In this document: piece after piece, positions 1 through 64,000 of the stretch
Layout: every line of letters begins with the position of its first letter
Numbering within the stretch: the first letter of the stretch is position 1
NCBI GenBank assembly: GCA_010093815.1
Contig: ML996587.1
Reading direction: 5' to 3' (one strand)
Source of the DNA: Pseudovirgaria hyperparasitica
Taxonomy: Eukaryota
DNA: 64,000 nt
The notes under the pieces: generated by a model
What the model was told of the DNA's origin: nothing
Databases searched by the model: none
The model's input: the letters and a program-made list of their open reading frames with translations, nothing else
Position numbers and translations under genes: made by a program

Positions 1-3
1 GAC

Positions 4-126
4 TATAAGGTTATAGTATATAAGAGCTATAAGGTTATAATAGATAGAGGTTATAAGGTTATAATAGGCGGAGATTATAAGGTTATAATAGACGGGGATT
101 ATAAGGTTATAGAATATAGAGCTATA
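4..126. repeat. Degenerate tandem repeat, about 24-bp unit, about 5 copies
   Basis: TATAAGGTTATA core recurs every 23-24 bp with variable spacers. Confidence 0.75.
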
Positions 127-1702
127 ATTATATGCCTCTTCTTATACTTAGAGATAGTTTTTCTATAATATATAGTTTTCTATACTATAGTACGTACCTA
201 GTTATAGATATAGTATAGTACCTTTATCTCTATATACTCTACTACTCTTTTCTATACTACTAGGAATTTATCTACTATCTTATTAATAATCTTATATACT
301 CTTTTTACGCTAAGCTTATTCTTAGTTTAATACCTATAGTCTATAAGTAGAGTAGCTATATATACTTCTATATATAGCTACCTTATATATATCTCTATAG
401 CTTTATACTTTACTTATATATCTAGACTTAAGATATAAAGTAGTACTATAGTAATTACTATATTTAGATAGTTACTTTATTATAGAATTAGATTTAATAT
501 ATTAATTATATATAGTTAATATATATAGTTAATATAGTGTTTATAATTTACGGACTAATTATATAGTATATATATAGTATATTATAGATATAAGAAAGAT
601 AGAGATATAGATTAGATAATAGAGATAGAAGCTAGAATAATAAGGTATCTACTAGGTAAAACTTATTTATATTCTTATTATTTCTTAAACACGCGTTTAT
701 AATATATATATAACTTAGTATAGCGTGGTTAGGCGTGTAGTTATTTACTTTATATTATCTAATACCCTTAATAGAATAAGATAGCTATAATTCTTATCTT
801 ATAATATTATATTATAGGTAACTACGTCTAGAATAGTATATAACTATATATATATATAAGGTACCGCGTTAGTCTTATTCTATTTTATATTTATATACTT
901 ATCTCTAGATACTCTCTAAGTATTATATATCTATATTTTATTATATTTAAGTATTATATTCTTCTATACTTTTAAAGTATATGATATTTAGGTTTACTAT
1001 ATTCTATATATATTATAGTTAAAGTCTAAAGGTAGAGGCTATAATTAGAGTATATGTTTTTTTATATTTTCTCTTTAGATAGTAATATCTTCTAATATAA
1101 AGGCTAGAAGTAGTTTTAAAAGTATAAAGGGGATAACTAAAGGAAGTCTATATTATTAGGCCGGGGCTTATAGTAGATATAGAATTATATTTATTTCTTA
1201 ATTAGTAGATACTAGTTAACGTACCTAGTAGCGCTATACTATCTAATAGTATATCTATACTAGAGTAGATATAATAGAAATACCCTTAATAGGTCTTTAA
1301 TAGAGCTAAACTATCTATCTAGTAGAATATTATAACTATATCTAAAATAGATATAGAGGTATACTTACTAAGAAGCCGTAACTAAGTAGCCCTAATATAT
1401 AAGTCTAATTATATACTATTACTAATTAACTTCTATATCTTTATATATAGTAATACTACTATCTTAGTTAGTATTCTCGTAGTCTCTATTATTCTAGCCG
1501 CTAGTAGTTACTTTATTAGTAGTATTAGCTCTAGTAGTATTAGCTCTAGTAGTATTAACTAGATTATTATTATTTATATATATAGGTAATTTAGTACGAC
1601 TAGAATAATAACGCTAAGTATAGCTAGTAGTCTTATAATTATAATATAATATATCTATAAGCGTCTTGGATTTAGGGTAAATATTAGCTTTATAGCTAAT
1701 AT

Positions 1703-1930
1703 TATTAGAACTTAGTCTTAGGTAGAACCCGATCTATACGTACCTTAGCTAATAGGGTTAGGAGGTGACGTAAAGGGTGGTAAATAGTCACGTACTAGAT
1801 AGATCGGCGTCCCTTTATATATATACTCTCGGATTTCTACTAAAAGGGTTCGGTGTTAATTCGTTCTATAATAGAATACACCCTATTATTCTATCTAACT
1901 ATACTACTATCTAATAACCCTATTCTTATA
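1703..1930 (+). repeat. 5' LTR, Gypsy family A
   Basis: TATTAG...CTTATA (RIP of TG...CA); matches 9341-9568 and the reverse complements at 19960-20187 and 27059-27286. Confidence 0.92.
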
Positions 1931-3580
1931 TTCGAATTACTCTCTATATAGTACTATAGTTAAGATAGTCTAACTAGAACCGAGAAGGTCGACACGATCT
2001 ACTATAGGGATAAGTAATACTATATTAAATAATAGAGATCCTCTATAATTAGTATTAATCCCAACCGTTTCTAACCGAGAAGTAGAAATGTTAGACTAAA
2101 TTACGGAGCTTTTAGACGAAGAAATGGTAGATACGCCGAGTAACTTCTAATAATATAAAGCCGGATAACGAGTCGTGGCGGAGCTATATAAGGTATTATA
2201 ATAAACTATCGCCGAACTTTAGAAATACGTCGCGAATTAGGCTCGAGAGATTTAAACTCTTAAAGAATAGGTAGAACGCGCGAAACTCCTCGTAAAGAGA
2301 TAAGAACTTAAGGAGTCTCTTAAAGAACTACGCCGAATAATAGTAGGTGGACGACTTCCTATACTAATTTAGGCGGAATTAGTTCACCTACCATTAGAGT
2401 TATAATAATCTACCGTATACCCGGCCGCTTCGTTACCGATTTACTCTACTTCTTCCCTAGATATACTAAAATCTAAAGACCTAACTATATTTATAGGGAA
2501 GAACTAAAAGGAGTAGAAAGACTAGAAGAGAGACTACGAAAAGTACTTCCTTAATAACCCTCTACTCTTTTCTACTAAAGTATAATATATTTCGTTTGGA
2601 GAACGATACCTAGACTTATAATCCCGCGATTAATAGGATAGATAGAAGGAAGTATAGCTACTATATACGATAACCTAGGAATATTTAGCTATATTTATAC
2701 TAAATACCCTCGGAACGGATAGAGAACGTAAAAGAAAGGTACTATCTAAGTTAAGAAGCGTAGTATAACGACCGAACTAGNNNNNNNNNNNNNNNNNNNN
2801 NNNNNNNNNNNNNNNNNNNNNNNNNNNNNNNNNNNNNNNNNNNNNNNNNNNNNNNNNNNNNNNNNNNNNNNNNNNNNNNNNNNNNNNNNNNNNNNNNNNN
2901 NNNNNNNNNNNNNNNNNNNNNNNNNNNNNNNNNNNNNNNNNNNNNNNNNNNNNNNNNNNNNNNNNNNNNNNNNNNNNNNNNNNNNNNNNNNNNNNNNNNN
3001 NNNNNNNNNNNNNNNNNNNNNNNNNNNNNNNNNNNNNNNNNNNNNNNNNNNNNNNNNNNNNNNNNNNNNNNNNNNNNNNNNNNNNNNNNNNNNNNNNNNN
3101 NNNNNNNNNNNNNNNNNNNNNNNNNNNNNNNNNNNNNNNNNNNNNNNNNNNNNNNNNNNNNNNNNNNNNNNNNNNNNNNNNNNNNNNNNNNNNNNNNNNN
3201 NNNNNNNNNNNNNNNNNNNNNNNNNNNNNNNNNNNNNNNNNNNNNNNNNNNNNNNNNNNNNNNNNNNNNNNNNNNNNNNNNNNNNNNNNNNNNNNNNNNN
3301 NNNNNNNNNNNNNNNNNNNNNNNNNNNNNNNNNNNNNNNNNNNNNNNNNNNNNNNNNNNNNNNNNNNNNNNNNNNNNNNNNNNNNNNNNNNNNNNNNNNN
3401 NNNNNNNNNNNNNNNNNNNNNNNNNNNNNNNNNNNNNNNNNNNNNNNNNNNNNNNNNNNNNNNNNNNNNNNNNNNNNNNNNNNNNNNNNNNNNNNNNNNN
3501 NNNNNNNNNNNNNNNNNNNNNNNNNNNNNNNNNNNNNNNNNNNNNNNNNNNNNNNNNNNNNNNNNNNNNNNNNNNNNNNN

Positions 3581-6500
3581 TATAGACCCGATCGTTACTA
3601 ATCTATCTTATATTCTTATTAATCATTAATAAAGATAAGAAGAATAGTAATAATTAGGGCGAAGACACGCTATCTAACGTATATTTATAGTATACGGATA
3701 TATTTTTAGTAGAAGATACGTTACTTCTCTCTAATTACGGGCCGTATAAGCTAAAGATCGAGCTTAAAGAGGGAGTAGACGTCCCTTATAGCCTACTTTA
3801 CCTACTTTTAAGACTAGAACTTAAAGTTCTTTATAAATATATTAAAGAATACCTTAGAAGAGACTAGATACGTTATAGTATATTATTAGCTAGCGCATCT
3901 ATTCTCTTCGTAAAGAAGAAAGATAGAAATTTATATCTATACGTTAACTATTAGATACTAAATATAGTAACTAAGAAGAATCGTTATCTATTACCGCTAG
4001 TTAGTAAATCTTTAGACTAATTAATAAAGGTAAAGTACTTTATAAAGCTAGATTTACAAGATATATATTACCAGCTTCAAATTAATCACAGAGATAAGTA
4101 GAAAACCACATTTCGGACTAGATATAGTTATTTTAAGTATACTATTATACTATTTAGGCTAATAAATACGCTAGAAGCGTTTTAAGGATATATTAATACT
4201 ATACTCGTAGAATTACTTAACGTGATTTACGTAGTTTATCTTAATAATATACTAATTTACTCTAATAGTATATAGAATTATAAAGAATACGTGAAATCGG
4301 TACTAAATCGTCTAAGGTAGTATAAACTCTATATAAAATTATCTAAATATAAGTTTTACTAATAAGAAGTTGGGTTTCTCGGCTTTATTATAATATATAG
4401 CGGCCTAAAAATAGAGCTAGAGCGTGTAAAGACCATTATAGAATGGCTAGAACCTACTACTATACGTTAAATTAGAATATTTATAGGTTTCGTGAACTAT
4501 TATCGTAAATTTATTATAGGCTTCTTACGAATTATAGCGCCGCTTAATAAACTTATAGAGAATAGCGGTAAAATCCCTATAGATAGGCGAGTATAGTATA
4601 AAGCTAAGTCGGTCGGGATATAGTTAACGCTAGAAGCGTAAGATACGTTCCGATTATTAAAGAATTACTTTATAACTACGCCGATTCTTAGGTATTTCGA
4701 TTCTAAGAAGTATATTTAGGTTAAAACTAACGCGTTAGAATTTATAATTACTAGAATTATTAGTTAACCATATAAAGATACGAAAGATAAGGTATAATAG
4801 TACCCGGTTACTTTCTTTTTCTATAAAATAGTAGATATAGAGACGCGTTATAACACGTACGACTAGAAACTACTTATAATTATTAAGAGTTTTAAGTAAT
4901 AGTAATATTATTTAGAAGACTCTATATATTAGATTGAATTATTATCGGATTACGTAAATCTATATTACTTTATATTAACTAAGGTTCTTAATCGCTAATA
5001 AGTACGTTAGGCTAAGTAGATATTAATATTTAACTTTAAAATCTTATATAAAGCTAGAAGAGAGAATAAAGCTAATTCTCTATCGCGGCGTAAAGATTAT
5101 AAGAAATCGTTATAGAATAACGTAGATAGTTAGTATAAGTTAGACTATACTATACTTTAGATACTATAAGACTAGTTATCTAATAGAATACTAGAAGCTA
5201 GGATACTTTCGGCGATTCTCTACGGGAATTAGAGCGGGTATTAAGTAATCTAAATAAACATCTAAGAAACTAAGAAAACTCTTAAAGACTTAATTAAATC
5301 TACCTAGAATTCTAATATATTAGTAAAGAAAGTTATAAGCATAAAAGGAAGCGCTATAGATCCGCCGTAGTTATTAAGGTAGAAATAATAATTAGACACG
5401 ATCTACTTCTAAGGCCGACTCTACGTACTAGAAGGCGGCTTATAAATTAATATTTTAAGGGAATAGTATAATTACGCGTTAGTAGAATACTTTAGTATTA
5501 TAAGAATAGTTATTTTAATCTAAAGAATATATAACTAGCTAGGTCTTTATAAATATATAAAGGACTATATAAAAACGTATAACGTTTACTAGTATATAAA
5601 AGTATATAGATACTTACTATATAGTAAATTAAGGCTATTACCTATACTAAAGGAGATATAGAAGGAATTATTAATAGATTTTATTATAGATCTACCCCTA
5701 AGTAAGTATTTTAGATATATTTATAATAGTTTACTTATAGTTCTAGATACATTTATAAAGCTATTATACTATATCCCTATAAGGAAGATAATCTAAGTAC
5801 TAGATCTTATAGATATACTACTACGTAATATAGTCCGGCTCTATAGTATACTAAACGGTATAGTTTCGGATAGAGGTCTATAGATAATATCTAAATTTTA
5901 GAAGGATTTCTACTATACGCTAGGAATTAAGCGGAAACTTAGTACTACGTTCTATCTATAAATAGATAGATAGACGGAGTAGTAGAATTAGATAGTCGAG
6001 GCGTATTTACGCGTATATTATAACTATAAGTAGAATAACTAGGTAAGGTTAGTCTATGTCGCGGAATTCATATATAATAACAGCCGATATACGTTAATCT
6101 ACATAAGTCCGTTCGAAGTAAACTTCGGTTAGAACTATAATATATAGTTCTTAGGGACTTAGTTTAAAGTAGAACGACCTAACGTTAAAGTAATAGAAAT
6201 TACTATAGAACTATTCTAAATATAAAGAAGTATTATAAAGTTACTATAAGATACTATGGATTATAGTAAATCGCACTATAATAAGGGTAGAAAACCTATA
6301 ATCTTTAATATTAGGGATAAAGTTTTACTAAATAGTAAGAATATTTATAGTATTAGAGTAAAGAAGAAGCTTAACTATATAATAATAGATCTATATAAGA
6401 TTACTTATATAATTAATAACTAGGTGTATAAGTTATAACTCCCTTCTATATTAAAGATATATAATATATTCTATATTATACTTCTCGAGCTATTTCATAC

Positions 6501-7330
6501 CTTATTATTACTAGATTATTCTAAATAGATACTATATAAAGTAGTTACGTAAGAAGATATAGATATCTATAAAGTTAAGTAGATACTTAGCTAGTAATAC
6601 GCCGAAGATAGTATATAGCTATATAAAATTTATTAGAAAGAATATAATCCTAATAATAATAATAATAATATTATATAACTAGGTAGAGTAGTACTCTATA
6701 GGCCTATGCCTCCTCTAGTCTAAGCCACTATATAAGAAGAAACCCTATAGGGAAAAACTTCCTTATGTCTATAACTATATCTCGTTAAACCTCTATTTTA
6801 TCTTAGGTATATAGCTATAGGGTACGCCTATTAGCCTATAGCCTATATTACCGTTATTTTACCCTTAGGTAGCACGTGTAGGTGCGGAGGTTATTAGTTA
6901 AGGGCTGCCCTTAACTAATAATCGGGGTTCTCCTAGGGTTCTTCCGGTATATATCGGGTTACTACCGGCATATACCGGGTCTCTTCCGGTATATATTTCC
7001 AGGTCCACTAGTACTAGAGGAGTAGTAGATATATAAGTATCTATCGGGAGACGTCCTTAGGGTACTTATTAAGCTATTATACGATATCTAAAGTCTTCAT
7101 AACGTAGATAAGCTATTACTATTATATATGGAGATTAGGGCATATAGCTAGATAGTAGCGTATTATATCTCTCCGGCCGTATGCCTTATACTATAGGGAG
7201 GTGTCGGGAACGCCTCTCTTATGGATGTAGTATAGGAGTCCCATGGCGCCCGTTCGGGCTTAGATGATATAATCCTAATAAAGATACTTAGAAACCTATA
7301 ATAAATATTAGTAAAGTAGTAATATTAGTA
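3581..7330 (+). pseudogene. Gypsy pol relic (RT-RNase H-integrase-chromodomain), interrupted by a LINE fragment
   Basis: Motifs in Gypsy order once TAA/TAG are read as Gln/Trp: ILFVKKKD..L.LYVNY, KTTFRTRY, YLDD-like, SDRG, KKLNY..I.LY. Confidence 0.88.
6657..7265 (-). mobile_element. 5'-truncated Tad1-like LINE (about 610 bp of the 3' end) inserted in the Gypsy A chromodomain
   Basis: Reverse complement of the LINE 3' end at about 17250-17860 with a (TAA)n tail. About 15-bp TSD ATATAATCCTAATAA at 6642-6656 and 7267-7281. The empty site is seen in family A copy 2 near 22140. Confidence 0.9.
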
Positions 7331-7489
7331 TATAAGTAGCGATTAGTAAAGGAAGCTATAGAATTATAGAGAATTATACTAAAGTACGGCGATTTAATGT
7401 TTTTTAGTATAGTTTAGCGCTAAGAACGGCCGTCTAAAAGAAAGAAGGTAAAAGAGATATAGATCTTTAAAACATTTATTCTAAGGAAT

Positions 7490-7580
7490 TAAGGAACTTC
7501 CTTAGAAAGTTCGAACTTAGAACTCCCTTAGAAAGTTTAAACTTAGAACTTCCTTAGAAAGTTTAAAGTTAGAACTTTAA
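7490..7580. repeat. Tandem repeat of about 26 bp (TTAGAACTTCCTTAGAAAGTTTAAAC-like, 3-4 copies) in the Gypsy A 3' region
   Basis: Units are directly visible. Confidence 0.75.
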
Positions 7581-7899
7581 AAAATTTAACTAAAAAAGAG
7601 ACTTAGAAAAATAATTTACTAAGAGAAATAGACATTAAAAATCGGTACTAATTAGTATAGATTGGTATAGATTACTAAAGAGATTAAAGAAGTTATTATT
7701 AAAGAAAGATAAAATTAAGAAAGCTAAAAGAAAATATAAAGATCTATATAGATCTATATAAATTTATACTAATCTATCTAGAAGAAGTAAGATTACTTTA
7801 AAATTAAAACCGAAAACTAAAAACACTAGATAAAAGAAATATATTAGTACTAATTAGTATAGATCTAAACTAATTAAGTCGGAGTAGAAGTAGAAGCAC

Positions 7900-8855
7900 T
7901 AATTACTATAATAATTATATCTAACTCCTTCCGCTAGTTCTTATTTAGTATAGTATAGAGCTTTATAATATAAGTCTCTAGCCTTTTATTCTAACGCTAT
8001 AAATTCTATATAGCGCGCCTTATAGCTATAAACTCCTCTATAGAAATCTATAGAGCGGTAGAACCTAAAATAGAGAGAGATAGACTAGCGTGGGTACGCT
8101 AAGAATTATATAAATTAGTAAAAAGATTTAATAATTAGTATAGAACTATATACCTTTAGTATAGAAACTTCTAGATTAGAGCTATCTTCTCTAAATTTAC
8201 AGTCTTTTAGTATATATAAGAAAGGAACCTTAGCCTTTTTACTAGAACCTTTTCTAGAAATTTTAATATTACTAGTATATAGAAAGAAGTCTAAAGTAGT
8301 AGAGATTTTAGTACTATTATAGAGATTAATATATATTAGTAAGAATCTATAATAATTTAAGAAAAATAATATTACCTAATAATTACGGTAATAATAGCTA
8401 TAGTAGATTCTAATAAATTCTTATAGATTATATTAGAATCGTACTCTAAGATATAATCTTTACCTTAGATATATAGCTCGTAGAAAGCCTTCTCTAAGGC
8501 GTTACGATTAGTAGTACCACGCTCCTTATTAGTAGGGGTTACTAGAGGCCTAGTAGTAATCTATACTAATATAAGTAAATCTATATAAAGTTCTTCGAAC
8601 TTACTTAAATACCTATAAGTAATAACGCTTCTTAGTTATATAAGTACTATATATTATAGATTTAGTACTACCGTAAGTAATATACGACAGAAAGCAACAA
8701 CCATAATAATATATAGCTAGATTATTAGAGCCCGGCCTAGGTTAGAGTAGATTAATAGCTTTTAATATATTAGTAACGTATATAAGATAGGGATTATTTA
8801 AAGGCGCCTATTTCTATACTAATTACTTTAGAGTATTAAGATTTCGGGAAACTAT
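7900..8855 (-). pseudogene. Putative antisense, intron-containing accessory gene of Gypsy family A (Cys-rich N-terminus, coiled-coil-like C-terminus), RIP-mutated
   Basis: Minus-strand GT..ACTAA/T..AG intron-like segments at about 8561-8612, 8314-8375 and 8099-8154 separate frames that open after RIP reversal. The homologous copy keeps an ATG at 20671. Confidence 0.55.
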
Positions 8856-9340
8856 ATTATAATTACTACTAATTGATATAGATTCTTATAGATTATTATT
8901 ATTATTAGCTAAGTATACTATAAAAGTTAGTAAGCTATATAAATTATAGTAAATTATAGTAAATCTATATAAATCTATATCTATAAGAATCGGGTAATAT
9001 ATCTAATAATCTAAAAAACTCTATAAAGAGTTAAGAAGTTTTTTAAAGAAAGGAATATTTCTAAGAAAAGATTTTAATATAGGTAGTACCCGGGCTTATC
9101 TAATTATATTACGTGATACGCTAGGCCTAATTAGGTAATCTTACCTATATAAGAAGTTAGAATAGATAAAATCTAGTTTATTAGGAAAACGCTTATATAA
9201 ATCTTAGATCGGCAAATATTAGTAAATATCTAAGACGAAGCGTAGAGAACGACTAAGGTCTTACGAGACTTAGGATAGGGATATAGAGATAGATAATAAT
9301 CTAGGTCGCTAAGGGTAGCTTCCTAGAGGGAAGGGATAAT

Positions 9341-9568
9341 TATTAGGACTTAGCCTTAGGTAGGACCCGACCTATATATACCTTAGCTAATAGGGTTAGG
9401 AGGTAACGTAAAGGGCGGTAAATAGTTACGTACTAGATAGATTGGCGTCCCTTTATATATATACTCTTAGATTCCTACTAAAAGGGTTCGGTAGTAATTC
9501 GTTCTATAATAGAATACACCCTATTATTCTATCTAACTACACTACTATCCAATAACCCTATTCTTACA
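9341..9568 (+). repeat. 3' LTR, Gypsy family A
   Basis: Preceded by a PPT, ends CTTACA, 228 bp. Confidence 0.92.
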
Positions 9569-11857
9569 ATTATAGATAGACTTATAAAGATATCTAGATA
9601 TATCCCTATATAGAAGATAATTATATTAAAAGAACTAGTATAAGTATTCTAGAATAAGATTATTAAGGTCCATAGTATACTAAAAAGAATTATTATAGAC
9701 TAAGGGAGTATATTCATATCTAAATTCTAGATGTTATTCTATAAAATGGCTAGTATAAATAGAAATATATTAATAGTATTCTATCTATAAATAGATAGTT
9801 AGATAGAGTAATGGAACTAAACGCTTAAGGCCTATCTTTATATATTCTATAATTTTAAATAAGACGACTAGGCCTCTCTACTAAGTATAGTAGAATTCAT
9901 ATATAATAATAGTTATTATAATATAATAGATATTATACTCTTCTAGGCGAACCTAGAACGTAGTCTAAGGATAGATTTTAAACCTTATACGGTCTAGTTT
10001 AACCGAATAATAGATATTAATATCTATATATAGAAACTAGTAATTAAAATCTTTAAAACTATATATAACTATCGTATAATAATCTAGTAAGTAAATAAGT
10101 TATATATAAAGTACTATAATAGATTAGTTAAAGATTAAACATATAAGGAGAGATATAAAGTCCTTCTTAATATCTATAATATATAGACGTCGCGAGTAAA
10201 TAAAAAGCTTAACTATAAAATAGCTAGTCCCTTCTAAATTAAACGCTATATTAGTATAAGAGTCTATAAGCTTAATCTAGAAAATAATATAAAAGTCTAT
10301 AATATATTCTATATCTTATTACTTAAAAGGTTTTAATCTAATATATATAATTATATAAATATATAATTATACTCTATTATACCCTAAGATAGACTAGATA
10401 TATATAAAGTAGACTATATTATTAAATATAGGCTCGATAAGAATAGTATCTAGAAGTATTAAATCTACTAGAAGAACTATACTAAGGATAAGAATACCTA
10501 GGAACCTATAGTATATATCTTAAGTACCGCGATATCTATATATAAGTAGAGGTTATAGGGTAATATATTACTACTATAAACCTAGTACTATTAGGGCTAT
10601 TATAAAAAGAAGAAGAATACTATAGAAAATAAAGTATTAAGTTATAAATCTTAAACGTATACTAGGAAAACTCTATAAGATAGCCCTATAATTTAAGCGA
10701 TATATAGTTACTAAATATAAAGAAAATATAAATAACTATTATAGGCACGTAATATAATATATTATAATAGAATAATATAGAAAAGTCTAGAATAGACTAA
10801 TATAGACTATTATATATAAGAAGAATATAGAACTAAGAAACTAAAAAGGTACCCTACTATAGAATTAAACTCGCGATATATAATATAAAAAGTTAGAGTA
10901 CCTAAACTAATAACTACTAGACTACTAGTTTAGATACTCTAATATAATTTAGAGAGATAAACTAATTTATATATAATATCTATACTTAAGTAACTAAAAG
11001 GAAACTAGAACCTAGAATTTAATAGTTATAGAATAAATAGGAACGTATATAATATTATTAAGTTAAGAATTAAATTACTAGAGAACTAGTAGATAGATAT
11101 CTAAACGGTCTAAAAAGAACTAAAATAGATAGAAACTAGATAGATAGAGCTAATATATACTATATAGAAACCCTAGTAAATAGAGCTATAGAGCTACTTC
11201 TCTATCTTATTCTTCTCTTTAGAGTAAACTAACTAATCTAGATAGATAATATAGTAGTAGAGGTTAGATACCTTATTCTCTAGAGTAGATATCTAATTAA
11301 CTAGAGTCTAGTAGAAAAAGAACTACACGCTAGAACAGAGCAACTAGATCTAAAGTTAGCTAATATAATCTAGAATAATCTAGAATAGAATATATACCCT
11401 CTTATAAGGTAACTTAGAAGAAGAACTAATAGATCTCTTATAAGATCTATTAGTAGTATAAGTTAGATAGAAAGAGATACTATAAATCTCTTCTATAGCC
11501 TTAGTAGCTAAAACTAACTCCCTAGAATAGATAGTCTAGATACTAGAAATCTTATAGTGACTAAAAATTATAAGCTAAGATTAATAGTAATTAATAGTTT
11601 CTAAACTTATACTTTAATAACCAAAAACTTCTCACACCCTAACGGACTAAACTAGTCAATTCGGGGCAAAACAGCGATTTACATACATTAAACAATAGAG
11701 TATACCAAGTATAATAACCTCCGACATACGTACGTACGTATAGCGTATAATACACGACGATACCGACGTATAGAGACACTATATATATACGCTTAAAGAC
11801 TCTTTAATAATATAAGCATAGACTATATCTAATAAACGCCGATACGCTAACCCCCTT

Positions 11858-11888
11858 TTATTAGTTAAGGGCTACCCTTAACTAATAA
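11858..11888. repeat. 31-bp palindrome TTATTAGTTAAGGG-NNN-CCCTTAACTAATAA (representative copy of about 11)
   Basis: Also at 6891, 17596, 32075 (decayed), about 35717 (half), 44111, 48888, 51931, 56454, 58326 and 61951 (imperfect). Confidence 0.92.
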
Positions 11889-14159
11889 CCATGGCGGCTT
11901 TAGGTATCGTAATACCCTAGTAGACGCCGGATATACCCCTACTAGTATAGTAGAAACGGCTATATAGCGATATTAATATAGATAGCTAGATACCTATCTA
12001 AAATATAGGAACTAACTAAGGGTGTAAAGTACTATAGATAACCTAGACCGAGGGGACCCTGAGAGGGGAGACCCTTCTAGATAAAATTAAATACTAGATA
12101 ATATATATAGAGAGGGACGCTAAGAAGGGAAAGAAGACCCTCCTTTATATATTCTAGGACCTTATCTAGAATCTAAGAGGAATTACGGAGGAAGAAAGGA
12201 AGTTACCATGAGAGGAACCTAGTAGTAGACTCGACTAAATAGAAGCCAGCCTACGGAGAATCTAGGAAGAGCTATTCTAAGGTGAGCGCTATAACACGTG
12301 GGCTTAGATTATAGTAATACCCGGAGCTACCGTACTAAGGACTACTAGAACTATAGATAGAGTATATAGTATACGTATCGTAATCTAGGATAAGGACACG
12401 CTAGCGTAGGTCTAATAGGCATCCCTAAAGGAAATTATAAATAAGATTAACGAATAGAAAGGAATATAGTCGAGCGTCGTGGCTACTAAAGTTACGCTAG
12501 GTAGGGTAGTACTTACTACTATAATAAATACTACGTAGTAAAACATCTCGTAAGATCCGAATATAATAGGTAGTATCTTCCCCGGCGCGTCTATTAGGGT
12601 AGCTATATACCCGATTATAGTATATATAGTACCCGTACGGGGATAGGCTATCGGAGTAGAGGATATTATACGTATAGAATAATCTAACACGCGAAAATAC
12701 CTAGGGATTAAGATCGTAAAAGCGTGGTAGAAGAACCCATAGGCGATTAAGACGACGGCGAAAAAACACTCTACTATAATCATAGAGCTGCGAGACCCCG
12801 CCCTCGTATAATATATTATATAGAAGGGATTCCTAGTAGAAGGAGAGCTCCTTATAGCCGAGCCATAGGATAGGGCATAGGTAATAATATAGTACTTTAA
12901 CTATTAAGGGTATAGATATACTATATAAAGGTACTTATAGAAGACTAAGTGCGGATAGTACCGTAGAGACTATACTATCTAGGAGTACCCTTATAAACCG
13001 CGAGGAGACGGACTAAGAAACAGGGACATAGTATAGTATTTAAACTATAACGGGAAATACCCGTCGTAGTCGTTAACGTGTATAAAATACAAATAGATTA
13101 TAGAATATATTCGCACGATAAAAGCGAGAGGCGCGAGATAGTTATAGAATATAATACCTACCACGGGCCCTTCCTTTATAACACCCCTAACCTCCCCTCC
13201 GGAAGGTAGTTAGACGGGATAGTAGACTATCCTAAAGATAATAGGACGACTAAAAGGCATAGTTAAAGCCGCTACCGCGCGAGGATAGTCGCGCCTCTAA
13301 GGAATAAGTATATAGGTATATATACTCCCTAGTACCTAATAAGGGACTAGAATATACTCTAAATTATATAGGTAAATATATAATATAAAAGGGAGAACTA
13401 GGCGACGCTCCTCGAAGAGACCGGGGCTATAATACTCGCTATCTAGGAACTCTATAAATACTACCAGACGAGTAAACCAACCACACACCCCGGATACTAT
13501 ACTATACACCCTCTAGAACTAGAAAGACAAGTCCTCTTCTATATTTATAGGTTAATACTACTCTTATTATAGTCGTATACTAAGCGCGATAACCTTAGAA
13601 TAACACTACACCTATAAATAGATATAGGCCCCCTATATATATATAATATATATAACTAATAATATATACTTATACTAGACGAGATACTTAAGGGTACTAT
13701 AGAACTAGAGTAATACATCCTCCTAGGAGACTTTAACCTCTACTACTAATAGTAGGGAGGCCTAGCCGTAGTAAGGGAAGAACTTAGAGTAAGAGAACTA
13801 TATACCCGCTACCACGACTTCCTATACCTACTTACACCTATAGAATAAGTTATATAGAAAAAACATAAATAGGACGAAGACGGGTCTACGCTTAACCTTA
13901 CCTTTGTCACGGAGTATATTAGTTACCGGATCTAATACTACCGCCTAAGCTAGGTATAGACGGATTCCGACTATAAATATATAGAAACCGTAATAAACGT
14001 ATATACCCCGAATAAATAATAGGGACGATAGATATAGAAGGACACCGACTAGGAAAAGTACCTAAAGGACCTAGAATCGGCGATCCTAGATCCCTCTATA
14101 GTCGATATATCTAATAACCTAGCCATAGACTAGGCCGTATAGATACTCCTATAAATATA

Positions 14160-15107
14160 ATAATAATAATAATATTAATATTAGTGTTTAACTAGGAAGA
14201 ACTATATATATAGCCATATATATGCTCCACAGGCTTAGGCCTCCTCTAGTATTAGCTGCTATGTATATAAGAAAACCTCCTATGATTAGCTCCCTAACTA
14301 GACCCTATTACTAACCTAACCTAGCCTAGTCTAAGTCCTCGAATCCCATTAGGTAATAAACTTACTTCTTATCCTTATATTAGGCTTTTATTACTATATT
14401 AGTACCGGCTCTTAATAACGCCCTAACCAACTATAGTAGGTATTACCTTTCTTATAATTGGGTAGGTCGCTAGGCTAGGCCTAGTCTTTTATTTCTATAT
14501 TACCGTGTTTTTTCCTATCTATGGGAATATAGCTTTACGCCGGGTAGTAGTTATTAATTAAGATAACTAATGCCGGAGGGGGTATATATCTAATAGGTCC
14601 ATGCCTTAGCACTAACCCTAGCTAGGCCGAATTCGGAAATTATTCTTCGGGGCTATATAATTATCTATAGATAGGCGGGATACTTAATTAGGTATTACCG
14701 TCTGTTTCGTGGTTACCAAGCCGGAGTAAGCATAAGCTAAGCCGGATTAGGGTAGACAAGGCCCCGGTATATAGTGAAAATTCTATGATTCGAGCTAAGC
14801 TAGTTATGGGTCTAGCCGCTCTAGGCGTCGCTCTACTACTTAAGGTGGCTTGGTAGGTGGCTATATTAGGTAATTCTCATCATGTAATAACGGTATAGTC
14901 ATTTTCACATTACCTAATGGTCGCTTAGGACTAAGTAGTTATATAACGGTAACCTTCACGTTACGTGCTCGCTTAGCCCCGTATACTTTTTAATAGAGCG
15001 TGCGAAAACTAGTATGTAAAAAGGTAGCCGTTATAGGATTCGAACCCATAACGTTAGATAATAAACGCTTCTAGTAACGTAGCATACTACTACTACGCCA
15101 CCTGGCC
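14160..15107 (-). mobile_element. tRNA-derived SINE (about 950 bp) with a LINE-related 3' end
   Basis: 13-14 bp TSD (C)TCCTATAAATATA. Absent from LINE copy L2 (empty site about 46615-46630). Head has an A-box TGGCGTAGTAG (15090-15100) and a B-box GGTTCGAATCC (15036-15046). (TAT)n tail. Confidence 0.82.
15023..15107 (-). promoter_or_regulatory. tRNA-like Pol III internal promoter (A and B boxes) at the SINE head
   Basis: Minus strand reads GGCCAGGTGGCGTAGTAGTAG...ATGGGTTCGAATCCTATAACGGCTACCTTTTT. Confidence 0.75.
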
Positions 15108-18100
15108 TCCTATAAATATACTAGAATACGAGAAATAAACACGTACTATACTAAATATACTAGCCCCTAGAAGTAAAGGGGATTTCTTAAGTACGGGAAA
15201 GTAGATAAGACGCCCGAAGGCTATACACACGTATATACTATATAAGAATACCCGAGTCGTAGAAAGAATAGAAGAAAGCGATATAATAACGCGATAAAGT
15301 CCTCCGTAACGAAAGGCGTAAATAGTAGTATATAATTACTAGTTAATAGACACGATACGTAATAGGGCTATGGCGTATAGCGAAATAGGCTAAGGGCGTA
15401 GACACTCCGACACCCCCGCTACTTATGTCTCCCCTAATATATTAGGGGAGAATATACTCCACGAGCCTTAAGAAAACTAAGGCCCTATAGAAGACCATGT
15501 TCCCTCTCCCGGAACTAGTAGACCTATTAGACGTTCACGGCGCTAAATACCTATACGCGGTAGATATCCCTAAAGAAGTTACGGAGGAGGACATACTTAA
15601 TATTATTAAGATACTCCTAAATGATAAAGCACCCGAACTAGATGGAATTCTAAATTAATACCTAAAAAGTACTATAAAAGCGACCCTACCGCTTATTACT
15701 TATATATTCTAAGCATGCGTCACGTAGGGGTACCACCCCTAGAGCTTCCGAGTTACCTATACTATTATACTCCCGAAACTAGGAAAGAGCCCTAACTCCC
15801 TAAAGGAATAGAGACTAATCGCCCTTCTCTTCTACCTAGGTAAGATACTAGAGGCTACGATAGCGAAGAAGATAAGTACCGCGGTATAGAAATATAATCT
15901 CCTCCCTCCGAACTAGAAGGTAAAGGTAGATAGCTCTCTAATAATAGCTATCTAATATATTATTAAAGTCGTCTAGGCCGTATAGAAATAGGGACGGGTA
16001 GTATCGCTCCTCTCCCTTAATATGGCCGGAGCGTTTAATAAGGTAAACTATATAAGACTTATTTATAATCTCCGGATAAGACGAATACTAGCATGGATTA
16101 TACGCTTTATATAGTTATTCCTTATAGGAAGAATAACTTAGATATATATCCCTAGGTACTAGAGCGAATATAAAGAGACGGTATACGACATCCTATAAGG
16201 GAGCACTATCTCTCTAATCCTATTCCTCTTCTTTACGGTAGACCTTCTTTAAGGAATAAAGTATATAGAAATAGTCGGATACGCCGATAATATATACCTC
16301 CTAGCTATTAATAATAATACTAACCAAACGTATAGACGACTAGAATAGAACTATAAGAGATACCTCTAGTAGATAAAACGCCACGGAGTAAAGTTCGCCC
16401 TAGAGAAATACTAGCTTATATACTTTATTAACTATTAAGGGAAATAGATAACTAGGGAAGGCGAACGACGCCCCCGAATCGACGTATTTAATAAATTACT
16501 AGTATAAAGTATACGCGCGCTTGGAGTTATACTAGATAGTAAGCTTAAATAGGGACTATAAGTAGCATACGCCGTCTCTAGGGCCCTCTAGATAGAAGCC
16601 GCTATATAATAGATTATAGCCTCTACGTAGAGAACCGCCTAGGATAAGGCACGCTAGCTATATATATCTATAGTACGACCCGCCTTTACGTACGGATACG
16701 AGTACTAGTATATAGCCCTTATATAGACTAGGCGAATAAAGATCGAATCTATATAGAACCGTATACTCCGTCTTATATTAGGCGTATATAAAGCTACTAA
16801 CACGGTACTACTACGACGCGAGATAGACGTTATAAGTATATATAACTTCTACTAGATATAGAGGGTAGTATACTTCACTAAATAATAAGTATAGAAACGT
16901 ATAGAAAACGTAGAATATACTTTTACCGCGCTACGCGTACGAATTAGTATATATTACCGCGCACTTCTATATATAGGCCGGAATCGAATACGGTATAGGT
17001 GCTTAATAGAAGCCGACTCTAGCTAAGTAGTATAAGAAGTCCGAGATAACCTAGACGCTCTCCTAGACTAGTAGAGCCTTTAAGAACTCGTAAAAAATAT
17101 ATAGTCGTGGACTTAAGATACGTAGAAAGAGGCACTCCGTGCCTACTAGACCTCCTAGTAGGATAGGTACCTAGAGTGGATTCGAGGGCTATAGAAGGAA
17201 CCGAGTAAATAGATATATAAAGGGCTAACGAAAGCCTAAGTATCTATACTTATCTAAGCCCGAACGGGCGCTATAGAACTTCTATACTATATCTATAAGA
17301 GAGGCGTTCCTAATACCTCTCTATAGTATAAGGCGTATAGCCGGAGAGGTATAATACGCTACTATCTAGCTATATACCCTAACCTCTATATATAACGGTA
17401 ATAGCTTATCCACGTCATGAAGACTTTAGATATCGCACGATAGCTTAATAAGTACTCTAAGGACGTCTCCTAATAGATACTTATATATCTACTACTTCTC
17501 TAGTACTAGTGGACCCGGAAATATATACTAGAAGAGACCCGGTATACGCTAGTAGTAACCTAATATATACCGGAAGAACCCCGGGAGAACCTCGATTATT
17601 AGTTAAGGGTAGCCCTTAACTAATAACCTCTATATCTATACGTGCTACCTAAGAGCGAAATAACGGTAATATAGGCTATAGGCTAATAGGTGTACTCTAT
17701 AGCTATATACTTAAGACGAAATAGAGGTTTAACGAGATATAGTTATAGATATAAGGAAGTTTTTCTCTATAGGGTTTCTTCTTATATAGTAGCTTAGACT
17801 AGAGAAGGCATAGGCCTATAGAGTACTACTCTACCTAGTTATATAATATTATTATTATTATACTTTAATAACCTCTAGAAAGAGCTTATAGTACTCTCTA
17901 AACTCCCTATATATAGAAGCTAGATAACTACTAGAACCGCTAAGAGTCTTATAGATATAAAGATTATTATATATATCTTATATATAAATAGAAATCTAAA
18001 AATATATTAGTATAGATAACTTTAGATTACTCTAGACTAAAATAGTCTAATAGACTTATCTAAAGATAAACTTTACTAAGAATAGTATAGTAGTAGTAGC

Positions 18101-19142
18101 GGGTAGAGACCTTAAAGATTAGATATATAGATCTATTATAGTTAGTAGAGTAGTAGCTAATACTAGAGTTAGAGTAGAAGAGATATTTAGAGCTAGTTAT
18201 ATAAGTCTTAATATACTTAAAGTATATTAAACTATAGTTTACTATTTTTCTATAGTATAAACTATAACTATATTTAGTACCTTTAGTGACCTAGATCTTA
18301 TTATTACTAGGGCTAGATTTAGAGTAAATATTAAGGTCCTAAAAGAACCTAGAGTAACTAAGTTAGTCTATATTAGACTAAAAAGAGAAATAGTATTTAG
18401 AGTAGAGTAGTAAAGATATAAACTCTTAATTATTATCTATAATAAGATCTTCTTTATCCTCTAAAGAAGATAGAGTAGATAGATAGTATAAGTAGATATA
18501 GATAGGCTTTCTAGCTACCTATTCCGTAATACTAGTACTAGAATTATCTAGATTAGAGTAACTAGTAACTATATTAGTAGTAATAGTAGTAGTAGTCTTA
18601 GCTATCTTCTTCTCTAACTTAGAGTACGCCTTTATACTACTATAATAAGTAGATTTTTTAGCTAGTATAGCCGGGATAGAGATAATTTCTTTAGAGTAAG
18701 TCTTATAAGAGAAGAAGATAGGCTTAGAAATAGAACTAGTATTAGATATCTATATATATATATTAGCTAGAGATCTAAGAGTAGAATACTTACTTAGCCT
18801 TAAAGGCAATTAAAGAAGCTAAATTAGTAACTATAATAACACAAATAGATTATATAGAACTAGCTCTAATAAGAATAGACTACTCTAGACCTAAATAGAT
18901 CTAAACTAAAGGAGATAGTATATAAATTAATAACTTACCTTAAGAGTAAGATAGATATACTAAAGAAGAAAATTTAGAATAAGAGAACTAAATATAAGCT
19001 TAGTTAATATAGTAGTTATATAACCCGTAGAGCTACCTCTAAGATAGTAGCTAGAAAGTAAGAGATAAGCGCGTATATAAATAAAAGTAAACTAAAGTTT
19101 AAGTTTACTAATATAAAGACTATTAATAACGTTATATAGACT

Positions 19143-19791
19143 TATTAAAGTTTTAAAAGGGTATATATAAAATAGATATATATAATACCCTTAGGAGGAT
19201 AGGTAGTGTAGAAGGTATCTTAAATGAATAAGACTAAGGGACATAATATATAGTATATAAAGTATATTTAATTAAAAGACTTAAAGAGACGACTATCTAT
19301 GGCTATAGGAAGGTCTATATATATATAATTTACGTACGTTATTATTAAGAATTAATAATATATATTAAATGGTATACTAAATACTAATAGTATTCTATAA
19401 CTATCCGATTTAGTCCATTTTAGTACGCTAAGAGTTAATATATTAATTAATATATTATCTCTATCCATGTACTTCCGATTCCTACTTAATCTAATATAAG
19501 CTAGTACTAGCTTATATTAATATAAGTCTCCTAGTCTATAGTCTCTAAGGAAGTTATAGAGTCTAGTCTAGTCTCTAGAGTAGAATAGAGCTAGTTACCT
19601 CTAGAGTAGAGTAGAGATAGAATAGCTCTAGAGTAGAGTAGAACTAGAACTCTTCTATAGAATACTAGAGAACGTACTTCTATAGAATAGAATAGAGTAG
19701 AGCTAGACTCTTATTCTATATAACTTATATATTATATATAATAGATTATAAGGTTATTATATATATAAAACTTATATATATAAAACTTATA
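19143..19791 (-). mobile_element. Solo LTR of the Copia family
   Basis: Reverse complement of 36074-36708; 5-bp TSD AGACT at 19138-19142 and 19792-19796. Confidence 0.88.
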
Positions 19792-19959
19792 AGACTTAAT
19801 TAGATATATATATAAATATAATACTTATAGAATTATAGATTTATATATAGCTAAGTACTTTAGAGCAAAGTATAAAAAGAAGAAGAATATTATTAGGGCT
19901 AATACTAGAGTAGACGTAACTAGACTACTATACTCTAGTATAGTCCGTAATAGATAGAC

Positions 19960-22900
19960 TGTAAGAATAGGGTTATTGGATAGTAGTGTAGCCAGATAGA
20001 ACAATAGGGTGTATTCTATCATAGAATAAATTACTACCGAACCCTTTCGGTAGGAATTCGAGAGTATATATATAAAGGGACGCCGATCTATCTAGCACGT
20101 AACTATTTACCGCCCTTCACGTTATCTCCTAACCCTATTAGCTAAGGTATATATAGGTCGAGTCCTACCTAAGGCTAAGTCCTAATAATTATCCCTTCCC
20201 TCTAGGAAGCTACCCTTAGCGACCTAGATTATTACCTATCCCTATATCCCTATCCTAAGTCTCGTAAGACCTTAGTCGTTCTCTACGCTTCATCTTAGAT
20301 ACTTACTAATATTCGCCGATCTAAGATTTATATAAGCGTTTCCTAACAAACTAGATTTTATCCATCTTAACTTCTTATATAGGTGAGATTACCTAATTAG
20401 GCCTAGCGTATCACGTGATATAATTAGGTAAGCCCGGGTACTACCTATATTAAAATCTTTTCTTAGAAATATTCCTTTCTTTAAAAAACCTCTTAACTCT
20501 TTATAGAGTTTTTTAGATTATTAGGTATATCACCCGATCCTTATAGACATAGATTTATATAGATTTACTATAATTTAGTGCGATTTACGTAATTTACTAA
20601 TTTTCGTACTATCCTTAGCTAGTAATAATATAATTCGTAATAATCCGTATAAATTAATAATAATTATAATATGGTTTCCCGAAATCTCGACGCTCTAAAG
20701 TAATTAGTACGGAAATAGGCGCCTTTAAATAATCCCTATCTCGTATACGTTACCGATATGTCGAAAGCTATTAATCTACCCCGACCTAGGCCGGGCTCTA
20801 ATAATCTAGCTATATATTATTATAGTTATCGCTTTCCGTTGTACGTTGCTCACGGTAGTACTAAATCTATAATATATAGTACTTATATAACTAAGAAGCG
20901 TTATTACTTATAGATATTTAAGTAAGTTTAAAGAACTTTACGTAGATTTACTTATATTAGTATAGATTACTACTAGGCCTCTAGTAACCCCTACTAATAA
21001 GNNNNNNNNNNNNNNNNNNNNNNNNNNNNNNNNNNNNNNNNNNNNNNNNNNNNNNNNNNNNNNNNNNNNNNNNNNNNNNNNNNNNNNNNNNNNNNNNNNN
21101 NNNNNNNNNNNNNNNNNNNNNNNNNNNNNNNNNNNNNNNNNNNNNNNNNNNNNNNNNNNNNNNNNNNNNNNNNNNNNNNNNNNNNNNNNNNNNNNNNNNN
21201 NNNNNNNNNNNNNNNNNNNNNNNNNNNNNNNNNNNNNNNNNNNNNNNNNNNNNNNNNNNNNNNNNNNNNNNNNNNNNNNNNNNNNNNNNNNNNNNNNNNN
21301 NNNNNNNNNNNNNNNNNNNNNNNNNNNNNNNNNNNNNNNNNNNNNNNNNNNNNNNNNNNNNNNNNNNNNNNNNNNNNNNNNNNNNNNNNNNNNNNNNNNN
21401 NNNNNNNNNNNNNNNNNNNNNNNNNNNNNNNNNNNNNNNNNNNNNNNNNNNNNNNNNNNNNNNNNNNNNNNNNNNNNNNNNNNNNNNNNNNNNNNNNNNN
21501 NNNNNNNNNNNNNNNNNNNNNNNNNNNNNNNNNNNNNNNNNNNNNNNNNNNNNNNNNNNNNNNNNNNNNNNNNNNNNNNNNNNNNNNNNNNNNNNNNNNN
21601 NNNNNNNNNNNNNNNNNNNNNNNNNNNNNNNNNNNNNNNNNNNNNNNNNNNNNNNNNNNNNNNNNNNNNNNNNNNNNNNNNNNNNNNNNNNNNNNNNNNN
21701 NNNNNNNNNNNNNNNNNNNNNNNNNNNNNNNNNNNNNNNNNNNNNNNNNNNNNNNNNNNNNNNNNNNNNNNNNNNNNNNNNNNNNNNNNNNNNNNNNNNN
21801 NNNNNNNNNNNNNNNNNNNNNNNNNNNNNNNNNNNNNNNNNNNNNNNNNNNNNNNNNNNNNNNNNNNNNNNNNNNNNNNNNNNNNNNNNNNNNNNNNNNN
21901 NNNNNNAACTTTCTAAGGAAGTTCCTTAATTCCTTAGAATGTTTTAAAGATCTATATCTCTTTTACCTTCTTCCTTTTAGACGGCCGTCCTTAGCGCCGA
22001 ACTATACTAAAAAACGTCGAATCGCTATACTTTAGTATAATTCTCTACGATTCCGCGGCTTCCTTTACTAATTACTACTTATATACTAATATCGCTACTT
22101 TACTAATATTTATTATAGGTTCCTAAGTATCTTCGTTAGGATTATACCCTTTCTAATAAATTTTATATAGCTACGTGCTATCTTCGGCACGTTATTAGCC
22201 TAGTATCTACTTAACTTTATAGATATCCGTACCTCCTTACGTAACTACTTTATATAACGTCTATTCGGAATAATCCGGTAACGATAAGGCATGGAATAGC
22301 TCGAGAAGCGTAATATAGAACACATTATATATCTTTAATATAGGAGGGAGTTTTAACTCATACGCCTAGTTATTAATTATACGAGTAACCTTAAATAGAC
22401 CTATTATTATATAGTTAAGCTTCTTCTTCGGCCTAATACTATAAATATTCTTACTATTTAGTAAAACTTTATCTCTAATATTAAAGATCGTAGGCTTTCT
22501 ACCCTTATCATAGTACGATTTACTATAATCTATAGTATCTTATAATAACTTTATAACGCTTCTTTACGTTTAGAATAGTTCTATTATAATCTCTATCGCC
22601 TTAACGTTAGGCTACTCTAATTTATACTAAGTTCCTATAAACTACGCTTTATGGTTTCGACCGAAGTTTACTTCGAACGGACTTACGTGGGTTAACGTAT
22701 ATCGGCTATTATTATACGCGAATTCCGCGATATAGACTAACCTTACCTAGTTATCTTACTTATAGTTATAATATACGCGTAAATACGCCTTAACTATCTA
22801 ATTCTACCGCTCTATCTATCTATCTATTTATAGGTGGAACGCGGTGCTAAGTTTCCGCTTAATTCCTAGTGTATAGTAGAAATCCTTCTAAAATTTAGAC

Positions 22901-25900
22901 GTTATCTACGGATCTCTATCCGAAACTATACCGTTTAGTATACCGTAGAGCCGGACTACGTTATAGAGTAGTATATCTATAAGATTCGGTGCTTAGATCG
23001 TCTTCCTTATAGGGATATAGTATAATATCTTTATAAATCTATCTAGAACTACGAGTAAACTATTATAAATGTATCTAGAATACTTACTTAGGGGTAGATC
23101 TATAATGAAATCTATTAATAATTCCTTCCATGCCTCCTTTAGTATAGATAATGGCCTTAATTCGCCTATATAGTAAGTATCTATACACTTTCGTATACTA
23201 GCAAACGTTATACGTTTTTATGTAGTCCTTTATATACTTATAAAGACCTAGCTAGTCGTATATCCTTCGGATTAAATCGACTATCCTTATAACGCTAAAG
23301 TGTCCTACTAATGTATAATCGTGCTATTCCCTTAAAATATCGATTCGTAAGCCGCCCTCCGGCATATAGAGTCGGCCTTAGAAGTAGATTATATCTGATT
23401 ATCGTTTCTATCTTAATAACCACGGCGGTTCTATAGCGATTCCCTTCATGCTTATAACTTTCTTTACTAATATATTAGAATTCTAGGTAGATTTAATTAA
23501 GTCTTTAAGGATTTACTCTATTTCTTAGACGTTAGTTTAGATTACTTAATACCCGCTCTAATTCCCGCGGAGAGTCGCCGAAAGTATCCTAGCTTCCGGC
23601 ACTCTATTAGATAACTAGTCTTTTAGTATCTATAGTATAGTATAGTCTAAATTATACCGACTATCTACGTTATTCTATAACGATTTCTCGTAATCTTTAC
23701 GCCGTAATAGAGGATCTACTTTATTCTCTCTTCTAGCTTTATATAAGATTTTAAAGTTAAATATTAATATCTACTTAGCCTAACGTACTTATTGGCGATT
23801 AAGGACCTTAGTCGATATAAAGTAACGTAGATTTATATAATCCGATAATAATTTAATCTAATATATAGAGCCTTCTAAATAATATCGCCATTACTTAAAA
23901 CTCTCGATAATTATAAGTAGTTCCTAGTTATACGTGTTATAACGCGTCTCTATATCCGCTATTTTACGGGAAAAGAAGGCGACCGGGTGCTATTATACCT
24001 TATCTTTCGTATCTTTATACGGTTAACTAATAATTCTAGTAATTACGAATCTAGATGTGTCTATTTCGACCTAAATATGCTTCTTAGAATCGAAATATCT
24101 AAGGATCGGTATAGTTATAAAGTAATTCTTTAACGATTAGAACGCATCTCGCGCTTCCGGCGTTAACTATATCTTAACCGACTCCGCTTTACGCTATACT
24201 CGCCCACCTATAGAGATTTTACCGCCATTTTCGGTGAGTTTATTAAGCGGCGCCGTAATTTATAAGAAACCTATAATAAATTTATAATAATAGTTCACGA
24301 AACCTATAAACGTCCTAATTTAACGTATAGTAGTAGATTCTAGCCATTCTATAATGGTCTTAACACGCTCTAGCTCCATTTTAAGGCCGCCGTATATTAT
24401 AATAAAGCTAAGAAACCCAACTTCTTATTAGTAAAACTTATATTTAGATAACTTTACATAGAGTTTATACTGTCTTAAACGATTTAGTACCGATTTCACA
24501 TGTTCTTCGTAATCCTACATACTATTAGAGTAAATTAGTATGTTATCGAGGTAAACTACGTAGATTATATTAAGTAATCCTATAAGTATAGTATTAATAT
24601 ATCCTTAGAATGCTCCTAGCGTATTTATTAGCCTAAACGGTATAATAGTATACTTAAAATAACCATATCTAGTCCGAAATGCGGTTTTCTACTAATCTCC
24701 GCGACGGATTCGAAGCTAGTAATATATATCTTATAAATCTAGCTTCGTAAAGTACTTTACCTTCGTTAATTAGTCTAAAGATTCACTAACTAACGGCAAT
24801 GGGTGACGATTCTTCTTAGTCACCGTATTTAGTACTTGATAGTCGACGTATAGACGTAAACTTCCGTCTTTCTTCTTTATAAAGAGAATAGATACGCCGG
24901 CTAATAACATACTATAACGTATCTAGCCTCTTCTAAGATATTCTTCGATATATTTACGAAGAACTTCGAGTTCTAGTCTCGAAAGTAGGTAAAGTAGACT
25001 ATAAGGGACGTCTACTCCCTCTTTAAGCTCGATCTTTAGCTTATATAGTCTATAGTCGGGGAGAAGTAACGCGTCTCCTACCGAAAACACATCCGTATAC
25101 TATAAATATATGTTAGATAGCGTGTCTTTACCCCGATTATTACTATCCTCTTCGTCTTCGTCGACGATTAATAGAGATATAAGATAGATTAGCGATAATT
25201 AGATCCGCATGGTAAGGTTCCATGCCTCCTTACTAATAGTTATAACTTACTAGTATAATTTACCGCGATGTCGACGGAACATTAATATCTCCTTCTAAAA
25301 ATCAAGGATTGGATTTAGACGTTTAAGCTAAGGCATCCCTAGAATCATATTCTATTAGCTAATATTAGCCACGATAAATTTATTAGATATCTACTATTTT
25401 ATTATCTTTAAGTCATGAACTTCGTAATTTATTATAGTTTTACCTAAAGTTCTAACTTTATATCTATTAACTACGATAGTTCGGCTAACTTTACTAAGAT
25501 TATACGATAATCTATACTCCTTAGCGAGAATCAACGAAATATAGTTATCTTCTATACTAGTATCCACGAGGGCCTATATAGTTTTATTACTATTTACTAT
25601 AGGTAATAATACTTTTAGTAATATTAGGTCTTTACTCGCCAGAAGGCGCTATGGCTCCTCCTAAGTATATATAATTTAGCTAAGAACGCGGTTAGGTCTC
25701 GCGTACTAGTCTATTCTTTTTTCGGATTCTTATAGTTAGGCGAAATATATCCCTTTTCTCTATACTTATAGTAATAAAGTGCGCTATAATCCTACTATTT
25801 TACGATAGGCGTTATATTTAAGCCTATACCTTATCCTTTTCTATGTTAGGAACTACCGCCTTAATTATTTTAGTATCCTCTTAACGCGTTTCTACCCTAA

Positions 25901-27286
25901 TTTATACTCTTCTAGCGTTAATTATGGTAAGGTTACTCTTAATTAAACGTATTTAATCGACCTTATTTCTAACCCGTATAGGGTTCGTCGGTTTTACCTA
26001 GAGAGCCGCGTTTCTTAAGGATACGGTAGTATTCGTTAGCTTTCTCCTCTAATTTATATAGATAGTTAAAACTTAATAATACTATTTCTAATCTTTCGCG
26101 GATTAACGGGAGTAGTACTTCGTAAAACTAGAATATACGAATATTTTTCTATAGTATAGGGATATTATCCTAGAGGTTTTATAGATATTATAGTAGTTAA
26201 GTAGGTGTCTAGTTCGGTCGTTATGCTACGCTTCTTAACTTAGATAGTACCTTTCTTTCGCGTTCTCCGTTAGTTCCGGGGGTATTTAGTATAAATATAG
26301 CTAAATATTCCTAGGTTATCGCCGATAGTAGCTTAACTTCCTTCTATCTATCCTATTAATCGCGGGATTATAAACCTAAGTAACGTTCTCCGAATAAAAT
26401 GTATTATACTTTAGTAGAAAAGAGCATAGGGTTATTAAGAAAGTACTTCTCGTAGTCTCTCTTCTAATCTTTTTACTTCTTTTAGTTCTTCCCTATAAAT
26501 ATAGTCGGATCTTTAGGTTTCGGCACACCTAGAGATAGAATAGGGTAAGTTAGTAGTAAAGTGGCCGGAACTATAGGAGATTATCGCAATTCTAGTAGGG
26601 GATAAATTAATTCCGCCTAGATTAGTATAGGCTATTATTTAGCTATTATCGCTTTACGTAGTCTTTTAAGAGACTTATTAAGTTCTTGTTATTTTATGAG
26701 GAGTTTCGCACGTTCGGTCTATTCTTTAAGGATCTATATCTCTCGGGCTTAATTAGTAATATACTCCTATAGTTTAGCGATTAATGGTTACGATTCCTTG
26801 TGTAGCTCTACTATAACTCGTTATCTAGCTTCCTATTATAGGAAGTCGCTTAGTGTATCTACTATTTCCTTATTAGAAAGTTCCGTGATTCGGTCGGATA
26901 TCTCTACTTCTCTATTAAGAACGGCTAGATTTAATACCGATTATAGAGGATCCCTATTATTTAATATAGTGTTACTTGTCCCTATAGTAGATTATATCGA
27001 CCTTCTTAGTTCTAGTTAGACTATCTTAGCTATAGTACTATATAGGGAGTAATTCAAATATAAGAATAGGGTTATTAGATAGTAGTATAGCTAGATAGAA
27101 TAATAGGGTATATTCTATTATAGAACGAATTACTACTAAACCCTTTCGGTAGAAATCTAAGAGTATATATATAAAGGGACGCCGATCTATCTAGTACGTA
27201 ACTATTTACCGCCCTTCATGTTACCTCCTAACCCTGTTAGCTAAGGTATATATAGGTCGAGTCCTACCTAAGACTAAGTCCTAACA
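19960..27286 (-). mobile_element. Full-length Gypsy family A copy 2, RIP-inactivated, with an internal N gap
   Basis: 228-bp LTRs at 19960-20187 (3', PPT adjacent) and 27059-27286 (5'). Perfect 5-bp TSD TAGAC at 19955-19959 and 27287-27291. gag-pol on the minus strand, RT YLDN about 24543-24554. Confidence 0.95.
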
Positions 27287-27947
27287 TAGACCTAGATTAA
27301 GTTAGCTAGATTAAGCGAGACTACTATATAAGTAGACTATATATACTTAATTTCTACTCTTTAGAAATTAACCTTATTATAAGAGTAGACTACCCTTTTA
27401 AATATATTTCTAAATCCTTCTATAATCTATTAGACTACTATTCTATATCTATAATTCTTATAATATATAAAGATATACTAATCTATTTACTATATAACTT
27501 CTTACTATCTATTATACTATCTTATACTTTTTAGCTTAGATATATATAGATTTAGTCTAGTCTCTAGCTAATTTCTAATAATAGCTATAGATAGCTATAG
27601 TAGATAGACTTTACTATAGAAAAAATAGAGAGAAATAGATAGCTAATAGCTTTAAGTACTTATATAATAGTATCTAGTCTATAAGTTACTATATAGTATA
27701 GTTCTAGTAATAAATAGATACTAGATATAAATAATTATAAGTAGACTCTATAGATCTAATAGTTATATATTTAACTAGTCTATATTATAATAGAGTAATA
27801 GAATAGTATAATAGAGATCTATAATAATATAATAGTACTTACTATAGTAGTTATAAGTAGAATATAATAAGTATAGTTATATACTAGACTTAAGTATAGT
27901 AGAATTACTTATAGTACTCTCTCTACTAGCTAAGATATAGCTAAAAA

Positions 27948-27957
27948 TTATTATTAC

Positions 27958-28052
<95 letters not shown>

Positions 28053-28117
28053 NNNNNNNNNNNNNNNNNNNNNNNNNNNNNNNNNNNNNNNNNNNNNNNN
28101 NNNNNNNNNNNNNNNNN

Positions 28118-28212
<95 letters not shown>
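27948..28212. repeat. (TTA)n microsatellite, partly unresolved (N gap)
   Basis: Pure TTA repeats on both sides of the gap. Confidence 0.95.
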
Positions 28213-28214
<2 letters not shown>

Positions 28215-28363
28215 TAGTTAAATATAGTAAAGTTTCTATATCGGTTTAGGGCTTATGTTACGTATTACCATTATTAACGGTCATGGACTAGTCAAGTTTG
28301 ATTTAGGTGTCAGTATATGCCTGGTACACATTACAGGGTCGAAATCTCGCACACAACGCCATT

Positions 28364-29018
28364 ATGGTTACAATCGCGACCATTCAACCAGCGCCAACGC
28401 TCCCTTCACGTCTCCTCCGCTTCTTCGCGAAATACCCACCCGTCCCAATCGCTCGCAAGCTCGCTGAGACCGGCGCTTATGAGAGCGCAGACTTGGACTT
28501 GGATAAATCAACAGTCTCGACAGAAACCACTTCTTTGGCATTCGATACAACAGCCCTTACGGCAACATCCTCCTGTAAGCATTCTCGTAAAGAGTGTGAT
28601 GGCTCTCTTCCGTACCGCTCGCCCTTCGCACCGCAAAAAAACTTCGTGACAGGCAAATGGCGCGGTCCGATATATGGTCTCCGTCAACAGGCCGACATCT
28701 GCAAGCTAGCGCGGGCATATGAAGTGGAAGACTGGTTACCATGGAGTATTAAGAAACAGGGCGAGCGCGAGAAGCGGCGTATTGAGAGAGGGCTACAGGT
28801 ACGAGGTACTGGTGTGGGTCAGAAGCCAAAAGGAAAGAAATGGGAGAGACAGTTGGGACCGAAGCTGGAGAAGAGGAGACAGGCAATGCTAGAGATGCCA
28901 CAATTAATCAAGGAGTGGAGACTAGTAAGCTTCTTATTACTCGAGGATTTGTGCGAAGGTGTGCTAATAACAGTCGCAGGCTGGACGATCCAGAGGTTGG
29001 AAGAAGTGGCCGAAATAA
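28364..29018 (+). CDS. MRPL25: Mitochondrial large-subunit ribosomal protein L25 (mL59); exons 28364-28924 and 28980-29018, about 199 aa
   Basis: LPSRLLRFFAKYPP, PFAPQKNFVTGKWRGPIYGLRQQADICKLAR, KPKGKKWER, RRQAMLEMPQLIKEWR. Intron GTAAGC..GCTAAT..CGCAG (28925-28979) restores the C-terminus AGRSRGWKKWPK*. Not RIP-mutated. Confidence 0.9.
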
Positions 29019-29256
29019 CCGTCGCATTTGTATCGCTCTTCCGACTGTAGTTTTATGCTGCGTCGTTGGCATTAGCACTGTAATGAGGTTTTTAGCACCA
29101 TCGATGCGGTTTGATCAAGTGCGGCAACTGTGTTTATATAAGATCTACATATCCATTAAGAGCGGTATCACTGGGTGACACAACGAGTCATGAATTTTTA
29201 ATAACCATAAGCAAACATGGTACTAAGAACAAGTCGATTATTACAAGCCACGATGT

Positions 29257-31600
<2,344 letters not shown>

Positions 31601-32547
31601 TCATTCCATAGCCTCGGCGGTGGATGAGTCTTTTTCAGGTGCGACGTCGGCGAAGGCCTAGGTTATTATGCTTCTGAGAGTGTTAGACGCGGAGTTACGG
31701 AGGTGACTGAGAGGTGATCCGTCCTTTTTCTTACAACCTGAAGAGCTTGGCACTTGTGCGTGTACTTACCTCTGTTTCCATTCTAGAGCTATTTAATTAT
31801 TAGAATTCTATTACTCTATATATATTATTTATAATAAACTATATAAAAAAACTTTTTATACTCTAAGGGACTAAAACTAGTTAATTTAGAGTAATATAGT
31901 AATCTATATATATTAATTAATAGAGTATACTAAGTATAATAACTTTTAATATATATATATAGTATATAATATATAATAGTACTAATATATAGAGATACTA
32001 TATATATACTTAAAAACTCTTTAGAGTAGTAAGTATAGACTACTACTAATAAATACTAATATACTAACTCTCTTTTATTAGTTAAGAGTAGTCTAGAACT
32101 AATAATTATAGTAGTCTTAGATACTAATATACTCTAGCTTCTACTAGGTATATCTCTACTACTAGTATAATAGAAATAACTATATAATAGTATATTCTAG
32201 AATAACTAAACTACTATCTAGAAAATAAAGAATAACTAAGAGTATAAAATATTATAAATAACTAAGATAGAGAGAACTCTACTTAGAGATACCCTTATAA
32301 ATAAGATTAAATACTAGATAATATATATAGAAATAGAGATTAAAAAGAAAGAAACTATCTTTCTTAATATCTTCTAGAGTCTAGTCTAGAATATCTAAGA
32401 ACTTATTATAGAAATAAAGTAGATACTAGAGTTAAACCTAGAATCTAGACTAGACTAGATTAAGACTAGTCTATTAAAGATCTAGATAAATCTTATCTAG
32501 AAAAAATACTCTAGTATATAGATATAAATTACTATACTAATAGATAG

Positions 32548-35500
32548 AGCTACGAAGTCTTACGAACCGTGTCCACGTTATTATAGCTAGGTAATGCCTC
32601 TTCGGAGGTAGTAAGAGGTTCGGAGCGGCGTTAATAGTGACCTCGTCGTTACTAGATAGGTAGTTATAGAGTTTTCGCGACGTATTACTCTATAGAGACT
32701 ACACCGTAATAAACTAGCTAGGATAGTATATACTTCTATCCTATTCTTAATTAACACGTTAAGAGAAGTCTATAAGGATACTAGAATAAGAAAACTATCT
32801 AACGTACTACTACTATATCGAAAGTAGGCCTAAATCTACCTTACTATATAGGTAGAGAAAGCGGAAGTCCTAGTAGCGTGATAGGATACCTTAAGGCTTA
32901 AATGGCTCTAGGTACGTAAGGATTAGTAAGAAATCACGTTAAGGGTAACTATAAACTACTACGGATGAACTTATTAAGGCTAACTCTCCTATAGTATTAA
33001 ACTACGTTTATTAAGACGCCTAGCGCGACTACTAGTAGCGCGACTCTATTAAGACCTTTCGCTTAATATAGGATACTACTTAGGTCTAGAATAGATAGAG
33101 CGGCTCCCGCGTATAAGAGATATTATAGTCTACTATAGAAGATAGGGCGCTAGTATATATAGATAATAGTATACGGATATAGATAAGAGGCGGCTATAGA
33201 GATCTATTAAAAAGTAGTAGAAATAAGTCGGGTTAGTAGATAGAGAATACTTAAGTCGCCTAGGCGTATTACGTAAGTATACACGTATAGAATTTAAAGG
33301 ATACTCGTCTATAAGATACGGTCGGCCTATTATAGAGAGATTCTTATAGGTAATATAAAACTAGATAGTAGCTATACTTAAAGGCGGGGCGTGGTATATA
33401 GTAGTAACTACTAGCTCTAAGGACCTTACCCCTTTAATAGACTCTAACCTTTAGTATATCTAGAAGTAGGCGGGATCACGTCCTAGCTAGGGAGACTACT
33501 ATATAGTCTAAGAGAATAGATACATGTGTTAATTTATAAAGAGATAGAACGTATCGCTAGACACGCACGCTAGTAATATAAGTTTAAGGAGTAAACCTCG
33601 TAGTTTCCTAGCTAGATAAGGCGTTATGCCCCTCTTCTAGTAGAGCTAGAGGTATAAGTCTAAAGGGGATAAGATAAGGCGAAAATAGGAGTAGGGCCTA
33701 ATGGTATAGGGCACGTTAAACCTATAGGAGTTATCTAACTTCGAACTAGAGGCCCGAATAACAAGGTACCCGGACCGGATAGAATACCGAATAGGTACCT
33801 TAAACGTACTATACTAGCTACCCTACCGCTTATTAGTTATATATTTCAAGTATATATTAAGAATGGATACCACCCCTAAAGCTTCCGGGCCGTCTATACT
33901 ATTATACTCCCGAAACTAGGGAAGAACCCTAGCTCCCTAAAAGGATAGAGGCTAATTACCCTCCTCTTCTATCTCGGGAAGATACTAGAGGCCATGATCG
34001 CGAAGAAGATAAGCGCCGTAGTATAGGAATATAACCTCCTCCTAGTAAACCAGAAGGCGAAGACTAGAAGCTCCCTAATTACCGCTATCTAATATATCCT
34101 CGAAGTTGTCTAGACCGTATAGAAGTAGGGACGTGTAGTAATACTACTCTCCCTTAATATAGCCGGCGTATTTAATAAAGTAAACCATACGAGACTTATC
34201 TATAACTTACGGAAGAGGCGTATACCCGCGGAGATTACGCGGTTTATATAGTCCTTCCTTACCGAAAGAGTTACCTAGATATATATCCCCGGATATTAAA
34301 GTAAGTATAAGAAGATAGCTTACGGCATCCCATAAGGAAGTACTATCTTCTCGATTCTCTTTCTCTTCTTTACTATAGACCTTCTCTAGAGAATATAATA
34401 TATAGAGATAGTAGGATATATAGACGATATATACCTTCTAGCTATTAATAATAATACTAGCTAAATATATAGACGACTCGAATAAGACCACGGGAGATAC
34501 ATCTAATAGGCAAAGCGCCACGGAGTAAAGTTCGCCCCCGAAAAGTACTAACTTATATACTTTATTAACCGCTATAGGAAATGGGCTACTAGAGAAGGCG
34601 AGTAACGCCCTAGAATAGACGCCTTTAACGAACCGCCGATATAAAGTATACACGTACTCGGCGTTATAATCGATAATAAGCTTAAATAGGGACCATAGGT
34701 AGTATACGCCGTTTCTAGGGCCCTCTAGATAGAAGCCGCTATACGCCGGATTATAGCCTTTACGTAGGGAACCGCCCGGGATAAGGCACGCTAGCTATAT
34801 ATATCTATAGTACGACCCGCCTTCACGTACGGACACGAGTACTAGTATATAGCCCTTATATAGACTAGGCGAATAAAGCTCGAATCCATATAGAACCGTA
34901 TACTCCGTCTTATATTAGGCATATATAAAGCTACTAATACGGTACTACTACGACGCGAGATAGACGTTATAAGTATATATAACTTCTACTAGATATAGAG
35001 GGTAGTATACTTTACTAAATAATAAGTATAGAAATATATAGAAAATATAGAATATACCTTCGCCGCGCTACGCGCGCGAGTTAGTATATACTACTAAGTA
35101 CTCTTATATATAGGCCGGACTTAACTATAGTATAAGTACCCGATAGAAATAGACTCGAACTAAGTAGTATAAGAGATTAAGAATAATCTAGATACCCTTC
35201 TAGACTAATAGAGCCTTCGAGAGCTTGGACGAAGTATATAGTTATAGATCTAAGATAAGTAGAAAGAGATACTCTAGGCCTAGTAGGCCTTCTAGTAGAA
35301 TAGGTACCTAGAGTAGATCTAAGGACTATAGAAGGAGCCGAGTAAATAGATATATAAAGGGCTTATAAAGGCCTAGGCATCTATACTCCTCTAAGCCCGA
35401 ATAGACGCTATAGAACTTCTATACTACCTCTATAAGAGAGGCGTCTCTAACGTGTCTCTATAGTATAAGGCGTGCGGCCGGAGAGGTATAATACGCTACT

Positions 35501-35970
35501 ATCTTATAATATACCCTAATCTTTATACGTAAAGGTAGAAGCTCATCTATATAATAAGAACCTCTAATATTATATAATGGCTTAATAAGTACCCTAAGGA
35601 CGTCGCCTAGTAGATAATTATATACCTACTACTCCTCTAATTCTAGTAGACCTAGAAATATATACTAGAAGAAACCCGGTATATATTGGAGGAAACCCGG
35701 TATATACCGGAAGAACCCCTTAACTAATAACCTCCGCACCTACACGTGCTATCTAAGGGTAAAATAACGGTAATATAGGCTATAGGCTAATAGGCGTACC
35801 CTATAGCTATATACTTAAGACGAAATAAAGGTTTAACGAGATGTAGTTATAGATATAAGGAAGTTTTTCCCTATGGGGTTTCTTCTTATATAGTAGCCTA
35901 GACTAGAGGAGGTATAGGCCTGTAGAGTACTACTCTACCTAGTTATATAATATTATTATTATTATTATTA
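32548..35970 (+). mobile_element. Chimeric or internally deleted LINE (L3): unrelated 5' segment fused to an L1-like RT and 3' end, with no recognisable endonuclease
   Basis: 15-bp TSD TATACTAATAGATAG (32533-32547, repeated after the tail at about 35969-35983). Homology to L1 begins only at about 33755 (KVPGPDRIPN). Confidence 0.82.
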
Positions 35971-36073
35971 TACTAATAGATAGTATAACTAGAATAATTT
36001 AAATACTAAGAATATCTAAAAGAGAAGTATATAATATATAAATTATTATCTAGAATAAAAAAGTACTTATATA

Positions 36074-39000
36074 TATAAGTTTTATATATATAATAACCTT
36101 ATAATCTATTATATATAATATATAAGTTATATAGAATAAGAGTCTAGCTCTACTCTATTCTATTCTATAGAAGTACGTTCTCTAGTATTCTATAGAAGAG
36201 TTCTAGTTCTACTCTACTCTAGAGCTATTCTATCTCTACTCTACTCTAGAGGTAACTAGCTCTATTCTACTCTAGAGACTAGACTAGACTCTATAACTTC
36301 CTTAGAGACTATAGACTAGGAGACTTATATTAATATAAGCTAGTACTAGCTTATATTAGATTAAGTAGGAATCGGAAGTACATGGATAGAGATAATATAT
36401 TAATTAAATATATTAACTCTTAGCGTACTAAAATGGACTAAATCGGATAGTTATAGAATACTATTAGTATTTAGTATACCATTTAATATATATTATTAAT
36501 TCTTAATAATAACGTACGTAAATTATATATATATAGACCTTCCTATAGCCATAGATAGTCGTCTCTTTAAGCCTTTTAATTAAATATACTTTATATACTA
36601 TATATTATGTCCCTTAGTCTTATTCATTTAAGATACCTTCTATACTACCTATCCTCCTAAGGGTATTATATATATCTATTTTATATATACCCTTTTAAAA
36701 CTTTTATAGGTTATAAGCCCGGCTCTTACCTAATTCTTTTATGAATTAAGACCTCTTTTATCTATACTTTAAGCTTTAAAGATAACCCTAGGGCGTTCTA
36801 TTTATATTAGACGTCCCTATACCTCTTTCTCCCTTCCTAGAATACTTCTAGAGTTTAAAATAGATACTCTTGGCCTACGATAAGTCCCTGCTTACCTTAC
36901 TCTAGTAATAGAGAATTATAAGGTTCTACTATAGATAATTGGATTCCCTAGAGGGCCCTATAGAAATTTAAAAGTATTACTTATAGGTATTGACTTATAT
37001 AGCTACTAGGAAGGTAGAATTACTCTATTCGTTTGCTCTAAGTCCCTCTAGAATTAGAATTATTAAAATATAGAGGGTAATTCTACCCAGCTTAGAGTAG
37101 AGACTTCTAAGCACCTAGCGTCTAAGTTATACTTATACTCTTTATCTATTAGTAGAGGAAAGGATCCCTAGATTACCCTAGAATACGCCTAAAAAGTAAT
37201 TATAATACTTTATATTTAGGTTACTATCTCTAGAACTTAATTCTAAGGTATAGAGTATCTAGAAAAAATAGAGTAAATTTCAAAAATTAATTACTCTATA
37301 AGACACCACCTAAAATAAGTAATTTTTATATTACTAAGTGCGTTACATTACTATATACTATATATATAAGTTTCAGCTTGGTATTGATTCCTAATTAAGA
37401 AATAAAATACAGTTTATGTCATTTTACTTAATGTCTACACCTCTAGATACCATAAAATTAAATATTACTCTGTTATTTATAATTTAATACTAACTAAACT
37501 TTATATACTATATTATAGTATTACTATAAGCTTATATTATAAGTCTTATAATCATAGCTCTTAAATTAAGGTCTCTAGAATTTATCTAAATTCTCTCTAG
37601 AAAATAGTAGAGCTAGATTAGCTCTACTTATATTTATCAGAGTATAGAACCTAAAAAATGAGCGATTTATCTAAAATTCCTAGACTCTTAGGAGCTAGTA
37701 ATTATAATATCTAGGCTATTAGAATGGAGTCTATTCTAATAGAAAAAGGTTATACTACTACTATAGAAGCACATTCTAAGAGCATGAATAGTCTTAAAAT
37801 TAAGAACTATATACTAATAGTAAGAAAGACTATGTCTATTATTAGACTAGTACTTGCTAATAGCCCTTTACTCTAAATAAGGAATATATTAAATCCCTTT
37901 AATTTATAGATAAGGTTAAAGAATCTATACTAGGTAAAGGGGTTTAGCTCTAAATTCTTATTATATAAAGAATTATTTAATACTACTCTTAGAGCCTCTA
38001 AGAATATAGAGGAGTATTTAAATAAGATTATAAGAATTAGAGATAATCTAAAGTCTAAATCACTTAAATTACCTAATAAATTCATAATAGCATGGGTATT
38101 AAATAACCTTACTAAGGAATATAAAAACCTAGTAACTATTATTACCCAGTCTATTAGAAAGGATAAGGATAGAGATATAGATAAAATATTTAATTATCTA
38201 CTAGATGAGTCTAGAAGGATAAAATTAAAGTCTTTACTAAAAAATGAGATAATTGATATAGAAATGGCCAATAATACTAGTTCTAATAAATGCTCTTACT
38301 ATAAGAAACCAAATTATATAGAAGATAAGTGTTTTAAAAAATATCCTCATTTAAAACCCTCTAATAAGGGGAAAGGAAAGCAAAAGCAAAAGAAAGAGAA
38401 AGAGAAGAATAAAGAGATAAATGCTTCTTCTAAACAAGAAGAAGAGGTATTTACTACTTTAATTAATGACTCTACTATTTAAAAAATAGAGTCTATTAAT
38501 AGCTCTTTCCATAAAACCTCTTAGATTATAGATTTAGGGGCTAGCATTAATATATACTCTAATAAGAGTCTCTTTATTAGTATTAAAGAATGTAATAATA
38601 CTATTAAATAGGGAGATTTAAATAGAGTTATAAATGCTAGTGGTATAGGCGATTATAGAGTTCTAATTACATCTACTAATATAGAGATATTAATTAAGAA
38701 CTATCTTTATATACCTAATTTTGGAGTAAATCTATTATCTATAGGAAAGATAATTAGAGATGGAAAGTCTATATTATTTAAAGATAACTATGCCTATATC
38801 TATTCAAAGAATAAGAGGCTATTAGCTAAGGCTAGTATAATAAATAATATTAGTATTCTTAAGACAACTCCTATATATAAAGAACCTGATTCTTTATATA
38901 CCTCTATAGAAAATGAGATTATAGACACTTAAAGTAGTTCTATTAATTCTACTATAGATTTATAGTATAATAGATTAGGCTATATAAATCAAAAGGCATC

Positions 39001-42000
39001 AAATCAACTTAAAAATAATAAGATTATAGAATTCCTAGATAATAATCTATTATATAAAGAGTGTGAAATATATCTAAAGGCTAGTTATACTAAAATATAT
39101 AAGTCTAATTATATTCCTAAACCTAAGGAATATCTAGAGGTTATATATAGTAACATTTATAGTCCTTTACCATCTACTATAAATGATTATATATACTTTA
39201 TAACTCATTTAGATAGCTATTCTAAATATCTAGAGGTAGATATTATGAAAAATAGAGATGAGAACTTCTTAATTACTAAGAATTATATTACTAGATAAGA
39301 AAACTAGTCTAATAACAATAATAAAGTAAAGAGATTCCATTCTAATAATGCTAGAGAGTATAAATCATCATTATATAAGTCTTATTTTGATGAAAAAGGC
39401 ATAGAATATACCTATACATGTCCTTATAGTCTAGAATAGAACTCTAAAGTAGAGAGAATTAATAGGACATTACTTAATAAAGTTAGATTATTACTTTATT
39501 AAGCTAATTTACCTTATTATTACTAGGCTAAAGCTCTATTAGCTACGTGTTATCTATATAATAGAATACCACATTCTAGTATAGAATATAAAACTCCCTA
39601 TGAACTTAAATATAGTAAAAAACCAATTATTACACATATAAAAGTATGGGGTTCTAGAGTATATAAAAAGGAACATATACCTAAGAATAAATTAGAGCCA
39701 AGAAGTAGCTTATATTATCTTATAAACTATAATGATAATAATTAGTATAAATTACTTAATATTAGTAATGATACTACTACATGGGCTAAAGATATTACTA
39801 TACTAGAGAGTACTTTTTATAATAAAAGTCAAAAACTCTACTTAGACTCTCTAGAGCAAGAGTTTATATATAGAGAACTAAGTGAAAATGAATCAGAAGA
39901 AGACGAAAATTACATAGATAATGAGTCTTCATATGTTTCAAATACTCCTAAAATTACAGCCGAATCGGGTGATAATTACAGTTAGAATCAATTTATGAAT
40001 AATAGAGAAAATCAACCTAGACTCTCTAGAGGGTCTAGAGACTCTAGACAACCTAGATAGTCTATAGACTCTATTAATTTAGATTTAGAAGACGAATTAG
40101 CTTATACTAATAATAGTAATATTAATTCTAATGCTATGTGTTATTATACTTATAATAGTCTATTTAAATTTAGTGCTTATAATATATCCTTAGATATTAT
40201 AGAGCCAAAATCATATAAATAAGCTATGAAAAGTACACATGCTATAGAATGGAAAAATGCTACTATTAAGGAGTATAATGACTTATTAAGTTAAAATACA
40301 TGGGATTTAGTAGATAAACCTAAGAATAGTTCTACTAATATAATCTCTAGTAGATGGGTATTTAAAATTAAACTAAACCTAGAAAATACCATTAATAAGT
40401 ATAAAGCTAGATAGGTAGCTAGAGGTTTTCTATAAAAATATAGAATAGATTACCTAGAAACCTTTGCTTATACTATAAGACCTATAGTAATTCGTTTATT
40501 ACTACTTATAGGCGGGTTATATAATCTTGAAATACATCAATGGGACTTTAAATTAGCTTTTCCTAATGCTAGATTAAAAGAAACTATATATATATACCAG
40601 CTAGAGGGGTTTATAGACTCTAATTACCCTAATAGAGTCTATAAATTAAATAGAGCTTTATATGGACTTAAGCAATCAGCTAGAGAGTGGCAAGACCTAC
40701 TTAAGGATATATTAATATCCTTAAAATTCACTTAAATTATAGCTGAAAATGCAGTCTATATTAGAGATAATCTAATTATTTCAGCCTATGTAGACGATAT
40801 ATTAGTTTTTGCACCTAATACTAAAGATATAGATAACTTCTATTTAGAGATAACCAAGTACTCTAAATTAGATATATCTAATCTAGGGCAAGCTAAATAT
40901 TACCTAGGAATGGAAATAAAGAGAGATAGAACTAAAGGTTCTATTATATTATCTTAATCTTCTTTTATTAAGAACTTATTAATTAAGTTTAATAAAGAGA
41001 ATATAAAGCCATCTAAAATACCTTTATCTCTAGGTATTAAATTAGATAAAAACCCCTTACAAGCTAAATTAAAAGATATTAGACAATTCTAAAGGGAAAT
41101 TGGTTCTCTTATCTATTTAACTAGTCTAACTAGATGTAACCTAAAATACCTAGTAGGCTATCTAGCTAGATTTATATCTAATCTAAGTCTAGAACACTTT
41201 AAAGCCTTAAATAAGCTATGGCAATATATATTATTTTCTAAGGATTTAGAAATGGAACTCTATATTAATAGAGACTCTATTAAATCTAATAATATAATAG
41301 CTAAAGGTTATGTAGACTTAGATTGGGGGGGGGATATATCTAGAAAAAGCACTACTAGATATATATTCCTTATAGGGAATAACCCTATCTCCTGGGATTT
41401 AAAATTACAAAAAACTATAGCACTTAGCTCCTATAAGGCTGAATATATGGCCCTTAAGGAAGTAACTAAGGAATTATTATATATTAAGTCTCTTATTACT
41501 TAAATCCCTATATTAAATAATATAGAGATTAAGGACTTATATATAGATAATTAATCAGCTATAGAAATTGCAAAGAATCCAGCCTATCATGCTAGAACTA
41601 AGCATATAGACATTCAATACCATTTTATTAGAGATAATTACCTAAGGAAGGTAATTAATCTAATATATATAAATACTAAGAACCAAATAGCAGATAGTCT
41701 AACTAAGGCAGTTGACTACTCTATATAGAAGTATTTTATAGACTCTATTAATTTAATTAATAGAGCTAATAACCTATAAAAATAAAAAAATAGTATATAA
41801 GGTATATATATATATATATAGATTAAGGGGGTGTATAAGTTTTATATACATAATAACCTTATAATCTATTATATATAATATATAAGTTATATAGAATAAG
41901 AGTCTAGCTCTACTCTATTCTATTCTATAGAAGTACGTTCTCTAGTATTCTATAGAAGAGTTCTAGTTCTACTCTACTCTAGAGCTATTCTAGTTCTACT

Positions 42001-42495
42001 CTACTCTAGAGCTATTCTACCTCTACTCTACTCTAGAGGTAACTAGCTCTATTCTACTCTAGAGACTAGACTAGACTCTATAACTTCCTTAGAGACTATA
42101 GACTAGGAGACTTATATTAATATAAGCTAGTACTAGCTTATATTAGATTAAGTAGGAATCGGAAGTACATGGATAGAGATAATATATTAATTAAATATAT
42201 TAACTCTTAGCGTACTAAAATGGACTAAATCGGATAGTTATAGAATACTATTGGTATTTAGTATACCATTTAATATATATTATCGATTCTTGATAATAAC
42301 GCACGTAAATTATATATATATAGACCTTCCTATAGCCATAGATAGTCGTCTCTTCAAGCCTTTTAATTAAATATACTTTATATACTATATATTGTGTCCC
42401 TTGGTCTTATTTATTCAAGATACCTTCTATACTATCTATCCTCCTAAGGGTATTATATATATCTATTTTATATATACCCTTTTAAAACTTTTATA
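36074..42495 (+). mobile_element. Full-length Ty1/Copia LTR retrotransposon, RIP-inactivated
   Basis: LTRs 36074-36708 and 41834-42495 (the latter has one extra 27-bp unit). TSD ATATA. PBS GGTTATAAGCCC. PPT ATTAAGGGGGTG. Confidence 0.95.
37658..41785 (+). pseudogene. Copia gag-pol relic (gag-zinc knuckle-protease-integrase-RT-RNase H)
   Basis: ATG at 37658. CSYYKKPNYIEDKC knuckle, IIDLGAS protease, RALYGLKQSAREW, YVDD about 40788, DLDWGGD, RTKHIDIQYHFIR. Copia domain order, with in-frame stops. Confidence 0.92.
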
Positions 42496-43770
42496 ATATA
42501 GATCTAGTAAGTATCTCTAAAGAATATTATTAATAAAATTAATAAATAGAAAGAAATATAGTTAAATATAGTTATAGCTAAACTTACTTTAGATAATATA
42601 ATACTTATTACTATTACTAATATAGTCTAATAGACTATCTTCTATAATCTAAATATAATAAATAATATCTTCTCTAGTATATCTATTTATAAAAATATAT
42701 ATCTAATATAGATATATACTATTCTTATCTAGAACTATATTATTAGAAATAATAATATTAAGTAAATAAAGTAATCTAATAACTAGAAGTACTCTAGAAT
42801 TAAGATTATAAAAGTATAGTAGAAAAATATATAGAGAATTAAGATATAATTAAAAAAATACTCTATTATAATAATAGAGCTTAGAGACTCTATTTTTATC
42901 TATAGAATTATATAAGAAGACTTCTTAGCTAAAGAAGAACTACTTATAGTAGAACTATAGGACTAGATATAGATAATAATCTAATACTTTAATTATTAAG
43001 GGTATAAATATACTAGATAGAGATACTCTTAAAAGTCTATATATAGCTAGTATTATTAGAGCTATAGTATCTAAGAATACCTCTATAGAGTCTAGAGTAA
43101 TAGTATATATAATAGAAATACTACTAAGTACTCTAACTATAATAGAAAATACCTATTCTAGTTAGTAATATATATAAAATATAAATAAGTTACTAAGTAT
43201 ATTAATACTATAAAGGTAAGAGAAATAAGATAGATATACTAGACTATAAGATCTCTAGTAACTACTCTAATCTTACTAACTACTCTAATCTTATTTATAA
43301 ATATATTAATTAATCTATAAGGGGGTAGTAATAATATATAATAGTATACTATATAGAGAAAGATAGACTGTTCTAGAGATATACTTAAAGTAGCTACTAT
43401 ATAAGGGTAATTACGCCTTAATATAACTAGTATATAGACTTAAGCTTTCTCTAATACCTAATAAGAAGTTAGAATACCCTTATTATTATATAGATAAATA
43501 TATAATATAAATAAGAAAACTAGATAACGCTCTTAGAGAAGATAGATATTATAATAATAGCTATCTAGAAACTATATAAATACTACTAAACTAATAAACT
43601 AAAAATATACCTAGAGTATTATACTATCTACCCTTTAAGTCTAGATAGAAGAGTTCTATTCTATATATATAAATTAATCCCACTCTTAGAGTAGTTCTAT
43701 ATAGAATAAGATAATCTCTAAATAATACTATATCTCTAGATAAATATAAGATCTCTCTATATCTATAATA

Positions 43771-46700
43771 ATAATAATAATAATATTATATAACTAGGTA
43801 GAGTAGTACTCTATAGGCCTATGCCTCCTCTAGTCTAAGCTACTATATAAGAAGAAACCCCATAGGGAAAAACTTCCTTATATCTATAACTACATCTCGT
43901 TAAACCTCTATTTCGTCTTAAGTATATAGCTATAGGNNNNNNNNNNACTATATAAGAAGAAACCCCATAGGGAAAAACTTCCTTATATCTATAACTACAT
44001 CTCGTTAAACCTCTATTTCGTCTTAAGTATATAGCTATAGGGTACGCCTATTAGCCTATAGCCTATATTACCGTTATTTTACCCTTAGGTAGCACGTATA
44101 GATGCGGAGGTTATTAGTTAAGGGCTGCCCTTAACTAATAATCGGGGTTCTCCCGGGGTTCTTCCGGTATATATTAGATTACTACTAGCGTATACCGGGT
44201 CTCTTCTAGTATATATTTCTAGGTCTACTAGTACTAGAGAAGTAGTAGATATATAAGTATCTATTAGAAGACGTTCTTAGGGTACTTATTAAGCTATTAT
44301 ATAATATCTAAAGTCTTTATAATATAGATAACCTATTACTATTATATATAGAGGTTAGAGTATATAGCTAGATAGTAGTATATTATACCTCTCCGGCTAT
44401 ACGCCTTATACTATAGGGAGGTATTAGAAACGCCTCTCTTATAGATATAGTATAGGAGTTCTATAGCGCCCGTTCGGGCTTAGATAAGTATAGATACTTA
44501 GGCTTTCGTTAGCCCTTTATATATCTATTTACTCGGTTCCTTCTATAGCCCTTAAATCTACTCTAGGTATCTATTCTACTAGGAGGTCTAGTAGGCACGG
44601 AGTGCCTCTTTCTACTTATCTTAAATCTACGACTATATATTTTTCACGAGTTCTTAAAGGCTCTACTAGTCGAGGAGAGCGTCCGGGTTATCTTAGACTT
44701 CTTATACTACTTAGCTAGAGTCGGCTTCTATTAAGCACCTATACCGTATTTAATTCTAGCCTATATATAGGAGTACGCGGTAATATATACTAATTCGTAC
44801 ACGTAGCGCGGTAAAAGTATATTCTACGTTTTCTATACGTTCCTATACTTATTATTTAGTGAAGTATACTACCCTCTATATCTAGTAGAAGTTATATATA
44901 CTTATAACATCTATCTCGCGTCGTAGTAGTACTATATTAGTAGCTTTATATACGCCTAATATAAGACGGAGTATACGGTTCTATATGGATTCGAGCTTTA
45001 TTCGCCTAGTCTATATAAGGGCCGTGTACTAGTACTCGTATCCGTACGTAAAGGCGGGTCGTACTATAGATATATATAGCTAGCGTGCCTTATCCCGGGC
45101 GGTTCCCTACGTAGAGACTGTAATCCGTTATATAGCGGCTTCTATCTAGAGGGCCCTAGAGACGGCGTATACTACTTATAGTCCCTATTTAAGCTTACTA
45201 TCTAGTATAACTCCGAGCACGCGCATGCTTTATACTAGTAGTTCATTAAATGCGTCGATTTGGGGGCGTTATTCGCCTTCTCTAGTTATCTATTTCCCTT
45301 AATAATTAATAAAGTGCATGAGCTAGTATTTCTCTAGGGCGAACTTTACTCCGTGGCGTTTTACCTACTAGAGGCACCTCTTATAGTCCTATTCTAGTCG
45401 TCTATACGTTTAGTTAGTATTATTATTAATAGCTAGGAGGTATATATTATCGGCGTATCCGACTACCTCTATATACTTTATTCCTTAAAGAAGGTCTACT
45501 ATAAAGAAGAGGAATAGGATCGGAGAGATGGTGCTCTCTTATAGGATACCGTATGCCGTCTCTTTATATTCGCTCTAGTATCTAGAGATATATATCTAAG
45601 TTATTCTTCCTATAAGGAATAACTATATAAAGCGTATAATCCATGCTAGTATTCGTCTTATCCGGAGGTTATAAATAAGTCTTATATAGTTTACCTTATT
45701 AAACGCTCCGGCTATATCGAGGGAGAGGAGCGATACTACCCGTCTCTATTTCTATGTAGCCTAGATAACTTTAATAATATATTAGATAGCTATTATTAGG
45801 GAGCTATCTACCTTTACCTTCTAGTTCGGAGGGAGAAGATTATATTTCTATACCGCGGTACTTATCTTCTTCGCTATTATAGTCTCTAGTATCTTACCTA
45901 GGTAGAAGAGAAGGGCGATTAGTCTCTATCCCTTTAGAAAGTTAGGGCTCTTTCCTAGTTTCGGGAGTATAATAGTATAGGCGACTCGGAAGCTCTAGGG
46001 GTAGTACCCCTACGTAACGTATACTTAGAATATACGAGTAATAAGTAGTAGGGTCGCTTTTATAGTACTTTTTAGGTATTAATTTACAATTCCATCTAGT
46101 CTAGGTGCTTTATTATTTAGGAGTATCTTAATAATATTAAGTATATCTTCCTCCGTAACTTCTTCGGGGATATCTACCGCGTATAGATATTTAGCGCCGT
46201 GAATATCTAATAGGTCTACTAGTTCCGGGAGAGGGAATATAGCCTCCCGTAGAGCCTTAGTTTTCTTAAGGCCCGTAGAGTATATTCTCCCCTAATATAT
46301 TAGGGGAGGCATAAGTAGCGGGGGTATCGGAGTATCTATGCCCTTAGCCTATTTCGCCATGCGCTATAGCCCTATTATATATCGTGTCTATTAACTAGTA
46401 ATTATACGCTACTATTTACGCCTTTCATTATAGAGGACTTTATCGCGTTATCGTATTACTTCCTTCTATTCTTCCTATAACTTAGGTATTCTTATATAGT
46501 ATACGCGTCTATATAGCCTTCGGGCGTCTTATCTACTTTCCCATACTTAAGGAATCCCCTTTACTTCTAGGGGCCGGTATATTCGGTATAGGACGTGTTT
46601 ATTTCTCGTATTCTAGTATATTTATAGGAGTATCTATACGGCCTAGTCTATAGCTAGATTATTAGATATATCGACTATAGAGGGATCTAGGATCGCCGAT

Positions 46701-49153
46701 TCCAGGTCCTTTAGGTACTTTTCCTAGTTAGTATCCTTCTATATCTATTATCCCCGTTATTTATTTAGGGTATATACGTTTATTATAGTTTCTATATATT
46801 TATAGTCGGAATCCGTCTATACCTAGCCTAGGCGGTAGTATTAGATCCGGTGACTAATATACTCCGTGGTAAAGATAAGGTCAAGCGTAGACCCGTCTTT
46901 ATCCTATTTATATTTTTTCTATATAACTTATTCTATAGGTATAAGTAGGTATAGGAAGTCGTGGCAGCGGGTATATAGTTCCCTTACTCTAAGTTCTTCC
47001 CTAACTATAGCTAGGCCTCCCTACTATTAGTAGTAGAGGTTAAAGTCTCCTAGGAGGATATGTTACCCTAGTTCCGTAGTACCCTCGAGCATCTTATCTA
47101 GTATAAGTACACGTTATTAGTTATATATATTATATATATATAGGGGGCCTATATCTATTTATAGGTGTAGTGTTATTCTAAGGTTATCGCGCTCGGTATA
47201 TAACTATAATAAGAGTAGTATTAACCTATAAATATAGAAGAGGACTCGTCTTTCTAGTCCTAGAGGGTATATAGTATAGTATCCGGGGTATATGGTTAGT
47301 TTACTTATCTAGTAGTATTTATAGGGTTCCTAGATGGCGAGTATTATAGCCCCGGTCTCTTTAAGGAGTGTCGCCTAGTTCTCTCTTTTATATTATACGT
47401 TTACCTATATAATTTAGAGTATATTCTAGTCCCTTATTAGATACTAGGGAGTATATATTTCTATATACTTATTCCTCGGAGGCGCGACTATCCTCACGCG
47501 GCAGCGGCTTTAACTATACCTTTTAGTTATCCTATCGTCTTCGGGATAGTCTACTATCCTACCTAACTACCTTCTAGAGGGGAGGTTAGGGGTATTATAA
47601 AGGAAGCGCTCGTAGTAGGTATTATATTCTATAACTATCTCGCGCCTCTTACTTTTATCGTGCGAATGTATTCTATAACCTATTTACGTTTTATACACGT
47701 TAACGACTATAATAGGTGTTTCCCGTCGTAGTTTAAATACTATACTATATCCCTATTTCTTAGTCCGTCTCCTCGCGGTTTATAAGGGCACTCCTAGGTG
47801 GCGTGGTCCCTACGGTACTATCCGCACTTAGTCTTCTATAAGTACCTTTATATAGTATATCTATACCCTTAATAGTTAAAGTACTATATTATTACCTATG
47901 CTCTATCCCATGGCTCGGCTATAAGGAGCTCTTCTTCTATTAGGAATCCCTCCTATATAATACGTTATGCGAGGGCGGGGTCTTAGAGCTCTATAATTAT
48001 AGTAGAGTGTTTTTTCACCGTCGTCTTAATCGCCTATAGATTCTTCTACCACGCTTTTACGATCTTAATCCCTAGGTATTTTCGTATATTAGATTATTCT
48101 ATACGCGTAATATTCTCTACTCCGATAGCCTATCCCCGTATAGATACTATATATACTATAATCGGGTATATAGCTACTCTAATAGACGCGCTAGGGAAGA
48201 TACTACCTATCGCGTTTAGATCTCGTAAGATATTTTACTACGTAGTATTTATTATAGTAGTAAGTACTACCCCACCTAGCGTAACTTTAGTAGCTATAAT
48301 ACTTAACTATATTCCTTTCTATTCGTTAATCTTATTTATAATTTTCTTTAGAGATGTCTATTAGACCTACGCTAGTATATCCTTATCCTAGATTATAATA
48401 CGTATACTATATACTCTATCTATAGTCCTAGTAGTCCTTAGTACGGTAGCTCCGGGTATTACTATAATCTAAGCCTACGTGTTAGGGCGCTTACCTTAGA
48501 ATAGCTCTTCCTAGATTCTCTATAGGCTAGCTTCTATTCGGTCGAGTCTACTACTAGGTTCCTCTCGTGGCGACTTCCTTTCTTCCTCTATAATTTCTCT
48601 TAGATTCTAGATAAGGTCCCGGAATATATAAAGGAGGGTCTTCTTTCCCTCCTCGGCGTCCCTCTCTATACGTATTACCTAGTATTTAATTTTATCTAGG
48701 AGGGTCTCCCCTCTCGGGGTCCCCTCGGTCTAGGTTATCTATAGCGCTTCGCACCCTTAGTTAGTTCCTATATTTTAGATAGGTGTCTAGCTATCTATAT
48801 TAATATTACTATATAGCCGTTTCTACCGTACTAGTGGGTGTATATCTAGCGTATACCGGGGTATTACGATGCCTAAGGCCGCCATGGTTATTAGTTAAGG
48901 GCAGCCCTTAACTAATAAAAGGGGGTCGGCGTGTCGGCGTTTATTAGATATAGTCTATACTTATATTATTAAAGAGTCTTTAAGCGTATATATATAGTAT
49001 CTCTATACGTCGGTATCGTTACGTATTATATACTATACGTACGTACATGTGTCGGAGGTTATTATACTTAGTATACTCTATTATTTAATATATGTAAATC
49101 GCTATTTTACCCCGAATTAACTAGTTTAGTCCGTTAGAGTGTGAGAAGTTTTT
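43771..49153 (-). mobile_element. Full-length Tad1-like LINE (L2), RIP-inactivated
   Basis: Reverse complement of L1 without the SINE. About 17-bp TSD TCTCTATATCTATAATA at 43754-43770 and 49154-49170. Confidence 0.92.
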
Positions 49154-49439
49154 TCTCTATATCTATAATATTTATAACTAAAGAGAATTACTTATACTAG
49201 ATACTATACTAGAGAGTATTATAATATAAGAATAATATATTCTTCTAGATAGCTTTAATCTCTACTATAGATAGTAGAGAGACTTAATAGTTATAAGAGA
49301 AGAACTTAGAATAAGAGAACTCTATATAAGGTACTATAACCTTTTATATCTTCTTATACTAGTTAGATAAATTATATAAAGAAAATATAAATAGAATAAG
49401 AAGAGATCTATACTTAACCTTACCCTTACTATAGAATAT

Positions 49440-50953
49440 TATTAGAATAGATACTAGAATAGACTTAACTAGACTACTATAGTCTAGTATAGTCCCGTAA
49501 TAGAAGGACCTAGGCTAAGTAAGCTAGAATAAGCAAGGTTACTATATAAGTAGACTATATATACTTAATTTCTACTCTTTAGAAATTAACCTTATTATAA
49601 GAGTAGACTACCCTTTTAAATATATTTCTAAATCCTTCTATAATCTATTAGACTACTATCTTATATCTATAATTCTTATATTTTAATTTCTCTTTATATA
49701 GTATAATAGTAGTTTATAAAAATAGCTCTAACTACTTATTATAATACTTATAGTACTATCTCTTATAATAGACCTTCTTCTAATTTAAATAAGAAGAATA
49801 GTCTATCTATAATTACCTCTACTACTAACTATATCTTATAGACTATTATACTAATAACTTATATAATATTCTATATAACTATAGAAGATATTATAGAATA
49901 TAAGAATAGAGTCTATTATACTCTATCTTAGTCTAGTTTAAACTATACTAGATCTAACCTTAATATAAGGCTAGACCCTATTAATATTAATAAGTTAATT
50001 TATTAGAACTATCTAATATTAACTATATACTATAATAATATATATACTAGACTATATAAAGAGAGATAATATTAGATCTAACTTAAGTAATAACTATATA
50101 AACTTAATAAAGCTTAAGAATATACTATAAGACTTAAAGCTATATTATATACTTTAGTTCTAGTAATAACTAATTTATATCTATATAGACCTATACTAAC
50201 TAAAATAGTCTATTCTAGTCTACTACTATCTTAATTACTCCAATCTAAGAAACTATCTTACTTTAATAGTAAAAGTAGAAAGAGTTTCTATATAGACTTA
50301 CTAATATAGCTAATTCTTCTATCTATTTATAAATAATAGTAATAAAATTAGATTTACTTAGAACTATCTTAATCTAATACCTTTAGAATATTAGATAGTA
50401 TACTAAATTAAATACTCTAAGAATATCTATAACTAGAATATATTTACTAAATTTCTTCTCTAATATTTTAGTAATAGAGCTAAATAATATAACTAGGTCT
50501 AGAGCTATATCTTTAAGACTTAATAATAAGATAACTAGTTACTATTATAACTTCTTAAATATCTTTAGTCTCTCTAGAGAGAAGCTAAAGAAGATTATAT
50601 AATTTAATAATATAATAACTTTAAATAGTCTCTTACTCTAAATATAAAGAACTATCTTAATCTTATAATAATAATCTCTATAGATCTCTAAGCTCTTATA
50701 AATCTTATAGAGTAATACTAGTATATAATAAATAACTAATATTATACTAGTATATAACTATCTCTAATAATCTAATCTAATATAAAATTATCTAACTAAA
50801 GCCGATTTAGTAGAAGACCTTATAGAATATTATAAGATTACTACTACTTCTTAAACTTAAGAATATAAGAATTATATTATAGATCTCTCTACTAATTAAT
50901 ATATTAAGATATAAGAACTAACTTATATAAATAATCTAAAGTTACTTACTATA
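49440..50953 (+). mobile_element. 5' LTR (49440-49680) and probable gag relic of Gypsy family B, running into an N gap
   Basis: LTR matches the rejoined 19891-19959 + 27292-27462. It is followed by PBS-like TTTTAATTTCT, complementary to AGAAATTAA within the LTR. Confidence 0.7.
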
Positions 50954-51402
50954 NNNNNNNNNNNNNNNNNNNNNNNNNNNNNNNNNNNNNNNNNNNNNNN
51001 NNNNNNNNNNNNNNNNNNNNNNNNNNNNNNNNNNNNNNNNNNNNNNNNNNNNNNNNNNNNNNNNNNNNNNNNNNNNNNNNNNNNNNNNNNNNNNNNNNNN
51101 NNNNNNNNNNNNNNNNNNNNNNNNNNNNNNNNTATAAGAACTTAATATTAATATCTAAGCTCTAATAGATACTATATTCTATAGTATTAATAGTTCTATT
51201 AAGTTATATAGTATCTATACTATTAAATATAGTATCTAGAATAGTAGAGGGAAATAGAAACTCTACTACTCTATCTTTATTATAGTAGATAGTTTCTTTA
51301 ATATAATTCTAGATATACTATAGCTTAAAAAATATAATCTAAAACTAGATTTTATTAAGAAGATAGCTAGCTAGCGTATAAACCTACCTTAATAGAAACT
51401 AG

Positions 51403-52170
51403 TATAGTAAGCTATTCTTAGGCGTGTTTCTTTTAAGGGAAGAGGTTTACTCTTTAATAAAATAGATGTAACTTTGTTATGTCTATCTCTTCTATATACT
51501 AAAAGTACTCTTTAATCTTATAACTACTTATTAGGTCTCTTATATAATAGAATAGGTCTATATAATACTTATAATCGATTCTTTAATAACTATATCTATT
51601 AATTAATATCTATAGAAGTCTATAAATATAAAGAAAAGCTAAATACTTAAATATTAGTAATAGAGAGTATATATATATCTTAAAATTAGTAGAGAAATAT
51701 TCTCCTTAAGTATATAAATATACTATATAATTAAGCTAGGGATATATATATATATATATAGGGCTATAGATACGGCCTTCTATATATACCTCCCCGGCCT
51801 ATAGAACTACTACCCTTAGTAGTATAATAGCTACTATAGAAACTATATAGAAAATACCTAAAGAAACTATCTAGAAAATAAAGAAAAAGACTAATAATAA
51901 GTAGTTATTATAGATAAATATTAGTCTAGATTATTAGTTAAGGGTAGCCCTTAACTAATAATTAGATAGATTTAGATATCTATTCTTATTATAATAAAGC
52001 TTCTCTAGTAAGGATATGGCTTATCCCTAAAGTAGCCTATTATATAGAGTATTCTAGCTTTTCTAAAGGTAAAGGTACTTAGAAGGCTCGGAAGAGTATA
52101 AGTAGATTTATAGTAAGTATTAATAGAGTATAAATAGTAACTAGCTAGTAGGCGAGTAAAGTAGTAATTA
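51403..52170 (-). mobile_element. 3' end of a diverged Gypsy family D element (D'): LTR 51403-51784, PPT, 3' UTR with palindrome
   Basis: Aligns with 57806-58360, including the PPT GGGGAGG (minus strand) and the palindrome at 51931-51961. Confidence 0.75.
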
Positions 52171-55100
52171 TATTAGTATAAGTTTAAATTAATTACTATA
52201 GAACTATCTCTAGAGGTTAGATTTAAAGGGTCTATATAGTTCTACTAAGGTTCTTTAATTAGAATACTTATTCTAAGCGTCTAGTATATTACTTAGAATA
52301 TTAGTATTCTATTTCTAATTACTTAGTAGACTACTTAGAATATCTATTCTAAGTATCTATAATTAGCTCTCTCTATAGATATCTATCTTAGCCTTAGATT
52401 ATTATCTAAGGCTATCTATAGTATTATAAGTACCCCTTCTATATATTATACTATCTCTTATACTACTTATACTAGAGTCTATATATTCTTCTATAGTTAT
52501 AGCTAGTAATTTATTATATAATACCCCTTCTAAGATAATTTATCCTAAAGTACTTCTATTACTACTTATAAGTAGATAGTTATTCTAACTTCCTCTAGTA
52601 AGGAGCTCCTTTCTCTTTACTTTTATTATATCTAGAGTTATAAAATTAGTTAAGTCTTCTAAGTCTAATCCGGTAAAATAGAGAGTTACTTTATCTATCT
52701 TAATTAATTATAAGAGTAATAAAATACCTTTCCCTTACTTATTTTATAAGAAATATAGTTTAACTTATAGAGTAATATTTATAAAGTCCGATAAGTATTT
52801 AGAGTATATTTATTAGAGTTATTTAGTAAGTAAATATAGAATTAAAGCTTTAAGTAAGTTATCTTATAAGTCTTCTTTCTTTTTATTAGGGTAGATTAGT
52901 AATATTTCTAGATAAGAAGGTCTATTCTAAGAAGGCTTGCCTTAAGCTAGAGAAAGAATATACGGCCGTTATCTAGCGAAAAGCTTAGTAGAATACTTAG
53001 ACTACCTTTATATATCTAGAGCGTTTAGAGAAATAGTAGAAGTTATTAGAGTATTATTAAAATAATATACTTTATTAGAATCTATTAGTAATAGATCTTA
53101 AGAAGAAGAAAGAGTAACTTAAATAATAATAGAGAGTTATTACTAAGAAGGTTCCGAATCCTCCCTTAGATTTAAATAATTCTTAGCTTAGTATAGAGAA
53201 CTAGGCGAATCTAGACTTGATTAATAGACCTTCTATAATAGTTACTAGTAGTTTATTAAATATTCTCTAGGTTTCTAAGTATTTAATTTATATCTATAGC
53301 TCTTCTACTTAATTAGGTACTCTAATATTCTATTACTAATTCTAGATTCTAGAATCTTTTTAACTTTAAATTCTTTATTTATAACTTTAATATTAGTTTT
53401 AACTTTTATATTACGTAGTACTAGTTCTAGTAATAAGATATAAAATACTAGGTATATTCTTATATTCTAAGGTAAAGATAGTTTATAATTAACTTCTAAA
53501 ATTTTTTATTTTATTCTAAAAGGTCTAATCTTCTTAAAGTCTAGTTTACTATTTAGTTATTATATCTTAACGTTTTTTTATATAAGGAATACTAGGTCTT
53601 CCCCCTTTAGAGATAGTCTCTTTATTCTTTTCTAATTTATATATTTTACTATTCTTTTATTTATAAAGGAAAGTTTAGTTTATAGTTCTAAGTATAGCTT
53701 ATATAGTTATTCTACCTTAATCTTTACTTTTAGTATAGATTATTCTAGTTTATAATTATAGCTAGCTATAGAGTTAAATCTATAGTTTATATAGAATAGT
53801 AAAGTTTTAGTTATTAAGGTTATCGCACTATTATAGACGAATTAAGCTAGTAGTAGTAGTTCTATCTAATTATTTTATTATTTATTAATATAGTATTATA
53901 AGTATTATTCTAGTATTCTATTTAGAATCTCTATTTATCTATCTATCTATAGATAATAGACTATTAATAGTTAGTAACTTATTCTAAGCTATTATACTAG
54001 GCTTTTCTAAAAGTTTAATATAAAGAGCTTATCTCTATTAGATATAATACTATTAGATAATCTATAGTTTACTATAACTACTTATAGAAATATATAGACT
54101 ATTTCTTCTATATCTATATTCTTTTAATATAATATAAAGTAGATATACTTTATAAGTTTATTAACTACTACTAGTATAATATTATACTATACTTATAAAA
54201 CTAGTTCTCTTAAGAGTAGTAGATCTATTATAAAATCTATAGAGATTATTTTCTAAGTATATAATAGTAGGGGAATTAGTTAGAATTCTCTATATAGTTT
54301 ATATCTATTAGATTAGCTTTTACTATATAGAATATAGTTCTATATAACTTCTTTAATAACTTATCTTTTCTTATAGATTATATAGTATCTCTTAAATTAT
54401 TTATAAGTTTTTATTTCTTCTTAGTATCTATATATTAGACCTTTATAGAATTCTTTAATAAAGTAATAGATCTTATCTCTAGGAATTATACTTCTTCCCT
54501 TAGAGTCTTTAAGTATAAATTCTTTTTATATTACTATAATATATTATATTAGTCTAAGGTTTCTATCTTTAGTAACTTCTAATATAGTCTATTCTATAGT
54601 AGGTTCTTTTTACTTATATTCCGCTTATTAGCTAAGGGCGTTAGCTCTTCTACTTTTAGATTTCTTATAGTATATAATCTAAATATTAAATTCTATAAGA
54701 AGCTTATATTAACTAATTTACTTCTTTTATAGTTCCTTTATTATAGTAAAGGTTATAAGATTCTTATAGTTAGTATATATTTTTATTATATAGTCTAATC
54801 TATAAAGATAGCTTCTCTATTCCTTAAGGTATTTAATAATAGTATAGAGTTCTTTTTTATAGATTAGCTAGTTTATTTCTAATCCTTAGAATTTTTAGAA
54901 GTAAAATACTATAGAAGATCTTTTCTCTTATTTATCTATCTAGGTTAACTACCCTTTAATAGTAAATTCTAATATATCTATCTCTAAGTTTCTCTATTTA
55001 ATATATCTTTAATACTAGTTTAGTTATAATAGATTCTTTTAACTACTAAAATACTTATTTCTATCTTAGTTTCTATTTAAATATTATATTCTTCTTTATA

Positions 55101-56030
55101 AGCTTATATAGTAGGGCTATTTTTATAGAATAGTTATATATAAATTTCCTATAAAAGTTCATAAATCTAGTAAATCCTTAGATTTCCTTAACTATCTTAG
55201 ATTACTTCTAATTTTTAATAACCTTAATTTTCTTTAGATCTATTTATATTTCTCTAGATATAATCTTAAATTCTAGAAATATAACTTTCTATATATAGAA
55301 GATACTCTTCTTTAATTCTACTAGTAGATTTACTATTTATAGTTTCTAAAGTATCTTATATATATATTCTCTATACTCTAATAGATTCTTTAAATAAATT
55401 AATATATTATCTAGGTAGACTATTATAAAGTAGTTAAGGTATTTTCTTAATATATTATTAATTAGTATCTAAAATATAGCTAGTATATTAGTTAGTCTAA
55501 ATAGTATTACTAGATATTTATAGTAGCTATAATAAGTCTAAAAGGCTATTTTCTATTTATCTTCTTCTACTATATATATAAGATTATAGACTTCTTATAA
55601 ATCTATTATAGTAAAGTACTAAGCTTCTATAAGTTAGTTCTATAACTTATTAATTTAGGGTAAAGAATATTAGTTTTTAATAGTAATATTATTTAGATAT
55701 TAATAGTCTATATAGAGTTATTTACTTCTATCTTTCTTTAGTATAAAGAGTATTAGATATTCTATAGGTAATTTAGATAGTTAGATATATCCTTTTACTT
55801 CTATTTTCTTAATATATTATCGCGTTATTTCTAGTTATTTTTTAGTAAGTTAAGATATACTTTTAAATATAGGCGATATTCCTAGTTAGAGTATTATTAT
55901 ATAATTATATAGACTATACTTTAGTAGTTCTATCTTAAGTTCTTCTTTAAAGATAATATAATATTAGTAATATTTCTTTAGTATAAGTATATTATTTATC
56001 TTTCAAATCTATTTATCTATAGATATACTT
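52171..56030 (-). mobile_element. Gypsy chromovirus relic (family E): pol about 53200-56030; candidate 3' LTR about 52171-52520
   Basis: Minus-strand RT (VYLDNI about 55405-55420), integrase KLDFKKI.PF, chromodomain LEYLIK*KSY. PPT-like AGAAGGGG at about 52524-52531. The LTR has no second copy here, so its limits are tentative. Confidence 0.72.
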
Positions 56031-56216
56031 TATTATACTATATATTTCTTATATAAGAGTCCGCTCTCTATATTATCTTACTTATTATTAAGCTTCTAAA
56101 TATAGTAGATAGACTTTCTAGTTATTAGCGCCTTTATAGATTTATTAATAACTATACCTTATAGACTATTATACTAATAACTCGTATAATATTCTATATA
56201 ACTATAGAAGATATTA

Positions 56217-57805
56217 AAAAAAACTTCTCACACCCTAACGGACTAAACTAGTTAATTCGGGGCAAAACAGCGATTTACATACATTAAACGATAGAGTATA
56301 CTAAGTATAATAACCTCCGACACACGTGTGTACGTATAGTATATAATACGCGACGATACCGACGTATAGAGACACTATATATAGTTACTTAAAGACTCTT
56401 TAATAACACGAGTATAGACTATATCTAATAAACGCCGATATGCTAACCCCCTTTTATTAGTTAAGGGCTACCCGTAACTAATAACCATGGCGGCCTTAGG
56501 CATTATAATACCCTAGTATACGCCGGATATACCCCTACTAGTATAGTAGAAACGGCTATATAGCGATATTAATATAGATAGCTAGATACCTATCTAAAAT
56601 ATAGAAACTAACTAAGGGTATAAAGTACTATAGATAACCTAGACCGAGGGGACCCTGAGAGGGGAGACTCTCCTAGATAAAATTAAATACTAGGTAATAC
56701 GTATAGAGAGGGACGCCGAGAAGGGAAAGAAGACCCTTCTTTATATATTCCGGGACCTTATCCGGAACCTAAGAGGAATTATAGAGGAAGAAAGGAAGTC
56801 GCTATAAGAGGAACCTAGTAGTAGACTTAACCGAATAGAAGCTAGTCTACGGAGAATCTAGGAAGAGCTATTCTAAGGTAAGCGCCCTAATACGTGGGCT
56901 TAGATTATAGTAATACCCGGAGCCACCGCACTAAGGACTACTAGGACCATAGATAGAGCATATAGTATATATATTATAATCTAGGATAAGGACACGCTAG
57001 CGTAGGTCTAATAGATATCCCTAAAGGAAATTATAAATAAGATTAATAAATAGAAAGGAATATAGTTAAGCGTCGTGGCTACTAAAGTTACACTAGATAG
57101 AGTAGTACTTACTACTATAATAAATACTACGTAGTAAAACATCTCGCGAGATCCGAATATAATAGGTAGTATCTTCCCTAGCGCGTCTATTAGGGTAGCT
57201 ATATACCCGATTATAGTATACGTAGTACCCGTGTAGGGATAGACTATCGGAGCGGAGGATATTACGCGTATAGAATAATCTAACACGCGAAAATACCTAG
57301 GGATTAAGATTGTAAAAGCGTAGTAGAAGAACCTATAGGCGATTAAGACGACGGCGAAAAAACACTCTACTATAATTATAGAGCTCCGAGACCCCGCCCT
57401 TATATAATATATTATATAGGAGGGATTCCTAATAGAAGAAGAGCTCCTTATAGCCGAGCCATAGAATAGAGTATAGATAATAATATAGTACTTTAACTAT
57501 TAAGGGTATAGATATACTATATAAAGGTACTTATAGAAGACTAAGTACGGATAGTACTATAGAGACTACGCTATATAGAAGTACCCTTATAAACCACGAG
57601 GAGACGGACTAAGAAATAGGGACATAGTATAGTATTTAAACTACGACGAGAAACACCCGTTATGGTCGTTAACGTATATAAAACGTAAATAGATTATAGA
57701 ATACATTCATATAATAAAAGCGAGAGGCGCGAGATAGTTATAGAATATAATACCTACTATAAGCCCTTCCTTTATAATACCCCTAACCTCCCCTCCGGAA
57801 GGTAG
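56217..57805 (+). mobile_element. 5' part of a Tad1-like LINE (L4), interrupted by Gypsy family D
   Basis: Near-identical to 11623-13208; homology stops at CCGGAAGGTAG, where the LTR begins. Confidence 0.9.
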
Positions 57806-60800
57806 TATGGTAAGCTATCGCCACGTATATCCCTTTTTATAAATGGCTATGTTCTTAGTATAGTAGTCGCGACGAACTCACAAGTATCTCTTCTAGGTAT
57901 TATAAGTTCTCTTTGAACGCACGACTTCTTATTAGTTCTCTTTTATAATAGGACGGGTCTATATAATACTCTTAATTAATTCTTTAATAGCTAAGCCTAA
58001 TAATCAATACCTATAGAGGCCTATGAACGTAAGAAAAGGTCGAATTATCGAATATTAGTGATGGGGGAAGCATGCCGAGTAGAATGACCGAGGAAAATGC
58101 CCTCCTTAAATATATAATAAAGCCATGTAATCGAGCTAGGGACACATACATATAGGGCTATAGGAGCGGCCTTCCATATATACCTCCCCGGCCTATAGAA
58201 CTACTACCCTTAGTAGTATAGTAACCGTGTAAGAAACCGTGTAAAGAACGCCTAAAAGAAAGACCTTAATATGAATAAAATGCGCCCCTAGTAAACCTCT
58301 CGGCGCGGGTAAACCTTAGCCCGGATTATTAGTTAAGGGCAGCCCTTAACTAATAATTAGGTAGGCTTTCAGGCGCCTAATCTTAGTACTCGAGGTCGCG
58401 AGCCAGCTTCTAAAGAATTATATCACTTATCTTAGAGAGGTTAGATTCCTCCTCGTCGGATAGTTTATTAGACCTCTCCTATCCGTAGAAGTTCTCTTTA
58501 ATATTATCTAGGCCCGCGTCGGGCTCGAATTTCTTAAAATTAATTAGCCGCTTAGCGGCGCGCGCCTCGTTAAATTCCTTCTAGAATAACCTATCCCCAT
58601 AGACTAGCTTTTCCTACCTTACTATTTTCTTAAAGGTCTCCACGAATACCCTCGAGCCCTCCTTAAACTAGGCGTCTACCTTAGCTTTAAGTTATTAAGG
58701 ACTTACGTTAAGCCACGTAGCTACCTCTTCTTTTACCTTCTAGCTATTCTATCTTTTACGGCCGACTAATACGTTACTAACGGCGTTAAAACTCGGGAGT
58801 TAAACTACGGCTAGGAAGGTAAAAGGAATCGCGCTATATTTATTAGAAAATCCTAACGGAGACGTAGGTCCCGGAGTTAAATTCCTATAAGCTACTACGA
58901 GTTATTCCTATGTACCTATTTTAGGTACTTCTATTATTATATAATTAGGGCTAATCGTAATATACCATGGAAGCATCGTACGTCTTCCACCCTTTACGGG
59001 ACCCTAGGCGCCGTATATTATTAGTAGGCTAGAGATGCGTACTTTAAGGGACTAGTAGGGGACCGGAACGAAGGGACTAAATCGTTTCCTATTATCTATA
59101 TTATAGATCTTATCGTTAATAGCCGTAATTATACTGTTTCGATTGACCCCCTCGCGGAGCTTAGCCTTCGACTACTATTTATTTAAGAACTTATAGAAGC
59201 GGGGAACGATTATAGTATAGTCGTCACTTCGTTCATCGTCGAGACTAATACTCCCCTAGATTATATTAAACCCGTGTCTATCGCTAGGATCGAGGATTCG
59301 ATTGATAGCGTTATTAAGATACTTAAAACCCGTCTTATTGCCCCTATCCTAGGACTTCGCATAGTACGGGTATAAGATTAGATAGTAGTTAAGATCGGGC
59401 CGAAGAGCGATATAGGTAAGCTAGTAAAGTAGGTATTACCTAATAAACTATTAGATATAGGAGTGGTATATAGTTCGTAGCTAGCCGTAGTTCGATTTCT
59501 TATTAAATATACGCTAGTAGTACTTATATATATTAAATTCATCCCTCGCGAGTTCTAGGATACTCTTATTAAGTATAGAGGTCGTCTTTTTAAGTGGCTC
59601 GAAGAGCCCTTTAATATTAATACTTCTAGTACGTTCCCACTTATCGAAGAGTTACCTACCTATTCTACCGTCCTCCTTCTAAATTATAAATATAATACTA
59701 GTAAGAATGGTTTTAATATTAATAACTTACTTCGGGGTCTCTAGGGCCTAGTAACGATAGACATCTAATGCCTCTATCGGATAAGGTAGCCGCGCGTACT
59801 TCGCGAACTAGGTATAGCGGTCCTTATAAACTTTAAGGGCCCCCACGTTATCTCTAAACTCATATACTATTTTAAGTCTCGCTACTAGGTTCAAGTAGGA
59901 CACGCTAACGAGTATATTATTCTTTCTAGCCACGTCTTAGTAATGCTTATAGTAGACTTTATACGGAATAGCCATATTACCTATCTACGCTTTCTAGCGC
60001 ACTAGTAGGGCCATTCCCTTAATGCTCGTAAAATTCTTCTTTAATAATATAGCTACCTTAAAAGTCTTCGTTACTAAAGGCGCGTATTAATACTTCTTAG
60101 GCTCGTCCTCTTCCTCGACCGATACTATTATCTTAGGGTATGAACTAAGAATAACCGGGGATTATTATATAGGCGCCCCTAGTAATTACTAAGGGCTGGT
60201 AGATAAGGCACGTCCGCGAGTAGGTTTTATCGGCGTGGCCGTAATAGGTACTAAAGAGGTTCTTACATAGCCCGGTAAGGGACGTTTACTAGTAGTAGTA
60301 GGAGGAATACTTACTTTAAACGGACGACTAGCTTCGAAGAGACGATATACTACTAAACTAGAAGGCGTGCTTCGTGGAGGGGACTTCACCGTAGGCGTTA
60401 CCTATACTAGTTTTAGCGATGGTAAGGTCTAAGGCGGAGGCGATGTACTTATCTCTTTAATTTATAGATAGTATTTAACGGGCCTATAAACCATTCTACT
60501 TATCCGTGACTATTAACTAGCGGGGATAATAAGTCCCGTCTTATTATAGAACGTTAGTTTATTTTATCGGCTAGGGTAGTTCGAGAGTTACTAGAGAGAT
60601 AGACCGTCCTCGTTACTATCGCTAGCTAGGGTAGTATTGATATTAGAGCTCTAAAGATATACCTTGATTCCCCTTCCCTTCTATCCCTAGCCGATTCGGG
60701 ACTATAGGGATGCATTTAACTAGTTCCTCGCTCTCGCCTATGTCCGCACTCGTAAGAGCGCTACTAGCTTTTCTATAAAGTTCTATATTTACTAGAGCTG

Positions 60801-61074
60801 TCCGAGGGCGGATTAGAGTAACTAGCCGTTATTATTAGGGAGGTCTTTTCGCTAGTTTTATAGGATTGTATTTTTAGCTTTTAGGATGCGGGAGTTAGTG
60901 TCTCTTCCACGACGAATTATCTTATAGACTTCTTTCGGAATAGAGGAGTTAATCTTTGCCTTACTATACTCTATTACGGCTCCTACTTCCTAGAAGAGGT
61001 TAACTATACTACTGAAGAGCTATTCTATAAGGCTGGTGATGTAAAGGAGATTATTAAACGTGTCTAGAATATAG
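57806..61074 (-). mobile_element. 3' end of a Gypsy family D element: 3' LTR 57806-58178, PPT, palindrome and a large accessory ORF
   Basis: 373-bp LTR is the reverse complement of 61075-61447. PPT GGGGAGG lies immediately inside it (58183-58189). Confidence 0.85.
58383..61074 (-). pseudogene. RIP-mutated accessory ORF: coiled-coil-like and Pro/Ser/Thr-rich N-terminal part plus a putative 2OG-Fe(II) dioxygenase (PhyH-like) domain
   Basis: One frame translated by hand over about 58383-60120, with TAA/TAG stops only. De-RIPed motifs: GWLRTMYHS, LRPD..LISYPYYAK, TGFKHLD, NMIQGSISLDDE..DDCT.IVP.FH, VRIS.P..HGA.GP, RRTMLPW. Confidence 0.7.
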
Positions 61075-64000
61075 TATAGAAGGCCGCTCCTACAGCCCTA
61101 CATGTATGTGTCCCTAGCTCGATTACATGGCTTCATTGTATATTTAAGGAGGGCGTTTTCCTCGGTCATTCTGCTCGGCACGCTTCCCCCATCACTAATA
61201 TTCGACGATTCGACCTTTCCTTATGTTTATAGGCCTCTATAGGTATTGATTATTAGGCTTAGCTATTGAAGAATTGATTAAGAGTATTATATAGACCCGT
61301 CCTATCGTAAAAGAGAACTAATAAGAAGTTATACGTTCAAAGAGAACTTATAATACCTAGGAGAGATACTTATAAGTTCGTCGCGACTACTATACTAAGA
61401 ATATAGCTATTTATAAAAAGGGACACACGTAGCGATAGCTTACTATAATTTTAGAGGTCGTACCTAGACTACGAACTTATAGGGGGAGATTAGAACTCCG
61501 AAACTAGCTTAGGGGAAGTATATAGCGTGTCTAATAAGGTAGTCTAGACTTACTAGATTAAAGCCACGAGTCCGGAAAACAGGGAGTCTAGAGTCGCTAG
61601 GGGCTAGCCTCTTAAAAGTAGCCGTAAAAAGCATGCGTATACTAATATAGGTGATAGCGCGACTCGAAAATGTCTTAGGGGAATAGAATATAAAATAGGG
61701 CTAGATGAAGTAGCAAAGAAGAGTTCAAAAACGATAAATATAACCTGTTTAGTACTACTATAGCTATTATTTATAAACACGGCTACACGAGTATACTACT
61801 TTAGGAACGCCTTACACGAAGATAATAATATAAGTAGGATACCGTAAACCTTATATCGATAAAGACGATAGTAATAGTTTACCTTATAAAGGGATTAATT
61901 AATATAGAGAAGGGATAATAGGTGTTATAGGTAGACGTATTGGGCCAACCTTTAGTTAAGGTAATCCCTTAACTAATAACCTTACCCCTAGCGTCTCCAC
62001 TAGTACACCTACTACTAGTAATAGTGCGATAGGAGCTTAAAATAACGACCTAGTAACTCGTAGAGAGATACTTAACTTCTTCGTAGTATTTGCGCGATAA
62101 GGAAGGATGGTACCTCTATCTACCCTAGCCCCCGAGCGCTTTAAAGGAATAAATATTCTAGCCTTCCTTCGGAAGTACGAGGACATATATATAAACTATA
62201 AAGTTCCGCCTAATAAGAAGATAACCTCCCTACCGTTATACTACGAGGACCATCTCTATCCTACTATTAAAGGAATAAGTGGGTTTTAGAAATAGTAGTG
62301 GGCCACGCTACGTAAAGAATTATTAAAGGAATTCTCTCTATTTAACTCCGCCCTCAAGGAAGGCACTATCTACTTTGTCCGAAAATACGTGGAAATGGTT
62401 AAAGTAGACCCATTCTACTCTCTCTCTATATACTACTCCCGGTATCGTGTTATTACGGAGAAACTTACGGCTAAAGGAAGCCTAAGCTCGTATTCGCGAA
62501 TAGAGCTCTTCCTAGAAGGGCTGCCTAATAGTCTTAAGGCTCGGGCTATAGAGAAATATTAACTTACGATGGAAGCATATAGTTATAACTAGGTAATTAT
62601 CTATGGCTTCGTATTATAAAAGGCTAGAGCACTTAAGGAACTAGCTCGTATTAATAAGTACTTAGCCGCATAAGAGCTGGCCATAGCCATATACTATAAA
62701 TTAAAGATAGGGAGTAAGAAGACTAGCTTAGAAGAGTAGTCATATAAAGAAAGAAGAACTAATGAATTTAGCCACCCCTCTCTAGTCGAAGTACACGTTA
62801 CGCTAGAATCGGATAAGTTTAACGAGATGGTAGAGAGATTTAGTAAACTAGACCTCACGTTAATTAAGATAAAGTCCTACTTTACCTCTAATCCCTTATT
62901 TCTATCCCTTAAGAAGTACGAACCTAAGCTACTTTTGGCTATTATTAACTAGTAGACGCGAAGGCTAAATCTTTTAACACACCCCTAAGTACGAGGCATA
63001 CCTATAGAACTAACGTAAGTTTATCCATAGAATTATATATAGAATAGAGAATACGTCTCTACCCGAGACTTCTAAGGAGGCGTTATAGCCTAGGATAGGC
63101 CTTAAAGACCGATCGTGTATATTACGTACGGAGGAGATTACCTAATATATAGATACCCGGAGATAGTAGAATATATTAGAGACGAATTACTAAATATTAA
63201 CGGGGTATAAGTATTCTAAGGGCGTTTCGGGGCGAACGGAGAAGAAATCCCATTACTACCCTCCTTAGTAGGGCTATAAGCTACTCTATAAGCTATCCGG
63301 AACTACGTAGTAACGGTTTAAAACGGCCTAAGCTAGTACGGAAGGGGAGTAAAGGTTTCCACGTCTATAGTAAATATTAACGCTTTATAGGGAGTACTAG
63401 TATATAGTATTAGTATAAAACCTACGAAGGGTCCCTACTAGGCCTCGGCGGATAGCAATTCGGAAGAAGAAGTTACGTCGCCCGAGAGTAAGAAAGATAG
63501 ATATATAGAATTCTACGAACGCTTCGACGTAGCTAGTAATAGATATATCCGCGAGGAGATAGCCCTAGAAGAGCCCGCTATACTCGTAATATCTAGAAGG
63601 GGGATCACGAAGAGTACACCTAATTATACTAAGGAAAGAAAGATTACCTATCTCCGCGGAATGCGTAAAGGGTAGTATATAAGGATTATCGAGGAATAGG
63701 AGGACGGTAAAAAGAGTAGTAACTAGGGAACGTCTAAATAAGAGCTAACGGCGCCTAAGAATAAGATAGATAAAGGGGATAGCCTAAATCCTAGTTAAAA
63801 GGCACGTATCCGAGACGTTAAGCTTAATAACTATCTACGCGAGGGATAGTGGCTAAGTATAGAAGCTAGCGAAGCATAGCTAGTGCGCGTTCTAGGGATA
63901 ACTATAAATATTACCATTAGTAAACTATTAAGCCTTAATAGCGACTTACGTCGTGCGGTATTCGAGAAGGGCGCCCCCGACTTTATAGCTAGAGAGGTCC
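61075..64000 (+). mobile_element. 5' part of a second Gypsy family D element, continuing beyond the window
   Basis: 5' LTR 61075-61447. PBS-like TAGAGGTCGTACC (TGGAGGTCGCACC de-RIPed, tRNA-Gln-like by inference). gag follows. Confidence 0.85.
62107..64000 (+). pseudogene. Gypsy gag relic
   Basis: APERFKGINILAFLRKYED N-terminus typical of fungal Gypsy gag; RIPed zinc knuckle YITYGGDYLIYRY (=CX2CX3HX4C) about 63118-63156. Confidence 0.75.

Follow-up and report, generated by a model that had tools for sequence, protein, structure and literature searches.

A 31-nucleotide palindrome common to a LINE and a Gypsy retrotransposon of Pseudovirgaria hyperparasitica: a candidate RNA pairing signal

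Cis-acting signals of retrotransposons are normally private to one family. The RNA of Ty1 carries a self-complementary hairpin termed SL1 (PAL1-UCU-PAL2), which has a 3-nt linker, converts in the presence of Gag into a duplex between two molecules and is partly dispensable: mutants lose only about 2-fold in mobility (PMC6844567). The PALs measure 6-7 nt and are family-specific, and a further palindrome lies in gag. In fungal GalEa Copia elements, a hairpin termed CHS adjoins the 5' LTR, where it replaces the PBS, and occurs across families within a species as an "extended CHS" of 33-62 bp (PMC5445492). Sirevirus RM boxes are dyad-symmetric motifs and proposed protein sites, which are kept between divergent retrotransposons of one genus, cluster in LTRs and share a CGG-CCG core (PMC2829016). 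The VANC targets of Arabidopsis VANDAL elements occur in several TE-restricted copies per element beside an extra TE-borne gene; these motifs are 9 nt long, non-palindromic, in one orientation, in non-coding DNA and confined to one family (PMC5735166). Finally, stem-loops near the 3' end of stringent LINEs are essential and family-specific (PMC4176376).

Here we describe a perfect 31-nt palindrome, which is found at five fixed, non-homologous places, two in a LINE and three in a Gypsy element. It resembles Ty1 SL1 as a self-complementary retrotransposon hairpin with a 3-nt loop that is dispensable and has a copy in gag, yet it spans an LTR element and a LINE and avoids the 5' leader, its Gypsy sites being located 500 nt past the LTR (gag frame), in pol and at a 3' ORF stop. 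Like the CHS it is a fungal hairpin that crosses families, whereas its site nearest to an LTR is 500 nt away, it occurs in Gypsy and LINE elements instead of Copia only, and its arms differ from the CTGATCAGT-type arms of the CHS, where the 9-mers CHSeq1 and CHSeq2 include an A/A mismatch. Words of the motif were absent from the text supplements of that report, its slide files with CHS sequences lying perhaps outside the search, and they were not found in the relevant literature, within a limited coverage of subscription papers. The dyad symmetry recalls RM boxes and the TE-restricted copies beside an extra ORF recall VANC targets, although the palindrome is only a candidate target; unlike the stem-loops of stringent LINEs, it is dispensable and shared.

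The window analysed is a stretch of 64,000 nucleotides of contig ML996587.1 (assembly GCA_010093815.1). Eight sites match the motif with at most three mismatches, and 100 shuffles yielded no match at this threshold. A looser scan added the degenerate site at 32075 and a site with a variant centre at 61949-61979, resulting in ten full sites; the eleventh occurrence is a half-site (Table 1). A preliminary description of this DNA had counted about 11 copies in four contexts, of which the copy number stands, as ten full sites plus one half-site, while the contexts become five fixed places. It had rightly placed the motif in non-homologous contexts of LINE and Gypsy elements and outside the host-gene island (0 sites in the un-RIPed island at about 28300-31700), and its imperfect site at 61951 exists at the corrected coordinates given above. 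The pre-RIP form that it proposed, TTATCAG...CTGATAA with GATA-like arms, gives way to the un-RIPed palindrome TTATTAGTCAAGGGCWGCCCTTGACTAATAA, as all four unmutated matches read TTATTAG...CTAATAA. The architecture is a perfect 15+1+15, and in three variants the spacing is fixed and the centre free.

Table 1. Motif sites and their host elements in the window
Feature	Position	Strand
LINE 3' site over ORF2 stop, in 5'-truncated LINE end 6651-7267	6891..6921	-
RIPed Tad1-like LINE copy; 944-bp unrelated insertion at 14163-15106	11623..17861	+
LINE 5' site; ORF1 ATG at 11891	11858..11888	+
LINE 3' site	17596..17626	+
LINE 5' site, heavily RIPed, two further transversions	32075..32105	+
LINE half-site, right arm only; 3' end with 33-nt deletion common to at least 22 copies	35717..35730	+
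RIPed LINE copy, near full-length	43947..49153	-
LINE 3' site	44111..44141	-
LINE 5' site; distance to 3' partner 4777 nt	48888..48918	-
Gypsy site C in older, diverged Gypsy D relative (relic from 51395)	51931..51961	-
LINE 5' site, one private transversion (position 21)	56454..56484	+
Gypsy D copy, 3' part; 3' LTR 57806-58178	57803..61075	-
Gypsy site C, over dioxygenase-like ORF stop, 148 nt before 3' LTR	58326..58356	-
Gypsy D extra ORF, RIP-broken, 5' limit approximate	58350..61050	-
Second Gypsy D copy, 5' part: 5' LTR 61075-61447, gag; continues past window	61075..64000	+
Gypsy site A with altered centre and outer left bases; core TTAGTCAAGG-N5-CCTTGACTAA retained	61949..61979	+

The host LINE encodes the Pfam domains RVT_1 and Exo_endo_phos_2 and a weak zf-CCHC match (E=0.044), and one copy (L038), in which ORF1 is intact, has an (ATT)n tail and a 14-bp target duplication. 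It thus shows the Tad1-like pattern of an ORF1 zinc knuckle, an ORF2 with AP endonuclease and reverse transcriptase (RT), a short-repeat tail and a duplication; the clade name is provisional. The 5' site lies 2 nt upstream of the ORF1 ATG, as previously noted, and this distance is invariable though the 2 nt differ. The 3' site extends across the ORF2 stop. The label "3' UTR" given to such sites earlier is therefore incorrect: in LINE and Gypsy alike they overlap the stop codon of the preceding ORF, which ends in ...DY*. A possible TGA-CTA readthrough into ORF1, suggested by the sequence, found no support in any test.

The Gypsy element possesses LTRs of about 373 bp with 4-bp target duplications (3/3 copies), and its domain order RT-RNaseH-integrase is that of Ty3/Gypsy. 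Site A is located 498-500 nt past the 5' LTR in the gag frame in all three copies, and not in a 5' "leader"; site B lies just past the edge of the window, in the interval from protease to RT (L031:664; window-equivalent 64664 in the second Gypsy D copy), and site C spans the codon that terminates a PhyH-like dioxygenase ORF. Instead of one site near each transcript end, as had been suggested, there are three, of which one is clearly coding and another probably so; those at 58326 and 61949 come from separate copies that run in opposite orientation. The extra ORF belongs to a family of ~900-aa proteins with a PhyH/DUF1479-like 2OG-Fe(II) dioxygenase domain. Since the fold of this family resembles YbiU/GIG2 (Z 17.2, rmsd 2.8, 246 aligned) far more than AlkB/FTO-type proteins (Z 6.4-6.9), the protein gives no evident sign of being a demethylase or of binding DNA. 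Searches with the N-terminal half and with the CxC...CxxH region found no match of their own, and the ESM Atlas returned no usable match for the Cys/His region.

A RIP-tolerant genome-wide search, as the preliminary description had advised, found 484 exact matches and none in the control. Only six unmutated cores exist in the genome, and each derives from a TE, from a chimera or from what is probably the relic of a LINE. The chimera, which is un-RIPed, carries the motif with 21 nt of LINE 5' flank, fused at the motif edge to the RT of another Gypsy. The variant termed C19 is a single copy, a relic with the core kept in a LINE-3'-like setting (z ~3). Four sequencing runs carry the motif (two studies, one organism label; no RNA run among those listed). 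They revealed no empty C19 site, the locus being whole in two of the four, and no differences or joints at this locus in any, and they possibly represent the window's own source. Matches elsewhere were about as frequent as by chance (one of bacterial type in metagenome contigs, none in viral contigs, one in prokaryote genomes), in collections poor in fungal genomes, which are thus no proof of restriction to one species. Rfam yielded no match at gathering score in 104 kb from five sources.

These data bear on the motif as a micro-transposon, earlier proposed on account of a TA duplication, or as a tyrosine-recombinase core site that shuffles modules between sites. In keeping with the latter, ORF1-ORF2 is exactly the stretch enclosed by the two LINE sites, and the 12-bp arms and 7-bp variable spacer resemble recombinase core sites. 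Yet there was no recombinant flank pair among 134 deduplicated sites (about one fifth of all sites; one row with an unreadable flank), and flank-exclusion searches, which covered nine of the ten edge dinucleotides not in use, gave 12 sites (11 LINE, one chimera) and no new context. No consistent target duplication was seen by eye, and no independently inserted copy was found among the 134 classified sites and 12 flank-exclusion matches. This reading is very improbable and already largely refuted.

The flanks differ between contexts, as initially stated, and do not trace the sites to one captured fragment: only one of 40 long-flank homology tests reached p=0.02. The left flanks of the LINE 3' site and Gypsy site B may share a short stretch (p=0.02-0.03 in both tests), a signal that is lost after 40 comparisons. 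In both families the motif itself is more conserved than its flanks. Across four LINE subfamilies, no transversion or indel affects the 30 columns of the 5' site, compared to 79 of 430 columns outside (P ~0.002), and Gypsy site C differs from its older relative by 0/31 transversions within the motif and 65/582 outside. The LINE 3' site is weak evidence in this respect (P=0.05 on ungapped columns), as the motif is part of a longer conserved block of 63 columns.

One LINE branch has lost the signal stepwise. At its 3' site, at least 22 copies lack the left arm. Every one of them ends in an (ATT)n tail of its own, and their flanks, of which no fewer than 20 are distinct, account for as many separate insertions. 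The palindrome is dispensable, because the branch without the left arm still made these insertions. In a sub-branch, three of five fixed differences within 735 columns fall inside the 5' 31-mer (post hoc binomial test, 7e-4, or 0.009 if the centre base is left out). Nine copies bear this doubly mutated 5' site, of which eight have a half 3' site, one is unreadable and none retains an intact 3' site. The 3' left arm appears to have been lost first and the 5' site to have changed after. The two LINE sites look coupled, since it was a sub-branch of the 3'-arm-loss branch that then changed its 5' site. A mutation hotspot at the two 5' positions was rejected, as single mutants number only one and zero, counts which bear on mutation after insertion and not on errors of reverse transcription; error-prone copying through the hairpin could, instead of selection, have produced the clustered changes.

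The half-site branch also decides against a stem-loop of the stringent-LINE type, read by the ORF2 protein for target-primed reverse transcription and later captured elsewhere. Such a mechanism is known (PMC4176376), the site is close to the LINE 3' end, and the C19 relic retains its core in a LINE-3'-like setting. However, the tails and flanks of the 22 copies lacking the left arm rule out a cis-essential element, and the site lies more than 200 nt upstream of the tail, which renders this origin scarcely credible.

Dispensability agrees with a passenger hairpin, neutral or slightly selfish, that template switching or break repair would have carried into places which tolerate it (the edges of ORFs, the single frame free of stops) and that hitchhiking would then have fixed. 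The chimera offers a corresponding joint, and the motif's peptide leaves no trace in the 120 LINE ORF2, 150 dioxygenase and 16 Gypsy pol relatives examined. A passenger would not explain why LINE and Gypsy alike conserve the motif in excess, why two elements carry five sites while host DNA has none of independent origin, or why the ATG stays at 2 nt from the site although these nucleotides vary, and we regard it as unlikely.

A cis-signal, either for RNA pairing or for a protein, remains the best class of explanation. By analogy with Ty1 SL1, we tentatively favour a conserved, non-essential signal that would act at the RNA level. On a lone RNA the palindrome would fold into a 14-bp stem with a 3-nt loop, and nucleic-acid chaperones of the elements might help two sites to open into a 31-bp duplex, which would join the 5' and 3' ends of a LINE RNA, or two RNA copies. 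Computed energies (hairpin -18.1 kcal/mol; 5':3' duplex -53.9 versus -36.2 for two hairpins) indicate that the self-complementary hairpin could pair with a second copy along an extended duplex. Pairing between sites would require the same sequence at each of them, and for this reason identity rather than covariation is to be expected. Paired sites could moreover be a landing place for template switches of the reverse transcriptase, and these could copy the motif between sites and families.

The conservation of the motif and the apparent coupling of the two LINE sites speak for RNA pairing, and so do natural variants. The inherited A10G variant (20 copies; the four examined are LINE 3' sites in sense) retains a G-U pair on the sense RNA while the DNA dyad is broken, and C19 also gives G-U when read in LINE sense. 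Against this, A10G counts as a single event, and a transition of this kind has an even chance of yielding G-U; in the minimum free energy structure of the 5024-nt L038 RNA the sites form local pairs instead of joining 5' to 3'; complementarity between the centre bases of the two sites holds in subfamilies A and C and is lacking in B; and the outer pairs of Gypsy site A are broken on the sense strand. We know of no LINE RNA that dimerises.

Possible, but on balance improbable, is that a dimeric protein recognises the palindrome as double-stranded DNA. This protein would be either a host bZIP factor (Yap/AP-1-like) or an element-encoded, VANC-like one, and would serve activation or anti-silencing in both families. 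Both arms hold TTAGTCA/TGACTAA, a Yap1 element, and the G23T change creates TTACTAA, the Yap1 consensus (PMC6545440, PMC7261193); in our own comparison the extended arm of site C matches the Yap8 13-mer at 12/13. One shared factor would simply account for the cross-family identity, the fixed spacing with a free centre suits a dimer, and the right-arm heptamer of the 3' site survives in all LINE variants examined; the loss branch would have escaped the factor or ceased to need it. Unlike Yap elements, the candidate heptamers are paired in a fixed, partly coding 31-bp dyad, and the conserved stretch exceeds a 7-bp bZIP site. A10G breaks one heptamer in 20 copies, the origin of all six unmutated cores argues against a host site, and the half-site 11-mer ATTATTAGTCA has 22 matches (6 motif copies, 16 non-motif) versus 9 in the control, with no clear host use. 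The YbiU/GIG2-like extra ORF also provides no evident DNA binder.

The palindrome thus looks like a helpful, non-essential pairing signal. A bolder extension, which we consider distinctly improbable, is that LINE and Gypsy RNAs share a long pairing code and form heterodimers, such that LINE RNA would ride in Gypsy particles. If true, these particles would shelter LINE RNA from RNA silencing and provide a route for sequence exchange between orders, and the half-site branch would represent a LINE which had quit the partnership and then shed its now costly 5' hairpin by the ORF1 start. The genome harbours natural controls in its intact, A10G, half-site and doubly mutated variants. A 31-nt signal identical at five places across two retrotransposon orders points either to RNA pairing between these orders or to a trans-acting factor that serves both.

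The window consists of fungal repeat DNA scarred by RIP, apart from a single unmutated host island at ~28.3-31.7 kb. The 31-bp palindrome that the preliminary description had reported here was recovered at 8 places with up to 3 mismatches, and 100 shuffles yielded 0 matches; a looser scan added two sites, and a half-site comprising only the right arm is also present (Table). The occurrence of the palindrome is real, and the other TE families of the window are without it. Throughout the genome (35.4 Mb), a RIP-tolerant pattern had 484 exact matches, against 0 for the reversed control pattern, and 544 matches with one mismatch. A form with a variant centre, characteristic of Gypsy site A, occupies ~62 more genomic places (61 rows and one variant, counted among 75 rows). 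Four un-RIPed copies read TTATTAGTCAAGGGCWGCCCTTGACTAATAA, a perfect 15+1+15 palindrome; the GATA-like original form proposed earlier was not found. The element common to every context is TTAGTCAAGG-N5-CCTTGACTAA.

The LINE family, which we take to be Tad1-like, comprises ORF1 and an ORF2 with an endonuclease-RT; its tail is (ATT)n and its target duplication is 14 bp long. Identity to its nearest database relatives does not exceed 50%, and one un-RIPed copy (L038) carries an internal deletion. Genome-wide, 5' sites (198+9) are about as numerous as 3' sites (192+23), and hence most copies seem to be full length, which is unusual for LINEs. The Gypsy element (~11.4 kb, 373-bp LTRs, 4-bp duplications) has an additional 3' ORF, whose relatives are ~900-aa proteins with a helical N-terminal domain, a disordered linker, an invariant CxC...C motif with a conserved H, and a 2OG-Fe(II) dioxygenase domain. 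In a model (pLDDT 90) built for a natural relative, this domain is nearest in fold to YbiU (Z 17.2) and GIG2 (Z 15.2). The family numbers 542 representatives at E<=0.001, and all 50 genomic candidates scored, among 72 in all, contain internal stops.

Table. Coordinates of features in the window and in other sequences of the genome (L-numbers)
Feature	Position	Strand	Remark
Gypsy-borne extra ORF	58350-61050	(-)	member of widespread ~900-aa protein family
Palindrome, looser scan	32075; 61949
Half-site	35717-35730
Host island	28300-31700		putative genes for a mitochondrial ribosomal protein and a GH47 mannosidase
Insertion in LINE copy	14163-15106		944 bp; no second copy within the window
1.2-kb repeat	32549-33753; L034:5018-6222		L034 version un-RIPed, beside LINE 3' end
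Another perfect 28-bp palindrome	19492-19519; 36331-36358; 42118-42145		in another family's long repeat (probable LTR)
10-bp inverted repeat, 9-nt spacer	7479-7507; 21911-21939		in two copies of another repeat
Identical hairpin, 15-17-bp arms	L034:713-749; L115:1396-1428		un-RIPed, unrelated to the motif
Chimera C47	L036:6870-9362		neighbours presumably dynamin and ankyrin cargo genes
19-nt direct repeat	L042:1193-1325		upstream of single-copy site C19; starts AAACTTCTCA, like LINE 5' end

The palindrome contains stops in two reading frames, and its placement in each element is precise. The LINE 5' site always ends 2 nt before the ORF1 ATG (198 places), these 2 nt differing among subfamilies, and the 3' site provides the ORF2 stop (...ENSDY*; 192 places). 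Likewise, the extra ORF takes its stop (...LPDY*) from Gypsy site C. Sites A and B are read in the third frame: site B lies in the gag-pol frame, in the protease-RT interval, and is translated ISXGLPLTNN, and site A, in the gag frame 500 nt past the LTR, is probably coding.

Conservation was counted from transversions and indels only, as RIP makes neither. Among four LINE subfamilies, the 5' site has 0/30 variable columns versus 79/430 elsewhere (P about 0.002) and forms the longest invariant run of the alignment. The 3' site has 0/30 versus 34/359 ungapped columns (P 0.05), within a conserved block that extends beyond it, and Gypsy site C differs from the older relic at 51931 in 0/31 versus 65/582 columns. 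Beside these counts, a neutral passenger is an improbable reading. The motif seems lineage-specific, because no matching peptide was seen among the protein relatives examined, where the PR-RT linker did not align.

Flank classification assigned 131 of 134 deduplicated sites to one of five contexts, with left and right flanks agreeing; one flank was unreadable and two sites were single cases. Judged by their flanks, the contexts are not homologous, in line with the earlier proposal: over ~185-235 nt, 1 of 40 tests reached p=0.02. Anchored 40-nt tests gave scattered p values of 0.02-0.05; the left flanks of LINE 3' and Gypsy B came up together in both kinds of test, and a short common flank is possible there. 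A search for new contexts excluding known edge bases returned LINE sites and one single case only. In the un-RIPed chimera C47, a host-like ORF start is followed by 52 nt of LINE (21 nt of 5' flank plus the motif) and then by an RT fragment of a different Gypsy, which abuts the motif edge. The other single case, C19, is intergenic, with a symmetric change adjoining the centre; its right flank resembles only the LINE 3' UTR (z ~3, p 0.004-0.006, three related subfamilies), with no significant resemblance to 4 other right and 6 left flanks, and it is read as a putative old LINE end. A micro-element or recombinase site is, alongside these flanks, a very improbable explanation.

In 22 LINE copies the 3' site has lost its left arm; the six copies aligned show a 33-nt deletion bounded by short C runs, and two copies have a longer one. 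The parent of these 22 copies is subfamily C, with 8-9 transversions over 1309 columns. They have their own tails and at least 20 distinct flanks, and therefore retrotransposed after arm loss; an essential RT stem-loop is barely conceivable. An upstream probe of 14 of the 22 found the 5' end in 10, with three sites intact and seven altered at positions 11, 16 and 23. Between the intact and the altered group, 5 of 735 columns show fixed changes, and 3 of these lie within the motif (binomial 7e-4; 0.009 minus the free centre, post hoc). Genome-wide, the altered 5' site occurs in 9 copies, 8 paired with a half 3' site, one interrupted and none with an intact 3' site. The 3' arm was likely lost first and the 5' site decayed afterwards. 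In RIPed copies, the computed hairpin stands at -15.8 kcal/mol without the 5' changes and weakens to -8.5 kcal/mol with them. The inherited change A10G marks another, separate branch (20 copies) and forms a sense-strand G-U pair in the 4 copies examined.

On the features tested, the palindrome belongs neither to CHS, nor to the stem-loops of stringent LINEs, nor to MITEs; it matches no Rfam family, and a literature search of incomplete coverage found no published account. The same sequence, beyond the same shape, recurs at all sites, which needs inter-site pairing or a sequence-specific binder. A putative DNA site is a rather doubtful reading: each arm holds a Yap1-type heptamer that survives in the doubly changed variant (heptamer as in PMC6545440 and PMC7261193), yet no use by the host is evident. 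For RNA pairing, the whole-RNA fold keeps hairpins local and the centre bases are non-complementary in subfamily B, both of which count against it. A PAL-type signal would be nearest in mode of working but differs by position, and Ty1 SL1 is a close analogue, in which mutation costs the element only about half of its mobility (PMC6844567). Since the LINE sites look coupled, G-U variants occur, symmetry reaches the centre and sites lie in coding DNA, we tentatively suggest that the palindrome may act as an RNA pairing signal.
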